Shown: piece by piece, positions 1-58,214 of the stretch
Numbering within the stretch: position 1 is the stretch's first letter
Layout: the number at the start of each line of letters is the position of its first letter
Assembly: GCA_050177605.1 (NCBI GenBank)
Contig: JBFXGX010000010.1
Coordinates: 1 to 58,214 of the forward strand
DNA length: 58,214 nucleotides
Direction of reading: 5' to 3'
DNA from: Candidatus Izemoplasmatales bacterium
GTDB lineage: Bacteria; Bacillota_I; Bacilli_A; Izemoplasmatales; Hujiaoplasmataceae
Program-made: the position numbers and the translations under genes
The notes under the pieces: generated by a model
The model's database searches: none
What the model saw: only the letters and a program-made list of their open reading frames with translations
Told to the model about the DNA's origin: nothing

Positions 1-669
1 ATTAATGCAAGAACAATTATCCATGAGACGGGACACATGATGGGACTTGAGGACTATTATGATTACTATGAAGAGGATATCTACAATAATAGTGGAGGAC
101 TCGGTGGCGCAGACATGATGGATTTTGCAGTAGGCGATCATGATGCTTTTTCAAAATTACTCTTGGGATGGATTCAACCGATTGTAGTTCAAAGTTCACT
201 TACCATTGATATCACTCCATTTTTAGAAGAGGGAGAGGTTGTACTTATAACACCACAGTGGAATGGGACAATCTTCGATGAGTATTTGTTAATTAGTTAT
301 TTTACTCCAAATGGTTTAAATGACGATGATCCAGATTATTTGTTTTCCACTTCAGGAATTGTAATCTATCACATCAGTGCCAAAATTGGTAGTGGGTATG
401 ATGAAAACAGTTATTACTATTCAATCTTCAATTACAACAATACAGATACGATTCATAAATTAATCAAAATCATCGAAGCGGATATGAATGGTCATATTGA
501 CAGTTATACCTCCGCTGAAAACACAGATTTATTTCAAGAAGGAGATATTCTTGGTTCAAATGTGTATCCTCAATATCGTTGGTACAGTGGTGCAAGTCTT
601 GGATTCACTGTCGATATAGTCAGTATTACAAACGAACAAGCTGAAATCAAAATAGATTTTACCAATTAA
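1..669 (+). CDS. M6/immune-inhibitor-A-like metalloprotease, C-terminal part (5' end outside window)
   Basis: Frame is open from base 1: INARTIIHETGHMMGLEDYYDY (HEXXH followed by GLxDYY) and the later FSKLLLGW motif. Confidence 0.75.
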   Translation: MNARTIIHETGHMMGLEDYYDYYEEDIYNNSGGLGGADMMDFAVGDHDAFSKLLLGWIQPIVVQSSLTIDITPFLEEGEVVLITPQWNGTIFDEYLLISYFTPNGLNDDDPDYLFSTSGIVIYHISAKIGSGYDENSYYYSIFNYNNTDTIHKLIKIIEADMNGHIDSYTSAENTDLFQEGDILGSNVYPQYRWYSGASLGFTVDIVSITNEQAEIKIDFTN

Positions 670-671
670 AA

Positions 672-693
672 AGAGACTACTTCGGGTAGTCTC
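672..693. terminator. Bidirectional hairpin terminator between convergent genes
   Basis: gagactac-ttcgg-gtagtctc flanked by A and T runs. Confidence 0.7.
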
Positions 694-1696
694 ATTTTTT
701 TTCATAAGCGTATTTCATCGTTTCATCGATGATTCCTAATATTTTCTCTTCTAGTTTTAGCCCAAGCGATTCAAGATGAAGCTTCTGAACATATTCTTTC
801 TCGGGAATAAAGAATTGTTGATTCATGATTTGGGTCATTAAATAGCCATAATGAAGACCAGAATACTTGTTTTCTTTTTTCATCTTTCTTCTTAACTTTG
901 AAGTCCCTAAAAATAGAATATAACTAGGAAGATGAACCACCTTTTTGTGGATACCTGATGAATAAAGCATTTCAATCAGTAATTCCTTAAAGGATAAATT
1001 GAGATCCGATAGAGGGAGTTTTATGAAGACAGAATCATGATATAATAATGCCCCATACACAGCACAAGCTACATTATTTCTTGTCGTAATCGCTGTTCCA
1101 CCTTGTGGGGGAATAAATACGACTGGAAAAGATGCAAATACATCCAAGAAATGTTCTTTCCATAGTGGTGCAGTCCCTGTTTTAATGCCGAATATATACG
1201 GAAGTTCTAAAATTACGGCATGAAAAAAATCATCTGTCAAAGCAGATACGACTGTTGCTTGTTCTTTCCTTGCTTTAATATAGGGATGTTTTATTTCAAG
1301 TTTTCCTTTTAGAATTTCATTAAAATGTTCAAAATAGGAGCCAAGCACAACCGCCTTAGATATGCCTACATTTTTTGCGGCAGTTAATACTTTCCTTGTA
1401 AGATCAACTAGTTTCTCTTGAAAAAAGATGTTTGGATTTGTATTTACAATCGTGCGGTCATCTGGTCCAAGAGCGTAAATAATACAGTCACAGTGTAAAG
1501 GTAAGAAGAGTTGTTCGATTTGTTCTCTCGTCATGATAGATAGGTCGGTCTCTATATATGTATCAGGCATAGACTCACTATCTCTTTTGATGTCGATTGA
1601 TACGACTTCAATCTTTTTTTCTTTCAGTAGACTAGCAATCTTTGAACCAAGAAAACCACTTCCACCGATGATTAACGCCTTTGACAATTCACTCAT
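692..1696 (-). CDS. NAD-dependent epimerase/dehydratase family protein
   Basis: N-terminal GGSGFLG Rossmann motif; HPYIKAR catalytic-like segment. Confidence 0.8.
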   Translation of the reverse strand: MSELSKALIIGGSGFLGSKIASLLKEKKIEVVSIDIKRDSESMPDTYIETDLSIMTREQIEQLFLPLHCDCIIYALGPDDRTIVNTNPNIFFQEKLVDLTRKVLTAAKNVGISKAVVLGSYFEHFNEILKGKLEIKHPYIKARKEQATVVSALTDDFFHAVILELPYIFGIKTGTAPLWKEHFLDVFASFPVVFIPPQGGTAITTRNNVACAVYGALLYHDSVFIKLPLSDLNLSFKELLIEMLYSSGIHKKVVHLPSYILFLGTSKLRRKMKKENKYSGLHYGYLMTQIMNQQFFIPEKEYVQKLHLESLGLKLEEKILGIIDETMKYAYEKK

Positions 1697-1876
1697 TCTC
1701 TATGGCACCTTCTCCAAAAAATTTGATAATTGTATTATATCAAAGAAATGTGTATTTTGTAAGGAGTTTCAAAGATTAAGGAATCTTTAGAAATAGGTTC
1801 TTGATTTTATCTTGTTGTAGTCATATAATGATACCAGAACTTTGAATTTCAAACATTTCACCATGGAGGACTTGCT

Positions 1877-2635
1877 ATGTTTGACACATCACTTCAAGAT
1901 ACATTCGTATCCTATGGTTTATCGCATATTCTAGCGGTTATCGTTGTTTCAGTTGTCATCGCTTTAGTGATTATTTTTAAGAAGCAACTAAGAAACGAAA
2001 GATTATTTAATAAATTTAGAATTACTCTTGCAGTATTAATTTTATTACAAGAACTGAGCTTACACATATTCCGTATATGGAATGGTACCTGGTCTTTAGC
2101 TACAGCATTACCACTTCATTTATGTGGTTTAGCTGTCTTATCTACAGCGTATGTTTTATTGTTTCAAGACAAAAAGTATTTTTATGCAACATTCTTTGTG
2201 ATGATGATTGGTGCTACTCTTGCACTACTAACCCCTTCGATTGAAGGTGGGTATGGATTTCCACATTATCGTTTCTTTCAGTTTTTTATCTCTCATGGTC
2301 TCATTATGATTAATTTTACTTTCATCCTCTTTGTTATGGATTATCAAAAGGATATGAAATATAAATACTTGCTTTATAATTTCTTTTCTCTTGCCGCCTT
2401 TGCTTTATTCGATCTCGCTGTGAATTTCGCAGTAGGTGGAAACTATATGTATTTGATGGCTAAACCTGGTCCCAATACCGCCTTTGATTTATTCGGTGAA
2501 CACCCTTGGTATTTAATCAATATATTCCTTTTTGGAATCCCTGTTTTCTTTCACATATATTACCTACCATTTTTTGTCAAATATCTCGTTTTAACACATA
2601 AGAATAAAGAACTAAAGAACGAATATGCAAATTAA
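1877..2635 (+). CDS. YwaF/TIGR02206 (TMEM164-like) integral membrane protein
   Basis: LPLHLC, FFISHG and GNYMYL motifs; several TM segments; RBS ggagg. Confidence 0.8.
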   Translation: MFDTSLQDTFVSYGLSHILAVIVVSVVIALVIIFKKQLRNERLFNKFRITLAVLILLQELSLHIFRIWNGTWSLATALPLHLCGLAVLSTAYVLLFQDKKYFYATFFVMMIGATLALLTPSIEGGYGFPHYRFFQFFISHGLIMINFTFILFVMDYQKDMKYKYLLYNFFSLAAFALFDLAVNFAVGGNYMYLMAKPGPNTAFDLFGEHPWYLINIFLFGIPVFFHIYYLPFFVKYLVLTHKNKELKNEYAN

Positions 2636-2639
2636 AAAG

Positions 2640-3817
2640 CTGACGTTTGGTGCATTTAGTTGATAAAATTTACTTTCAACAATATAACTGTGCCAAATAT
2701 CAGCCTTTTTATTTTGAACAAAATTTTTTGTAATAAAATGGTATAATATAAGTGCGAAACAAAACTAATCAAGGAACCGCAAAAGCGAGTATTTTACCCT
2801 GGTTTGTTTGGCGAATTTCCTTGATTGGGTGAAATACTCTCTTTTGTGGTCTTAAGGAGTAATATGCCAAAATACAGGATATGTCCGAAATGAGGAACAG
2901 TTAACAGTTTAGTGAAAAACGGAAAGGACATAAGCCATAAACAAAGATACAAATGTAAGTCTTGTCATAAGACTTTCATTTTAGACGAATCTACTACTAG
3001 TTACCTTCATAATACTGATTATTTGTACAAACGATTTATTGGATTTATGGTAGATGATGTAACACTTGAAGTGATAGCTAGAAATTTAAATATCGATATC
3101 AAAACAGCACTATACTATAGATACCTTGTCTTTGAATCTTTACGAGATTACAAGATGAGGTATTTTTATATGGGACAATATTGGTTGATGAAACATTTGT
3201 CAGAATCAGTGATAAAAACTATAAATTGTATAGAACCGATGGCAAAGGAATAAGGGGAATATCCTTTAATCACTTGTGTGTGATTACATAAATAAATTTA
3301 GAAGGAATGACTATAGCAAAAGTATCATCGAGAGGAAATCCATCACCACTAAAATTCATAGATTTATGTACAAACAACGTAGGCAAAGTAATCAAATTCA
3401 TTCATGATGGATCGGTAGTACAGAAACAATTTATGCGTCAGTTTGACGTCCCAAATATTGATGCCCGAAGAGAATGCGATGGAGCATACGATACTCTTTT
3501 GGTAGATTCATTACACAGTAATATAAAAAGATATCTGTTTAAACATGCCGGTTATCGACTAATGAATCTTCAACACTATTTGAACTTTTTCGTGTATCGT
3601 TACAATCATACACCAAAGTCGAAATATAGTAATAATCGCCAAATTATTGATAGTAGAAATGATATGATTGATGATTTATTCAGCAGAATTAAAAAGATAA
3701 ACAAAAAGATCACTTATAGAAACTTCCAAAGTGATCTAGGTATAACTGATATCTTAGAATCTGTCGATAAGAATTACTATTTGAACAATATTATCAACTA
3801 AATGCACCAAACGTCAG
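2640..3817 (+). mobile_element. IS1595-family insertion sequence
   Basis: Perfect 27-bp terminal inverted repeats ctgacgtttggtgcatttagttgataa (2640-2666 and 3791-3817) enclosing a transposase. Confidence 0.85.
2864..3801 (+). pseudogene. IS1595-family transposase with a nonsense codon and a frameshift
   Basis: MPKYRICPK*G zinc ribbon broken by TGA at 2891; RYKCKSC; frameshift near 3150 into VDETF; C-terminal HSNIKR...NLQHYLNFFVYRYN. Confidence 0.8.
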
Positions 3818-3933
3818 AAAAAAAAGACAGTATTGATACTGTCTTTAATCGAAATATTGTCTTGTCATAACCAAGTTTGTGTCTTTTTTGGGGTTGTCAC
3901 AAATAAGTTTGCTCAAAGAAGGATTATGCTTGT

Positions 3934-5607
3934 TCAATATCGCGGCAAAGGAGGTTTCTTCAATTCATCCACCATTGCTGGTCTTCTTGAATAAACTGAA
4001 ATCAATTTTTGAACCAAATCTTGATATTCATGTGGAAATGCATCTCTATATTTTCTAATAATGCTGCAGACTCGTCGATATCCTCTTCTGTCGGTCGCAA
4101 GGGCCGCATTTTCACGAATATGTCGTTGGAAAGAAGCTTGGACCCGTTCCCGAAATCCATCGATAAGGTACGGATAGAGCGTTTTGATACGGAATGAGCG
4201 TAATTCACATAACAACATCAGTTTTTCGAGTCTCTTTTCACGAATCAGGATACCAATATAAGTATCATTGATAGAATTCTTCTCTTCTAACTTGGACAAG
4301 ATGGCATCTGCAGCGGAATCGTGCTCGGATTGCGAATAGGTTTCCAAATACGTGTCATAAAAAGAGATTTCGTTCTGTAGTAGAAACTTTTCGGACAAAA
4401 TCCGTATTTCCACAGGATTTTGTAGACTTTGGTGAACCTGAAAAGCAAGGTGATTACATTTGTTAACAAGCCCGGGGAATCTCTCATCAGCTACAATCCC
4501 TGCGGAAATCAATTCAAGCGCATCATCAAAACGGTTGTCCGTAATCGTTTCATGAATCGCAATTTCGCGGATTTCCGAATTGCCAAGATGTTCCTCAATG
4601 AATTTCGTTCTTCCTATTGCATCATCTTCGATATCGTATAGGTGCAGTTCCAACATTTCAATGGAGTTTAGGCCATAGATTCTGGAGGAGGAACTTTGAT
4701 TGACGATTCGTGTTTTCAAACCCACGAGGAAATTCCTGTATTCCTTTGCAAAATCTGGAGTCGTGCAAAACGGCAGCAATGTTTCTATGAGTTCCCCTCC
4801 TGTATAGGAAAGGTCTTCTTGCCATAGCTTGTTCATCATTTTCATCATCTGACTGAACACTGTTTTTTGTACTTGTTTGGTCGCGTCAACTAATCGTTCT
4901 GACAACAATTGCTCGATCGACTCTTTTCCATAGTCGTACATTTCCATGATGATTCCGTTCGAATCGTCGATTGCATCAACCGAATGCACAGATTCGATTC
5001 CTAGAACGCACAATGCGATTCCGGTTACCAGTGAATCACAGGACAATGCCTCTTGAAAAACGATTCTGGCCCCTGAAAAGGCGGAATACGCATCCGATGC
5101 TTCAATGAACCCTCTATGTCTTGCGTTCCGAAGGTGAAACTTAATGATTTCTTTCGCTGCTTTCATTTTTTCTTGATCGGTTCCAAGTCGGAACCGAATC
5201 TGGTCTTCGACTTCTTCGAAACGGTTTGCAAAGGTCACAAGTAACGTTTCCATTTCAGCTTTGGACAAATGCCGAATCAAATGTTCGATCGGTTTTTTTG
5301 CCGGTTCAGAAGTTCGTGTCTGCTCATCCTGTTGTTGGGCCGTTTCGATTTGACGAATTGCATAGAACAGGGCCACTTGATGTTTGCAGTGATTTCCGAA
5401 ATCATATGGACAACCGCAATTAGCGTCAAGGATTTCGTCATCCTCGTCGACTACAACTTCGACTTGGTACTTCTCGGTTCCATGGGCGATGGCTGAATAT
5501 CGATTTCCAACTTTGTTCAAATCCGTGATTCTCCCACTTTGAAAATACTCTCTGCCACGGGAGAGAATACGGTCCTCGAATTCATTTTCGAAATTTCCAA
5601 GTTTCAT
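3934..5607 (-). CDS. SWIM zinc-finger domain protein
   Basis: ILSRGREYF start and CGCPYDFGNHCKH SWIM motif; visibly more GC-rich than the flanks. Confidence 0.8.
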   Translation of the reverse strand: MKLGNFENEFEDRILSRGREYFQSGRITDLNKVGNRYSAIAHGTEKYQVEVVVDEDDEILDANCGCPYDFGNHCKHQVALFYAIRQIETAQQQDEQTRTSEPAKKPIEHLIRHLSKAEMETLLVTFANRFEEVEDQIRFRLGTDQEKMKAAKEIIKFHLRNARHRGFIEASDAYSAFSGARIVFQEALSCDSLVTGIALCVLGIESVHSVDAIDDSNGIIMEMYDYGKESIEQLLSERLVDATKQVQKTVFSQMMKMMNKLWQEDLSYTGGELIETLLPFCTTPDFAKEYRNFLVGLKTRIVNQSSSSRIYGLNSIEMLELHLYDIEDDAIGRTKFIEEHLGNSEIREIAIHETITDNRFDDALELISAGIVADERFPGLVNKCNHLAFQVHQSLQNPVEIRILSEKFLLQNEISFYDTYLETYSQSEHDSAADAILSKLEEKNSINDTYIGILIREKRLEKLMLLCELRSFRIKTLYPYLIDGFRERVQASFQRHIRENAALATDRRGYRRVCSIIRKYRDAFPHEYQDLVQKLISVYSRRPAMVDELKKPPLPRY

Positions 5608-5763
5608 TTGGGTTCCTCCTCAATGATATTGGTGACAGAAAAGGAGTTCCATTAACACACTGGTTACTCCTTAGAGAATTTTCGGCGTCCACTCGAGGAA
5701 AAACTTCATTTCATCTCGGATACTACGCGAATTGATACACTTCGGTTTTTTGGGGAATTGGTA

Positions 5764-7085
5764 TTACGGTAAATATGAATTAAAATCACTTATTGCGAAG
5801 CCAAGATAATAGGGCAGGTACAAAATTCCATTCCTCTCGTGGATGTTTTCGATGCAAAAAACGATTGGTTCTCCAACAATCTTTTCATTCAAAAGCGTGT
5901 TTAGAGAATCATGTTTTTCAAAATCTGATCCTGATTTTGCCTCAATGACTTGAATAGAACCTCTGACCTGAATCACAAAATCGATTTCCATAGATGTCGG
6001 TTTCTTCCGATCATAATAGTGCAGAGGATATCCGTTCTTCAAAAAAGCATCTGCCAATGCGTTTTCGATGATTGATCCCTCATTTATTTCAATATTCCCA
6101 TTCAATATCTCGCTTTGAATTCCCAAATGAGATAATGCTGTCAACAACCCTGTATCATTCATATAGACTTTAAAAAGATTGCGTTTTTCATTGAGTACGA
6201 GAGGGAGTTCAATGGCAGCGACATTATAACAAGGGGTGGCAATCTTAGCATCGAAAAGCCACATTATCGCTTCCTCATAGGTGCGCATTTTAGGTTCTTT
6301 TTTCAATCCAGACAAATAGAAACGTTTGTTTTTCTTATTGAGTTGCGCTGGAATTGAGTCGAAAATTTCGCTCACTTTGGATTTGTTTGAGCCTGCGTAT
6401 TTCTTTACATCATCTCGATAGCTGTTCAGGATATCATTTTGCTCTTGAATCACAATGGATAAGTCATTCGACTGAATAAACTTAGACACAACTGAGGGCA
6501 TTCCACCAACGATCATGAATTCACGGAAATGGCGCATCATAGTTTGATGGATTGCATTGTTAAGTTTCTTCTTTTCGCTTATGCATTTTCTCAGTTCATG
6601 AATGACATCTTCGCTAACTCCTTTCGCCCAAAGAAACTCTTCGAAATCGAGCGAATGCATTTCGTGCTGGGTTTCAAAACCTACGGGAAAACTACTTACA
6701 TCACTATAATTGATTCCCAACAAGGAACCTGATTCAATGAAATCATATCTCCCGTCTTCAACAAGGAATTTGATTGCAGTCCTGGCTTTGGGGCATGCTT
6801 GAATTTCATCAAAAAAAATCAATGTTTCTCCAGGAACAAAAGGACCATATCCCATCGCTGACATGTTGAGCTGAATAGTTCTGGCATCCAGAGAACCGGA
6901 AAAAATATTGCATAAGTCAGGATTGCGTTCGAAATTCAATTCGATGAAGGTCTTGTATTGTGATTTTCCAAAGGCTCTAATACTAGTTGTTTTTCCTACT
7001 TGTCTCGCGCCTTTTACTAAAAAGGCCTTCTTCCTCTTTCGTTTTTCCACAACATGAGAATTTCTTCAATTTTTCTTTTTAACAT
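5764..7085 (-). pseudogene. AAA-14/DUF4143 ATPase with an apparent 5' frameshift
   Basis: GARQVGKT Walker A, FFDEIQ Walker B, EIDF...IEAKSG C-terminus. The natural start (MLKRKIEE, ATG 7085, RBS gaggtg) is out of frame with the body, shifting near 7045. Confidence 0.7.
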
Positions 7086-7109
7086 TGTAACACCTCTTCA
7101 ATCTCAATA

Positions 7110-7185
7110 TACACCTTTTTCGCCAATTTTCAATGATTAATTTACACCTTTTTCTGGAAAAAAACTATTACAAATTACACCTTTT
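7110..7185. repeat. Three TACACCTTTT direct repeats with 33-bp period upstream of the AAA gene
   Basis: Copies start at 7110, 7143 and 7176. Confidence 0.8.
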
Positions 7186-7251
7186 CAAATATAGAATAAT
7201 AACCTTTTATTTATCGAAGGTGGTACATATGTGCCCTAGAAAATCATAGCA

Positions 7252-7632
7252 GTGCAATATATCAAACCTAGAATTCTTATTACTCAGACAAAGACTCACA
7301 AAAACAGATACTTATACCTTTCAGAAAAAACTCTTGAAATACTAGAAGACTATTTATCGTTACGCCCTCAGTCAAATAGTGAATATTTGCTTATAAATCA
7401 TAGATACATAGATGACGCAATAACAAACAGGAAAATTGATCATATGCTAGAAAAAATAAAAAAGGACTTACAAATACCTAAAAAGGTATCAATAAGTCCT
7501 CATAAATTTAGACATACATATGCAACTATAGCTCTTAATAACGGAGCAGATCTAGTTCATGTACAGAAACTTCTCGGCCATACAACTCTTAGAGAAACAC
7601 AGAAATATACACATAAATCTGAATCCATTTAA
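7252..7632 (+). pseudogene. Tyrosine recombinase, C-terminal catalytic fragment
   Basis: [15 protein letters not shown] and TQKY motifs; N-terminal domain and first catalytic Arg box absent. Confidence 0.75.
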
Positions 7633-7833
7633 AAAAATGACGTTGAGGGAGTTGCAGTTATTTTCAAGGACTTATCAAGTTTCATTTATCAACAATGCAC
7701 TAAAAATTTCCTTATTAATTATTACCCTTTATCGCGCAGTATATTCCGGGATAGATTCACTAGAATTATCACCTATATTTTGAATATAATCGATAAATAA
7801 TAAGCGTCTAGTTAGTAGCCATATCCTAATATA

Positions 7834-8217
7834 CTAATGAATAAGAATACTAGATTCTTTACATAATTTCGTATATTCTTTGAACTCTTCTACTGCAGTT
7901 TTTTCTTTACCGTATAGCCTTGCTAAATAATCATAATTTGTAGCCATAGCTTCAGAGCCAAAAACTGTATATACATCATTTTGAGAGATATGTTTTCCAA
8001 AAAATGCAGGACTGAACAAAGTCGGATCAATGATGCTAAAATACTTGGCTTCAACAAAAAGGATAGAATCATCTACCAAGACAACATATAACGTGTTTGA
8101 CTTGCTCACCAAAATCCCAAATACATAATATTCTTCCTCTAATTTAAGAAAATTATATCTTGTATTAAATGAATAGTCATTCTTTTTTTGGGGCTCATGA
8201 ACATATTTGATTCTCAT
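7834..8217 (-). CDS. Putative Rhs immunity protein (paralog of 8248-8622)
   Basis: Downstream of an Rhs C-terminus; shares EYxVxG...YxV...VxAxxFxIID pattern with its neighbour. Confidence 0.55.
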   Translation of the reverse strand: MRIKYVHEPQKKNDYSFNTRYNFLKLEEEYYVFGILVSKSNTLYVVLVDDSILFVEAKYFSIIDPTLFSPAFFGKHISQNDVYTVFGSEAMATNYDYLARLYGKEKTAVEEFKEYTKLCKESSILIH

Positions 8218-8247
8218 CTTTCATCCTCTCCATTCCCATAATGTAAG

Positions 8248-8622
8248 TTAGATACCTGTTTTTTTTAACATTTTTAGAACAGTATCTTGATCTAAATTTG
8301 GCAAATCGGGATCCATCATTTCTTCTCTTCCAACTGTTATTGAATAAGAAGTTCCCTGATTAAAATCATACTCGTAAGCAAAAAATATATCGTTAGATAA
8401 TTTGTGATCAATAATTTCAAATAAATCTGCATTGACATACACTATATGAGGGTCGGTGTACACAAGATAATAATTTACTGGATTTCCAATAATCATTCCA
8501 TAGACATCATATTCTTGTCCTATTTTACAGTTGCCTATAGCGTTTAACACCATGTCTCTAATATCTGGATTTGAGTAATCTATATTGTAAAAATAATATT
8601 GATGAACACATTTAACTTTCAT
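8248..8622 (-). CDS. Putative Rhs immunity protein
   Basis: Starts at MKVKC after RBS ggagg, immediately after the Rhs stop. Confidence 0.6.
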   Translation of the reverse strand: MKVKCVHQYYFYNIDYSNPDIRDMVLNAIGNCKIGQEYDVYGMIIGNPVNYYLVYTDPHIVYVNADLFEIIDHKLSNDIFFAYEYDFNQGTSYSITVGREEMMDPDLPNLDQDTVLKMLKKTGI

Positions 8623-8632
8623 TTGAACCCTC

Positions 8633-9652
8633 CTACCATTTAAATTTAGCATCTGTATAAAAATTATCTGTTTGATGATAATCAAAATGCATTGAAGAAA
8701 GATGTACTCCGTCAGGGCCCCACATAACACTTACGACTTTATCCCATTTTGGTCCAAAAATAAAATTTCTCATATCATGTTTTATTGTTGTTGTTGTAAA
8801 ATATGTTCCATCTTCTAAATAGACAAAACTATTCCCGTATTGCTTCACTATCGTCCAGTGAAGTTCCTGATTTGCATTTGAAGGTTTTCCTTCATTTCCC
8901 TTAGCAGTTGAGAATTCTGGATGTACCCATTCCACTTTCATACCTGGATTATCGACTGGTGCAACTTTAACCACTGTATATCCAGAACTACTACCAGACG
9001 AACTAGTCTGGCTACTTGTTACTTCTCCGTTAACACTTTGGTTTCCTCCACTACCACATCCTCCATCATCCTGCTGATCATTTCTATCTCCATCTCCGTC
9101 TTCATCAGTCCAATCATAACAATAACCACCAAAGTCAACAAAATTTACAGGATTATTTTCAGTGTATGAAAACATATTATGTCCTAGCACTGTATTGCTA
9201 GCTTTAAGTAAACCATCCGCATTAATAAATCTTCCAGTTTCAGGATTATAATATCTGCTCTGTAAGTAATATAGCCCACTCTCTACATCGTATCGATATC
9301 CTCGATATCTATATGGATTTAATTCCGAAAGTGTTCCTGGAGTTTGATAAGTTATATTTCCGAATGCATCATATCTATATTCTACCACAGTAACTCCTGA
9401 CGTATCAACTAAATATGAAACATCGCCGAATATATTATATATATAAAAGTACTCGATGCCGTTAACATTAAGACTAATTAATGTTCCATCAACATCATAG
9501 GAATAATAAATATCGTTCGTTCCATCAGTCTCATACAAAACATATGCTCCATCAAGGTAATAAGTTGTGACCACATTATTAACTGTTTTTGAATCTCTAA
9601 TTCCATTTTGGTTATATGAATACGATATTTGAATACTTGATGATGAATAGGA
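8633..9652 (-). pseudogene. Orphan Rhs core plus C-terminal toxin domain, 5'-truncated at an IS3 end
   Basis: NPYRYRGYRYDVESGLYYLQSRYYNPETGRF...NNPVNFVDFGG; sequence starts abruptly at the IS3 left-end copy. Confidence 0.8.
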
Positions 9653-9687
9653 TATTATACACACTGTTCAAAAACCATACCAATCCA
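9653..9687 (-). mobile_element. Orphan IS3 left end (35 bp)
   Basis: Identical to 33183-33217 (tattatacacactgttcaaaaaccataccaatcca). Confidence 0.85.
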
Positions 9688-9819
9688 GAATTAAAAAGAT
9701 AAACAAAAAGATCACTTATGGAAACTTCCAAAGTGATCTAGGTATAACTGATATCTTAGAATCTGTCGATAAGAATGACTATTTGAACAATATTATCAAC
9801 TAAATGCACCAAACGTCAG
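9686..9819 (+). mobile_element. Second IS1595 right end (134 bp)
   Basis: Near-identical to 3684-3817 (two mismatches seen), including the terminal IR. Confidence 0.9.
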
Positions 9820-9826
9820 CTTCTTT

Positions 9827-10435
9827 TTATAAAAATAAAGATAATTTATCGAGAACCCATCCACTTAATAATTGATGACCAAAATCGTTAGGATGAATAC
9901 CATCATATAGTATTTTTTCTTTACCGTACTCGAGTGCAGCTTGTTCAAACAAAGCATTCGTAGGGATAAATAAATCACTATATTCAAAAGCAAGTTTTTT
10001 CACTTCTTCTGCAAGTTCATCGAGTTCTTCTTTCCAAGAAGCTTGAAAATCGTCCGTTACTATTAGGTAAGGATCCATCATCAATATTAATGTGTTCGGT
10101 AATTCCTTTTTTGTCCACTCGAGTAATTGTTTATAATTCTCGATCGCCTTTTGAACACTATTGCCAGATCCAAAAGCATGTTGGTGCCACAAATCATTCA
10201 CACCGACCATAATCGATAGGATATCTGGTTGAAGATCTATGGTTTCCTTTTGCCACCTTGCCAGCAAATCATTGGTTTTATTTCCGCTGATTCCACGGTT
10301 AATAATCTCGTAATCAGGTAATTTTGAAGCAATAATACTTACATACCCATTTCCAATACCATCATGAGTTAAGCGATCGCAGTCTGTAATGCTATCGCCT
10401 TGAAACAAAATAACTTTCTTTTTCATAAATTCCAC
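9827..10435 (-). CDS. SGNH/GDSL hydrolase
   Basis: GDSIT, NRGISG, GVND and DGIHP blocks. Confidence 0.9.
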   Translation of the reverse strand: MEFMKKKVILFQGDSITDCDRLTHDGIGNGYVSIIASKLPDYEIINRGISGNKTNDLLARWQKETIDLQPDILSIMVGVNDLWHQHAFGSGNSVQKAIENYKQLLEWTKKELPNTLILMMDPYLIVTDDFQASWKEELDELAEEVKKLAFEYSDLFIPTNALFEQAALEYGKEKILYDGIHPNDFGHQLLSGWVLDKLSLFL

Positions 10436-10460
10436 CTTAGTAATTTTTTATTTATATTTT

Positions 10461-10760
10461 TTAAACAAAGAACAGATTAATAATTCGAACGAAAAACAAA
10501 TAAATATTGAACACTAGTAAAGCAATCGGAATGAATATGGTAATTAAATAAATAAGATTTTTCGATTTGGATAGTTGTTTGATACTCGCAATTAGTAAAT
10601 ATAATACTAAAATTGGGCTACTTAATAAAGCAAAAAGCTCGAATTGTTGGAAAATTTCAAAATGGAAGGTAACCCAACCAAATTCATAACTTGCATTTAA
10701 GAATGAAATGATGCTGAAGACGACCAAAAGAATAAATACAATTAAAATGGAACGTTTCAC
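10461..10760 (-). CDS. Small hypothetical membrane protein
   Basis: Three hydrophobic segments; GTG start after an RBS-like sequence. Confidence 0.55.
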   Translation of the reverse strand: MKRSILIVFILLVVFSIISFLNASYEFGWVTFHFEIFQQFELFALLSSPILVLYLLIASIKQLSKSKNLIYLITIFIPIALLVFNIYLFFVRIINLFFV

Positions 10761-10833
10761 TTATATTCCCCCTTAGAAAATGTAACATATACATAGTTTA
10801 TCACAAGGAAGAGCGATATGCTATATCCAAAAG

Positions 10834-10859
10834 AAAAGTTCAGCAATCGCTGAACTTTT
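10834..10859 (-). terminator. Terminator of liv operon
   Basis: aaaagttcagc-aatc-gctgaactttt. Confidence 0.75.
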
Positions 10860-11571
10860 ATGCACTTAAATAAGCTTCGATGACTTTTGGATCATTAAGA
10901 AGTTTTTCTGAAGGACCTTCCGCAATAATCTTTCCTGTTTCCAGTACATAACCATAATTAGAGATATGTAAAGCTCGATTTGCATTTTGTTCTACTAGTA
11001 AAATCGTTGTTCCTGACTTATTGATTTCTTCAATAATATGGAAAATCTCATCTACTAACAAAGGTGCAAGTCCCATGGATGGTTCATCGAGCAACATGAT
11101 CTTAGGGCGACTCATTAATGCTCTACCCATAGCAAGCATTTGTTGTTCTCCACCTGAGAGAGTCCCTGCCAATTGATTTTTTCTTTCAAGAAGTCTTGGA
11201 AAATGTTTAAAGACTTTTTGCAAGTCCTCTTCTATACCATCTTTATCCTTGCGAATATAGGCACCCATTTGTAAGTTTTCATAAACTGTCAACTCAGGAA
11301 AAACTCGTCTTCCCTCAGGAACATGAGATATTCCTTTTTCAACGATTTTGTGGGCTTCTAATTTCACAGTGGACTCACCAAGAAAAGTAATTGATCCTTC
11401 TGTAACATCAAGTAGATTCGAAATAGTTTTTAGGATGGTTGACTTCCCCGCGCCATTTGATCCGATCAGCGAAACAATCGTTCCTTGTTTGACATCAAAG
11501 GTAACACCCTTTATCGCATGAATAGCACCATAATATACATGTAAATTTTCAACTTTTAACATACTATTCAC
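10858..11571 (-). CDS. livF: Branched-chain amino acid ABC transporter ATPase
   Basis: GSNGAGKS, LSGGEQQMLAMGRALM, LDEPSMGLAP. Confidence 0.9.
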   Translation of the reverse strand: MNSMLKVENLHVYYGAIHAIKGVTFDVKQGTIVSLIGSNGAGKSTILKTISNLLDVTEGSITFLGESTVKLEAHKIVEKGISHVPEGRRVFPELTVYENLQMGAYIRKDKDGIEEDLQKVFKHFPRLLERKNQLAGTLSGGEQQMLAMGRALMSRPKIMLLDEPSMGLAPLLVDEIFHIIEEINKSGTTILLVEQNANRALHISNYGYVLETGKIIAEGPSEKLLNDPKVIEAYLSA

Positions 11572-12322
11572 CTAAATAAGCCTTAATGACTGCTGGATTC
11601 TTCCGAATTTCTTCTGGTTTCCCCGTTGCGATTATTTTGCCGTAGTCAACAACGACAATTCGTTCACAGATTCCCATAACTAATTTCATATCATGCTCAA
11701 TGAGCAAGATTGAAACATTAAACTTCTCTTTGATTAATTTGATTGTTTTCATTAGTTCTTCAGTTTCAGTAGGATTCATTCCTGCAGCTGGTTCATCCAG
11801 TAACAAAAGTTGAGGATTGGTAGCCAAAGCTCTAGCTATTTCTAATTTTCTTTGTTTACCGTATGGAAGATTTTTCGCTAAATCCTCTTTATACTCTTCC
11901 ATTCCAAATACTTTTAATAGATCTAGCGCTACATTCGTTGCTTCTTCTTCCTCTTTTTTGTATTTTTTACTTTTGATGATTCCATCCACAAAATGATAAG
12001 TCATTCGATTATGATACGCAACTAAAATATTATCTAAGACTGTCATGTTTTTAAATAATCGAATATTCTGAAATGTTCTTGAACTACCAAGCATTACAAT
12101 TTGATTTGGTTTTAACGTATGCGTTGGTTTCCCATTCAGCGTAATACTTCCTTGAGTAGGTTTATATACTCCAGTAAGTAAGTTAAAAATGGTTGTCTTT
12201 CCTGCACCATTCGGTCCAATTAAACCGACAAGCTCATTTTCATGTATCGTAATTTGAAAGGAATCCACAGCTTTCAGTCCGCCGAACATAATCGTTAGAT
12301 CATTGACTTCAAGTATTGCCAT
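11564..12322 (-). CDS. livG: Branched-chain amino acid ABC transporter ATPase
   Basis: GPNGAGKTT, RTFQNIRLF, LPYGKQRKLEIARALA. Confidence 0.9.
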   Translation of the reverse strand: MAILEVNDLTIMFGGLKAVDSFQITIHENELVGLIGPNGAGKTTIFNLLTGVYKPTQGSITLNGKPTHTLKPNQIVMLGSSRTFQNIRLFKNMTVLDNILVAYHNRMTYHFVDGIIKSKKYKKEEEEATNVALDLLKVFGMEEYKEDLAKNLPYGKQRKLEIARALATNPQLLLLDEPAAGMNPTETEELMKTIKLIKEKFNVSILLIEHDMKLVMGICERIVVVDYGKIIATGKPEEIRKNPAVIKAYLGE

Positions 12323-13370
12323 GTTCATCACTCCTTTTCAAACTTTTCTTTTTGAAGAAGTTCTTAATTTTTAAATAATTAGATTTGAGTCCTGAATAAG
12401 TGACTGAAAATTCCTTTGTTCCCATTAATCCTTGTTGGCGGAATAACATCGTCAAGATTAATAATGTAGAATAAACTAGTAAACGATATGTCGCAAATTC
12501 ACGTAGTGCTTCTGGCAAGAAGGTAAGTACGATTGCTGCGATAATCGAACCAGATAAACTTCCCATCCCTCCAAGAACAACAATAACGAAAATGTTGATT
12601 GATTGGACGAAATTGAATGCAGTAGGTGCTAAGAATCCAATTTGAAATGCATAAATTGCTCCACCTACGCCACCAAACATTGATGACATTACAAAACCAA
12701 TGATTTTATATTTGGTGATATTAATCCCAACACTTTCAGCTGCGATTTCATCTTCACGAATCGATAACATTGCACGGCCATGTCTTGAATTCATAAAAAG
12801 TGCAATCATCGCTACAATAAAAATCATTGTGAAATATGCTAACGGGAAACTCATGATTCTAGGGATACCAGTTAATCCTTGGGCTCCGTTTGTAATCTCT
12901 AAATTGGTTAAAATTACCTTTACGATTTCTCCAAAGCCAAGGGTCATAATTCCTAAATAGTCACCTCGAAGTCTTAATGCAGGCGTCCCAACGATAATTC
13001 CTGCCAAAGCAGCAACGATCATTGCGACAATCGCCGAGATGAAAAATAGTAAAAGCGGACTGCCAATATAAGGCGCTAATGCCAGTGCGGTGAGTGCAGC
13101 ACTATAAGCTCCAAGTGCCATAAATCCAGCATGTCCAAGAACTAATTGACCTAAGAAACCTGTGGTAATATTGAGACTTGTAGCCATAATGATATACACC
13201 ATGACCATCACTAAAATTGTAGAGTAATATCTTGATAAGATTCCTTGGTTAATCAATGTGTTCAAAATTAAGAAGATTGCTAAAACAAAAACAATCATTG
13301 GTAAGGTTTTATCAAGTGCTACTTTACTAAATTGGAGAAAAGGTTTTTTTGTTTTCAATTTATCCATCAT
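12309..13370 (-). CDS. livM: Branched-chain amino acid ABC transporter permease
   Basis: GQLVLGHAGF, LRLRGDYL, IREDEIAA. Confidence 0.9.
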   Translation of the reverse strand: MMDKLKTKKPFLQFSKVALDKTLPMIVFVLAIFLILNTLINQGILSRYYSTILVMVMVYIIMATSLNITTGFLGQLVLGHAGFMALGAYSAALTALALAPYIGSPLLLFFISAIVAMIVAALAGIIVGTPALRLRGDYLGIMTLGFGEIVKVILTNLEITNGAQGLTGIPRIMSFPLAYFTMIFIVAMIALFMNSRHGRAMLSIREDEIAAESVGINITKYKIIGFVMSSMFGGVGGAIYAFQIGFLAPTAFNFVQSINIFVIVVLGGMGSLSGSIIAAIVLTFLPEALREFATYRLLVYSTLLILTMLFRQQGLMGTKEFSVTYSGLKSNYLKIKNFFKKKSLKRSDEHGNT

Positions 13371-14254
13371 TACACCTTCTCTTTCGTGTTCTTACCTAAT
13401 ATTCCTGAAGGTTTGAACAACAACACAAATATTAATAGTGAGAATACAATTGCATCTACCCAACGGGTTGAAATATAACCATTGGTAAAGGTTTCAATGA
13501 AACCAATGATATATCCCCCAAGCATCGCACCGAAAATATTTCCGATTCCACCAAGCACAGCGGCAACGAACGCTTTTAAACCTGGCATTACACCCAGTGT
13601 TGGATAAACCTGTGAATACGCAACACTATAGAAAATACCACCCAAAGCTCCTAGAGCACTACCTATAGCGAATGTAAGTGAGATGATACTATTGACATTA
13701 ATTCCCATTAATTTTGCGGCATCCTGATCTTGTGATACAGCACGCATCGCCTTCCCTAATTTCGTTTTCTTGACGAATAATGTTAACAGTATCATAAAAC
13801 CTACTGAAATACCGATGGTCACAAGTGTTAATAAAGGCACTCCGAGCCCAAATATATTCACTTGATCTTTTGAAATTAAATGAGGCATGACTTTTGGTTC
13901 TGCCTTAAATACTAATAATGCCAAGTTTTGTAAAAACAAACTCATACCAATCGCAGTAATTAATGCAGAAATTCGAGGTGCTTTTCGTAGTTTACGATAA
14001 GCGATTCTTTCGATTAAGAATCCCATAAATCCAGCAAGAGCCATCGACAGTATGATGATAAATACAACAGGAATATCGAAAGGAAATGCCGTTGCAAATA
14101 TAAAAGCAAAATAGGCGCCAAACATCATAATGTCGCCATGTGCAAAATTGATTAATTTGATGATTCCATAAACCATTGTGTATCCAATCGCGACGAGCGC
14201 ATAGATACTTCCTGTGTTAAGTGCATTAATCACTTGTTGTAAAAATTCATTCAT
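13370..14254 (-). CDS. livH: Branched-chain amino acid ABC transporter permease
   Basis: YALVAIGYTMVYGIIKLINFAHG, GKAMRAVSQD. Confidence 0.9.
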   Translation of the reverse strand: MNEFLQQVINALNTGSIYALVAIGYTMVYGIIKLINFAHGDIMMFGAYFAFIFATAFPFDIPVVFIIILSMALAGFMGFLIERIAYRKLRKAPRISALITAIGMSLFLQNLALLVFKAEPKVMPHLISKDQVNIFGLGVPLLTLVTIGISVGFMILLTLFVKKTKLGKAMRAVSQDQDAAKLMGINVNSIISLTFAIGSALGALGGIFYSVAYSQVYPTLGVMPGLKAFVAAVLGGIGNIFGAMLGGYIIGFIETFTNGYISTRWVDAIVFSLLIFVLLFKPSGILGKNTKEKV

Positions 14255-14276
14255 ATAAACACCCCTAGTAATGAAT

Positions 14277-14302
14277 GAATAGGGGAGGAAACTCCCCTAT
14301 TC
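14277..14302 (-). terminator. Hairpin after the binding-protein gene
   Basis: gaataggggag-gaaa-ctcccctattc. Confidence 0.7.
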
Positions 14303-14325
14303 TTTTATACTTTATTTTAGTAAAA

Positions 14326-15456
14326 TTATTCTCCTTGTACTTTAGCAACGACTACATGTTCACCGTTGACAACTTGGATAATAGCAATCGCTTTAACTGG
14401 ATCACCATTCTCATCAAACTTAATCGCACCAGTAACAGCATTATCATATTGTAATGCAGCTAAAGCATCAACGACATCTGCATAATCTGTTGAACCAGCA
14501 TCTTCAATTGCAGCAACCATTGCATAAACTGCATCATAACCTAGAGCAGCAAGTGCATTTGGTGATTCATTGTATGTAGCTTCATAGTTCGTTACGAAGG
14601 CTTGAACATTTTCAGCAGGGTCAGTTTTTGCATAATGGTTTCCGAAATAGTTACCTTCAGCTACATCAGCATAATCAGCTTCAATTCCATCCCAACCATC
14701 TCCACCTAAGAATACAGTGTCTCCAAAATCCATTGCATCAGCTTGTGTAAGGATTGCTCCTACTTCAGCAACATATGCAGGAACGAATACAACATCGTAA
14801 GCACCAGCTTTAATGGATGTTAAAGCAGCGCTATAATCATCTGTCCCAGCTGTAAATGTAAACATATCAACTGAGTAACCAGCTCCAGCAGCAGTATATG
14901 CATCTTGGAAAGCTGTTGCTAATCCTTCAGAATAAGCATCATCGATGTTATAGAATACGGCAGCTTTTGTCGCTTCTAAAGTTCCCATTGCAAAAGTAGC
15001 CATTGTTGTTCCTTGATAAGAGTCTGTATAACAAGCTCTAAAGATATTAGGAGCATCTAAAGTTACAAGTGGATTTGTTGCTGTAGGTGTTAATACAGGA
15101 ACACCATCCGCAATTGCTAAATCTTTAAATGCCAATGTAACACCACTAAATGTTCCACCAACAATCGCATCGACTTCATCTTCTTGAACTAAACGGTTGT
15201 AGGCATTTACGCCTTCAACTGTATCTCCTTTACTATCGTATGCAATAATCTCTAAATCTTTTCCTAAAACGCCTCCAGCAGCGTTGATTTCATCAGCAGC
15301 AAGCTGAGCACCATTAGCAACTGCTAGTCCATACATTGAATAATCTCCGGTGAGCGGTCCAATAACCCCAATTTTTACTGTATCTCCTTGAGCATTACAA
15401 GCACTTAACGTTACACCAAAGGCTAAAACTAATAATAATAAAGCTATTTTTTTCAT
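14326..15456 (-). CDS. Branched-chain amino acid ABC transporter binding lipoprotein (LivK/LivJ family)
   Basis: Lipobox LSAC; VKIGVIGPLTG; operon context. Confidence 0.88.
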   Translation of the reverse strand: MKKIALLLLVLAFGVTLSACNAQGDTVKIGVIGPLTGDYSMYGLAVANGAQLAADEINAAGGVLGKDLEIIAYDSKGDTVEGVNAYNRLVQEDEVDAIVGGTFSGVTLAFKDLAIADGVPVLTPTATNPLVTLDAPNIFRACYTDSYQGTTMATFAMGTLEATKAAVFYNIDDAYSEGLATAFQDAYTAAGAGYSVDMFTFTAGTDDYSAALTSIKAGAYDVVFVPAYVAEVGAILTQADAMDFGDTVFLGGDGWDGIEADYADVAEGNYFGNHYAKTDPAENVQAFVTNYEATYNESPNALAALGYDAVYAMVAAIEDAGSTDYADVVDALAALQYDNAVTGAIKFDENGDPVKAIAIIQVVNGEHVVVAKVQGE

Positions 15457-15709
15457 TGTTTTCTCTCCTTTGTTTAAATATTGTGAAGTATATTACTACA
15501 CTCATTAAGGTATTGCAAGTACCTATTTAAAAAAAAATATTACATATTCGTAATGAAAATGTTTTCATTGAATAAATATGAATTTATATGATAATTTATT
15601 TTCATTTTGTTATTCATTATCGGCGATAGGTAGCGACGAGTATTCATAACATTTTTTTGAAAATTGTTGAAATTACGGCGATTTGTGATATAATTTCGAT
15701 TTATATGAG

Positions 15710-16306
15710 GTGAGAATGTTGAGTATTTCGATTTGGATTGCGTTTATTTCATATGCGGTTGCGACCGCATATACACCTGGGCCAAACAATATTTTGTCGC
15801 TCAATACCACGACAACATATGGTTTTAGGAAGTCAAACCCTCTTCGGATGGGAATTGGAGTCGGATTCACCCTCTTAATATTTTTTACCAGTATAATCAC
15901 TTTCTTCTTTGGAGCGTATGCACCAATGGTTGTTACTTATCTAAAGTATATCGGAGCGCTCTATATCTTCTATCTATCCTATAAAGTAATGACTGCGAAA
16001 CCGATTGAAAGTAGTGATACAAAGATTCCAGCGTTTTGGACAGGTTTTGTTTTACAATTTATGAATGTGAAGGTGATTCTATATGGTTTCACTGCTGTCT
16101 CTACCTTCTTTTTACCAAACTATTCACGCCTACAAGACTTACTTTGGTTTTATCTCATATTGGTCGTCAACTCTTTGATTGCCATTTGGGTTTGGGGAAT
16201 TTTAGGTTATGCCCTGAAAAACTTTATTAACAAATATTACAAAATTTTCAATATTGTTATGGCGCTTGTGCTTCTAGAATCTGCAATATCAATTTTATTA
16301 CAATAA
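15710..16306 (+). CDS. LysE/RhtB family exporter
   Basis: TPGPNN, LKYIGALY and GFVLQFMNVK motifs. Confidence 0.85.
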   Translation: MRMLSISIWIAFISYAVATAYTPGPNNILSLNTTTTYGFRKSNPLRMGIGVGFTLLIFFTSIITFFFGAYAPMVVTYLKYIGALYIFYLSYKVMTAKPIESSDTKIPAFWTGFVLQFMNVKVILYGFTAVSTFFLPNYSRLQDLLWFYLILVVNSLIAIWVWGILGYALKNFINKYYKIFNIVMALVLLESAISILLQ

Positions 16307-16334
16307 AAAAGGGATCTTCAGACGATCCCTTTTT
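16306..16334. terminator. Bidirectional terminator
   Basis: aaaaagggatc-ttcagac-gatcccttttt. Confidence 0.75.
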
Positions 16335-17057
16335 TTATGCTTTCAGTTTATTTTTAGTGAAGAAATAAATAGGAAGAAACCAAATGATTTCTACAAGGAT
16401 TGATAACGAAACAATTCCAAGTAGATATATTCCATAACCGTATCCTTCAAATATTTCAAACGGTGTCCCTGCCGAATTGATTAGAAATAAGAAATTTGCG
16501 TTCGTAAAGTAATCGATTGGTAAGACAATACAGAACACTAGTAGGATTAAATAAATAATACTCTTTTTAAATGATTTAAAGGTAGGGTAATACTGATGAA
16601 CAAATACCATATACATAAACATGATGAAAAAGTTCATATGACTAAATAAGAATTGATAAAATCTGAAGCGATCTGGGCCATAAGGTATATCTGGAAAAAG
16701 GATGCTTGCAACCGCTCCTATCGCCCAGAAATATCCAATTTCAAAAGCACTGTATGATTTAGTGAACATTACATAGATGCCAAGAACTAAACTAATGAAA
16801 CAAAGTGCTAAAGGAAAACTATCTTGATACGTCCATATTCCATTGAATATCTGCCATAGATGTAGAGACAGTTCAAAAAAGATACCGATAAAAGCGAGTG
16901 TATATCGAAAGGCTTTTTCATGTTTTGATAACCTAATTCGAAGACGAAATTGATAGACTAAGAAAATGGCTAAAAAAGTTATAAATAAAATAATGATATG
17001 GTAAACACCAAAAGGTTCAAAAGTTATTCCGACTGTAGAACTAAAAAAGTCTTTCAT
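16335..17057 (-). CDS. YwaF/TIGR02206 (TMEM164-like) membrane protein
   Basis: FPLALC, FRFYQFLFSH and ANFLF motifs; paralog of 1877-2635. Confidence 0.75.
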   Translation of the reverse strand: MKDFFSSTVGITFEPFGVYHIIILFITFLAIFLVYQFRLRIRLSKHEKAFRYTLAFIGIFFELSLHLWQIFNGIWTYQDSFPLALCFISLVLGIYVMFTKSYSAFEIGYFWAIGAVASILFPDIPYGPDRFRFYQFLFSHMNFFIMFMYMVFVHQYYPTFKSFKKSIIYLILLVFCIVLPIDYFTNANFLFLINSAGTPFEIFEGYGYGIYLLGIVSLSILVEIIWFLPIYFFTKNKLKA

Positions 17058-17065
17058 AAACCCTC

Positions 17066-18337
17066 CTAGTTGTAGATTGTTTCCACTACTCTTGTGTATT
17101 CTCGTAAAGCAAAGGTTCCATCGTGTGTTTCGCCAACATAAACTCTGGACATATCTTTCGCTTTCGTTATACGGATCAGACCTGCATCAATTAATATTGA
17201 AGATAGCTCATTGATTTCTGTAGGAGAAGTGAGAAGTCCAACTGTCTGTAAGTGATTTCGGTGTGATTTAAGTTGTGAAATAATCTGATCTCTTTTTAGC
17301 GGTTTGATCCATACGTTTCTAAAAAGAAGTGATAATTCTAGTTCATGATCTTCGCTGATAATCACAGACACACCTTCTTCATAATAAATCGTTTTATTTG
17401 AGGCATGCTTTTCAAGCATCTCATTATAAATCATCAAAGCATTTTTACTTCGCATACCCAGTGAAACTGGAGAGTGAAGATGATTCTCTTCTTTCAATAT
17501 ATCAAAGAATCGACGTCCTATCTTCTCAAGTTCTTCCCTACTTGATGTATCTACAAAGATCCCTTGACAGGAAGAACAGAGTAATTGGTTCGTTGTGCAG
17601 ATATGTTTCGCTAAATCTATTAAATCATCATCAGTGACATCAACTGTGGCATACGCAAATGATAGTTTATGTCCCCAAGCAATGATTTTCGTATTAATTG
17701 GAGCTAGTTTCCTTGCACCTTCGACAGCGAGGTCTCCTCCCCATACCACAATTCCGTCTGCGATTTGCGCAAATTTTTCCAGGGTATGAATTTCTGTCGA
17801 TGGAACATCGAAAACATAGATATATTCTTTTAACATTGGTTCAATCATAATAAGTTCACTTAATAACTTGATTGATAATCCATTATCACCCGTGGGTAAT
17901 TTAAGAATATTAATATTTCCCGCTAGAAGTCCTTCAACAATACTATAGGCAGGGAGCAAATCAACATTCCCAGCAGCAATATGAAACAATATTCCCAGTG
18001 GCACAATTCGTTGCAGACTATCTTCTAGATGAACATCCTCCATATATTGTTTTCCAAGTTCTACTTCGACCTTTCTAATTAAGGCTTCTATCTCAAACAT
18101 AGCAATATATTGTTCAAACTGTGGATAGGTGATATCTAGGTCTTCAAGTAGAGGAAGAATGATTTGATCAAACTCTTTATTTCTCACTTTTTTTGCTAGT
18201 TTATCACAAGCATAGATTACTTTCAAAGGGGTCAGTTTTTTTGTTGTAGATAACGTCTTTTTACAGTCATCATAAAGGGAATCAATGAGTAGGTTTTGCT
18301 CGATGTTTCCATAGATTACACCTTGATATAAAATCAT
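17066..18337 (-). CDS. LuxC-family acyl-CoA/acyl-protein reductase
   Basis: PLGILFHIAAGN, NILKLP, WGGD, QLLCSSCQ; ATG 18337 overlaps the LuxE stop (ATGA). Confidence 0.85.
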   Translation of the reverse strand: MILYQGVIYGNIEQNLLIDSLYDDCKKTLSTTKKLTPLKVIYACDKLAKKVRNKEFDQIILPLLEDLDITYPQFEQYIAMFEIEALIRKVEVELGKQYMEDVHLEDSLQRIVPLGILFHIAAGNVDLLPAYSIVEGLLAGNINILKLPTGDNGLSIKLLSELIMIEPMLKEYIYVFDVPSTEIHTLEKFAQIADGIVVWGGDLAVEGARKLAPINTKIIAWGHKLSFAYATVDVTDDDLIDLAKHICTTNQLLCSSCQGIFVDTSSREELEKIGRRFFDILKEENHLHSPVSLGMRSKNALMIYNEMLEKHASNKTIYYEEGVSVIISEDHELELSLLFRNVWIKPLKRDQIISQLKSHRNHLQTVGLLTSPTEINELSSILIDAGLIRITKAKDMSRVYVGETHDGTFALREYTRVVETIYN

Positions 18338-19461
18338 TTTTCTGTTTCCCCCTTCAAGAGTTCCTCGGCTCCAGCGGCACAAGTAACGATATCTTTTATT
18401 CCTACTCTGCCGATAATTTCCAACCATGGGGAAGCGAGACCACATTTGCATGGTTCATCATGTAAAATACATAAATCATCGGTCATCACCGAAGTAAGCG
18501 GTGTAGCGTCCACCATTGGTGTTACCAAGTTTAACAGACCTACGCTGCCGTTGGGCAGTACTTCAAAAGTATCTGGATCTCTAACAAAGACGCGAGAATA
18601 GATTGGCACATGAAAGTGATGTTCTTTGCAATCGACATAAAGAATCGGATGTTCAACAGCGCCAAAAAATTCAACAACATGATGATCATCGACCCCAAGA
18701 ACTTCCTTGACCAAAGCGTAGAAGCTTGTTTTATCGACTTTTTCAGCGTAAAACTGTTTCCAACCGCCTCCAATGGTTACGAGTGACCCTTTTGGAAGGT
18801 GGAGCCTAATCCCTTCTTCTTTCATCTCTTTTAATAAAAAATAGGTATAGGCGGGAAATCCTAAGGTTCGAACAGGTGTTTTGCCTTTGGAAGATTGGAT
18901 AAGTGTTTGTTTGATATTTTCGAGGTCTAGCCGGTATCCATTTTCGGTATATTTTAATGCATATGTTCTCTTTCTCGCAGGTGCCATTAAGGTGAACCCG
19001 TAAGCAGTTTTGGTAATCCCCATTTTATTATGCTTTGAAGGTTGATACCCAAAGATTACATAATTTGTAGGTTTTATACTCCATAAATGATGATATTTCC
19101 CAAGTCTGATCATCATCCAAAGTCCACGCCATAACGACTTGATGTCCATACCAATATGACTTTGAATGCCCGAGGATGTACCAGAAGAGGTCGCTCGAAT
19201 CAACATTTTCTTATTAGGTAATGAGTACATTTCATGATGCTTATAATATATCGTTGGAATAAACGGTATTTTTTTTACATCCTCCGTCGTTTCGATATTG
19301 TACACTGAATAGTGTGCCTCATCGTAAATACGTTTGATTTCTTCATTGTGTTCATAATGAAAAATAGCGTTTAGTTTTACTGCTCTCACAAACAGTTTTT
19401 CTGTTTTGTGAATATCGTAAGGATTTTTTTTTAGAAAAAGTTGATTGATGAATTTTTTCAA
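18334..19461 (-). CDS. LuxE-family acyl-protein synthetase
   Basis: TSSGTS, GFPA, GGGWK, FFGAVE, IIGR...TCA. Confidence 0.85.
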   Translation of the reverse strand: MKKFINQLFLKKNPYDIHKTEKLFVRAVKLNAIFHYEHNEEIKRIYDEAHYSVYNIETTEDVKKIPFIPTIYYKHHEMYSLPNKKMLIRATSSGTSSGIQSHIGMDIKSLWRGLWMMIRLGKYHHLWSIKPTNYVIFGYQPSKHNKMGITKTAYGFTLMAPARKRTYALKYTENGYRLDLENIKQTLIQSSKGKTPVRTLGFPAYTYFLLKEMKEEGIRLHLPKGSLVTIGGGWKQFYAEKVDKTSFYALVKEVLGVDDHHVVEFFGAVEHPILYVDCKEHHFHVPIYSRVFVRDPDTFEVLPNGSVGLLNLVTPMVDATPLTSVMTDDLCILHDEPCKCGLASPWLEIIGRVGIKDIVTCAAGAEELLKGETEK

Positions 19462-19556
19462 GATTTATCACCCCATCAATCTTAATCTTATCACACTAGT
19501 TAACATAAAAAAAGATACCCATCAAAAAAATAAAAAAAAGAACCTTCAGGTTCTCC

Positions 19557-19928
19557 TTAAACTCTCCAAAATGAAGTCATTTCTTCCTTATCCTTCATGT
19601 TCTTGTCAATCATTTCTTTTAGCAGTTCATAATGAACATTTTCCTTCCAAATAATCTGAAAAAGATTATTCGTGTGTTTATAGCCAGCCCCCTCTATTTT
19701 ATCTAAAAAGAAATCTTGTGTTGGCTTTTCTAGTGAAATTGACATGTAGTTTTTAGCACAACTAAATCCGATGATAAACGTTCCGTGATGTAGGAACATC
19801 GGCTGGTTCCATTTGATTACTGACTCAAGTTCGGGATATTCATCACGGATAAATCCGAGTACTTCTTCGAAACGGTTACGAATATTTTGATTTGGTAACT
19901 GATCTAAAAATAGTTGAAATGCTTTCAC
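19557..19928 (-). CDS. DUF1801/YdhG-like protein
   Basis: IKWNQPMFLHHGTFIIGFS. Confidence 0.8.
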   Translation of the reverse strand: MKAFQLFLDQLPNQNIRNRFEEVLGFIRDEYPELESVIKWNQPMFLHHGTFIIGFSCAKNYMSISLEKPTQDFFLDKIEGAGYKHTNNLFQIIWKENVHYELLKEMIDKNMKDKEEMTSFWRV

Positions 19929-20079
19929 CTAATCACCTCAATTACATTATACCTTTTTAGGTATGAAAAGATAAATTGAAATGCTCATGAGAACATTTCT
20001 TTCCATATTCTTTTTTGTATTTAGAGGTCTTTCAAGTAATCTTTATAAAAGAAAAAAAGTCCTTGATTGACTTTTTTCA

Positions 20080-20520
20080 CTAAAGAAAGGTATAAACTAT
20101 TCCTAGCACTATCGCATAGAATGATGCGTAAAGATAGAACCATGGTTTTTTAAGGAAATAGACGATACTTTTCGATAAACCAATCAAAATGAAATCGGCC
20201 AAAATAAGCAAGACTGAATGTTCATACAACATCATCATCATTGAAATTGAAACCATTGAAACTGGTGCGATAAGCAAAGTAGATTTGACAATTTCACTGA
20301 GTTTGAGCCTGATGACAAATAGATAAGCTATCACTAGAATTAAAGAACCTCCAAACCGTAATAATCCTACAGGGACATTCATCGGATTTGATTCATAATA
20401 TGCATACTCAACGAGAAAATAAATGGCTTGATACATCATCAAAGATAAATTAAAAAGAAAAAGACCACCAACAGTAATAGCGAAGATTTGAAGGAGTTCT
20501 TTTTTCAGTGTTCTCTTCAT
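20080..20520 (-). CDS. Hypothetical membrane protein
   Basis: Hydrophobic ORF; likely start MKRTLKK after RBS aaggtg. Confidence 0.55.
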   Translation of the reverse strand: MKRTLKKELLQIFAITVGGLFLFNLSLMMYQAIYFLVEYAYYESNPMNVPVGLLRFGGSLILVIAYLFVIRLKLSEIVKSTLLIAPVSMVSISMMMMLYEHSVLLILADFILIGLSKSIVYFLKKPWFYLYASFYAIVLGIVYTFL

Positions 20521-20524
20521 TACA

Positions 20525-21064
20525 TCACACCTTCTTCGATTGATTGAACTGATATTCACTCGCAAGCATTGCATAAAACACTTCGCTCCACCACTCATCT
20601 AGTCGTGCAACATAAATGCAGTCTTTAAATAGACCTTCCTGTCTCAAACCGATTTTTTGGCAGACTCGATTAGACGGAATATTTTCGGGTTGACATGTCG
20701 CAACTACACGATGAGCTGATTTATTGATAAATGCATCCTTTAAGACTTCTAATGCAAGTTCAGTAATAATTCCCTTATTATGATATTCCTCTCTTAATAC
20801 CCAACCGATTTCATAGGTGTCCACCATAAACCAGGGATGATATACAAAATGGCCAATGATTTGGTTCGTTTCTTTTAGGATAATTGGATAAATATTCTCC
20901 TTTTTTTCTAGGAGAGCTTTGATTCCGTCAGAATCAAGCGCACCATGATCAAAAAAACACATCGTTTTAGGATTCGATAAGTATTGACTCATTTCAAATT
21001 CATCTGATGTTTGTATTTCACGTAAATAGACCCTCTTTGATTCGATGTTCATCGTTTTCCTCAA
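20525..21064 (-). CDS. GNAT acetyltransferase (RimJ/RimL type)
   Basis: EIGW, NKGIITE, ENIPSNRVCQKIG. Confidence 0.85.
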   Translation of the reverse strand: MRKTMNIESKRVYLREIQTSDEFEMSQYLSNPKTMCFFDHGALDSDGIKALLEKKENIYPIILKETNQIIGHFVYHPWFMVDTYEIGWVLREEYHNKGIITELALEVLKDAFINKSAHRVVATCQPENIPSNRVCQKIGLRQEGLFKDCIYVARLDEWWSEVFYAMLASEYQFNQSKKV

Positions 21065-21999
21065 CTTTTCGATAATAAACTTTGATAGAACGCAAAATCA
21101 TATTTCTTTAATACGATTAATCCTCTTAAAGAGTTCATTCGTGCAACATTTTCACTATCGAGAGGGAAGAATAATAATCCTGAATGGAATGGTCCTTTCG
21201 GTAACTTTCCTTTCATGATTCTTTTTTTAAGAAGACTCATCGCTTCGTCAAATCTAGTGTCATAAGGATGATTAGAATTTGCGAAGTAGATTAATGCCTT
21301 TAGTACATCATATTTCCATCTAGTTGGGTAGTGAAAATGTACAATATAAGATTGGATGATTTCATTATTTGATTCTCTTCTCATGAGGCGCTTTCTCAAC
21401 AAAAACGCTTCTGCTTCTTTTTTTATTTTGAAGATAACTTGTTTATCAAATATGTAATCACTTTGAATAAGTGCTTCGAACCCCTCTAATACAGATAAGG
21501 TTGTATGAATCGAACTGCTATGGACTTGATGAGATCTTGATTCGCAATTAAATCCGCCATCAAATACTTGATTATAAATTAAATAATCCACCATCTCCGT
21601 GATATATTGCTGATCACATTGAGCATAGATAACCATCGATAGTAACATTCCTACAACACAAATATCCTTAACTTGATAGAGATCTTTATTCCAAAAGAAA
21701 TGAAGAAGTGTCTTCATGCCTTCTTGATAGATTGGATCTTCTGGATTGATTTCTAACAGTGTCAATTCTCTTAACGTATAGAATGTTGATATCCATTTAG
21801 GGCTGTAGATTCCATGACCAAAAGGTCCTTCGGTTTTATTAAGTCCGTTGGCCCATTGTTTGTGTTCGTGATTATAGAAGGATAAATATTGAGTAATCCA
21901 TCCAACATTTGTATACAGGACTTCTTCTTCTAAAAGATACTTTTTTGTTAATCTTGCGATAGACGCATCTCCAGAAAGCAACCAATCAATTACATTCAA
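21061..21999 (-). CDS. Conserved hypothetical protein, prenyltransferase/squalene-cyclase-like fold possible
   Basis: YSPKWISTFYTL, QVFDGGFNC, SSIHTT, YPTRWKYD motifs. Confidence 0.5.
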   Translation of the reverse strand: MNVIDWLLSGDASIARLTKKYLLEEEVLYTNVGWITQYLSFYNHEHKQWANGLNKTEGPFGHGIYSPKWISTFYTLRELTLLEINPEDPIYQEGMKTLLHFFWNKDLYQVKDICVVGMLLSMVIYAQCDQQYITEMVDYLIYNQVFDGGFNCESRSHQVHSSSIHTTLSVLEGFEALIQSDYIFDKQVIFKIKKEAEAFLLRKRLMRRESNNEIIQSYIVHFHYPTRWKYDVLKALIYFANSNHPYDTRFDEAMSLLKKRIMKGKLPKGPFHSGLLFFPLDSENVARMNSLRGLIVLKKYDFAFYQSLLSKS

Positions 22000-22081
22000 A
22001 AAGAATCACCTCTATTTCATTATATACCTTTATCAAGAAACCTGAATAAAAAGATTAAATCCTAACAATATAAGCAGAAAA

Positions 22082-22786
22082 TTATTTTACCATATCCATA
22101 AATTGTTTAAATGAAGGGTGTTTAGGATGATCAAGGATAGAAACTTCACCTTGTTCAATAATCTCTCCTTCATCAATAAAAACGACGTAGTCAGCAAAAT
22201 CTCTCACAAAGCTCATGACATGTGTAACAAAAATAAATTCTTTACCTAATCCCTTTAACTCCTTCACAGCTTGTAATACTTCATAACTCAAAATAGGATC
22301 TAAACTAGCCGTAGGTTCATCAAGAAAAATAATATTCGGATTAATGCTAAGAGCACGAGCTATTGAAGCTCTTTGAGCTTGACCACCACTAACATTTCTT
22401 GGAAGTTTATTCATCTGTGTTTCAAGATGTAACATCGCCAAATATTTTGAAGCAATGTTATCTGCTTCTAGTTTAGGAATGTTTCGTGTCTTTTCAAGTA
22501 CAAGTGTAATGTTTCTTTTTAAAGTAAGATGCGGAAATAGATTATGTGATTGAAAAACAAACCCAATATGGTTTCTATATTCATCCTCTTGAACGTGAAG
22601 ATTATTAATAGAAATGTCACCCTTCGTAGGATTTTCCATCCCTGCTAAGATCCTTAGTAAAGTTGACTTACCAGACCCAGAAACACCGATAATTGCGACT
22701 GAGTGATAGTTTTTGATAGAAAGATTGAGATTCTTTAATACTTCTAAATCGTATTGATGAGACAATCCTTTGATTTCTAGATTCAT
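22082..22786 (-). CDS. Polar amino acid ABC transporter ATPase
   Basis: GVSGSGKS, VSGGQAQR, LDEPTASLDP. Confidence 0.85.
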   Translation of the reverse strand: MNLEIKGLSHQYDLEVLKNLNLSIKNYHSVAIIGVSGSGKSTLLRILAGMENPTKGDISINNLHVQEDEYRNHIGFVFQSHNLFPHLTLKRNITLVLEKTRNIPKLEADNIASKYLAMLHLETQMNKLPRNVSGGQAQRASIARALSINPNIIFLDEPTASLDPILSYEVLQAVKELKGLGKEFIFVTHVMSFVRDFADYVVFIDEGEIIEQGEVSILDHPKHPSFKQFMDMVK

Positions 22787-23511
22787 ATTGTTGCCTTCCT
22801 TTCGACATATTTCGTCAATTGGGATAACGGTATCGTTATAAGTAAATAAAGACCCCACATTAAAACATAACCTTCAACGAACGCAAAGGTCTGAGATTGA
22901 CTCACACGAATTGAATAATATAATTCCGTGTAACTAAGCACATTGAGAAGAGCACTCCCTTTGATGATTAGTGAAAAATTATTCATCATTGGAGGCATTA
23001 ATATACGGATTACTTGAGGAATAATGATATATCTATATTTTTGAAAAGGCGTGAATCTAAAAAGGTCCATTGCCATATATTGTTCTTTGGATATACTAGA
23101 AAATGCAGATTTATATACATTTTTCATGTAAGGTGTCATATAGATAATTAGCGCTAAAACACCAAGAAAATTCCGTTGGTAACTTCCAAAAGCTGGTCCT
23201 ATCAAAAAGGCCATAATAATGATTAATACAAGTAAGGGCGTCCCATAGATAATTTCAGTAATGACATCAACCAACGCGACAAAGTACTTCATTTTTGAAA
23301 TCGATAGCAAATAAAAAACAAATCCAAGCAGTAAACTTCCAAGCAATGAAAGTAGCGAAACAAAAATCGTATTGATAAACCCTTCAAATATAAGACCAGA
23401 ATAATCATAATATGCGTCTAAATGAAAGGAACTCGTTTGTCTTAAAACAATAAAAAGGATTAATAGCAGGATTGTAAAGACAGCTCCTATATACGCGATC
23501 TTCTTACTCAT
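22783..23511 (-). CDS. Polar amino acid ABC transporter permease
   Basis: GTPLLV, IIIPQ, IKGSAL. Confidence 0.85.
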   Translation of the reverse strand: MSKKIAYIGAVFTILLLILFIVLRQTSSFHLDAYYDYSGLIFEGFINTIFVSLLSLLGSLLLGFVFYLLSISKMKYFVALVDVITEIIYGTPLLVLIIIMAFLIGPAFGSYQRNFLGVLALIIYMTPYMKNVYKSAFSSISKEQYMAMDLFRFTPFQKYRYIIIPQVIRILMPPMMNNFSLIIKGSALLNVLSYTELYYSIRVSQSQTFAFVEGYVLMWGLYLLITIPLSQLTKYVERKATI

Positions 23512-24313
23512 TGATATAGAATTCCAGTCCGTACTTGCCTAATTCAGAAAGAATTACAGCGTCCCATTCTTGTTTTAATGTTGAGTACAAGCCATCATTA
23601 TCAGCAAATGAATCGATGAATGCATTGGCTTGATTTAACAACTCTGTATTCCCTTCCGCAACAGCCATTCCAATTGGGCTAGATACAAAAGAATCCCAAA
23701 TAATGATTGTATCATCTGGATTCGCGTTGTATCCATCTACAACAGGATTGGCGCTCATGAGTAGTACATCCGCTGTCCCCTGGGCAACTGATTCAACTGC
23801 AGTACCGAGGTCGGTAGCTTCAATTACAGTTTTGCCATAAGACTGTGGAATGGATGTTGAAACTTGAGAAGCTAGTCCAATATAGGTAACATCTTCAATC
23901 GCTAATAAATCCTCCACTGTCGAACTTTCTGTTAATTGGTTCGCATCCGCAAAATCTTTATTGACAAGTGAGATGATTTTAAAGAAAAAATATGGATCAG
24001 TAAAATCAACAGACTTTTCACGTTCTTCTGTGATACTCATTGAAGCAATAACAATATCAATTTCACCAGAATTAAGTGCTGGAATTAAAGAACCAAAATC
24101 GGTATTTACAATTTCTACTTCTCTTCCTAAGTACGCTCCAAAAGCCATAGCTATATCTACCGAAATACCCATCGGTTCATTTTGAGTAGTCACGGTTTCA
24201 AAAGGTGGATAACTCAAATCCATTCCTACTCGTAAAACATCATTATTTTTCTGGCATGCACTCGTTGAAATTAATGCCAGTGTAAAAAGCAGCACAAATA
24301 TAAATTTTTTCAT
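23504..24313 (-). CDS. Amino acid ABC transporter binding lipoprotein
   Basis: Lipobox TSAC; YPPFE; SMSITEER; FTDPY. Confidence 0.88.
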   Translation of the reverse strand: MKKFIFVLLFTLALISTSACQKNNDVLRVGMDLSYPPFETVTTQNEPMGISVDIAMAFGAYLGREVEIVNTDFGSLIPALNSGEIDIVIASMSITEEREKSVDFTDPYFFFKIISLVNKDFADANQLTESSTVEDLLAIEDVTYIGLASQVSTSIPQSYGKTVIEATDLGTAVESVAQGTADVLLMSANPVVDGYNANPDDTIIIWDSFVSSPIGMAVAEGNTELLNQANAFIDSFADNDGLYSTLKQEWDAVILSELGKYGLEFYINE

Positions 24314-24452
24314 AAAACCCTCCTATAAGAATGAATAATTTGATTATAACCGAAAAATAATTAAATCAAAAGGCTATTGACTCAAAATGAAGCGTTTTAT
24401 ATCATAAGAAAATTAGTTCATGATATAATTAATCAAAAAAAGGAGAAAAATA

Positions 24453-25247
24453 ATGAATAATACTAGTCTCGTCAAATTAAGACGTTTTAATCTGATTATG
24501 GGGGGTCTACATCTTATCCAAGGAATTTTGATGATGTTTTTAGCGTTTTCAGTGATTCAAAAAATAGGAGAGTTTAAACCTGTTATCACGCAAAATTATT
24601 TATTCTTTAATCAAACTACTTTGACACTGGAGCTCACTAGCAAGAATCTATTTGAATTACCTTTTGGCATCATGGTCGCAGTATTTTTGTTATTATCTGC
24701 ACTGGCTCATGCATTAATTTCTATTCCTAAAAAACTCAATGATAAATATAATTCTGACTTACAAAAAGGTATCAATCAATTTCGTTGGTTTGAGTATGCT
24801 TTAAGTTCCTCAGTGATGATTGTATTAATATCCACATTATTTGGAATTTATGATATCGCATCATTAGTACTCATTTTTATCGTCAATGCAACAATGAATT
24901 TATTTGGTTTAGTGATGGAACAAATGAATGCAAAAAGACAGAACAATGAAAAGGTTAATTGGGGGCCGTTCATCTGGGGAAGTATCGCTGGAATTGCACC
25001 ATGGATTGCGATCATTCTTTATATGGTAGGAAATGGAAACTATAGTCAAGTACCTTGGTTTGTTTGGGCGATTATTGGAAGTTATTTTGTCGCATTTAAT
25101 ACCTTCCCAATCAATATGGTTTTACAATACAAAAAAATAGGCAAATGGAAAGATTATTTATACGGTGAGAGAACATATATCGTACTTAGTCTTGTAGCAA
25201 AGTCGATTCTTGCTTGGTTAGTTCTATTTGGCGCAATGCAACCATAA
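24453..25247 (+). CDS. heR: Heliorhodopsin
   Basis: LRRFNLIMGGLHLIQG, NQFRWFEYALSSSVM, and GERTYIVLSLVAKSILAW containing the retinal-binding Lys. Confidence 0.93.
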   Translation: MNNTSLVKLRRFNLIMGGLHLIQGILMMFLAFSVIQKIGEFKPVITQNYLFFNQTTLTLELTSKNLFELPFGIMVAVFLLLSALAHALISIPKKLNDKYNSDLQKGINQFRWFEYALSSSVMIVLISTLFGIYDIASLVLIFIVNATMNLFGLVMEQMNAKRQNNEKVNWGPFIWGSIAGIAPWIAIILYMVGNGNYSQVPWFVWAIIGSYFVAFNTFPINMVLQYKKIGKWKDYLYGERTYIVLSLVAKSILAWLVLFGAMQP

Positions 25248-25308
25248 ATATAAAAGCCTTGAATTCAGAACTCAAGGCTTTTAATTTTGTCTATATTTGA
25301 ATGTAATT

Positions 25309-25656
25309 TTATAACGAATCCTTAATTAATTGTTTTAATATGTTAACATCTAATTTCTCAGTAAAATAGATTTGCATCGTGTGTTTTTTTGTAAATTTGT
25401 ACTTTAGTTTATTTTGATATAATGCATTCCCTAGTGCGAAAACATTCATATGATCTTTAAAAAAATTCATAATGATCGCTTTTCTTTCTTGAAAGGTGAT
25501 TTTTTCTTTGGTTGGCAAAGAGTAATAAGGTTGTTTTGCAAACAAACGTTCTTCAGCATTTGGAAATACCTCATAAATCATCTCGCGAAAAGAATGAAAG
25601 TAACGTTGTTCTTCAGCATTTAATTGGTTTACATACTCTTCTACTAATGTATCCAT
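25309..25656 (-). CDS. DUF1801-like protein
   Basis: VEEYVNQL...FPNAEERL...PYY pattern. Confidence 0.6.
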   Translation of the reverse strand: MDTLVEEYVNQLNAEEQRYFHSFREMIYEVFPNAEERLFAKQPYYSLPTKEKITFQERKAIIMNFFKDHMNVFALGNALYQNKLKYKFTKKHTMQIYFTEKLDVNILKQLIKDSL

Positions 25657-25658
25657 CT

Positions 25659-26153
25659 TTACAATCTCCTTTGATTGACCAGTTCCATCGATTCTTTTCC
25701 TGTCATATGTTCAATCTTGAGTTGAAGCATATGGAATCTTTCAAAAGTTTTAGCTATTTCCTTCATCGTTACCTCTTCTGGATTTGGTGAGAAACGATTT
25801 CCAAGCATGATTGCGACTCTTCTTTTTTCTTCTAAATCTTCTACAACAGATATTTGACCAAAGACAATCACGCTTTGGTAATACGTTGTATATTTTTCTG
25901 GATCTACTTCATCTTTAGAAACGACAGTAAAAGAACATTTTTGGTGTTTAGCTATAGCATCCATTTTATGTCCTGATAATGCACTATGAAAATAGATTGT
26001 AAGATCCCCATCATAGACATGACTTAATGGAACACCATAAGGATAATCATCATCCCCTAGCAAAGATAAAACACCTGAAGTTGCTTCTAGTAATAAAGTT
26101 TTAGTAAATTCAATTGGTAATTCTTGTTTAAATCTTCTCATCGGTCGGTGCAT
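25659..26153 (-). CDS. Pyridoxamine 5'-phosphate oxidase-like (NimA-type) flavin-binding protein
   Basis: MRRFKQ, YPYGVPLS, YFHSALSGHK, YQSVIVFG, MTGK. Confidence 0.85.
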   Translation of the reverse strand: MHRPMRRFKQELPIEFTKTLLLEATSGVLSLLGDDDYPYGVPLSHVYDGDLTIYFHSALSGHKMDAIAKHQKCSFTVVSKDEVDPEKYTTYYQSVIVFGQISVVEDLEEKRRVAIMLGNRFSPNPEEVTMKEIAKTFERFHMLQLKIEHMTGKESMELVNQRRL

Positions 26154-26164
26154 TGATATTCTCC

Positions 26165-27481
26165 TTATTCAGTAAGTTGTAATTGGAAATAGTAAGTACT
26201 ACTATGTTCATCATAATCCTTATCTCTTGAAATTACCATAATATCAATGGTTGAAGAGGTGGGCTTTTCGATAATATAAAGGTAAGGTGTGTAGCATGCT
26301 TGATTTGATTGATATAATAATTCTTCTGTTTCATAATCATAGATGGCAAGATACCCAACACGTGAAAATCCTGTAATGCCTTGTCCTGATACAACGAAAA
26401 ACATTCGTTGGTTCACTTCAAGAATCCTTATAAACTGAACTGCTACATCTAGTTTCAAGTCTGGTAATTCATGATACGTTGTATTTCCCTCTCGATCAAT
26501 AAGATAGTAGACAAGCTGATTGTCTTCTTTCATAATAATATGACTCGTATCATTTGAATCTAAAAACAAATCCATAGGAACAGATGTAGAAGACTCGCCA
26601 TTTTTTTCAGTCTCATCCCTTAAGTCAGAAAAAACCCAATTGGTCCAAACGCCATTCTCATATGAAAAATATCTTGTATAATCCCTTGCAAGATCCTCTG
26701 TATAATTTCCGTCTGGTCCTACACTTGTGTCACGATTTGCGATGAGTCGGATATGATTCGTGCCATCCAATCGAACGTAAGGATATAGATTACAGTCGTA
26801 TAAATAAGTATCTAAGTAATATTCTATTTTGTGCTCAGTCCATGTATTGTTTACTGCATCATAGACATGAACAAACATCATTCCTTGGTAATTGCTATAG
26901 GCAACGGCAATGTTTCCATCTTGATCAATGTCTGCGCCAACCCTTGGATTCGCTTCAAAAGGATAACTTTGATCATCTTTCAACATCGTTTCACTAATTC
27001 TAACTGGATCTCCTTGATGAAAATCATAAGTATAGATTTTGACTTGTCCGAAATATTCTTGGCCAACAAGTACTTCTTCATAAGTAGTATAATAGATGAT
27101 CTCTCTTGTTTCATCGACGAGGACATTTCCGTGCATCCACACATCGATAGAATCAAATTCAACAATTTCTCCATTGGATGAAATCAAAAGGAGTCTCATT
27201 GTTTTATCATTTCCTCTGGCTGAAGCATCTACACAACCGGAATTATCTAAATAATAGGTAAATACAGTATCTCCTAAGCGCGCTAGTTTCGATTGATTGT
27301 CTCCCTTGGCGGTTGAAGTCACTTTATAGACTTCACTTTTAGGAAGTTCTAGCAACTCGAGTTGCTTGATTTGATTACTCGTGAAGTTGGAAATAAACAA
27401 ATAATTAAAATAAACATATCCTAGTCCTGCAAGAACTATGATGAAAAAGCTTAAAATAATCCATTTAATTTTTTTCTTCAT
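26165..27481 (-). CDS. Membrane-anchored hypothetical protein, beta-rich
   Basis: N-terminal TM helix; long beta-strand-rich ORF. Confidence 0.55.
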   Translation of the reverse strand: MKKKIKWIILSFFIIVLAGLGYVYFNYLFISNFTSNQIKQLELLELPKSEVYKVTSTAKGDNQSKLARLGDTVFTYYLDNSGCVDASARGNDKTMRLLLISSNGEIVEFDSIDVWMHGNVLVDETREIIYYTTYEEVLVGQEYFGQVKIYTYDFHQGDPVRISETMLKDDQSYPFEANPRVGADIDQDGNIAVAYSNYQGMMFVHVYDAVNNTWTEHKIEYYLDTYLYDCNLYPYVRLDGTNHIRLIANRDTSVGPDGNYTEDLARDYTRYFSYENGVWTNWVFSDLRDETEKNGESSTSVPMDLFLDSNDTSHIIMKEDNQLVYYLIDREGNTTYHELPDLKLDVAVQFIRILEVNQRMFFVVSGQGITGFSRVGYLAIYDYETEELLYQSNQACYTPYLYIIEKPTSSTIDIMVISRDKDYDEHSSTYYFQLQLTE

Positions 27482-27496
27482 ATTTCCTCCAATAGA

Positions 27497-28108
27497 CTAT
27501 TTTCTTATATGAAACCGTAGAATCGTTTTTAGTTTCGATGGATCGGTTCTTCTCGGGTCTGACAAATAGATTTCTTTGTGTGTTAGATCATCTCGAATGT
27601 AACCATTTGAAGTCATGAATTCCTTCATCGCGCTAAAAGACGCAGGTTCATCATCATAGGGACCAATATGTAACATCTGGCATACAAGCCCATCACTCAT
27701 CTCTTGGTATTTCAGGTCTTTCAGTTTAGGATTTGATTTTTTTATCATTACTTCGCCTAGATACTTTCTGAAAAGTTCTTCAGTGACAAAGTCTGGTTGT
27801 TGAATCAATAAAGTGTACCGATAATTATCCTTATCCGTACTTGGTTTCGACTTATCTATTAAATCCCAGATTCCTTCCAGTGGAAAGACTTTATACTCAT
27901 AGTATCCTTCTGGGGGTGTCTCTTTCTTATACGACATCTTGATTGCATAACTTATCGCATACAGCGCTTCTGTTGCTTGTTGGAAAAGCGCCCCATTAGG
28001 GTTTCCCATGCCATCAATCGTAATATATTTGAATGTTGGTATTTCTAGAATCATTGGATTTGTCTTTGGCTGATAGTACTTCTTAATCTCGAAATTTGAT
28101 AATCTCAT
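27497..28108 (-). CDS. GyrI-like domain protein
   Basis: IDGMGNPN, VFPLEGIW, HIGPYDDE, HKEIYLSDPRR. Confidence 0.85.
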   Translation of the reverse strand: MRLSNFEIKKYYQPKTNPMILEIPTFKYITIDGMGNPNGALFQQATEALYAISYAIKMSYKKETPPEGYYEYKVFPLEGIWDLIDKSKPSTDKDNYRYTLLIQQPDFVTEELFRKYLGEVMIKKSNPKLKDLKYQEMSDGLVCQMLHIGPYDDEPASFSAMKEFMTSNGYIRDDLTHKEIYLSDPRRTDPSKLKTILRFHIRK

Positions 28109-28596
28109 AATTTTCCGTCTTTGATTTCCATTCTTAAAATTTGTTCATCATCGTCCATCTCAAGTGTATCAATAAATCCATTGTTTATATAGAATTGATA
28201 TGGCATTGGACTGTGCATCGTACAAGTGACATATAGCGTCTTTTGATGATCATTTGCACATTTCTTTTTGATAATAGAAAGTACTTCCTTGCCATACCCT
28301 TTTCCTTGTGCATTCTTCTTAATCATGAGTCTCCATAAGTAATAGGCAGGCTGATCAACCGGCGGAATGTCATCATCGTGTAAAGCAAGCATTAAAAAAC
28401 CGACGATTTCTTGGTCGTTATAAATGACTTGTGGCCATGCCCTATCTTGATTCACATACGCCTGGGCAATCGAAATACTATTGGGAGCGACACTTCTTTT
28501 TTCACTTTCATCAAGGGTATCCCATAAAGAAATGACTTCAAAAAAATTTTCTTTAGTTACATCTTCGAGATGGATCATTATTTCATCTTCTTCCAT
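28105..28596 (-). CDS. GNAT acetyltransferase
   Basis: LWRLMI...QGKGYG...FYINNGF. Confidence 0.85.
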   Translation of the reverse strand: MEEDEIMIHLEDVTKENFFEVISLWDTLDESEKRSVAPNSISIAQAYVNQDRAWPQVIYNDQEIVGFLMLALHDDDIPPVDQPAYYLWRLMIKKNAQGKGYGKEVLSIIKKKCANDHQKTLYVTCTMHSPMPYQFYINNGFIDTLEMDDDEQILRMEIKDGKL

Positions 28597-28764
28597 TTTT
28601 TGTTATATATTATTAATACTAATTCCATCATATCATAATTGAGAGCGATAAGACAGAAAAAATGAATATAGAAATCGTCTCAAAAACAGCAATCAAGTAT
28701 ATTTATGATATAATGATTTCTATAAAGAAACGGAAAATAAAACGACAGTTGCTAAGGAGGACAT

Positions 28765-29736
28765 ATGTACTTCAAGAAAATAAAACAACCGGAAATCTAC
28801 CAAGGAAGAAATAAACAAAATCATTTTTTTGAAGGATGGTACTACAAAACAGTCAGTCCTCAGAATTCGATTAGTTTTGCGTTGATTCCTGGAATTAGCA
28901 AAAACAAAAAGAATTCGCATGCATTTATTCAAGTGATCCTCTATCAAGATAATCAACAAAGCGTCCCTCTGAAAAGTGATTACTTCGTATTCGACACCAA
29001 TGAATTTAGTTTCCAAGATAATCCTTTTGAAATAAAAATCGGTGAAAATGTTTTTTCAAAAACACGACTTCATATTCATTTAAAAAGTGATTTACTTCAA
29101 ATTCGTGGAGACTTATTGATTGAAAACCTCACATTCATCCAAACTTCACTTTGGACACCTAATATTATGGGACCATTTGGATATTTAAACTTTATGGAAT
29201 GTTATCATGGAGTCATCTCCATGAATCATGAAGTATCGGGTGAATTGGAAGTAGATGGTAAACTATTATCCCTATCCAAGGCAAAAGGGTATATCGAAAA
29301 AGACTGGGGAAAATCTTTTCCAAAGGAATATATTTGGGTTCAATCCAACTCTTTTCTTGATGAGAGCACATCTTTAATGTTTTCCTATGCAACTATTCCT
29401 TTTGGATTTCTTTCGTTTAAAGGATTAATTGCTAATTTACTCTATCAAACAAAAGAATATCGGTTCGCTACTTATAACCGATCGAAAATAAAAATAATTC
29501 GCCTTGAAGATAATGTTGTCAAAATGGTTTTAAAGAAAGGGAAATATAGGTTAGAAATCGATGCAAAGACAGAAAGTACGTTACCACTTAAATCACCTCT
29601 TGAAGGTTTGATGGTTAATAGCATCAAAGAGGGATTATTTGGGTACTTAAAGATTTCTCTCTATGCGTCAAAGAAATTAGTCATGGTCGATGAAAGTCAT
29701 CATGCAGGCATTGAAATTATGATGAAGAAAAGTTGA
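28765..29736 (+). CDS. Tocopherol cyclase family protein
   Basis: FFEGWYYK, IMGPF..MECYHG, GYIEKDWGKSFPKEYIWVQ. Confidence 0.8.
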   Translation: MYFKKIKQPEIYQGRNKQNHFFEGWYYKTVSPQNSISFALIPGISKNKKNSHAFIQVILYQDNQQSVPLKSDYFVFDTNEFSFQDNPFEIKIGENVFSKTRLHIHLKSDLLQIRGDLLIENLTFIQTSLWTPNIMGPFGYLNFMECYHGVISMNHEVSGELEVDGKLLSLSKAKGYIEKDWGKSFPKEYIWVQSNSFLDESTSLMFSYATIPFGFLSFKGLIANLLYQTKEYRFATYNRSKIKIIRLEDNVVKMVLKKGKYRLEIDAKTESTLPLKSPLEGLMVNSIKEGLFGYLKISLYASKKLVMVDESHHAGIEIMMKKS

Positions 29737-29766
29737 AGATATTAGTCTTCAACTTTTTTATGATTT

Positions 29767-29836
29767 TGGATTAGTTGTATTTTGAACAGAAGGTATAATA
29801 ATATGCATACAAAAATGAAAGCAAAAGAAACAATGC
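29767..29836 (+). mobile_element. Divergent orphan IS3 left end
   Basis: tggattagttgtattttgaacag...tatgcatacaaaaatgaaag resembles the reverse complement of 33145-33217. Confidence 0.7.
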
Positions 29837-29865
29837 TAATTTAATACTATATGATTCAATAAAAA

Positions 29866-29906
29866 AAGAGGTGATTTCCTGTAAAATGGCAGGATAGTCG
29901 CCTCTT
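29866..29906 (-). terminator. Hairpin downstream of displaced rlmD tail
   Basis: aagaggtgat..tcctg...cagga..gtcgcctctt. Confidence 0.55.
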
Positions 29907-29930
29907 ATAAATTATCTCTTAGCGGCTGAA

Positions 29931-29994
29931 CTATTTCATTTCAAGCAATGTGCAACTCTCGACGTGTGTTGAGTATACGGTATTGCTTTCAAAA
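29931..29994 (-). repeat. att-like junction: conserved arm plus displaced rlmD tail STHVESCTLLEMK*
   Basis: Minus-strand translation matches the RlmD C-terminus; arm attgctttcaaaa 9 bp beyond the tail. Confidence 0.8.
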
Positions 29995-30260
29995 TGTAGA
30001 GTTGTGTATATTGGAGTAACATAAAAACAGACATATTTAAGCACATTCTATGTTCCCTCACACATATGCTGAGTGTATTGGAGAAACATATATTTGCTAA
30101 ATTATCGCTGGAAAATCAATACTTACTATCTGCCTCGAGTGTTACCTATTGCTTTCTATTTATATTTCCCCACTAGTAAACTGTATGCATATTCCATAGT
30201 ATACATTGTTCAATTACCCAATAACCTAAAAAAGGCAAATTCTGTTATCCCATTATGGGA

Positions 30261-30887
30261 TCAACTTATAGACCTCATCTCATTTTCTATAATTCGAAAT
30301 AGTTTAATTTTCACCAACAACTTCGAAATCACATATATTAATGAGAATATTAATATCATAATGACTGAAGATATTATTGCATCTAGGTAAATACCATCAT
30401 TGTTCTTAGCGAATGTTATTACGGTGATATAAATAATAATATTTATAGTCGAAATGCCTATGGGTTTACTTGCCTTCACACTTAAGTTTCTATTTTTTAT
30501 ATTCCTATATATATATTTATAAAACAACCAGAGGCCACCTAATTGAAATACAACCATTAAAATGAATAATGTGTCACCAAAAACATCACTTAAAATCAAA
30601 TATACTACAAAATCTGCCAATACAATCAGAAATCCTGCTGATAAAATATAATATGCATACTCCCTAATTTGCTTATTTAGACTTCTATATCGCAGAAAAA
30701 GTGCGCATACAATATATATCAAGTATATTAATGCTAATATAACAGAATGTAGAGTGAAATTGACGATAAAAAAACAGACAATTACTAAAATATAAAGCAA
30801 GTTAATCCCAATTGTGTACCTCAGGATTATTGAATTATTTATATAGGGTTTCGATTCTATAAATGCGGTTAACTTTTCTTTCTCCAT
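30261..30887 (-). CDS. Multi-TM putative immunity protein
   Basis: Directly downstream of a hydrophobic Rhs tip; RBS ggag. Confidence 0.55.
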   Translation of the reverse strand: MEKEKLTAFIESKPYINNSIILRYTIGINLLYILVIVCFFIVNFTLHSVILALIYLIYIVCALFLRYRSLNKQIREYAYYILSAGFLIVLADFVVYLILSDVFGDTLFILMVVFQLGGLWLFYKYIYRNIKNRNLSVKASKPIGISTINIIIYITVITFAKNNDGIYLDAIISSVIMILIFSLIYVISKLLVKIKLFRIIENEMRSIS

Positions 30888-30905
30888 ATATCCATCTCCT
30901 CAATC

Positions 30906-31860
30906 CTATGATATTGAGTTCTTCATCGGATCTTCTAGAACCTCTTCCCATAAATACCAAATGACAAGAGAGGCGATTGCTCCACCAATACCTGGAATTA
31001 AAATCCCAGCTGCTAAAGGGAGTATAGCAAACGCAATATCAAGGGCAGAATAACTTATTTGTTGATTTAACGAGAGATCATCGTTGCTAAAATTCTCATT
31101 TAGTGAAATTGCAATATCGACTGCAACAAGGACCACCGCAACAGCTGTCGCTGCTTTACTAGCAAATTCCGCCGTTTCTGATACACACATCCAGTTATTA
31201 GAATAAGCGATATATGCATCGGATAATCCATCTGGAATCGCCCTATACACGCTTCCAGCCAAATAAGGTCCCTCAGCCGCTAACGAGGTGGCTATATTTT
31301 GAGCAAAACTCGCTACCGATTCAGCTGCTAAACGAAGATGATATAGCACTCCAACAGAAAATCCAAGAGATTGATTGAGATAAGTTGAAGCATATACTTC
31401 ATTTTTTTTCAACCGATAAGTCGACTGAGGTTGTTTCTTTTGTATATGAGATAATTTGGTCACTTATTGAAAAGGATATTTCATAATCTTCCAAAACCAC
31501 TGAATATCCGTTCATAGATAATACATCACCAAGTTTTGCAAAAGAATCTGTAAAAGTAATGTGTCTTCCTACATTTGGCATGTAATAGCATAAATCAATT
31601 ATATACAGTGAAGTTTCTTCATCGAAAACATAGCTTCGATATCTAAATGAGTTTACATTTGCTATATTGGCATCACCAATCACTTCAACAACGTTACCAA
31701 AAGCATCATATTTATATTCAACAGCAACCGTTCCAGAGGTTGTTATGATATGAGTGATGTCCCCAAACTGATTCATAACATAAATGTAATCAAACGTATA
31801 ACCTTGAGAATATAGAGTAAAGCCAATTATGCTTCCATCATAATCGTAATTATATAATAC
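30906..31860 (-). pseudogene. Orphan Rhs core plus hydrophobic toxin tip, frameshifted at an A8 tract and truncated by IS3
   Basis: About 31630-31860 is nearly identical to about 35085-35315 of the large Rhs; T8 at 31402-31409 separates the two ORFs. Confidence 0.75.
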
Positions 31861-31928
31861 TTTGTTGGATTAGTTGCTTTTTTAACAGTACTAATAATGA
31901 ATATGTATACATAGAATTATATCACTTA

Positions 31929-32807
31929 TTAGGCTGATATAAAAGCCTTATTTTGAATTCTGTAACTAATAGGAGACATGTAATTGAGATAGGAATGCAT
32001 TCTCTTTCTGTTATAGAATAATTCAATATAGCGAAAGAGATCCATATCTACTTCAGATGGATTGAGATATTCCCTTCGATAGATACATTCCTTCTTAAGA
32101 CAAGAGAAGAAGCTTTCGATACAAGAATTATCAAATGGACAACCTCCACGACTCATACTCTGAATCATTCCATTGTCATTAAGGATATTCTTGAATCCAG
32201 CACCAACGTATTGGCTGCCTCTGTCACTATGAAATATTGTACCCTCTACATTAGGGTATTTGGCTATAGCATTCCCTATTGCCCTTTTTACTAGTTCTGT
32301 ATCAATGTTCTTACTGGCAGAATAACCAATTACTTCTCTATTGTATAGATCCATAACACAAGCAAGGTAATACCAGCCTATGGTTGTCTTGATATATGTG
32401 ATGTCACTGACCCAAACTTTGTTTGGTTCTTCCACTTTGAATTTCTGTTTTAATATATCATCAGCGAATCTTCCACTGGTCTTCTTGTGGGAGTATGCTC
32501 TGTATTTCTTTTTCACAACGGAGTAGAATCCGTTCTGGTGCATTATTTGGCGGACTTTCCACTCGCTGACTGCAAATCCTTCATTTGTCAGCTGCCTGTG
32601 TATTTTTCGGCTTCCGTAGACTTCTTTACTCTCTTTGAATACTCTCTCTACATCTCTAACAAGACCTAAGCCAGCTTCGCTTTTGAGATTCCTTCCGTCT
32701 TCTTGTCTTCGCCATTGATAATATCCTCGTTCTTTAACTCTTAATACAATGCACATCTTCCTCACGCTATGTTCCGAGGTCAACCTATGAATCGCTTCAT
32801 ACTTCAT
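31929..32807 (-). CDS. IS3 transposase OrfB (DDE)
   Basis: WVSDITY, FHSDRGSQY, DNSCIESFF, YNRKRMHS. Confidence 0.92.
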   Translation of the reverse strand: MKYEAIHRLTSEHSVRKMCIVLRVKERGYYQWRRQEDGRNLKSEAGLGLVRDVERVFKESKEVYGSRKIHRQLTNEGFAVSEWKVRQIMHQNGFYSVVKKKYRAYSHKKTSGRFADDILKQKFKVEEPNKVWVSDITYIKTTIGWYYLACVMDLYNREVIGYSASKNIDTELVKRAIGNAIAKYPNVEGTIFHSDRGSQYVGAGFKNILNDNGMIQSMSRGGCPFDNSCIESFFSCLKKECIYRREYLNPSEVDMDLFRYIELFYNRKRMHSYLNYMSPISYRIQNKAFISA

Positions 32808-33148
32808 TCGTGCTGTTCCATGAAGATGCGCAGGGATTTTTTTAGGATCTCTACCTTCTCTTTCTCTTCTTCTAAAAGTTTATTCTTTTGTTTGAGTGCT
32901 TTTTCCAGTTCTATGATTTTAAGATCCTTCTCATCTTTTCGCTTGTAGGGTCTTTTAACAATTCCTTTTTCCTCTGCGTAGGAAGGCATATTATTCTTTC
33001 TTCTGTGATCTCTCACCCATCTGCATACTGTGTTGACATCAATGCCTATCTCTTCTGCGACTGACGTCGCTGATTTTCCTGAATCGAGAATAAACTTCAC
33101 TGTTTTCTCTCTCATCTCTTCTGAATACTTACTACGGTTACTTGGCAT
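32804..33148 (-). CDS. IS3 transposase OrfA (HTH)
   Basis: KYSEEMREKTV...VAEEIGI...WV, coiled coil, EILKKS. Confidence 0.88.
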   Translation of the reverse strand: MPSNRSKYSEEMREKTVKFILDSGKSATSVAEEIGIDVNTVCRWVRDHRRKNNMPSYAEEKGIVKRPYKRKDEKDLKIIELEKALKQKNKLLEEEKEKVEILKKSLRIFMEQHE

Positions 33149-33191
33149 GGTTTCCTTTCCTTTCATTTTTGTATGCATATACTATTATACA

Positions 33192-33468
33192 CACTGTTCA
33201 AAAACCATACCAATCCACAATTCCAATGTACACAAGTAACATATTTTACTCTGGCTCTCCACAAAAAGGGATTCTAGACTTCACATCTAGAATCCCTTTA
33301 TTTTTATATGCATATACTATTATACACACTGTTTAAAAACCATACCAATCCAGTTTCACTCTTGTCTTGAACAAGTTGCATTCTTTTATGCATATGACAT
33401 CACATGTAACCACTGTTTAATAATCATTATACTCCAAAACCTTACTGTTTAAATTCCATCACAGTCCA
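33192..33468. repeat. Four tandem IS3-end-like 26-mers (ACTGTTYAA...TCCA)
   Basis: Copies end at 33217, 33352, 33436 and 33468. Confidence 0.65.
33265..33299. terminator. Strong hairpin between duplicated IS3 ends
   Basis: aaagggattctaga-cttcaca-tctagaatcccttt. Confidence 0.7.
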
Positions 33469-33616
33469 ATTACATTCTTGTCAAAAACAAGTTAAACTTA
33501 AACCCTATTCAACTCTATGATAAATCGTCATTTTTAAAACACTATAATAATACAAGCAGAAAGTTTACACTCACTGCTTGTTAGTAAATATTATTATAGA
33601 TTAATCAGGTTATATA

Positions 33617-34012
33617 CTATTTTTTAATTGAAATTTCAGTTTTTGTTAACTTATTTATAACATAAAAATATTTCTCTTTATCTTTTTTAAAAAATATAAG
33701 TATTTCGACTATTCTCCTAGTAAAAATATTCTTCAATGCTGCATTTTTGTGAACTTGAGAAGTTATTATTATACCCATAATTTTTTTACCATAACTCTGA
33801 AATTTAAATAGTCTATCAGAGAAAATATGGTGAATAACAATTAAAAACATATACAACCAAAATAAATAAGTACCTAACCCATTAAAAGATTGAGATATAG
33901 TATTATATAATAATGCAAAACCAATTATCAACGTAACTGATATAAGTATGTCTATTAAAACACTAATTAAATACTTATTTAGTAATATTTTATTAAAAGT
34001 TTGATTATTCAT
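33617..34012 (-). CDS. RDD-like membrane protein, putative immunity paralog
   Basis: SDRLFKFQSYGKKIMGI...RRIVE. Confidence 0.55.
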   Translation of the reverse strand: MNNQTFNKILLNKYLISVLIDILISVTLIIGFALLYNTISQSFNGLGTYLFWLYMFLIVIHHIFSDRLFKFQSYGKKIMGIIITSQVHKNAALKNIFTRRIVEILIFFKKDKEKYFYVINKLTKTEISIKK

Positions 34013-34017
34013 AATGT

Positions 34018-34422
34018 TTAATCCTTTTTTCCTAACAAAAAAATCTTGCTATTAGTTTTGGACTGTATTCTTTTCCAAGCTTCTTCTTGGTCATTATAGT
34101 AAAACGGATTATATATTAACTCTAGAATCCTTCTATAAGCTATTTGCTTTAAAGTTAGATTATTTCTCTCACTTGATGTATGTTTCATACTCGATATAGA
34201 AATACCATATAATCTTTTTCCTAAACTTCTCCCACCAAAAATCCTATCCGAGATAAAAAAACTTATAAACACTATCAATATAGATATAGTTAAAATGAAT
34301 CCTTGTTGTTCCAACATATAGAACATTACCAAATAAACCAGAATGGTAAGTATAAAAAACATAAACTGATCAAACAACACACTTTTGTTATACTTCTTGA
34401 TTGCTTCTCTAGTCACTTTCAT
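34018..34422 (-). CDS. RDD-like membrane protein, putative cognate immunity
   Basis: SDRIFGGRSLGKRLYGI...RRILE; start overlaps the Rhs 3' end. Confidence 0.6.
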   Translation of the reverse strand: MKVTREAIKKYNKSVLFDQFMFFILTILVYLVMFYMLEQQGFILTISILIVFISFFISDRIFGGRSLGKRLYGISISSMKHTSSERNNLTLKQIAYRRILELIYNPFYYNDQEEAWKRIQSKTNSKIFLLGKKD

Positions 34423-37400
34423 TATCGCTTCCTCCTTTAAATGCGTCAACAATCAGACCAAAGAAATCAATATCATACGATGCAGAAAATGAACCAACTC
34501 CTGGTTGTCCACCTGAAATTGACCATGATAATCCAGCTCCATAAGATTGTAAGTCAAGTGGATTGGTTGGATCTACTGATACATAGAATATTAAGAACGA
34601 TGCTGTAATTGACTGTGATCCATCTTCATTAATTGAATGACTTCCACCAAAAGGACCAACTTGAGCATTAACTGTTGTGGTAGACTCTGAACACTCTCCA
34701 TATGCATTACATGACTCACTTGTAATATTAGTTTGAACTCCAAAACCTACTCCCATTGCATCACCACCAAATCCAGCTGAATCAGGTGTTCCTCCACCTG
34801 CAGATACACTAATATTATCTCCTGTACCGCTGTCAGCAGGTGTTGTTGCAACAACACAAAAAGCAACAAGCGAAGACACTAATATAACAGTTAATGTTAA
34901 TAGTATGGATTCTCCCTCTGGATCAACATAAGCTATTGGGTTATTTTCACAATACGCATACATATTTGTTGACTTAAGACTAGTATCTCTTCCTAATAAT
35001 CCATCTGAATTAATAAATCTGGAAATTTCAGGATTGTAATAACGTGTTTTTAAATAATAAAAACTCGTTTCAGTATCATACTTATAGCTTCGGTACCTAA
35101 ATGAGTTTGCATTTGCTATATAGGCATCACCAATTACTTTAACAACGTTACCAAAAGCATCATATTTATATTCAACAGCAACCGTTCCAGAGGTTGTTAT
35201 GATATGAGTGATGTCCCCAAACTGATTCATAACATAAATGTAATCAAACGTATAACCTTGAGAATATAGAGTAAACCCTATTATAGTTCCATAATAATCG
35301 TAATTATATAGTATTTTGTAATCTTGATTTCTTAGTCCAGTTATACTATCATATCCATTATCCACGATCTCTGCTACTAACGAAGATCCAGACAATATGT
35401 AATCATAGGTTGTCATTCCAAGAGGATCCTCAATGACTTTCTTGATTCTTATTCGCTCATCGTTATAAGTATAATCTATTTCAGCCACAACTGCAAGCGA
35501 TGAATTGTAAACAGTTATATTGACCAGTTCTCTACCATCCCAGTGCAAGGTCGCAAAGTTGTATTTCGTTCCCATATAATTGAAATTTGTTATTTGAGTA
35601 GGGTTCCCTTGATTATCATATGAGATATTACTTGTTTTAGTCACTCCATTATCTAAAACACTATATGACTCAAGTTGATCCAACCAATCATCATCATATG
35701 TATATGAAACATGTTTTTCAGCACTTCTGAAATCACCGACTGGATTACCGACTTTAAAGACTATCCTGAATGTTAAATCATAGTTACTATATGTTGCATG
35801 ATATGTTCGATAATAATATCCCTCAACTGAGGTGTTCAAATTGCTATAAGTCATTGCAGTTGTCATTCCAGTTAAAGGATAGTCATGATTTGAATCCCAC
35901 ATATCATAATATATAAATGATAGCGATGGGGTTTGTCCAATGGCAAGATTATAAGTATCCATATAATCATTACTTCCGTTGTAGAACATGACTGCTGTAT
36001 AACTACCATTATTACTCAAATAATAGGAAGGAATAGTTGGGCTTACTGTATCACTGATGCCATATCCATATTCTCTAATATCAATTATATTTCCATTTAT
36101 ATCATAGTAATAGTATTTGGAATAATTTGTATTTTCGTATGCACTTTCAGTTGTGTATTGATAGTCTCTGGAACTCTCTTGAATCAATTGATTATAATCA
36201 TCATAGACATATTCTTTTTTAACTTGAACAGATCCGTTTTCCTTATATTCTTCCTTGGTAATATTACCAAGACTATCGTAATAATATTTATATGAAATAT
36301 CCGTATATCCTGAATAAGTAAAATTATATGTGATCTCGTCAATCCTAGTAGTGTTTGTAACGTAATCAAACTCCAAATTAAAATAACTTGTTGAATTGCT
36401 GTTTAAGAAATACTTGATTTCTAGTAGATTGCGTAGACCATAATCATTATAGATGTAGTCTTTCTTGATTGTGTTATTTCCGTTATTATATAATGTAAAA
36501 TCATAGAAATCCTGTTCAGCACCAGTCTCAAAATTATAATAAGTATTTGATGTTATCGTTCCGAAATTGTATTCAATATTACTCAAATTGCCTTGATCAT
36601 CATATTGATAAACAATTTCATCATCATTACTAAATTTAACCTTTGATAATCTTCCCTGCATATCATATTCGTAATTTTCAGAGGTTCCGTTCACCAGATC
36701 TTCATACACTGATACTCTGCCATATGAATCATATAAATAATGAAATCTTGTTACTTCTGTACCAAAACTATTGGTAAATCTAATATATTCAACTTGACCA
36801 TCTTCATTGTAAACAAAAGAAATCTCATCACCATTTCCATATGTCTGATTAGATAATATTCCTGTTTCAACACCATCGTTTTCATCAAGTAACAAATCTC
36901 TGAATTCAAGAGTATATGTTGAAGAACTGTAGAAAGCAATTATTACATACTGAGTTGTACTGCTTGTTGTAAACTCTTTTGTCAATTCTCCCGGGCTACT
37001 GATATATGAACTTTTCTGAACTCGAATATATGTAGATGTACTAGGATCTCCTGAATATTCAAAAATATTGAACATTGCTGATCCAGTTATTGACAGAATA
37101 TCCGCGGACACTGTATATGTTGTACTTCCTTCTACCTCAATAAATCCACCAAAATTAGGATCAACATTAATCTGGTTTGCCTGAAGTTCAACAGTTTCAT
37201 CATTATAGGTTACAGTTGAATAACCACTACTTGTATAAATTATTCCGCTTGACTCATAAATATTGTTATTTCCAAAATCGTATACATTAATCAAATTTAC
37301 TTCATTCTCCAAATAAGAATAACTCATTAATAGTTGAGTATTAACCATAACTTGATCCATTCTTCCAGCATCATCATAATGAATAAAGTATGAATAATCT

Positions 37401-40400
37401 TCATCAAGTTCAATCTCAATAAGACGATTCTGATCATCATAAACATATTTTACATAAGGAGCTCCAGTCGATGACTCACCAACATAAACTCTATATAACA
37501 TTCCGTTATCATAATATTCATATTGAGTCTTCACTCCTTTTGCATTCTCAATATATTCTAATAAACCTGTTAATTCTTCAGTCTGATATTCAGTGGTGTT
37601 TCCAAATTCATCAGTCGAAGTTGCAAGATATTGGCTATTCCACATATATGTAGTACTAGTTGTAAAATAGGTTGTTTCATATCCCTGCGTCATTTCATAA
37701 TATGATCCGTATCCACTTATTTCCATGCCTGTAACTTGACCGTAACTGTTATAAGTTGGTGTGGATTTGATATTGTTTTTTTCTACATATTCGAGTTCTG
37801 ATCCATCAGAATCCAACTCCATGACAACATTATTATTCTCATCTATCGCCTGATATGGATAATAATCTTCATCACTTGCATAAAGGAAGTTATATTCCTT
37901 TCCATCATCCCAAGTAATTCTAATTAACCTATCAAGATCATCATATTCATAAGCTTTATTTGAAGCTTCAAAAAATACAGAAATACCATCAAAAATAACT
38001 TCTCCCAAACCTTGATATTCAAAAGAGATTCTTGCTGATGTGTAAGTGTAACTTGGTACATCAATTTCTCCATAGATATATTGCCAACTATATATACATT
38101 GATTAAAATCCACATGTTGTGTGTCTTCGCTATTTATTACATTTCCGTTGCTGTCAACAAACTCTACAGTTATTCTAAAAACCTTATCACCATCATAATT
38201 TGTATTTCCAACAAGAGGTGAAGAGTATGTATTCGCCCAAGAACCAACATAAAATGTTCCACCATTTCCAATCTGATCGAAATAGTTTTTCTCGATTGTT
38301 GTTGAGATGCTTCTAATATCAGTAGCAGAACCTTTTATACCAACAGCATGTTCGCTTAAAATCCATTCGAATGTATCATTAATGTCATTATTTCCATCAT
38401 TGATAGAATAATATGTCGTATAGTTTGGATCCGAAATAACCCATCCAGTTGTACCATTATTTTCAAATGAGGAATTCTCAACAATATTGACTCTACTGTC
38501 ATTAATGCCATCTACTACACTCACATTATCAAATCGTACATTTCCACCAGTTTCATTATACAAATATAGTGTAATCTCTGTATTATCTTCTCTAACATAA
38601 ATAGGAACACTGACATTCTGCCATCCACTACCACTCTCGACCTCTTCTGATGATACGCCAAGAACTTGTATATATGCTCCATTATCAGATCCAGATGTAT
38701 TATAAATGCTTGCCCTAAATGTATAGACGCCTTCATTTAGCACGATATCTTGATAGGCATATCCCCCAGTTGAAAAATCATTGGTTGCTATTGAATAATT
38801 ACCAACACATTCAATTGATGATTTATATGCTGTTAATTGTGATAATGACCATCCTGTATATGTTCCAATTTCAAAGCTGTAATTTTCTACCGGATTGTAT
38901 GTTAGCTTTTGTGGTACAGATTGATAAATCAACTCGTTATTTCTATAATAGTTATAATCACCACTAACATATGTTGATTCATCATTAAAAATATCTATGT
39001 AATTGTAATAGACTGTATTTGTTTTTTTATCAATTATATTTGTTGTATGACCATAATCATCAAATTTGTAAATAACAAAACTACCCGTGTGATCAGTAAT
39101 CGTTGTTTCCCTGAAACCATAATCGTAATTTACTTCTGAAAATTTTGTTGTATCGAAAAACGACTCTATAGTCATAATTTTATCGTTTATTGTGTTTATA
39201 TAAGTATATTCTATTTTTTCTCCATTTGTTACATACGCATACTGCAGTCTATCATAATAGTCATAGTCATAATTTGCTGTCGCATCAATATTGGTATCAT
39301 TATCCTGATCATAATCAGAATAGTACTTAACTTGACTTATATCCTCTGTTCCAGATTCATATGTATAAACAACCTTTTCAAGGTAGTCTGTTGAAGTGCC
39401 ATCAGACTCTATTTTCGCTGTTCGAAGTAAAATATACGACAAACTGTCGTTTGAATAGTAAAATCTTAAGTAATTATTCGATGAATCTTTAACATAGTTG
39501 ATTCGATCGGGATATGTTGAATCTCTACTGATGGTTATATAAAGGCTATACTCAATCTCCTTTATGCTTGTTAAATAACCTGAATTATTGTACGAAAATC
39601 TATTTGCTCCATCATATATATAATAACCTGCTAATGACCCATATATTGTCTTTTTATTAAGTATTTTTGCTGATCCATCTTCACTTACATAACATGTGTC
39701 TGTATATGGATATCCGGAGAGATAATTGCTTGGACATGAAGTTGGATAATAATAGACAATATTCCCTGTAAAGTCCGTGGTATAGTACAAATCCAAATCA
39801 TCATCATAATCTATCTTAGTATTATAACTAACATTCCAACCGTCTCCATAGCCAATATTATTATCCTTTTCCGAATTATTGTATGCAAAACTCACACCTA
39901 AACTCTGTTTATCCGTTGCAAAACTAAAGTCGGTTCTTGTAAAAGTAAGATATCCTGTATAATCTGATACATAGCCAGTACCAACAATCCCAATATCTTG
40001 AGAATTATAGGTCCAGTAATCTTTAATTCCAAAAGTATTCACAAAACCAATTTCGACAACAGGCCCCAATGTACTACTGTAGTTTTCAGAATTAAACCAA
40101 ATATAGCCATATTCTCCTTCATCCTGGCTTCTCAATTCTATCGTTCTGTATGGAGTTGAACTATTAGTCCACCTCTGCATATTATATGTAATGTCAAACA
40201 TATATGTTCCGGTATCTCCATCGGAATAGAGAACATTTGCAAAATCAATTTCTCTGGAACTAGTTATATTCAACCCTTCTGCGTTTATATTATCATAATC
40301 AACAGTAGCGAGCACTTCTTTTGCAAGAATAGTACAATCGTTTGTACAATAATTTCTTCCAGTATAGGTTTGAAGATATAGATGTGCATAATTAATTTTA

Positions 40401-41455
40401 ACATCATCCGGTATCTGACTTATGTCAAATTCCAAGTAACTTCTATAAGCTACAGAACCACTATACCCTGCTTTTATGTAGTTTGTGTCCAGACTGCTTG
40501 AACCAAAAACATATTTATCTCTAATAAGGTTGTCGTCACCATAATAGGTAACTGTAGGATCAATAGTAACTGGATAATTGGCATTCTTCAAAAACTCATC
40601 ATTAGGCTTGATTTCAATCTGATACTCATCTTTTTTGATTTGATTAACTACTAATCCAATGTCGCTGGATTCCGCGCCTTCGGAATCAAACATAACCATA
40701 TTGTTAAGCAGGAAGATTATTTCGTTTTCCTCATTCATAAACACAAAATTACCGTTTGCATCTTCCGACAGAATCAGACCTTTAAGAGTATATGTAAATG
40801 ACATCCTAAAATCCTCAATATATTTCTCTAGTAATATATTTTCTTTGATTTCATTTCCGTTCAGGATATACTCAAGATTAACGTTGTTTTGGACATTATC
40901 ATAAACAAGTTGTTGACTGATATTTGTTAAATCTTTAATGTTATTTGATAATTTTGCATTGTCATAATAGTTTATATCAGATTTATCAATACCCGTAACC
41001 GTCCAACTGATTTGATAATCATTATAGTTAAGTTTGAATTTCTTGTTTTCATCAATTTCCTTAGGAAATTTAATAGAGAAACTATTAGCGGTATTTGCGT
41101 ACTCGTTAGTAGATTCATCGTAAATCAACGAATTATCAATGTCTTTTAACTCGCCATCTTGTTCATAATGAATAACGCTATTATATATCGCCATAACATA
41201 AGTTCCATCTACTTTTCTGAAAGTTTTAGAGTCACTAGTTCTTTTGGATATAACTTCGCTGTCTATTTCTAAACTAGATATATCAAAATCAACATCGGAT
41301 GTGGTTTTGTAGTTTATTACCTCATCAGCATTTGACTCGACATTCAAACCGGAATCATATGAATCATAAGCATAAACCAACCTATTGTTCTGTGGAATAA
41401 CACTGTTTGCAACCATAAATAAACATAAAATTATTGATACAATTTTTCTTAACAT
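34409..41455 (-). CDS. Secreted WapA-like Rhs/YD-repeat polymorphic toxin (2348 aa)
   Basis: Signal peptide; YPVTIDP; repeated VENxSFE CBM-like modules; YD repeats; RYYNPEISRF...NNPIAYVDPEG core followed by a variable tip. Confidence 0.9.
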   Translation of the reverse strand: MLRKIVSIILCLFMVANSVIPQNNRLVYAYDSYDSGLNVESNADEVINYKTTSDVDFDISSLEIDSEVISKRTSDSKTFRKVDGTYVMAIYNSVIHYEQDGELKDIDNSLIYDESTNEYANTANSFSIKFPKEIDENKKFKLNYNDYQISWTVTGIDKSDINYYDNAKLSNNIKDLTNISQQLVYDNVQNNVNLEYILNGNEIKENILLEKYIEDFRMSFTYTLKGLILSEDANGNFVFMNEENEIIFLLNNMVMFDSEGAESSDIGLVVNQIKKDEYQIEIKPNDEFLKNANYPVTIDPTVTYYGDDNLIRDKYVFGSSSLDTNYIKAGYSGSVAYRSYLEFDISQIPDDVKINYAHLYLQTYTGRNYCTNDCTILAKEVLATVDYDNINAEGLNITSSREIDFANVLYSDGDTGTYMFDITYNMQRWTNSSTPYRTIELRSQDEGEYGYIWFNSENYSSTLGPVVEIGFVNTFGIKDYWTYNSQDIGIVGTGYVSDYTGYLTFTRTDFSFATDKQSLGVSFAYNNSEKDNNIGYGDGWNVSYNTKIDYDDDLDLYYTTDFTGNIVYYYPTSCPSNYLSGYPYTDTCYVSEDGSAKILNKKTIYGSLAGYYIYDGANRFSYNNSGYLTSIKEIEYSLYITISRDSTYPDRINYVKDSSNNYLRFYYSNDSLSYILLRTAKIESDGTSTDYLEKVVYTYESGTEDISQVKYYSDYDQDNDTNIDATANYDYDYYDRLQYAYVTNGEKIEYTYINTINDKIMTIESFFDTTKFSEVNYDYGFRETTITDHTGSFVIYKFDDYGHTTNIIDKKTNTVYYNYIDIFNDESTYVSGDYNYYRNNELIYQSVPQKLTYNPVENYSFEIGTYTGWSLSQLTAYKSSIECVGNYSIATNDFSTGGYAYQDIVLNEGVYTFRASIYNTSGSDNGAYIQVLGVSSEEVESGSGWQNVSVPIYVREDNTEITLYLYNETGGNVRFDNVSVVDGINDSRVNIVENSSFENNGTTGWVISDPNYTTYYSINDGNNDINDTFEWILSEHAVGIKGSATDIRSISTTIEKNYFDQIGNGGTFYVGSWANTYSSPLVGNTNYDGDKVFRITVEFVDSNGNVINSEDTQHVDFNQCIYSWQYIYGEIDVPSYTYTSARISFEYQGLGEVIFDGISVFFEASNKAYEYDDLDRLIRITWDDGKEYNFLYASDEDYYPYQAIDENNNVVMELDSDGSELEYVEKNNIKSTPTYNSYGQVTGMEISGYGSYYEMTQGYETTYFTTSTTYMWNSQYLATSTDEFGNTTEYQTEELTGLLEYIENAKGVKTQYEYYDNGMLYRVYVGESSTGAPYVKYVYDDQNRLIEIELDEDYSYFIHYDDAGRMDQVMVNTQLLMSYSYLENEVNLINVYDFGNNNIYESSGIIYTSSGYSTVTYNDETVELQANQINVDPNFGGFIEVEGSTTYTVSADILSITGSAMFNIFEYSGDPSTSTYIRVQKSSYISSPGELTKEFTTSSTTQYVIIAFYSSSTYTLEFRDLLLDENDGVETGILSNQTYGNGDEISFVYNEDGQVEYIRFTNSFGTEVTRFHYLYDSYGRVSVYEDLVNGTSENYEYDMQGRLSKVKFSNDDEIVYQYDDQGNLSNIEYNFGTITSNTYYNFETGAEQDFYDFTLYNNGNNTIKKDYIYNDYGLRNLLEIKYFLNSNSTSYFNLEFDYVTNTTRIDEITYNFTYSGYTDISYKYYYDSLGNITKEEYKENGSVQVKKEYVYDDYNQLIQESSRDYQYTTESAYENTNYSKYYYYDINGNIIDIREYGYGISDTVSPTIPSYYLSNNGSYTAVMFYNGSNDYMDTYNLAIGQTPSLSFIYYDMWDSNHDYPLTGMTTAMTYSNLNTSVEGYYYRTYHATYSNYDLTFRIVFKVGNPVGDFRSAEKHVSYTYDDDWLDQLESYSVLDNGVTKTSNISYDNQGNPTQITNFNYMGTKYNFATLHWDGRELVNITVYNSSLAVVAEIDYTYNDERIRIKKVIEDPLGMTTYDYILSGSSLVAEIVDNGYDSITGLRNQDYKILYNYDYYGTIIGFTLYSQGYTFDYIYVMNQFGDITHIITTSGTVAVEYKYDAFGNVVKVIGDAYIANANSFRYRSYKYDTETSFYYLKTRYYNPEISRFINSDGLLGRDTSLKSTNMYAYCENNPIAYVDPEGESILLTLTVILVSSLVAFCVVATTPADSGTGDNISVSAGGGTPDSAGFGGDAMGVGFGVQTNITSESCNAYGECSESTTTVNAQVGPFGGSHSINEDGSQSITASFLIFYVSVDPTNPLDLQSYGAGLSWSISGGQPGVGSFSASYDIDFFGLIVDAFKGGSDNESD

Positions 41456-41528
41456 TTTTCTTTTCCCCTATAAATGTTTTTGCAGTACAAAATACACGTT
41501 TACACGTGTTTGTTATTATTTATCACTT

Positions 41529-41810
41529 CTAACTTCTTTTAACACAATACTGACTTGGTCTATCTGGGCCATCAGCTTTGCTTCTGTTGTTTTCCCAGTG
41601 CAAAGGCTGTAGATTGCTGATGTTATTGCTTCCGCCACGACTGATTGGATTGATGTGGTCTATCTCCCAACCAAATCTTGTCTGCATTCCATACGATGCT
41701 TTTGCAATCACTGCTCCGCATTTGTCTTTTCTTTTTTGGTTTGGATCAACCCCTTGTATAGGTGTCGCTTTTTCCCAAACCTGATTAATTACTGACTGTG
41801 AAAAATCCAT
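41529..41810 (-). CDS. Small HNH endonuclease
   Basis: GWEIDHINPISRGGSNNISNLQPLHWENNRSK. Confidence 0.85.
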   Translation of the reverse strand: MDFSQSVINQVWEKATPIQGVDPNQKRKDKCGAVIAKASYGMQTRFGWEIDHINPISRGGSNNISNLQPLHWENNRSKADGPDRPSQYCVKRS

Positions 41811-41861
41811 TTTATATATCCTCCTTAAATTTCATTTATATATCAGTTTTGTGTCTTATCT

Positions 41862-43484
41862 TTATTGTTTGATATATCTTATAAATGTTAAACCAACCTC
41901 TGGATATCCCCATTTCTTGATTTGATTTACGGTTCTTACTACATTCACTTTACTAAAAAAAGGAATGTGAGACTTACCTGAAGCTGGTATTTCTTTACTG
42001 GTAACAATCCCCATTATTACATTACACTCACCACTTGAAAAAGAACCAATCTTAGTTCCAGTGTTTTCATCGTTCATTTTCTTAAGTATTTTGTCGTGAA
42101 AATATCCATCCTTAAATAGATCAGCCGAAACAGCGGCTTGAGAAAACAGATGACTTAATACGCTTGAACTTCCATATCTCTTAATGTGGATGAATGATTT
42201 TTCTGCTTTGTCAAACAAATCACAGATTTCTAATTTTCTACCTGAGTCACTAAATTCTCTATGATCCAATAAAATATATTTATCCTTATTGCTTTCATAA
42301 ACCTTTCTATTATATTCAGCTTCATTATTCTCACTAGTATATGGCATCAAAGTCGGAAAAGGAGATATCTTCAAGTACTCATCTTCATACTGATGATAAA
42401 ACTCTTTGCGTACTTCGAAAATTCTGCTGTCATTCAGAACATATTGAGCATCATCCACCAGAACTGATGCATACATACAATTAAACAATTTCCAATTGAT
42501 ATGTTCTAGGCTACCATCACTTGAATTTATTTTGACTTTGAACTTCTTAAGGATTTCCAGTTTCTCAATCTCGCTAAAATATGGTTCCAAGTATTCATGA
42601 ATTACATCATAATCTATTGAATCAACTTCTTTTGCTACTGCAAGGTTTGAATCTATTGCTTTTCCTTTATATAGCAGAAATGATTCAATCACATCCCAAT
42701 TAACATCTTCTGGAACCGAAAACCAAACCTTACCGGTATCTTGGGCAAAGAAGGCTTTCAATATTTCTTCATATATTTTTGGTATCAATGGATTCTTTTC
42801 TGTAATTTCTTTCATATTATCGATGAAACTGTATTCTTCTTTATATGTATCCTCTTCATATGTACTCATGCATTTTTCTAAAAGTGTATTTAACTCATCA
42901 AATCCAAAATGAGTAACTAATGACAAAGATTCACGTCCAGATAAATTCCCTATCGCAAAATCATTTGTCTTGGGTTTCACACTCACTCCATACAGTAAAT
43001 CTTGCTCAATATCGAAGACAAATTCATCTAGAGTCTGTTCGTGTGTTGCGCTTTCTTTCGATCTTGACATCGTGCTGCTTACACTTTTTTTGTTTACTGA
43101 GTAGATTTTATCCGCTAGATTTAATGCAATTTTCATTCCAAATCTGTCTTCAAATTTCTCCATGTCAAGCATGTTCTCCCCATTACCAAAAGTAATTGCG
43201 AATCTTCTTTCTTCTTCTTTGTATACTATTTTTCTAAATATCAATCCCATTGCATATGAAACAACCAGATATACATCTGATTCCTCTTGATCTAGATATG
43301 TTCTGAACCATCCTGGATTTCTACCACCATATGCTCGATAATACAATACGGTTTCTTCTTCATCTCCTAGTTTGAGTATGCGGGGGTAGTTTTTATCTCC
43401 TTCTTCATACTTGAGTAATTTTTCATCAGGGTCGTCTATATCTTTCTTAACAAGAAAAATCTTAATTCTATGATTGTCACTCAT
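41862..43484 (-). CDS. TIGR04141/DUF6119-like sporadically distributed protein
   Basis: FAITFGNG, RFGMKIALN, LEICDL...FIHIKR...SSVLSHLFSQ. Confidence 0.7.
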   Translation of the reverse strand: MSDNHRIKIFLVKKDIDDPDEKLLKYEEGDKNYPRILKLGDEEETVLYYRAYGGRNPGWFRTYLDQEESDVYLVVSYAMGLIFRKIVYKEEERRFAITFGNGENMLDMEKFEDRFGMKIALNLADKIYSVNKKSVSSTMSRSKESATHEQTLDEFVFDIEQDLLYGVSVKPKTNDFAIGNLSGRESLSLVTHFGFDELNTLLEKCMSTYEEDTYKEEYSFIDNMKEITEKNPLIPKIYEEILKAFFAQDTGKVWFSVPEDVNWDVIESFLLYKGKAIDSNLAVAKEVDSIDYDVIHEYLEPYFSEIEKLEILKKFKVKINSSDGSLEHINWKLFNCMYASVLVDDAQYVLNDSRIFEVRKEFYHQYEDEYLKISPFPTLMPYTSENNEAEYNRKVYESNKDKYILLDHREFSDSGRKLEICDLFDKAEKSFIHIKRYGSSSVLSHLFSQAAVSADLFKDGYFHDKILKKMNDENTGTKIGSFSSGECNVIMGIVTSKEIPASGKSHIPFFSKVNVVRTVNQIKKWGYPEVGLTFIRYIKQ

Positions 43485-43534
43485 AGTAATTTCCTCCCTT
43501 TATTGATGTTCCGATTTATAAAATGTTTATATAT

Positions 43535-43807
43535 CTATTCTTCCATCAGTTTTGAAAGTTCAAGAATAATCTCATAACTTTTCTGATGTAAATCTTTATG
43601 TTGAACGTATTGACTCTTCTTGATATCATCAATATGATTGTCATACCATATTCTAATACGATCGACCAAAGATTTCAGAAACACAGGATTATTTCTGAAT
43701 TCTACTTTACATAACTTCTCTGCATAACTTGTTATGAACTGATCAGTGGAATATTCTATAATGGTCCTTGAAATGCCATCAAGTTCTATATTTACAATCT
43801 CGTTCAT
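43535..43807 (-). CDS. Hypothetical protein
   Basis: Co-oriented ORF upstream of the TIGR04141-like gene; start uncertain. Confidence 0.45.
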   Translation of the reverse strand: MNEIVNIELDGISRTIIEYSTDQFITSYAEKLCKVEFRNNPVFLKSLVDRIRIWYDNHIDDIKKSQYVQHKDLHQKSYEIILELSKLMEE

Positions 43808-43929
43808 TCTCGTTTCTCTATTCATAATTCTTGATAGATGAAATGTAATCACTCGTACGAAAATGTAGATTATTAGTCTACTATTTTCGACTACTCAATG
43901 TATTTATTCTAAATTCTGTTATATAATAA

Positions 43930-44091
43930 TCACGGAGTAACAGTTGGAGGTAATACATCAGGAGGCACATCCCCAGGGCCATCCATAACCATTGATGAAT
44001 TGATTGATGGTGATGGATTCTGAGTTAAAACACCTGACAAACAGAATAAAGACAATACCATTACGAGTACTAATGCGATTATCTTTTTCAT
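43930..44091 (-). CDS. Unannotated 53-aa secreted peptide (candidate RRNPP signalling propeptide)
   Basis: MKKIIALVLVMVLSLFCLSGVLTQNPSPSINSSMVMDGPGDVPPDVLPPTVTP*; RBS aaggag; divergent from an HTH-TPR regulator. Confidence 0.75.
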   Translation of the reverse strand: MKKIIALVLVMVLSLFCLSGVLTQNPSPSINSSMVMDGPGDVPPDVLPPTVTP

Positions 44092-44168
44092 CTTCTTCTC
44101 CTTTCAACATTATCATATAACGAATCAAGGAGGTTATAAAGGGCCTGAGAGGCCCGTTTTGCATAAAT

Positions 44169-45110
44169 ATGGAAGAAAATACAAGAAATTACATCGAATT
44201 AATCGATGAATTAAGAATAGAATATAAAATAAAGGTTGAAACCTTCTGTAATGGGATCTGCGATCCAAGGTTTTACCGAAGGATGCTTTCAGGAGAAAGA
44301 AATATTACACATCAAAGAATTTTTCAGTTCTGTGAAAAGCTCAAACTATCACCAAGTGACTTTTATTACACTGCCAGCAAGCGTGATCGTTATGAATTAC
44401 AGAAAATCTATAATTTATATCAAATGATCTATACACATGATTATTCTCGTTTTACTGAAGAACTATCAAAAATAAATAGGAAAAAACTCATTTCAAAACA
44501 AAATGAGAAGTTTCTTGAATACTGTATTTTGAAATCATCTGTTGTTCATAAAACTGAAAGTGACGAAAAGATTATTAAGAAGCTATTTGAATTAGTAGAT
44601 TATCCTGTGTGCCTTGACAAAAACACATTTGATTTTGTGGATATAAATGTCTTGATGCTCATTGCTGAGATTCAAATAAAGTATGATGAAGTTCTAACGC
44701 TAGATAAACTTATTGATATCTTGAATAATCATAAAAAGATAATTGCTAGATCAGATACAAATCATATGTATCCCGCTATATACACAAACGCTAGTCTATT
44801 CCTATGTCGAATCAATAGATTTGAAGATGCTTTAGTTCTTAGTTCATCTGGAATTAGGTTTTCAAAAGAATACAATAATTTATCATCGATGGGGCGATTG
44901 TATTATGTCAAATCACATTCTTTGCTTAAACTTGGTAGAAAGAGAGAAGCGGAAATTGAAGCTGCTCGATGTATTGCTTGTGCGATTGCTAAAGATAATC
45001 CTGAAGAACTTCGAGTGTTTTTCAAAGAAATCGAGCTTGATCACAAGATAAATCCTATTGACTTAATAAAACGACATCAAGAATCACTAAACACAAAAAA
45101 TGCTGGCTAA
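44169..45110 (+). CDS. Rgg/PlcR-like (RRNPP) HTH-TPR transcriptional regulator
   Basis: N-terminal XRE-like HTH (ICDPRFYRR...KLKLSPSDF); C-terminal TPR-like helices (IYTNAS, RLYYVKS). Confidence 0.72.
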   Translation: MEENTRNYIELIDELRIEYKIKVETFCNGICDPRFYRRMLSGERNITHQRIFQFCEKLKLSPSDFYYTASKRDRYELQKIYNLYQMIYTHDYSRFTEELSKINRKKLISKQNEKFLEYCILKSSVVHKTESDEKIIKKLFELVDYPVCLDKNTFDFVDINVLMLIAEIQIKYDEVLTLDKLIDILNNHKKIIARSDTNHMYPAIYTNASLFLCRINRFEDALVLSSSGIRFSKEYNNLSSMGRLYYVKSHSLLKLGRKREAEIEAARCIACAIAKDNPEELRVFFKEIELDHKINPIDLIKRHQESLNTKNAG

Positions 45111-45139
45111 ATTTAGCCTGCAATATTTTTTATAGGTAT

Positions 45140-45957
45140 TGCTCTGCTACGAAAAAGTGGGACACATAGGTACCACCTAAATGAGAATAATGTATACTAA
45201 TACAAAGGAGTTGAAAAGGAATGAATCAGTACAGTGTAGACTTTAAACTAAAGATTGTGAAGATGATATTAAACGAACATATTAGTAAAAAATCAATCAT
45301 GAGAGAATATAATGTAGCAACAAAATCACAAAGACAGTGGGTGCATAAATATCAACAGAAGGGATAAGTGGACTAGTTAGTAAAAGAAAAATAAGAGATA
45401 AAATACCAACCAATCAGGAAGAGGAATCAGTAGAATCTTTAAAGCATGAAATCCTAATGCTTAAAGTAGAAATAGAACGATTAAAAAGAGGTTATAATAG
45501 TGAAGATGCGAAATACGTAATAAAAAAGAAATCCTGAATTATGAGTATACTTTAGTCCATAAATTCAGATTAAAATATTATATAATTGATTTTTGTGAAT
45601 ATATGGAAATCAGTAGATCAGGTTACTATAGATGGCTAAAAAGAAGAGAGAATAAAACCGCAAGAGAAGAGACAAAAGAAACGCTTAAAATGTTAATTAA
45701 GAATTACCATTCGATCCATCCTGAAAAAGGATATAGAGCGTTACGTAAGGATATCATAAATGAAACAGGATGGATTGTATCCTATTACTTAATGTATCAA
45801 TGATTTAAAGAAATGGGGATATATTCTAGAGCGCGTAGAAGAGCGTTTAGAAGACCAAAAGGGGTATCTGATAAGTTTCCTAATATCATCAATGGAGATT
45901 GGTCTACTACAAGACCATTTGAGAAAGTAACCACAGATACAACACTATTAAAACATG
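45140..45957 (+). mobile_element. Degenerate IS3-family (IS150-like) remnant
   Basis: TG-start end; orfA YSVDFKLKIV...EIERLK with frameshift; orfB ISRSGYYRW, GYR and VTTDTT with a stop; truncated at the cyclase duplicate. Confidence 0.75.
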
Positions 45958-46608
45958 AGTGATATACTTCAAATTCAGGGAGACTTATTGATTGAAAATA
46001 TTGTTCCAATCCAAACATCCCTTTGGATACCGAATATTATGGGGCCATTTGGATATTTAAACTTTATGGAATGTTACCATGGAGTCATCTCCATGAATCA
46101 TGAAGTGACGGGTGAATTAGAAGTAGATGGAAAGGGGTTTTCCTTATCCAAGGCAAAAGGGTACATTGAAAAAGACTGGGGAAAATCTTTTCCTAAGGAA
46201 TATATCTGGATACAATCCAACTCTTTTCTTGACGAAAAGACATCCTTAATGTTTTCCTACGCAACAATTCCTTTTGGTTTTCTTTCGTTCAAAGGACTAA
46301 TAGCAAATTTAGTCTATAAAGAAAAAGAATTTCGCTTCGCTACGTATAATCTATCGAAAATAAAAATAAACCACCTTGAAGAAAACATTGTCAAAGTGGT
46401 GTTAAAAAAAGGCAAATATAGATTAGAAATCGATGCAAAGACAGAAAGTACGTTGCCTCTTAAGTCCCCCCTTGAAGGGTTGATGGTTAATAGCATCAAA
46501 GAAGGATTATTTGGGTACTTAAAGATTTCTCTCTATGCGTCAAAGAAATTAATCATGGTAGATGAAAGTCATCATGCAGGCATTGAAATTATGATGAAGA
46601 AAAGTTGA
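45958..46608 (+). pseudogene. Tocopherol cyclase family, duplicated 3' two-thirds
   Basis: Diverged direct repeat of 29086-29736 with many synonymous differences; 5' part missing. Confidence 0.85.
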
Positions 46609-46630
46609 AGATTTGAGTCTTCAACTTTTT

Positions 46631-46700
46631 TTATGACTTTTTTAATTCAAGCATAGTAACAGTCTCGACGTGTGTTGAAAAACCTATATTGCATGCAAAT
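46631..46700 (-). repeat. att-like junction: arm plus (probably native) rlmD tail STHVETVTMLELKKS*
   Basis: Tail ends at the terminator shared with the convergent cyclase gene; arm attgcatgcaaa. Confidence 0.8.
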
Positions 46701-46863
46701 TGAATCTTGTGTGTATCAAAGAAACATCATAAGCGACCAAAATTTATTTACCTTTACAAGCTTGGATCCTGATTATAATAGCAAAGCACCATAAAATATA
46801 TCGAATAATTGGTAAACACTACTGGAATTTACTTTTACTGGATAATGTAGTAGATATCAATCA

Positions 46864-47934
46864 CTATTCAAACATTTTTTCGTTTACTGTAATAGACTTC
46901 TTATCAAAATCAACTTTCCCTTTAATTCCATAAGGAACAATGGTCCTTGGCAATGCATGTCCAAAATTTAAGTTATATACTATGGGTAAATCAATATCAT
47001 TAGATATCTTCAATAATACTTCTTTATATTCTTGATAATAGACCTCATCGTATGGTTTGCCAATCATTAAACACCTAGCATGACTGATAACACCTTCTTC
47101 AATTAAGTAGTAAAGCATACTTTGAAACTTTGTCGGTGTTGGCTTCTCTTCACTTGTTTCAAGGAATATGATTTTGTCAGTAAAAAAATCTTTGCTAGGA
47201 ATTAACCCATACTGATTATAAATATGTCTTTGATCTTGATACCTCTCACTTGTATACAAATCATAGATACTTTCTAGACATCCACCCCAAAAAACACCAT
47301 CAATGACACCCGATCCATTTAAGAACTCATGCCCTTTGTTTTCATCTGAAGCGATCAGTGGCACAGATAGTTGATCTATGTCATAATTTGTTCTATTCAA
47401 GTACCATTTCGAACTAGATTTTATTTCAAATGATTCATCATTCAGAAATAACCTCTGATAACTTTTATGTGTATAAGGAATCATTTCATTTTGTAGTTCA
47501 CAAAGATCTGATAAGAAATTTAATCCATAATAAGTTACTAATCCCAGTTTATTTAGCATTAGATGATTATTGGTTGAATCTGAAAACCCTACAAAAACTT
47601 TTGGATTTGTGCGTACAATATTTGCGAATTCCTCATTCATAAGATAAGGTATCGTTTTGTAAGTATCATCCCCGCCAATAGCACAAATAATGCCCATGAT
47701 AGTCGGATCTTTAAATGCAAGTCTTAAATCATCAGCTCTTTTAATTGGATTGTTTTTCACAAAGTTTAATCCTTTTAGTGAATGTGGCATAAAGACAGCT
47801 TCAAGACCTAATTCCTCTAATCTTTTTATACCAAGTTCTAACTGGTGTCTTACTTTATGTTCACCTAGGATACCTGATGATAAACTTACAATTGCGATTT
47901 TGTCACCTATTTTAAGTTGTTTGGGTTTAATCAT
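46864..47934 (-). CDS. S66 family peptidase (LD-carboxypeptidase/MccF-like)
   Basis: IGGDD, GFSDST, GGCLE, FLETSEE, NFGH catalytic motifs. Confidence 0.88.
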   Translation of the reverse strand: MIKPKQLKIGDKIAIVSLSSGILGEHKVRHQLELGIKRLEELGLEAVFMPHSLKGLNFVKNNPIKRADDLRLAFKDPTIMGIICAIGGDDTYKTIPYLMNEEFANIVRTNPKVFVGFSDSTNNHLMLNKLGLVTYYGLNFLSDLCELQNEMIPYTHKSYQRLFLNDESFEIKSSSKWYLNRTNYDIDQLSVPLIASDENKGHEFLNGSGVIDGVFWGGCLESIYDLYTSERYQDQRHIYNQYGLIPSKDFFTDKIIFLETSEEKPTPTKFQSMLYYLIEEGVISHARCLMIGKPYDEVYYQEYKEVLLKISNDIDLPIVYNLNFGHALPRTIVPYGIKGKVDFDKKSITVNEKMFE

Positions 47935-48808
47935 TATTATCCTCCAAATCTACTTTAATTTGCTTCGTAATGGATTTAAAAAATTCGCGACTCCAAAGGT
48001 CTATAGTAAATTGCTCTTTTATAAATGGTCTAACATCGGATTTCGCAATATCATAATCAATCTGTTCGAATCTTTTTTCTAGTATGTCAATTAACAAATC
48101 TCTAGTCAATTTGATGTTATCGTCTATGGTTTTTGTTTGTTTCAGTCTAGCTTCTAAGTGTTTTAAATTCACTTTTGTCTCTAAACTTAAATAATATACA
48201 TAATCGTATAAATCTCTACCTTTTATGCGGTTCTTCCAACTTCTAGCAATCACAGTATGAATTTTACCAGCAAATAACGATGATTCATCATAAACCCTAA
48301 CTTGGTATGGAAATGGTAGTAAACGAAACTTAATTTCTGTATGTGCATATAGCGGTGGATTCACATCAACTTCAAACTTAATGATGATCTTCTCATTATG
48401 GATAATAAACCTAGAATCCGATGAACTCGGATAAATAGTAATCAGTGTTTCTTTAGTATTGCCATTAATGAATGCAGAATCGATATTTGAGTTCAATGCC
48501 TTATCCTTTTTGGAAACTTCAAAATCGAGTCCAAGTGAGTTCACAACGTCACTTATCGGTTTAAAATATTTACTCATATCAAAAGCATCATTTGCTACAA
48601 TAAGGGTAAAGTCCAAATCCTCACTAAATCGATCCATCCCGTAAAAAATTCTTAAGGCTGTTCCACCATAAAAAGCAGCATGGGTAAAAAAGTCGGTTTT
48701 AGAAAGGCCAGCCAAAACCACTTCTTGTAAAACTTCTTTTATTGCGTTCTTTTTATCTTCTATGGTCTTCGGATTATACTTATTGATCATCTGTTGAATA
48801 ATTGTCAT
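47927..48808 (-). CDS. AbiEii/AbiGii nucleotidyltransferase toxin (type IV TA)
   Basis: FYGGTALRIFYGMDRFSEDLDF, KGRDLYD. Confidence 0.9.
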   Translation of the reverse strand: MTIIQQMINKYNPKTIEDKKNAIKEVLQEVVLAGLSKTDFFTHAAFYGGTALRIFYGMDRFSEDLDFTLIVANDAFDMSKYFKPISDVVNSLGLDFEVSKKDKALNSNIDSAFINGNTKETLITIYPSSSDSRFIIHNEKIIIKFEVDVNPPLYAHTEIKFRLLPFPYQVRVYDESSLFAGKIHTVIARSWKNRIKGRDLYDYVYYLSLETKVNLKHLEARLKQTKTIDDNIKLTRDLLIDILEKRFEQIDYDIAKSDVRPFIKEQFTIDLWSREFFKSITKQIKVDLEDNND

Positions 48809-49395
48809 TTGATATACTCACTTTCAATGAATTTTCTTAAATACTTCATATTGTTCGATATATATTTATCGGATAAAAACAGGATTTCATCAAAGTTAAG
48901 TTGTTCAAACATATCTTTATTTATTCGCAAATCCTCAAGAAGTACCATTTTTAATTCTTTGATACTTGTTACAGGCTTTCGTATATATAGTAAATCACAT
49001 AGTGCTTTTTCTGGGCTCGCTATAAAGTAAGCATACCCGTTTTCTTCATGAGCATTTACCGCAAAAGGAAACGCAGCGTTTGGAACATCTCTATAGGTGT
49101 ATAGTCCGAAATGATTTTGATAGGACTTGCTTTTTCGTTTGTTGAATGTGGCATTCGTATAAACAACAACTCTTTCAGGAATGAGATTATGATATGAAAG
49201 TGCATATTCAAAAGATAAATAGGATGGTCCATAAATATAAGATGCAAGTAAAAATCCATCAATAGAACTGCTGGTTTCATAGATGCCTCGTACTAGAGGA
49301 AATAAGAAACCTTTGTCGATGTCCCTTTTGATTTTGCCATTAATATCCGTATAATCCTTATACTTTTCTTTTAGGTTTAATGTTGTAACTATCAT
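48805..49395 (-). CDS. AbiEi-like antitoxin
   Basis: RGIY, PSYLSFEYALSYHNLIPE, ASPEKALCD; ATGA-coupled to the toxin gene. Confidence 0.85.
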   Translation of the reverse strand: MIVTTLNLKEKYKDYTDINGKIKRDIDKGFLFPLVRGIYETSSSIDGFLLASYIYGPSYLSFEYALSYHNLIPERVVVYTNATFNKRKSKSYQNHFGLYTYRDVPNAAFPFAVNAHEENGYAYFIASPEKALCDLLYIRKPVTSIKELKMVLLEDLRINKDMFEQLNFDEILFLSDKYISNNMKYLRKFIESEYIK

Positions 49396-49665
49396 ATTAT
49401 TTCCTCCACTTAATTTTATTATATGCAATTATATGGAGACAATCAATACATTTATTCTAATTAGTAGCGTATTACCAAAAGTAATTAGTATTATTCAAAA
49501 TACAATCGATTATTGTGAAACATATCACGTAAAAGATGGATTAACTAAGATGCTTACCTGAGTTGTGGTGATATAATTTTTAGAAGAATTGATGTCCCCC
49601 CACTCAAGTAAAATATATGCTTAATGCATAGTCTGATGTTTCCACATTACGCATAAAATGAAAAA

Positions 49666-49704
49666 AGAAGCATTTAATCCTGTTTGAAGGGATTAAATGC
49701 TTCT
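49666..49704 (-). terminator. Hairpin downstream of displaced rlmD tail
   Basis: agaagcatttaatcc-N9-ggattaaatgcttct. Confidence 0.75.
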
Positions 49705-49728
49705 TCTACTGTTGCATGAATGGCTTTG

Positions 49729-49870
49729 TTAAGCTGTTTTTAAAGAAAGCATCGTGATAGTTTCAACGTGCATGGAGTTTAGTGGATTGCTTTCAAAACG
49801 GCACCACAAATTCATTCGAATAATGTAGTCTGGTAACATGTTTTGTGCCATAAGCACACTTGGAAAAGGA
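49729..49870 (-). repeat. att-like junction: about 90-bp arm plus displaced rlmD tail SMHVETITMLSLKTA*
   Basis: Arm closely matches 56655-56745. Confidence 0.85.
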
Positions 49871-49899
49871 GAAAACTCTTAAACGAAATATTCATTTTC

Positions 49900-50202
49900 T
49901 CACCTCCGGTCCACTGCAAAATATATGATTTCACTATCGTAATACCCACTTGCCGGACCTAAATCCCACGAAAGTTGGTCCGGCGTCAACCCTGATTTGT
50001 GAAGAATAGATGAACCACCAGTCCCGTGTTTCTCGGCCCACTGGCCAGTATTGGTCTGAACCATAAAGTGATAGTCATATACATATTTGCCATGTCCACC
50101 TGTCCCAATTGGGATTGTTGTTCCAACTCTCAAGGCTATTCTCCATTCATTGCTTTCTATGTCTGCATTTGGTCCTGAAATCTTCCGTACTGTAAATCCC
50201 AT
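49900..50202 (-). pseudogene. Orphan toxin-tip-like fragment
   Basis: DYHF..Q...G.W..K.G motif; last module of the Rhs array; no core or immunity gene. Confidence 0.45.
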
Positions 50203-50229
50203 GACAATCCATAATATTTTTTCCCTAAT

Positions 50230-50691
50230 TTAGTCATTATCAACAAAAACTTCGCGTATTACCCCTCTTACAAATCGAGCAATTGCGATATTCTGGTTTA
50301 AATTAATCTGTTGCCATAATTTATCCGCATCAACTGGAGCTTTCGGAAGAAACCATAATACAGATTGAACCACTACAGCTGTTCCAAAAGTAATAGATGC
50401 ATTAATCGTTGTTTCCTTGAAGGATAACCCGTCGTTAATGCTATGCGCAATTGAGGTTGCTGTTGCTAAAGCAATTTTTCCTGCTACAATGTATGCTGCA
50501 CCAAGTCCTGAACTTACGAGAGCTCCATAGGCTGCTCCACTTAGTGTTTCAATTGCAAATCCCTCAAAATGAATTCATCACCTGTTACTAATATTGAAAA
50601 ACTATAACTAAGAGCTCCAAATAAGGCTCCAACAATAGCTCCTATTAAAAATTTGCGCCATTTCCCCATCAGGATCAAAGTTCATTACCGG
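50230..50691 (-). pseudogene. Displaced Rhs tip (PVMNFDPDG...), two frameshifts; not in ORF track
   Basis: Manual translation: PVMNFDPDGEMAQ / LIGAIVGALFGAL / AIETLSGAAYGAL...VFVDND*. Confidence 0.7.
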
Positions 50692-50715
50692 AGTAATGTA
50701 TACGAGAGTATACAA
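50683..50715. repeat. Rhs cassette junction site
   Basis: cattacc-gg-agtaatgtatacgagagtataca; 27/32 identical to 53216-53247. Confidence 0.75.
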
Positions 50716-50789
50716 ACGTCTTTTCGGTAATTGAGTTGACCATATCTGTTACCTTGCTTTTTCGATGCGTGTATTCTCATGTCTCCCTA

Positions 50790-51401
50790 CTACTGAAAAT
50801 TTCCTAAATTTCTAAGGAGCCCCCTAAATGTGAATAAAATGACACTTCGAGGATCTTCCTGTGAATATTGTTGGTCCCACATTATTGAATACCCAATATT
50901 ACCTGTCATATCATCATAGTGATAGTAATAACAAGTTACATCCTCGTCTGTTTGTTTTTCTTCAAATATCTGCTTATATATTGTTACACCACCTTGGTAA
51001 TCAAAAATCACTTGATTTGTCACATTGTCAATAAATGATATATATTTTTCATATTTTGAATACTCTAGTAAGTTCTCAAAACTCTCTTCGTAGTGCCATA
51101 ATTGGGCATAAAAGAATGCCACATTCATATCGTTTGTGAAATGAAAAACAATCTCGAAATCGTTGAATATATATTGAATTTCAAAACTATCATTTCCGAG
51201 AATTTGAGTTATCGGATTTCCATCGAAATCGTATTCCAGAGCAATCCCGTCAATTAGTGTCAATACTTCAGATAGATACACTCCAACAAAGTCTTCATCG
51301 CTTTCATTCCAGTTTGCGTAGGAAGCATAATTCGGATTCGAGGAGCAACCAACAACAAAAACAAAAAGGAACAATGCCAAAATTAAAAATATTCTTTTCA
51401 T
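50790..51401 (-). CDS. Lipoprotein, putative immunity
   Basis: MKRIFLILALFLFVFVVGC lipobox; follows Rhs tip. Confidence 0.7.
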   Translation of the reverse strand: MKRIFLILALFLFVFVVGCSSNPNYASYANWNESDEDFVGVYLSEVLTLIDGIALEYDFDGNPITQILGNDSFEIQYIFNDFEIVFHFTNDMNVAFFYAQLWHYEESFENLLEYSKYEKYISFIDNVTNQVIFDYQGGVTIYKQIFEEKQTDEDVTCYYYHYDDMTGNIGYSIMWDQQYSQEDPRSVILFTFRGLLRNLGNFQ

Positions 51402-51405
51402 ATTT

Positions 51406-52072
51406 TCACTCTCCAAATGGCCAAGCATTTCCCAAAATACGGCGAAAATATGTTTTGGGGGTCTGCGTCGTTTCAAAATCAACATATTGTGCTCGATAGA
51501 CTTGTTGTTCAAACCAATTTCCATTGATATTTGAGTCAAATCTCAGACTTGTTAATGAATTGTATAATCTATCATGATATTCAAATTCCCTTAACATCTG
51601 TCCGGTAGTCCAATCAGAATATTGATCTGAATATTGATTTTGTAGATAGAGAATAAAACTCAATTTTTCTTCTCTGCTGAGACCGGTGGTATTGTTTCCT
51701 CTCAATATGCTTTCAGCCTTATCCTTGTCCATTGTAGAAACATCGCTATTGTTGATATATATCTCTGATTCAACGACTGTAGCAACATTGGAGCCAAGTA
51801 GGTATCCTGCTCCTGCGGCTGCAACGGCGACCAAAGCTCCCCCACCAGTAGCGACAACAATAACAACAGCCACAGCTGCAACCGCCAATCCTCCAGCAAC
51901 CTTCCAAAATGTTGTCCATGAATATCCGTCGCTGTCTAGATACATTACTGGATTATTTGCGCAATACGTATACATATTCGTGGAAAGGATATCGCCAACT
52001 TGACCAAGTAATCCATCCGCATTGATAAATCTTCCCACTTCAGGGGTATAATACCGGCTATTGAGATAATAC
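51406..52072 (-). pseudogene. Orphan Rhs core end plus toxin tip
   Basis: YYLNSRYYTPEVGRF...NNPVMYLDSDG; about 150 bp nearly identical to about 54380-54525. Confidence 0.8.
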
Positions 52073-52205
52073 CTATCCAATATGTTTTTTGTGCTTGATA
52101 GATAATACTTTGTCTGTATATTTAACTATAAGAATCTGAACACTAAAAAGAAACAAATATAAGAAAACTAGTTTAAATAAAAAGCCAATTAATGAAAACC
52201 TTCAG

Positions 52206-52640
52206 TTATGAGGTAATATCAATAAATAATGCTAATATGCGAAGAAAATCTTCCTCAGAGCATTGTCTATATAACCCTCCAGTACTTTCGCCAGAACTTG
52301 AATAGAATTCGGTTGCATATTGACTTAATTTTTCATAACTACCATCTTTGTCATATATAACAAAAACATATCCTCTTACACTGTCTAGATCTCCTAAAGG
52401 ATAATAAAACTTAACTTGTGATATTTCATCTATGAATATATCCGCTTCGTCAGTAGTTAAATCTTTTATGAATATTATTTCTTGTACACTCCGGGAACTA
52501 GAATTAAGAATAATTTGCTCGATGGATATATGGTCTACATTTTCCACCATTTCGTCATATGAATAGGAATACTCACCTTGACATCCAATTACTCCTAAAA
52601 AAAGCATAAGCAAAACAAACATTAATATATATTTTTTCAT
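52206..52640 (-). CDS. Lipoprotein, putative immunity
   Basis: MKKYILMFVLLMLFLGVIGC lipobox. Confidence 0.7.
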   Translation of the reverse strand: MKKYILMFVLLMLFLGVIGCQGEYSYSYDEMVENVDHISIEQIILNSSSRSVQEIIFIKDLTTDEADIFIDEISQVKFYYPLGDLDSVRGYVFVIYDKDGSYEKLSQYATEFYSSSGESTGGLYRQCSEEDFLRILALFIDITS

Positions 52641-52642
52641 AA

Positions 52643-53224
52643 CTATCTATTTACTCCTCCAAAATAATCGGCTGTAGATTCCCATAGAAAATCATAATAA
52701 TGATCGTAATAATACTGGTACTTCCTAGCAAGTAAATTAACTGTCATCGATGGTATAGCAACTATAGCAACGTACCCTGCAAAACCAAGTATAGATAATT
52801 GAACTGTATGCCCCCATTCATGTTGTAATGATGTTACATCGCTTGTTCTTTCAAGAAAAATCATTCCGAATGAAAACGATGAAAGAAATGAGTTTTCAAA
52901 TCTAATAACTGCTGTTCCTTTATAAAAACTGATCTTTTCTGAATCAAATGCTAGATTAGCATCTCTATTAAATGGATTCCACTTTATTCTTTTAATATCT
53001 TCATATACTGTTTCATCCCACGACGATGACATAATAGCAAATCCATAAGCTGATATATTCATCAAAAATTGTGGAACGGATGCCAGACCGGGAATTAAAC
53101 TTAGAGGAGCAGTAGCTATAAGTGCTGAGATTGATAAGGCTGTGATAATTGCTCCTCCAATAAAGCGACCAACGTCTTTGATCCATTCTGCAATAAACCC
53201 ATTTGGATCGTTTAACATTACTGG
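52643..53224 (-). pseudogene. Displaced Rhs tip with HEXXH motif
   Basis: Begins PVMLNDPNG with no upstream core; contains QHEWGH. Confidence 0.72.
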
Positions 53225-53247
53225 AGTAATGTATCCAGGAGTAGACA
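53215..53247. repeat. Rhs cassette junction site
   Basis: acattact-gg-agtaatgt inverted repeat followed by a conserved arm. Confidence 0.75.
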
Positions 53248-53362
53248 CAAGACAAAAATGTTTTTATGAACACACACCATTTGAGATTATAATTCCACTG
53301 TGTAAACTTAATTTTATTTACGTGAAATAGAGAAGTCAAATACAATTTCCACTTAATTAATC

Positions 53363-53839
53363 TTATATTCTGGCATATGAATATGATGCAATTATTTCTT
53401 GTAGAATAGTAGTGTCCATTGCTTCAACTAAGAAGACAAAACTTGTAGAATAACCAGGATCATTGTTACTTTGCATAAATATAGTATACAACTCCATTTC
53501 ACCGTCAGGAGTGGAAAAACGATAAAGTGAGAAATGTGCACCGGTTGACCCTGAATAATCACTACTAATTAGTTCAATTCGCGAATATGATTCAAAATAC
53601 TCATTGTATGCCCATTCCCCATACATTCCATGATATTCTTCAATGGCTAAACTTTCTTGGGTGTCAGAATTTATTATTGAAATCCATCCATCGCTTTCAA
53701 CGAAATCCCAATCTAGCGGAAGTTCAACTGAACCTAGTTTTTCATCAGGAATATTGACCTTTTGATAACCATTCGAATTCGAAGAACATCCTATCAAAAA
53801 AAAGACAATTATTAGAGCACATGTTATTATTTTTTTCAT
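53363..53839 (-). CDS. Lipoprotein, putative immunity
   Basis: MKKIITCALIIVFFLIGC lipobox; RBS aggagg. Confidence 0.7.
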   Translation of the reverse strand: MKKIITCALIIVFFLIGCSSNSNGYQKVNIPDEKLGSVELPLDWDFVESDGWISIINSDTQESLAIEEYHGMYGEWAYNEYFESYSRIELISSDYSGSTGAHFSLYRFSTPDGEMELYTIFMQSNNDPGYSTSFVFLVEAMDTTILQEIIASYSYARI

Positions 53840-53857
53840 ATTATCATCCTCCTTCTA

Positions 53858-56293
53858 TTAGTATATTGGGGACAAATTCGAAATTCCATATAAAATTTCA
53901 GCGAGCGATTCCGCAATAAAAGCGGTTGGATCAGAACCCCAAACAGGAACTCCTAAAGCAGCTGGGTTGCTATGATCTGGGAAAAGTCCCAAATCATATG
54001 CTATATAATGCCCTTGTAGTTCGATATACATTCCCAATTCAGTTCTTCGAGAGTTGTTAGAATAATATGTGTTCTTGAGATAATTCGCATAAAGACCTGC
54101 GGTGTAGCAACTATAAAACGAATTGCCTTCCAAATCAAAATAAAAATCAATCATGTCGATATTAGGGTCTGGGTTTGGGATAATTGTAGATGATATTTCA
54201 TCCCAATTATCTTTCACCGGTAAATAGTCACCTAAGATTATTCCTGATGCAGTATATCCTGCAAGTTCCCAGCCTTCAGAACCAAGATCCTTTGCTGTTT
54301 CATAAGCTTTCATTGCTCCATGTACAGCAAGAGTAGTCATAATTGTCACAATCAAAAAGACAAATATAGCAAATTCCCCGTCGCTGTCTGTATACATTAC
54401 TGGATTATTAGCACAATACGCAAACATATTCGTTGAAAGGATATCTCCAAATTGACCAAGTAATCCATCCGCATTGATAAATCTTCCCACTTCAGGTGTA
54501 TAATACCTGCTATTGAGATAATACCAAGAAAGTTCTTCATCGTAGCGGTATCCGCGATATCGATACGGATTGATGTCCCCAATGGTTTGGTTCGGAGTTT
54601 GATTAGTGATATTGCCATAAGCATCATAGACATAATGCACCACAACATTCCCAAAACTGTCCACAATATGTGAAATGTCGCCCATTTGGTTTCTTAGGTA
54701 GAAATATTCGGTTCCAGCATATTGATCGTTGACATTTGAATCGTAGTTGAAACTGATCAAGGTCCCATCGAAATCATACGTAAACAGTATACCATAAGTT
54801 CCGTTTGTTTCGTATATCACTTTGTCATCAATTAGCTCATAAGTAACCGTTTCAGTCAAAACAGGGGTGTAGCCAGAGAACGTGTAGAAAGCCTTCGAAG
54901 TCCGATATCCTTGGTCGTTATACTTGTAACGGATTTGATATGCAGGAGTCGAACTTCCCGACATGATCGTGATAGTACTCAATTCTCTTCCGCTCCATGA
55001 CAAGCTTGCGCCATAATAAGTGGTCCCGTTGTAAACGAAATTCGTGATATAAGTCGGGTTGCCTTGATTGTCGTAGGTGTATTGCTGAAGGGTGGCTTCC
55101 GTTTGAGGAACTCCGTTGATGTATTCAATCTCACTTTAGCTTAAGAGTTGGGCTTCCCAGTTGCTGCTGTAGTTGTAATGAAGATGTTCTTGAGGTATCG
55201 TATTGTATGGTAGTGGAGTACCCACCTTGATTACAATTCGGAATGAAATGGTGTAGTACATTCCGTCCGTTGCGGTATACTGGCGATAATAATAGCCAGC
55301 CACTGATGTGTTGAGATTATCATACGTCATTGTTGTGGTCATTCCTGAAATCGGGTACTCATGATCAAAATCCCATTCATCATAGTACGCAAATGATAAT
55401 GATGGCGTTTGACCAACATTTAGGTAATACATATTTTGATACGTTTTGTTTCCATTGTAAAGCATGTTAGCATCATATAGCCCGGAATTTGATTGGTAGT
55501 ATGATGGGGCTGTCGGTGTTATTATATCATTTTGCCCATACAAGAATGTCTTGACATCAGTTCGGTTTCCATGAGAATCATAATAGTAATATTTGGTGTA
55601 ATTTGAGGCAGACAGGGTTGTTGAACTATAGTTGTAGTCTCTACTGTCCTCTACAATCAATTGATTGAGCGCATCGTACTCATAATTTCGGTATAGCTTG
55701 AGTGTGGTTCCTTCATAGTAATACTCTCGAATAATATTTCCAAGAGAATCGTAATTGTATGAGTACTAGTAGTCTACTCCTGTCCCATTCAATTCGTAGG
55801 TGATTTGATTAATTCTGGTTGTATTGCCCGAATAAACGAAGTTTTGCTTGATGTTCAAACTACTCCAAGTCAAATTGATGTACTCAAGTCGGTATAATGC
55901 TTCATCTTCGTAATGATAGTCTTTCACCATATCAAAACCAGAAGCGGACTCATATTCGGTTTTGTCATACAAGCTCGAAGTTTGGATGCAAGCATCGTTT
56001 TCATCATACAAGAAACATTCATTATATGTGTAGTTTGTGGTAGAAGATTGGCCAACAATTTCAAAATATAAAGATGTCAAGTTTCCAGAAACATCATAGA
56101 TGTATTTGATGATGTTTCCTTCCTCATCCACCGCCTGGATCAGATGGCCGTTTGAATCATATGTATAAAACTCGCTTGCCACAACCTCATTCGTTGTCGT
56201 TTCTGGAAGCGAATTGGCGTAAGTTTGTTGTATGTTCGGAAGAAGGCTTCCGAGCATCGCGATGATGCCTAGGATTGCGAAAAAGCGTCTCAT
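53858..56293 (-). pseudogene. Internally deleted Rhs toxin gene with two in-frame stops
   Basis: Three listed ORFs share one frame, interrupted by TAG (55766) and TAA (55136); signal peptide is fused to late YD repeats; paralog of 34409-41455 (GQTPSLSF..MTT..NLNTSV.GYYYR). Confidence 0.85.
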
Positions 56294-56529
56294 TTTCCAT
56301 TGAAGTCTTGCGCAAGTGCTAATGTGAATTCTGTGCTAACTTCATGTTCTAACCATTTTTACATTGTCAATTTCTCCTTAAAAAAGGCATGCAACTTGTG
56401 TGCACACCCTAGATGTAAAGTAAAAATGATAGTAATAAACCAAACTGATATTTTCATTATATACCCCCCCGAAATATTGTCAATATTTTAAAATAAATAT
56501 TTATTATTAGTTTATTTTTTTTCATAAAA

Positions 56530-56572
56530 AAAAACGCCATCAGTCATTCCTAAAGAGCACGATGGCGTTTTT
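56530..56572 (-). terminator. Hairpin downstream of displaced rlmD tail
   Basis: aaaaacgccatc...gatggcgttttt. Confidence 0.65.
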
Positions 56573-56606
56573 GATTGTTTTTTTAGATGAATTGAATATA
56601 TACTAG

Positions 56607-56745
56607 TTAAGATTGTGAATAAGTAAGTAATGAAACTGTTTCCACGTGCGTGGAGTATAGCGGATTGCTTTCAAAACGGCACAAAACCGTTCGAATAATG
56701 TAGTCTGGTAACATATTTTGTGCCATTTGCACAAATGGAAAATGT
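56607..56745 (-). repeat. att-like junction: arm plus displaced rlmD tail STHVETVSLLTYSQS*
   Basis: Tail matches the live rlmD end; arm matches 49777-49870. Confidence 0.85.
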
Positions 56746-56987
56746 AGGGCAGTAGCATGTCAAATATGTTCCTACGATCATATTGCCTTGAAACAACTGT
56801 ATAGGCGTTTTCCAATTTTCCTACTCGTCATACATTGGGATTCTTCATAATTCTTCAATTGTTTCCTGATCAAACATAATCTTTGCCATATTCTCACCTT
56901 TTGAGTATATTTATCAAAAAATACCATGCATTGCTTCTCACACCTTTTTTGTGTGTCCACAATACAGGGTACCTTTTAGCAGTTAGC

Positions 56988-57623
56988 CTACTTTTTAATT
57001 AATAAACGATAAAGCAAAACGAACAAAATGACCAAAACCCCATATTCAATCGAAATTGAAATGACTACTTCGGTCATGGAATAACTCCCGTTATTCGGTA
57101 AAAAAGTAGCATATTGTAATAATGGAACAAGGCATAGTCCAAAAATCCATATCCACAACATTATCATCCGCTCACGGTTGATTCTTGAGAGCTTTCGATA
57201 TCCTATTTTTGCATTTCTTCCATTTTCCATAATAAAGAATGTCCCAAAGGATAAGATGACTGCCAAGAATGAGGTGATGAAAAATGGAACAAATTCATCG
57301 CCTCTAAACCACCCGGAAAAACCTAGACAAGCGATAAAAACGCCAACAGAAAGAAGAACAGTTGAAATAATAATCGCATTTCTTATTCCGAAATCAATCT
57401 CCTTTGTAGACGACTCCGTTGTTTCATTGACGGATCCCATCAATTCATCAGGTGAAATTCCCAAGGCAAGGGACAGGTTGTTTATGGACGCCAATTCCGG
57501 CAGCCCCCTCCCCGTCTCCCATTTCGAGATTGTCTTGCTGCTAACAAATAATATATCAGCAAGTTCTTGTTGGGTCAAATTCTTCTCTCTTCTTTTATTC
57601 CTAATCAACACATCAATTTTCAT
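56988..57623 (-). CDS. XRE-family HTH regulator with C-terminal TM helices
   Basis: LTQQELADILFVSSKTISKWETGRGLP plus about four TM segments. Confidence 0.85.
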   Translation of the reverse strand: MKIDVLIRNKRREKNLTQQELADILFVSSKTISKWETGRGLPELASINNLSLALGISPDELMGSVNETTESSTKEIDFGIRNAIIISTVLLSVGVFIACLGFSGWFRGDEFVPFFITSFLAVILSFGTFFIMENGRNAKIGYRKLSRINRERMIMLWIWIFGLCLVPLLQYATFLPNNGSYSMTEVVISISIEYGVLVILFVLLYRLLIKK

Positions 57624-58047
57624 ATGAATCCTCCTTCAATTCCGACTCTATTATATCGAAATATTCCACAACTTCAACCTACGATTCGTAGGAAAACTCT
57701 ACTCCTTATGCATAATTCGAATCCGAGCATGTAAGAACTATGATACACGCTCGAGACTTGCAAAGGTAGAAGAATAATTCAACAAGATGAACGGATTAGT
57801 TGAAATTAAATCAGTATATATAAATGAAATCATGTCCATACAAAGCATATCATTTAAGAGATAGGTATGCAAGTGAATTTCTGAGTTCCAGTTGAACTCA
57901 TACTCACAGGAAAACATGTTCCCACAAAATCCGAAATTGGCTCGTAAAGAGAAAAAGCGCCATTCAACCTTAAGACGGGTTCAATGGCGTCATTAATAGT
58001 TATTTCTGACTATATTACTCAAAATCATATGATTGTTTATAGGAAAA

Positions 58048-58214
58048 TCACGGAAGTGAATAGGAAAGCAATGAGACGGATTCCACATGATTCGTTTGTG
58101 GAAACATATCCACTGGTTGTACAGCATGCATTGTATAACCATTTTTAACAAGCTCTACAACATCGGATGCTAATGTTTCTGGATTACAGGATATATAAAC
58201 AAATTTCTTTGGTT
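58048..58214 (-). CDS. rlmD: 23S rRNA (uracil-5)-methyltransferase RlmD/RumA, 3' end (5' part outside window; not in ORF track)
   Basis: [17 protein letters not shown]...[24 protein letters not shown] (SCNP and DMFPxTxHVE motifs). Confidence 0.9.

Follow-up and report, generated by a model that had tools for sequence, protein, structure and literature searches.

SCC and SCCmec elements of staphylococci, which are moved by the large serine recombinases CcrAB or CcrC, use a site at the 3' end of rlmH (orfX). There, as at the locus analysed here, an rRNA methyltransferase gene has att-flanked cassettes in tandem at its 3' end; many SCC cassettes have no recombinase and are moved by that of a neighbour, and phage-defence and metal-resistance genes are common in the cargo. 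Integrons hold an ordered stack of promoter-poor, recombinase-less cassettes, each ended by an imperfect palindrome. The ICESt1/ICESt3 elements of Streptococcus thermophilus rely on a tyrosine integrase that targets the 3' end of fda, and the accretion seen with them reportedly includes CIMEs, att-flanked elements free of recombination genes that can be moved when beside an integrase-bearing element. In the available text of one study, CcrAB excises tandem SCC cassettes, and the ACME and COMER elements have no recombinases of their own (PMC11470126). The Enterococcus cassette chromosome (ECC) is described, in the part of the source at hand, as an SCC-like island with variable cargo that is inserted by large serine recombinases (PMC6222049), while the accessible portions of two further papers present streptococcal rumA as a hotspot for serine-recombinase elements, with tandem accretion (PMC7168690, PMC13651849).

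The genome studied is a metagenome bin, Candidatus Izemoplasmatales bacterium GCA_050177605.1 (89% complete, 66 contigs, a 1.94-Mb assembly), and the window is the whole stretch of DNA analysed, contig C10, of 58,214 nt. It is confirmed that rlmD, the gene for a RumA-type 23S rRNA U1939 methyltransferase, has four recombinase-less units arrayed head to tail at its 3' end. The live tail of this gene lies at 58048..58214 on the minus strand (Pfam PF05958) and its 5' part, the first 431 codons, on contig C18, which scores 398 bits against the TIGR00479 rumA/RlmD model (cut-off 183.55). The two contigs overlap by 127 nt, and the joint is bridged by one contig of run X2; runs X1, X2 and X4 supplied Logan metagenome contigs, X4 coming from a different study. 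The last base of C18 is the A of the CA crossover dinucleotide, which lies in a His codon of live rlmD (58088..58089, minus strand) and forms the head site, B-CA-tail. The far chromosomal flank is a resident full-length tocopherol-cyclase-like gene (28765..29736, plus strand), convergent with rlmD, and about 165 bp (29768-29930) separate its terminator from the last stop of the array. The best reading of the locus, and a probable one, is an SCC-like accretion array at rlmD on which a large serine recombinase acts in trans.

The original prediction had described, besides the live rlmD end, four displaced tails on the minus strand, and both the five stops (58048, 56607, 49729, 46631 and 29931) and the quoted peptides match. 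Across the whole assembly, rlmD-type tails are confined to these five positions and the live end of a methyltransferase paralogue on contig C6; one further tail match, on C8, is unrelated. Alignment of the four junctions, all on the minus strand, gives a common order of arm, N15, CA and tail, with the arm TTKNNWGCAAT-N15 before each displaced tail and a hairpin after it. J1 (56607..56745) and J2 (49729..49867) are right-end modules with arms at 56664-56674 and 49786-49796, CA at 56647-56648 and 49769-49770, and the tails STHVETVSLLTYSQS and SMHVETITMLSLKTA, each closed by a stop. J3 (46631..46770) has the arm TTGCATGCAAT at 46688-46698, CA at 46671-46672 and the tail STHVETVTMLELKKS, and J4 (29931..30065) has its arm at 29982-29992, CA at 29965-29966 and the last tail, STHVESCTLLEMK, both likewise ending in stops. 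The exact arm ATTGCWTKCAAA has four matches in the window, one per junction and none elsewhere. With up to one mismatch it has 10, against 4.33 +/- 2.15 in shuffled sequence, where 0 of 100 shuffles reach 10. Genome-wide, the expression TTTG[AC]A[AT]GCAAT has seven matches, and a tail follows only the four on C10.

The fixed 9-nt offset that had been claimed for the arm is present at 4/4 junctions, measured from the arm's end to the Ser codon, with 15 nt to the CA. The centre of symmetry also lies where it had been placed, on the CA of the His codon: 13, 13, 13 and 15 of 26 positions are complementary at J1 to J4, against 6 of 26 at live rlmD. Over the 29 junctions of 15 genomes, complementarity about the CA extends to 14.6 of 26 positions, a count for which the search pattern fixed one side only of every mirrored pair; the values are 5.3-9.1 for centres shifted by 1-4 nt, 4.9-8.3 for single-base centres and 6.2 at 11 live gene sites. 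The terminator-like hairpins are borne out by folding, with a hairpin and T-run after 5/5 stops (z-scores -2.4 to -6.0); a simple terminator scanner flagged that of J3 and no other.

Repeated tails on a contig from an incomplete, fragmented bin might have been stitched together from several metagenome strains. The end of C18 exactly at the CA would fit an assembly-graph branch there, and the X1 and X2 Logan contigs mostly begin or end near J1 and J2 (among the matches listed, eight per run). Such a chimera is nevertheless highly improbable. The longest exact string common to any junction neighbourhoods is 25 nt, against the 127-nt assembly overlap; Logan contigs from X1 and X2 cross J3 (46583-47575) and the CA of J1 (56613-58214, onward into rlmD); and equivalent arrays occur in the one-contig genome G023 and on long contigs of G069 and G006. 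Because the shared strings are this short relative to the overlap, and similar arrays are found in one-contig genomes, the tandem tails are not an assembly artefact. There is also a natural presence/absence joint at the CA, on a run X4 contig that represents a related strain in an independent metagenome. In it, 58088 is joined to 49768, which places the J2 tail immediately after rlmD...CA; the overlap is 2 bp, the shorter side has 127 nt, and the 8319 bp left out are exactly the first two units.

Measured from CA to CA, the first three units have the sizes previously given (about 1.44, 6.88 and 3.10 kb), while the fourth, put at 'at least 15 kb', spans 16.7 kb; all are on the minus strand. E1 (1441 bp, 56649..58087) carries a replacement tail, a hairpin, a 59-aa ORF and, at 56988-57623, an XRE-HTH protein whose C-terminal region is hydrophobic. 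E2 (6878 bp, 49771..56646) consists of Rhs-core fragments (Pfam RHS_repeat), homologous to contigs C29 and C53, and orphan C-terminal toxin and immunity modules, and holds no recombinase. In E3 (3098 bp, 46673..49768), Pfam identifies AbiEi (48805-49428), AbiEii (47927-48808) and an S66 LD-carboxypeptidase (46864-47934), and PADLOC returns the two Abi proteins at 2.5e-62 and 2.1e-103, respectively. E4 (16706 bp, 29967..46670) contains a cyclase fragment, a 2348-aa Rhs protein (34409-41455), an IS3 element (31929-33178), Rhs orphan modules, a 105-aa ORF with a PADLOC SpbK match, a DUF6119/TIGR04141 protein, an HNH protein and two RDD proteins. It also has a 313-aa regulator-like ORF (44169-45110, plus strand), whose earlier label 'RRNPP' is unsupported by Pfam, NCBIfam and PADLOC. 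The units had been said to encode no integrase, and Pfam searches of 36 ORFs agree, yielding no integrase, relaxase or phage genes and, for recombination, only the IS3-type transposase at 31929-33178.

The site architecture is conserved, and tandem arrays recur, across the family. The pattern TTNNNWGCAAY-N15-CAYGTNGAR has 29 matches in 15 of 71 family genomes and none in a reversed control; order-wide, the junction pattern occurs in 16 of 158 genomes (14 of 70 in family f1, 1 of 77 in f2, 0 of 10 in f3, and the present genome), with two control matches. Same-strand tandem arrays are seen in G023 (three junctions), G069 (four) and G006 (four), and those of relatives are often small defence or toxin cassettes. 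Comparison of the loci of relatives, as originally suggested, reveals that cassette presence, absence and order vary between genomes. One cassette has been exchanged between genera with its boundary at the CA: two further genera (G023, G019) carry the E3 cassette between the same boundaries, and its upstream neighbour differs among the three carriers. It is 88.4% identical in nucleotides to that of G023 over 2856 bp, with homology ending 3 nt before the J3 CA, against about 51% amino acid identity between the cyclases, a housekeeping neighbour, of the same two genomes. The G006 array, on a contig that has no methyltransferase gene at the array head, counts against the reading of these arrays as accretions at rlmD.

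The units might instead be wrecks, never cassettes and no longer mobile, left by four independent prophages, ICEs or IMEs that arrived at rlmD with serine integrases of their own and were later stripped by deletion. E2 has the appearance of such decay: it holds pieces of Rhs core and orphan toxin modules, lacks a complete rhs gene, and has counterparts on C53, in run X4 and in G015 in which the orphan-toxin stretch comes with a recombinase at the corresponding place; the IS3 element and broken Rhs pieces of E4, and a truncated recombinase (376 aa) inside the G006 array, are of the same kind. E3 is different: it has the same three genes and the same ends in G023 and G019, with an integrase in none, and identical compact units are not expected from random deletion. 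Relatives with integrase-bearing versions of the same units, named beforehand as a sign of simple decay, are found for the E2-like stretch and not for E3 in G023 and G019. Furthermore, 18 fully delimited units examined in seven genomes mostly span 0.7-4 kb and contain between one and three intact genes, and only two hold a full-length recombinase and one a truncated copy. The order of two cassettes (Fic plus transglutaminase-like, and AAA_14/DUF4143 ATPase plus partner) is also opposite in the congeners G069 and G006. Decay of this kind is an unlikely account of the array as a whole. On comparative grounds E3 behaves as a discrete recombinase-less cassette, as E1 probably does too, and E2 looks like a reduced Rhs island, so that the two alternatives left by the original prediction, trans-serviced cassettes and reduced elements, both apply, to different units.

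Flanking DNA has been copied into the array at two junctions, which was overlooked earlier. Directly behind the J3 tail is a truncated second tocopherol-cyclase-like copy (the C-terminal 217 aa) with a bidirectional terminator (45955..46640, plus strand), 90% identical in amino acids to the resident gene and 88.6% in nucleotides over 685 bp, and its sequence identifies it as duplicated chromosomal flank. The matching contig of run X4 continues past 45958 and not into E4. At J1, the tail and the terminator, as far as about 56509, are copies of those of the C6 methyltransferase paralogue (95% over 44 bp; 84.8% over 145 bp). As these tails carry copied flank, clean site-specific accretion was not the only way in which the array grew, and recombination with flanking DNA also shaped it; at least one flank-carrying event, involving the J3 tail and cyclase fragment, joined E4 to the rest by homologous or illegitimate, not site-specific, recombination.

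These footprints could be extended to the whole locus if the junction modules (about 165 bp, 80-88% identical) were portable homology, through which homologous recombination, following transformation or transduction, adds, removes and shuffles cassettes with no dedicated site-specific enzyme. A serine-integrase site needs about 50 bp, less than the roughly 165 bp of conserved junction module, which includes a palindrome at -75 to -45, and this counts against an array made by such an enzyme; the modules of J1 and J2 share 86-88% identity across about 100 bp. In streptococci, phage-ICE fragments at the rum locus are described in the available part of one paper as spreading via transformation and RecA-dependent recombination (PMC13651849). 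However, gene and arms are unrelated left of the CA, so homologous exchange cannot yield the gene-CA-tail joint with its 2-bp overlap in X4. The homology between E3 and the G023 cassette stops 3 nt from the CA, and dyad symmetry on a 2-nt core plays no part in homologous recombination. A hotspot of this type is accordingly a rather improbable explanation.

For the preferred reading, servicing in trans by a large serine recombinase, the X4 joint and the CA symmetry, together with the recombinase genes that relatives carry at the ends of elements bounded by these sites, favour the enzyme class first proposed. G084, a one-contig genome, has a full 572-aa recombinase (Resolvase, Recombinase and Zn-ribbon domains) convergent with the methyltransferase gene and about 215 bp from its stop, with an arm and tail junction 52.5 kb downstream. 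G069 has a full 574-aa recombinase within its array, directly behind a tail, and in G014 a 531-aa recombinase ends about 1.8 kb from such a junction. In the present genome, the search that had been advised found one full copy, on C53, and one truncated, on C38; both contigs are unplaced in the 89%-complete bin, and these genes are thus assigned to the organism by binning only. A genome-wide six-frame search for Resolvase and Recombinase domains found these two and none in the array, and one for Phage_integrase found C3, C41 and a fragment at 7270-7623 of the window, outside the array. The C53 enzyme is full-length (526 aa; Resolvase, Recombinase, Zn_ribbon_recom and DUF4368; N-terminal motif YCRISRED), sits within an Rhs orphan array resembling E2, and is 47% identical to that of G014 and 87% to one in G015, in an Rhs island beginning at the paralogous methyltransferase tail. 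Two observations count against this reading. Two recombinase clades with a mutual identity of only about 25% accompany one site type, and neither PF07508 (9 of 15 junction genomes, 28 of 56 junction-free family genomes) nor C53-like proteins (5 of 15, 14 of 56) are enriched. PF07508 has no match in 6 of the 15, including G020, listed as 100% complete, as decay would also predict; many arrays may be fossils.

A cassette is envisaged as a circle with the site arm-CA-tail, in which a left half-site, the mirror of the tail, is followed by the CA, then by 13-15 codons of replacement sequence with a stop, and last by a terminator. A large serine recombinase would exchange strands at the CA, in the His codon of the conserved rlmD motif HVE(S/T), making the new cassette's tail the live gene end and displacing the old one downstream, behind the cassette's arm. 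Coding sequence would keep the right half-site constant, so that the array head always regenerates a gene-type site while internal junctions are complete cassette-type sites, allowing unlimited stacking with the newest unit beside rlmD; a block starting at the head could exit through the same reaction. As none of the four units has a recombinase, the supply must be in trans, with candidate sources being an E2 relative bearing a C53-type enzyme or a prophage-type enzyme like those of G084 and G069, of which this genome has just the truncated C38 copy. Which of these acts on the array sites, insertion at the head, independence from a directionality factor and present-day activity are all inferred.

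Set against the described systems, 'integron-like' fits less well than 'SCC-like'. The ordered recombinase-less stack, probable head insertion and an imperfect palindrome per cassette recall integrons, but the genome-wide six-frame search found no IntI tyrosine recombinase beside the array, there is no attI, Pc or other shared promoter, each cassette has its own tail and terminator, and the sites resemble double-stranded dyads about a 2-nt core rather than folded attC bottom strands. The likeness to CIMEs lies in att-flanked elements with no recombination genes beside an integrase-bearing one, whereas here there are a 2-bp crossover core, a dyad-symmetric site and associated serine recombinases. 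The streptococcal rumA/rlmD ICEs, IMEs and prophages, as far as the available text describes them, are tens of kb long with their own integrase and transfer or phage genes, unlike the four units here and the one- to three-gene cassettes that are the rule in relatives. In ECC, ccrAB are, in the part of the source at hand, the only conserved genes, whereas the units here have no recombinase and those of relatives are not Ccr equivalogs, scoring 96-110 bits against NCBIfam Ccr cut-offs of 700-900. The same distinguishes them from SCC, as do the target, rlmD of the TrmA/RumA family and not rlmH, the host, an Acholeplasmataceae-like family and not staphylococci, the mostly small cassettes (0.7-7 kb) and a cassette site that mirrors the gene's tail; with the crossover inside coding sequence, each cassette must bring its replacement codons. 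The cargo of the four units is toxin and phage-defence genes, with a shared recombination site bounding each unit, and the array probably operates much as the SCC composite islands of staphylococci do, in another bacterial family and at another gene.

The methyltransferase gene rlmD, which heads the array on the minus strand, is divided between two contigs of the source assembly, a metagenome bin of 1.94 Mb in 66 contigs that is 89% complete and of which the window is one entire contig (C10). The final 54 codons lie at the right end of the window, with the live stop at 58048, and contig C18 carries the first 431. The two contigs overlap by 127 nt, C18 terminating exactly at the A of the CA in the His codon of ...QTNH/VES..., which is the symmetry centre originally proposed, and their joint is bridged by one contig assembled from sequencing run X2. 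The part on C18 scores 398 bits against the TIGR00479 rumA/RlmD model (cut-off 183.55) and matches Pfam PF05958; two more RumA-type paralogues are present in the genome, both on contig C6. The live tail and the four displaced tails, with stops at 56607, 49729, 46631 and 29931 (junctions J1 to J4), were found where the original prediction had placed them. The arm has four exact matches in the window, at the junctions only, and no arm match elsewhere in the genome has a tail behind it; its predicted fixed offset is confirmed, with 15 nt from arm to CA at all four junctions. Folding gives a hairpin and T-run after every tail, as had been claimed; a simple terminator scan returned 6 sites against 6.6 expected and flagged J3 alone among the tail hairpins, and folding was used instead. 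Measured from CA to CA, the units are 1441 bp (E1, nearest rlmD), 6878 bp (E2), 3098 bp (E3) and 16706 bp (E4), in line with the sizes first estimated.

E1 encodes an XRE-HTH protein whose C-terminal half is hydrophobic, E2 contains Rhs-core fragments with orphan toxin/immunity modules, and E3 encodes AbiEi and AbiEii (PADLOC, 2.5e-62 and 2.1e-103) and an S66 LD-carboxypeptidase. E4 carries a 313-aa regulator-like ORF without a family match, a small ORF matched to SpbK by PADLOC, a DUF6119/TIGR04141 protein, an HNH protein, a 2348-aa Rhs protein, two RDD proteins, an IS3 element and further Rhs orphan pieces. Pfam and genome searches bear out the absence of integrases from the units, as neither a serine nor a tyrosine recombinase lies within 29931-58214, and no relaxase, coupling-protein, T4SS or phage structural family was matched by Pfam among the 36 ORFs of the region (ORFs of about 50 aa and longer). 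The array also differs from an integron, since its head is rlmD itself, without an IntI accompanied by attI and Pc. The PF00589 matches in the genome are on contigs C3 and C41, plus a fragment at 7270-7623 of the window, about 22 kb outside the array. This tyrosine integrase fragment, a 130-aa frame at 7252-7632 on the plus strand covering PF00589 positions 55-170, may be the remnant of an unrelated element.

Rhs-core sequence is repeated within E4 (35084-35319 against 31630-31865, 94% identical) and within E2 (54378-54525 against 51926-52073, 93% identical), and such repeats could permit toxin-tip exchange by homologous recombination. A gene trio of E4 (41529-45110), consisting of the 313-aa regulator-like ORF, the ORF of about 100 aa matching SpbK (3.4e-11) and the small HNH protein, also occurs at C6:17348-19163, just downstream of a paralogous methyltransferase, at 31-52% amino acid identity; in E4 it is interrupted by the DUF6119/TIGR04141 gene. 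The locus on C6 may be another integrated element, without a recognisable right end.

The junction is a site of the family. The pattern TTNNNWGCAAY-N15-CAYGTNGAR has 29 matches in 15 of the 71 genomes of the source organism's family, with none for the reversed control; order-wide it is found in 16 of 158 genomes, nearly all within the family, with two control matches. Aligning the 29 junctions reveals a conserved module of approximately 165 bp, comprising a palindrome, AAACATATTTT...AAAATATGTTT, between positions -75 and -45 relative to the CA, the motif TTKCRAGCAAT at -26, TCCACG adjoining the CA, and the coding tail, in many junctions with about 30 nt more past the stop. The proposed centre of symmetry withstands comparison with shifted centres, 14.6 of 26 positions being complementary about the CA over the 29 junctions, as against 5.3-9.1 elsewhere. 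This complementarity implies that the cassette-side site is a mirror of the gene tail around a 2-nt asymmetric core, the form that serine-recombinase sites usually take. The live gene sites (n = 11) are not symmetric, with 6.2 of 26 positions complementary about the CA. The palindrome upstream of the arm, which takes the form AAACATATTTT...AAAATATGTTTCC at, for instance, 56700-56745 and 49825-49867 of the window and is seen in loci L116-L144, has one half resembling the rlmD coding sequence GATATGTTTCCAC (VDMFP), which the live gene carries 8-20 nt ahead of its CA. The palindrome may serve as a second site for binding or as the operator of a regulator, or it may be left over from the gene site.

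Units delimited in this way have moved as units. E3 and the AbiE+S66 cassette of G023, a genome of another genus, are 88.4% identical in nucleotide sequence over 2856 bp, and the alignment stops 3 nt before the J3 CA, beyond which the genomes differ. The upstream neighbour of this cassette is different in all three genomes that carry it, and two other-genome cassettes stand in reverse order in the congeners G069 and G006. The most telling case comes from sequencing run X4, of a different study, with a contig joining 58088 to 49768, that is, rlmD up to the CA followed by the J2 tail. The 8319 bp skipped are exactly E1 plus E2; the joint has a 2-bp overlap and 127 nt on its shorter side. The X4 pieces matching the window are roughly 86-99% identical to it and cover the cyclase fragment behind J3, E3 and J2, with nothing of 44000-45895 and with a cyclase contig continuing past 45958. 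From these pieces we infer that the X4 strain has the arrangement rlmD-E3-tail-cyclase, without E1, E2 and E4. No joints at the CA were seen among the assembled contigs of X1 and X2, runs that may derive from the source samples; such contigs drop rare variants. Joints with fewer than 30 nt on the shorter side were disregarded (49770>56511 and 44531>46607 in X2; 56580>56664 and 53238>54387 in X1); the last of these, of low support, matches the arrangement on contig C53 of the source genome. X3 contributed five short pieces only.

Not all of the sequence between the junctions is cassette. Directly behind the J3 tail come a bidirectional terminator and, from a second copy of a tocopherol-cyclase-like gene, the last 217 codons; this copy is 90% identical in amino acid and 88.6% in nucleotide sequence (over 685 bp) to the intact resident gene behind the J4 tail (28765..29736, plus strand). 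As the closest cyclase in any other species compared is 54-64% identical, the copy must come from a close sister lineage. At J1, tail and terminator copy those of the paralogous methyltransferase on C6 (95% over 44 bp, 84.8% over 145 bp). Hence two of the four displaced tails, J3 with its cyclase fragment and J1 with its paralogue-type tail and terminator, are pieces of chromosomal flank. These copies were missed by the original prediction, the observations of which otherwise stand and the interpretation of which is supported with corrections. The cyclase fragment implies that E4 became linked to the rlmD-E1-E2-E3 block in an event that brought chromosomal flank along, and two scenarios fit. 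Either one homologous crossover inserted into an X4-like chromosome a circle made up of the E4 cargo, the J4 arm, a tail and a portion of the cyclase, or a block running from rlmD through E3 and its tail to the cyclase came from a sister strain, with one end homologous and the other illegitimate. In the approximately 165 bp from the J4 stop to the cyclase terminator (29768-29930) there is a stretch 82.5% identical, in inverted orientation, to sequence beside the IS3 element (33142-33221). The motif recurs at 33158-33217, 33293-33352 and 9653-9692, and has the look of a small repeat element or the end of an IS.

Comparing rlmD-cyclase loci between relatives, as had been suggested, was not fruitful, because no rlmD was found downstream of the cyclase in seven relatives (up to about 19 kb, several being limited by contig ends). 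Cyclase relatives are present in 25 of 41 related genomes, the source included; the nearest named ones, which also indicate the host lineage, are those of Acholeplasmataceae, Mariniplasma and Izemoplasmatales MAGs, at no more than 55% identity. The adjacency being lineage-specific, rlmD 3' flanks were compared instead. Same-strand tandem arrays with three or four junctions are found in G023, G069 and G006, that of G023, a one-contig genome, lying behind a paralogue-type methyltransferase. In G069, a family search places a methyltransferase gene at the head of the array, at C36:240127. In G006, which is 99% complete, the array (contig C5; L147:3759-16172) has four junctions, the first tail is unattached to a methyltransferase gene, and the only RumA-type gene found is on a different contig. 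Single units of about 1.9-2 kb lie between a live and a displaced tail in G020 and G019. In G020, three junctions lie on three contigs (loci L096, L119, L132 and L138), and one unit has identical direct repeats of about 70 bp. In 6 of 14 stretches around rlmD orthologues of relatives (L095, L096, L097, L099, L106 and L107), the contig breaks off no more than about 4 kb from the rlmD 3' end, and two contigs of G019 share the same rlmD end; this suggests strain variation at the rlmD site in many samples.

The cargo in relatives is AbiEi/AbiEii with S66, Fic with a transglutaminase-like protein, AAA_14/DUF4143 ATPases with a partner, an OLD-type nuclease and UvrD-like helicase beside ArsR, a metal ATPase and a MerA-like reductase, an Rhs C-terminal toxin with an RDD protein and, in one unit, XRE with a full large serine recombinase. 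Across the 18 fully delimited units, from seven genomes, a full-length recombinase is found in two and a truncated one in one.

The search of the source genome for a large serine recombinase yielded a full gene on C53 and a truncated one on C38, both outside the array. The C53 protein (526 aa) has a Resolvase catalytic domain, a Recombinase domain, a zinc ribbon and DUF4368 (matches to PF00239, PF07508, PF13408 and PF14287), begins MEKEKITALYCRISRED and has a catalytic-serine motif near its N-terminus; on this domain set and motif it is classed as a predicted large serine recombinase. Its contig is an Rhs orphan array resembling E2, in which the recombinase gene is immediately upstream of an orphan toxin start 84% identical to 53199-53248 of the window, and in X4 the 3' end of a C53-like recombinase gene precedes the same toxin start. 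Given these two arrangements, E2 is best seen as a recombinase-less relative of a C53-type Rhs island. C53 may represent either a second locus or an allelic version of the middle part of E2. In G015, a C53-type recombinase (87% identical) lies in an Rhs island starting at a paralogue-type methyltransferase tail; the paralogue-type J1 tail fits the kinship of E2 with islands at the paralogue such as this one. A more distant relative of the C53 protein in G014 (47% identical) ends about 1.8 kb from an arm-and-tail junction.

A second clade, approximately 25% identical to the C53 type, is found in G084 and G069. The G084 protein, a full large serine recombinase of 572 aa, is encoded on the single contig of its genome by a gene that converges on the methyltransferase gene and lies about 215 bp from the stop of the latter; an arm-and-tail junction follows 52.5 kb downstream, so that the region is a recombinase-bearing element bounded by both types of site. 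In G069, a prophage-like region upstream of the array ends with a recombinase 77% identical to this one, and a second, 61% identical, lies within the array directly behind a tail. The C38 recombinase, cut by the contig end (C38:11987-12946) with its first 73 or so residues absent, adjoins copZ- and copA-like genes. Compared with the one heading the G069 array, in another genus, it is 100% identical in amino acid sequence over 319 residues but only 95.1% identical in nucleotides, and the GC content of its gene is 41.9% as against 33.6% for the rest of the contig; these figures point to a recent cross-genus transfer under purifying selection. Genomes with junctions show no enrichment of recombinases: PF07508 is matched in 9 of 15 of them against 28 of 56 others, and a C53-like protein is present in 5 of the 15 and in 14 of the 56. 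No Recombinase-domain match was found in six of the 15 junction-bearing genomes, among them G020, an assembly listed as 100% complete.

The mechanism we propose is that a cassette circle with the order arm-CA-tail would recombine with rlmD at the CA, whereupon the incoming tail would become the new rlmD end and the old tail would be displaced behind the arm of the cassette. Since coding sequence fixes the right half-site, the reaction would yield sites of the same two forms that entered it, gene-CA-new tail and arm-CA-old tail. The head would then always keep a usable site, which would explain the stacking. Recombination of the head with any junction would release a block beginning at the head. 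The recombinase must be supplied in trans.

The closest analogue of the array is the SCC composite island. SCC cassettes sit at the 3' end of rlmH (orfX), whereas the target here is rlmD. The likeness lies in tandem, recombinase-less units between repeated att-like sites, here four junctions and the head; the differences are the small cassettes, the mirror-image site, the other host lineage and the enzymes. SCC has Ccr enzymes, but the recombinases here are not Ccr equivalogs, those of C53 and G084 scoring 96-110 bits against the NCBIfam CcrB/CcrC models (cut-off 900) and 72 bits against CcrA (cut-off 700). Published work on SCC describes tandem, defence-rich cassettes, many without recombinases, moved by Ccr (PMC11470126; for ECC, PMC6222049). 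In streptococci, serine-recombinase ICEs and prophages have a known hotspot at rumA, where tandem accretion also occurs (PMC7168690, PMC13651849). With rumA/rlmD ICEs, IMEs and prophages the array shares insertion within the 3' part of rlmD and a replacement end supplied by the element; it differs in having no large serine recombinase encoded by the element, such as relatives G084, G069 and G014 possess, and no conjugation, mobilisation or phage module among its 36 ORFs by Pfam. It resembles CIMEs in that its units are att-flanked and devoid of recombination and transfer genes. No description of such arrays in Acholeplasma-like bacteria was found among the papers returned by literature searches.

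As the cassette site mirrors the methyltransferase tail, recombination of a gene-type with a cassette-type site at the CA would yield the same two types again. We put forward, tentatively and with rather limited confidence, that this Acholeplasmataceae-like family runs a cassette-exchange platform of an origin independent of SCC. If so, integration and excision would be one reaction in need of no directionality factor, a block could leave only together with the head cassette (last in, first out), and genera would exchange small cassettes for defence, toxins and resistance, serviced by whatever recombinase-bearing cassette or phage is around. A natural site pair with products like its substrates would predict unusual directionality, and the arm-N15-CA-tail sequence is a precise, searchable site marking out defence and toxin cassettes, with many genes of unknown function, in poorly studied and mostly uncultured wall-less Bacillota. 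If this is right, the stacking of recombinase-less cassettes behind an rRNA methyltransferase gene would not be limited to staphylococci and enterococci, but would have a further origin elsewhere, with a different target gene, lineage and set of serine recombinases.

Follow-up and report, generated by a model that had tools for sequence, protein, structure and literature searches.

We propose, at a probability of about 0.88, that small mobile elements with a TndX-like serine recombinase (LSR) of their own insert, in frame, a toxin tip together with its antidote gene at a conserved spot of Rhs genes, and that cassettes A and C of the window (the whole stretch of 58,214 nucleotides that was analysed, which is the entire contig C10) belong to this family. 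The autonomous form would be about 2.8 kb long with three genes, for the toxin tip, the immunity protein and the LSR, and an arm sequence would come immediately after the stop codon of the LSR. As a circle, this form would have an attP of the structure P-CC-P', namely a 10-2-10 palindrome extended to an imperfect dyad of about 24-2-24. The attB with which the LSR would recombine this attP would be the conserved terminus of an Rhs core gene, with the codons …YC(A/G)NN-P-VMxxDxxG, and would be cut at the CC within the Pro codon. Because P' would code for the same final core-domain residues as the target, integration would join the new tip to the resident Rhs shell as an in-frame fusion; the matching immunity gene would arrive together with it, and the old tip with its own immunity gene would be displaced downstream, behind the arm. 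Since the new attL would still resemble attB, more elements could enter at the same place, and arrays would grow in which the newest tip is the expressed one. We infer the recombination chemistry and the circle, and excision would probably be helper-free, by analogy with TndX and TnpX.

The anatomy of the Rhs locus, which lies on the minus strand of the window, was observed directly and comprises the following features.

54404..56293, minus strand: Rhs shell gene, ending at the integration point; signal peptide, RHS/YD repeats, Rhs-associated core domain
TAG 55768-55766 and TAA 55138-55136, minus strand: two in-frame stops of the Rhs shell, the main Rhs gene of the window being a pseudogene
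54404..54427, minus strand: B half-site of attL-A, last core codons …FAYCANN, alike at every left junction; the 24-nt extent is presumed from the lengths of P and P'
54402..54403, minus strand: CC of attL-A (GG on the plus strand), Pro codon bases 1-2, the presumed crossover dinucleotide
54378..54401, minus strand: P' half-site of cassette A, encoding VMYTDSDG, with which tip A opens and the Rhs core-domain model ends
53858..54401, minus strand: tip A, toxin candidate, an in-frame fusion with the core; no family in Pfam or NCBIfam
53363..53839, minus strand: immA, immunity candidate of cassette A, 158 aa, lipoprotein-type signal; no family found
53225..53248, minus strand: P arm of cassette A (attR-A), GTGTCTACTCCTGGATACATTACT
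53223..53224, minus strand: CC of attR-A, in the codon for the Pro of displaced tip B
52643..53222, minus strand: displaced tip B, PVMLNDPNG…, with HEWGH inside
52206..52640, minus strand: immB, immunity candidate for tip B, 144 aa, lipoprotein-type signal; no family found
51952..52073, minus strand: core fragment before cassette C, TIGR03696 profile positions 30-75
51926..51951, minus strand: CC (51951-51950) and P' half-site of cassette C, encoding VMYLDSDG
51406..51949, minus strand: tip C, toxin candidate; no family, homologous tip in L035
50790..51401, minus strand: immC, 203 aa, lipoprotein-type signal; the L035 homologue follows the homologous tip
50690..50715, minus strand: P arm of cassette C (50715-50692) and CC (50691-50690); nearest arm variant is that of L042
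49900..50689, minus strand: displaced tip D, PVMNFDPDG…, a pseudogene with at least 2 frame switches

The preliminary description had read this locus as site-specific tip swapping at the NNPVM codons through a palindromic site, and in a sequence check all features it named were recovered at their positions. The two arms (53216-53247 and 50683-50714) are identical at 27/32 nt and both contain, on the plus strand, AGTAATGTAT (53225-53234 and 50692-50701), of which ATACATTACT at 54392-54401 and 51940-51949 is the exact reverse complement; GG occurs on the plus strand at 54402-54403, 51950-51951, 53223-53224 and 50690-50691. The CC-to-CC period is 1179 nt for cassette A and 1260 nt for cassette C, both divisible by 3; the inclusive ranges given in that description amount to 1180 and 1261, for which its "about" is acceptable. 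The Pro of PVM is encoded by the first codon of both orphan tips (PVMLNDPNG at 53224, PVMNFDPDG at 50691), both inserted tips start with PVMYxDSDG, and each unit consists, as claimed, of a single tip plus a single gene whose product has a lipoprotein-type signal (LIGCSS and VVGCSS, respectively). The 19-nt arm-plus-core pattern, allowing at most 1 mismatch, has 2 matches in the window versus 0 in 100 dinucleotide-preserving shuffles. A repeat search of the window extends the dyad of cassette A to 13/14 nt, and over 24 nt the reverse complement of P matches P' at 16/24 positions in cassette A and 12/24 in cassette C.

A domain search matched PF05593 (RHS_repeat) in the Rhs shell, and TIGR03696 scored 70.7 bits (cutoff 32.5) over residues 126-209 of ORF 55003-53858, in which the Pro of NNPVM is residue 201. 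In a related contig of run X4, TAT stands in place of the window's TAA (55136 T>A). Homologues of tip A occur in L031, L026/L046 and L043, each followed by an immA homologue, while the tip B family has members in L025/L040 and L046 and a relative in P0001, a 730-aa RHS protein whose homologous tip is joined at NNPISLTDANG (34% identity, 100% of the query).

No recombinase gene was found in cassettes A and C, as had been said before, nor anywhere else in the window. The trans-acting serine recombinase with a 2-bp centre that had been postulated is supported by contig C53 of the same assembly, which carries a 2.8-kb element made up of an NNP/VMYTDSDG tip, a 108-aa membrane protein and a 527-aa TndX-like LSR. 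There, a core fragment ending …YCGNNP is followed by the tip, the membrane protein and the LSR, by a 24-nt arm of the same type as in the window, which abuts the LSR stop codon, and then by CC and a displaced PVMYVDPSG tip. The Pfam domains of this LSR are Resolvase, Recombinase, Zn_ribbon_recom and DUF4368; its best annotated plasmid match is TndX (37.6% identity, 99% of the query, E 1e-100), and the NCBIfam models CcrC and CcrB match the LSR below threshold. C53 is a 4.8-kb contig that is assigned to this genome by binning, and an identical contig (L017) is filed under a 'Methanolobus sp.' (archaeal) MAG. The system may be decaying in this genome, as suggested by the Rhs stops, by the frameshifts of tip D (three-frame translation) and by the Rhs pieces on C53 and C29, which are 5'-truncated fragments. 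An LSR like that of L042, the likely lineage for cassette C, was not found in this assembly.

Judged by sequence, attR has the shared arm as its P half-site, and the initial 24 nt of the inserted tip are the P' half-site. These 24 nt of P', including GACAGCGACGG, are identical even at synonymous positions in 10/10 DSDG-type elements with unrelated cargo, in a genome where GAC makes up 20% of Asp and AGC 7.5% of Ser codons. The dyad centre is CC; attL and attR differ immediately after CC (A versus G at C/D and L010) and immediately before TCC, so the crossover is limited to TCC. On the right side, arm A begins at the exact point where likeness to LSR elements begins, and it is identical to the arm behind the L031 LSR at 27/27 nt and to that of C53 at 23/24; contigs from the metagenome runs have breaks at 53248 and 53215. 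Several positions distinguish arm C from that of C53, and arm C matches the L042 arm over 20 nt at 95%, the L042 LSR being 62% identical to the C53 LSR. LSR-less cassettes and LSR elements have only the 19-24-nt arm in common. Resolution is poorer at the left boundary than at the right one, since the end of the core is in any case conserved; L017 begins with TCC and P', and L039, a whole contig of 2799 bp, has TCC and P' at its start and arm and TCC at its end. The earlier contrast between inserted DSDG and displaced DPxG tips holds in the window, but DSDG represents only one P' type, since P' variants of other elements encode DPSG, DISG or DSTG.

Scans with the arm pattern alone gave 19 + 22 = 41 loci, of which 8 + 17 = 25 are related, namely 13 with an LSR at the arm, 9 without LSR and 3 not assessable; elements with LSR measure 2792-2836 nt and those without 762-1260 nt. 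The expectation that the arm always precedes tips stood for 18/23 assessable arms, which are followed by a P[VIL][MILV]..D..G tip, and failed for the other 5/23 (L010, L023, L024, L041, L035), where non-tip sequence follows. The arm pattern was present in 12/158 genomes of the order and in 10/34 genera, with 0 for the reversed control, and was absent from the other genomes of the same genus (0/4). An LSR-based search that was independent of the arm yielded 30 LSR loci in the order, including L060 and L072. At 41% identity or more there are 24 loci, and in 23/23 assessable ones the site …CT-CC-NGTNAT lies at the LSR stop codon, versus 0/6 loci with LSRs at 37% identity or less; a tip follows the LSR-borne site in 21/22 loci, with L066 as the exception. 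The suspected co-occurrence with a serine recombinase was borne out, with this LSR clade and this site linked throughout the order. These counts include related genomes and metagenome contigs, which are not independent, and duplicates occur (L017=L033, L024≈L041, L025=L040=L044, L026≈L034≈L046).

One and the same LSR end was observed directly beside different tips. Between C53 and L022, a different species-level genome, LSR and arm are 98-100% identical over about 1400 nt, and identity drops to 42% right after CC, where the tips differ; in G147, two copies of the LSR share one arm, which precedes a different tip in each case. Stacking is seen in L049, with arm-CC-P' junctions, and in L048, L054 and L025, with arrays of several elements. 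To judge from the half-sites, both of which they carry, cassettes A (54401-53225) and C (51949-50692) are non-autonomous, LSR-less members of the element family, and their mobilisation, which we infer, would proceed in trans or by accretion. L031 is the LSR-bearing counterpart of cassette A (73.6% over 853 nt), and therefore the LSR-less cassettes, instead of being a cassette class by design, may have arisen by deletion or be passengers mobilised in cis. The predicted circle junction and the restored NNPVM-tip B or NNPVM-tip D alleles did not appear in the contigs of four runs over 50300-56300, which is weak evidence because contigs drop rare variants.

It is possible, at somewhat less than even odds, that A and C entered through LSR integration and are now fixed relics with a deleted recombinase gene, immobile in trans and in cis, whose arms are scars. 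The LSR-bearing counterpart in L031, the pseudogenised Rhs gene around the cassettes and the broken tip D fit such an origin, as do the unseen excision product in the run contigs and the broken LSR genes that are common in arrays (e.g. L025, L048, L054). However, at least 6 different LSR-less cassette types keep the whole arm and no other remnant of an LSR gene, P and P' of cassette A are only 0-2 nt away from those of LSR-bearing elements, homologous LSR-less cassettes precede different tips (window A, L043, L026/L046), and cargo and LSR modules are reshuffled, with LSRs of 80-96% identity beside unrelated cargo.

Reviews call tip exchange simply 'recombination' in the text available of PMC3482391, and the core fragment with P' of cassette C forms a 148-nt repeat with 93% identity to the main gene (54378-54525; repeat search) and precedes cassette C, which is the classical orphan signature. 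Classical C-terminal displacement by homologous recombination of the core, with the arm as a diverged remnant of the core end and an incidental recombinase neighbour, is nevertheless very unlikely, given that the arm is unlike core (…YCANN versus …STPGYIT), starts at the LSR stop codon in 13 loci and belongs to a site that abuts all assessable LSRs of the clade and none of the six more distant ones. Moreover, identity between copies stops at CC, and donor and target share just about 10-12 nt, which is too short for RecA-type exchange. A strictly integron-like system with single-strand, attC-like hairpins and a tyrosine recombinase would account for the palindromic site, the promoter-less tip-plus-immunity units and array growth at one end, but is highly improbable, as the site is linked to a serine recombinase, the three-gene autonomous elements lack a tyrosine recombinase, and a 2-bp centre with imperfect dyad arms of about 24 nt suits LSR sites. 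That the two arms, 27/32 identical and 2.5 kb apart in one locus, are one local duplication without wider meaning is practically untenable: the same arm stands on C53, in 25 other genome or metagenome loci and in those 12/158 genomes of the order, and arm A is nearer to the L031 arm (27/27) than to arm C, so the arm's occurrence in many other genomes refutes a duplication.

Rhs/CdiA C-terminal displacement arrays with orphan tips were reportedly described by Jackson et al. in 2009. The outcome proposed here is the same, namely replacement of a tip and its immunity gene at the conserved PxxxxDxxG border, as far as Koskiniemi et al. 2014 (PMC3967940) and Zhang et al. 2012 (PMC3482391) describe it in the portions available, and old tips with their immunity genes likewise pile up downstream, cassette C even with a core fragment. 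The accepted mechanism of exchange in such arrays is homologous recombination via core homology, whereas the junctions here are bounded by recombinase half-sites and not by core, and the dedicated enzyme is encoded by the element; the literature searched held no precedent for recombinase-driven loading of Rhs tips. Polyimmunity loci near XerC/D-type recombinases (Zhang et al. 2012, PMC3482391) are similar in that, in the accessible part of that source, a site-specific recombinase is proposed to array genes of interbacterial conflict, and different in that they hold immunity genes only, involve tyrosine recombinases and show there no loading of tips onto a delivery protein.

The earlier label 'integron-style' stands as an analogy, in that promoter-less cassettes are caught at one fixed site, the newest is expressed and the arrays record history. 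It does not extend to the machinery, since a serine recombinase acting on double-strand dyads takes the place of the tyrosine recombinase IntI, without attC hairpins, attI or Pc, expression occurs by translational fusion to the resident gene, and the recombinase of the autonomous form travels with the cassette.

Tn5397 (TndX) and Tn4451/Tn4453 (TnpX) have the same recombinase domain set, the 37.6% identity of the C53 LSR to TndX being full length, and likewise a recombinase gene at the element end beside the att site and a 2-bp crossover. Neither TndX nor TnpX needs accessory factors for integration or excision according to the portions available of PMC2475636 and PMC4430133, with which the lack of a helper gene in the present element is consistent, and the target of TndX, too, is a conserved protein-coding sequence, that of the Fic domain (same sources, same portions). 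However, the present elements have about 2.8 kb and three genes versus 6-21 kb, a central CC instead of GA, the last Rhs core-domain codons as target, an attP that encodes the start of the new tip and so gives an in-frame gene fusion, a toxin tip and an immunity gene instead of drug resistance as cargo, and non-autonomous cassettes with stacked arrays.

The ssrA islands of Dehalococcoides (LSR DsiB) and SCC (CcrAB/CcrC) resemble the present system in repeated integration at one conserved gene 3' end, which is rebuilt, and in tandem arrays bounded by target repeats; some of their units lack an integration module and are proposed to be cis-mobilisable by accretion (PMC3146451, in the sections available). 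The elements described here are about 10 times smaller, with a single recombinase gene, and while ssrA islands and SCC restore the same product (tmRNA or rlmH), the rebuilt end here is a new toxin domain. Therefore, unlike that of ssrA islands and SCC, integration of these elements alters the phenotype of the target gene itself.

Contig C10, which is the window in its entirety, carries the Rhs locus on its minus strand and belongs to an assembly of 66 contigs, 1.94 Mb and 89% completeness. The features of the locus are listed below, where A and C denote inserted cassettes (tip plus lipoprotein-type gene), B and D displaced tips, and imm the gene behind a tip.

Features of the Rhs locus, in 5′ to 3′ order on the minus strand
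56293-53858, minus: Rhs gene with tip A; the core end …FAYCANN-P-VMYTDSDG reads on into tip A
within cassette A (54401-53225), minus: immA, a lipoprotein-type gene behind tip A
behind immA, minus: 24-nt arm, then CC
behind the first arm, minus: orphan tip B, starting PVMLNDPNG…
behind tip B, minus: immB
behind immB, minus: 148-nt core-end repeat
start of cassette C (51949-50692), minus: tip C, starting PVMYLDSDG…, directly behind the repeat
within cassette C, minus: immC
behind immC, minus: second arm, then CC
behind the second arm, minus: orphan tip D, starting PVMNFDPDG…

The preliminary description had proposed that tip-plus-immunity cassettes are swapped here at the NNPVM codons through a palindromic site, by a recombinase acting in trans, and all its numbers hold on recounting: the two arms are identical at 27 of 32 positions, the 10-nt inverted complement is exact at cassettes A and C alike, GG (CC in gene orientation) is found at all four junctions, and the cassette periods re-measure at 1179 and 1260 nt. 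The 19-nt pattern of arm plus core occurs twice in the window and never in 100 shuffles, so that chance occurrence is not expected. The Rhs gene contains RHS/YD repeats (PF05593) and a TIGR03696 core (70.7 bits against a cutoff of 32.5; residues 126-209 of the ORF), which ends at the PxxxxDxxG border, with residue 201 as the integration point. For tips A, B and C and the three downstream genes no Pfam or NCBIfam family was found, and from their position they are candidate toxins and candidate immunity genes, respectively; no Rfam family matched within 49500-56500.

Within this assembly, the Rhs genes bearing such elements are either damaged or truncated. That of the window has two in-frame stops, TAG at 55768-55766 and TAA at 55138-55136 (minus), and its reading frame from the signal and delivery part to the tip is not intact; orphan tip D is disrupted by frameshifts. 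An alternative genetic code was rejected as the explanation of the stops, as one is TAG and the other TAA and long ORFs elsewhere are normal under table 11. A roughly 90% identical contig from metagenome run X4 has TAT at the position of the second stop, which is therefore a nonsense change in the lineage of the window.

The attachment sites appear to have the form expected of a large serine recombinase (LSR), namely an imperfect dyad of ~40-50 bp around a 2-bp crossover that attP and attB have in common. The P half-site, which is the 24-nt arm before CC, and the P′ half-site, the first 24 nt of the inserted tip, form an exact dyad over their inner 10 nt, and the reverse complement of P matches P′ of cassette A at 16 of 24 positions overall; a dyad imperfect in this way is expected as the binding site of a recombinase dimer. 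Every junction contains CC, and the left (attL) and right (attR) junctions differ right after CC in several elements and right before TCC in all, which places the exchange point within TCC. The arms fall into several classes (…STHGYITPVM, …LHSRYITPVM, …LISxY[IM]TPVM and …VTPIHITPVM) that share the inner ACAT[TG]ACT-CC. Pairwise identity around the left CC (loci L014, L042, L010 and L013) resolves that boundary weakly, owing to divergence among the elements and conservation of the core end. All 10 DSDG-type elements have one and the same P′, including the codons GAC-AGC-GAC, which are rare in a host genome of 34% GC where GAC makes up 20% of Asp codons and AGC 7.5% of Ser codons, and divergence starts directly behind P′, even with unrelated cargo; the conservation of P′ is a constraint at the DNA level and not at the protein level. 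Since integration falls at residue 201 and the core model spans 126-209, P′ supplies the last eight core-domain residues with the new tip, and insertion keeps the frame because P′ encodes the end of the conserved core together with that tip.

A search of the window's own genome revealed a third arm copy on contig C53, adjoining a recombinase gene.

Features of contig C53, in order from Rhs core to displaced tip
reverse strand: Rhs core fragment ending …YCGNN-P-VMYTDSDG, with a glycine-rich tip
reverse strand: 108-aa membrane protein, between the tip and the LSR
reverse strand: 527-aa LSR (Resolvase, Recombinase, Zn_ribbon_recom, DUF4368)
right end: arm from the LSR stop codon on (23/24 nt as in the window), CC, displaced tip PVMYVDPSG

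The C53 protein, whose N-terminus reads …ITALYCRISRED…, fits the large serine recombinase build, with an N-terminal resolvase catalytic domain containing the catalytic Ser, plus recombinase and zinc-ribbon domains; its four domains (PF00239, PF07508, PF13408 and PF14287) are also those precomputed in its relatives, of which the protein collection has more than 100. Among annotated proteins of plasmid records it is closest to the Tn5397 recombinase TndX (37.6% identity, 99% of the length), and no second LSR of this kind was found in the assembly. The CC-to-CC length of the unit is 2833 nt, and autonomous elements of this type contain a tip, an immunity gene and an LSR only, with no helper gene on board. 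Because C53 is short and an identical record, L017, is filed under an archaeal MAG, its co-residence with the window in one cell is probable but not certain. L017, a 4157-nt contig in a 'Methanolobus sp.' MAG, equals C53 over the compared 3.1 kb, as does L033; it is probably a mis-binned mobile contig, and its filing makes the binning of C53 itself uncertain. The L017 record starts at TCC plus P′; L039, a complete metagenome record of 2799 nt, also has TCC plus P′ at its start and arm plus TCC at its end, a structure compatible with either a circle or an assembly break at the repeat.

The association of arm, tip and recombinase was surveyed from both sides. Scanning one genome per species and metagenome contigs with an arm-only pattern, which specified nothing 3′ of the CC, returned 19 + 22 loci, 25 of them related and 16 chance matches in unrelated organisms with neither tip nor LSR; with duplicates merged (L017=L033=C53, L024≈L041, L025=L040=L044, L026≈L034≈L046) they represent ~19 distinct places. 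Thirteen of the 25 related loci have an LSR gene whose stop codon abuts or overlaps the arm, nine hold a tip and a small gene only, with no LSR in the upstream sequence at hand, and three lie too near a contig end for assessment. Unit lengths form two classes, 2792-2836 nt with the LSR and 762-1260 nt lacking it, and outside the window LSR-less units occur at L023, L025/40/44, L026/46, L035, L037 and L043. A tip of the form P[VIL][MILV]..D..G stands behind 18 of the 23 arms that have downstream sequence; the five others (L010, 2909; L023, 6020; L024, 1429, equal to L041; L041; L035, 1058) keep only ~6 nt of target-like sequence after CC, as does L066 of the search below, and these arms, some of which have an LSR, may mark secondary integration sites or later deletions behind the arm. 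The pattern is patchy, being present in 12 of 158 genomes and 10 of 34 genera (reversed control 0) and in none of the four other genomes of the window's genus.

As a reverse test of this arm-chosen sample, LSR proteins were searched for in all 158 genomes of the order, which gave 30 loci. Twenty-four LSRs are at least 41% identical to the C53 protein, and one of these is an N-terminal fragment; in all 23 that remain, …CT-CC-NGTNAT lies at or just behind the stop codon, the sites of L060 and L072 having been read separately on account of a lost stop and a frameshift, respectively, at the LSR end. By contrast, the site is absent at all six LSRs that are at most 37% identical to the C53 protein. 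A tip follows the site in 21 of 22 LSR loci (the sequence behind the site of L066 is not tip-like, and L062 is cut by the contig end), and the LSR gene stands at the element end adjoining the att site in every assessable locus of the clade (23/23). At L060 (=L014:6020) the LSR stop is changed from TAG to TAT, and the frame runs through the arm into the displaced tip, giving 553 aa.

Comparison between loci further suggests movement and exchange of modules. C53 and L022, the latter from another species, are 98-100% identical in LSR and arm over ~1400 nt, and over the 100 nt that follow CC, which open a different tip, identity drops to 42%; likewise, genome G147 contains two LSR copies with the same arm and different tips behind. 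Unrelated cargo accompanies LSRs with 80-96% DNA identity, so the tip-immunity and recombinase modules have been reshuffled. Multi-element arrays with intact and broken LSRs and arm-CC-P′ junctions occur at L048, L049, L054 and L025, and they point to repeated entry at one place, also into the attL of an earlier element. The long arrays of L048 (G006, 1.94-Mb contig) and L054 (G090) each follow a single full-length Rhs gene. Their arms belong to three classes, there are as many as six tip-immunity pairs, and the LSR genes number two to four, some with a frameshift; such arrays are well suited to working out in which order elements entered.

In cassettes A and C of the window both att half-sites are intact and no recombinase gene lies inside, the combination that defines cis-mobilisable units, and the stacked arrays with their arm-CC-P′ junctions would be the arrangement needed for mobilisation by a co-resident element. 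L031 is an LSR-bearing counterpart of cassette A: it matches A at 73.6% over 853 nt (core end plus tip A) and presents, in order, the tip A homologue, the immA homologue, a 538-aa LSR and an arm identical to that of A over 27 nt. LSR-less homologues are found as well, of cassette A at L026/L046 and L043, before other tips, and of cassette C at L035. Between the half-sites of A and those of LSR-bearing elements there are 0-2 nt differences, which makes A a plausible substrate for the C53 enzyme; the arm of cassette C is nearest to that of L042, and the L042 LSR lineage was not found in the window's assembly.

Cassettes such as A and C may also have arisen by deletion of the LSR from a complete element; comparison of the spacers from immunity gene to arm (138 and 98 nt, arm included) with 12 LSR elements yielded no match other than the 19-24-nt arm. 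The orphan tips, for their part, could be products of homologous recombination through the core, which would leave core sequence in front of each of them; the upstream sequence of B and D is arm and not core, and a core stretch that could serve as homology is present only on the left side of cassette C (148 nt, 93%). Homologous recombination is accordingly an unlikely source of the orphans, and that 148-nt repeat shows that homologous or duplicative events also shaped the locus. A 730-aa RHS protein ends normally in a tip of the tip B family, with NNP as the junction, which supports tip B having once been attached. An integron proper was rejected, the linked enzyme being a serine recombinase and the sites dyads that include coding sequence, whereas integrons use the tyrosine recombinase IntI, attI and attC hairpins.

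In the contigs of the four metagenome runs X1-X4, no restored allele, empty-site joint or circle junction was found over 50300-56300. One X1 contig contains a joint 53238->54387, with 24 letters on its short side, which may come from a further cassette whose ends are alike. Loose contig ends cluster at 53215, 53248 and 54369-54404, which means no more than that the arm and the core end are repeats continuing into many other sequences in those metagenomes. Elsewhere, L026 and L046 share 5 kb of upstream sequence and an LSR-less cassette and differ from 5 nt after CC (oriented 5007-5300), in that one has the full displaced tip and immunity gene, whereas in the other 19 codons are left as a stump, a difference that may reflect recombination at the site or a chimeric assembly.

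Other Rhs sequences and neighbouring genes were recorded as well. A second Rhs gene at 34409-41455 (minus) is intact (2348 aa, RHS_repeat and DUF6531) and its protein ends …YAYCENNPIAYVDPEG; its site at 34939, of the variant NNPIAY, is unoccupied, and the inner B′ bases differ from those of targeted sites, such that it may be refractory to the LSR. Two small RDD-family proteins are encoded behind it (34018-34452 and 33617-34012, minus), and between the two Rhs loci lies the gene of a 540-aa DUF6119 protein (41862-43484, minus; E 4e-104). On contig C29 of the same assembly, a short orphan Rhs fragment (site 16488, minus; 251-aa frame, …TYTENNPVMNIDPSG) has a target-like, unoccupied site. Shortly behind the Rhs array lies a toxin gene of the AbiEii nucleotidyltransferase type (47927-48808, minus; PF08843); it overlaps an upstream gene for 207 aa (48805-49428) that has no Pfam match, and together they look like a type IV toxin-antitoxin pair.

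Based on these findings, we propose, with a probability of roughly 0.55, that minimal (~2.8 kb) LSR elements, together with LSR-less cassettes mobilised in trans or by accretion, constitute a dedicated warhead-exchange system of Rhs genes. The last conserved codons of the Rhs shell gene would serve as both landing site and expression platform, and attP would encode the start of the new tip, so that integration would amount to an in-frame gene fusion. The new attL would remain a target, and arrays would thus grow in an integron-like manner, with the newest tip expressed and the earlier immunity genes kept.

The components of the proposed system have known parallels. For the large serine transposases TndX and TnpX, integration and excision are described as independent of helper proteins, and TndX prefers a conserved Fic-domain coding sequence (PMC2475636, PMC4430133); the autonomous elements reported here, with no helper gene on board, may behave likewise. 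Tandem LSR-mediated insertions at a gene 3′ end have been described for the ssrA islands of Dehalococcoides, where some units have no integration module and were proposed to move by accretion (PMC3146451). The gain of Rhs, CdiA and LXG tips has been called 'recombination' for over a decade and modelled as homologous exchange via the core, and the survey of polymorphic toxins, in its passages on this subject, speaks of recombination with cassettes and places recombinases only beside polyimmunity loci (PMC3482391). Open-access papers and bioRxiv, a scope in which a subscription-journal report could be missed, gave no precedent for a serine recombinase tied to Rhs or polymorphic-toxin tip exchange. 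Of the machinery, the LSR element with its att sites, the accretion arrays and the passengers have precedents; what is new is the choice of target, an attP that is itself coding, the loading of a toxin tip in frame, and the minimal size.

If the proposal is true, tip diversification in these bacteria proceeds by a site-specific enzyme and not by homologous recombination, and the toxin-immunity pair doubles as the addiction module of the element. It would provide a concrete enzymatic mechanism, with a nameable enzyme and sites, for the long-described tip exchange, and it makes the question of tip acquisition directly testable with one protein, two ~50-bp sites and a predicted in-frame fusion product. 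The use of the LSR would be unusual as well, in that the attachment site itself encodes the beginning of the cargo protein, and the element would thereby reprogram its target gene, neither restoring nor disrupting it; such very small self-contained elements with a short conserved coding target may interest users of serine-integrase tools. Ecologically, the findings suggest that in Izemoplasmatales-like bacteria of anoxic habitats toxin-immunity pairs spread as selfish units, commandeering a delivery shell already in place.
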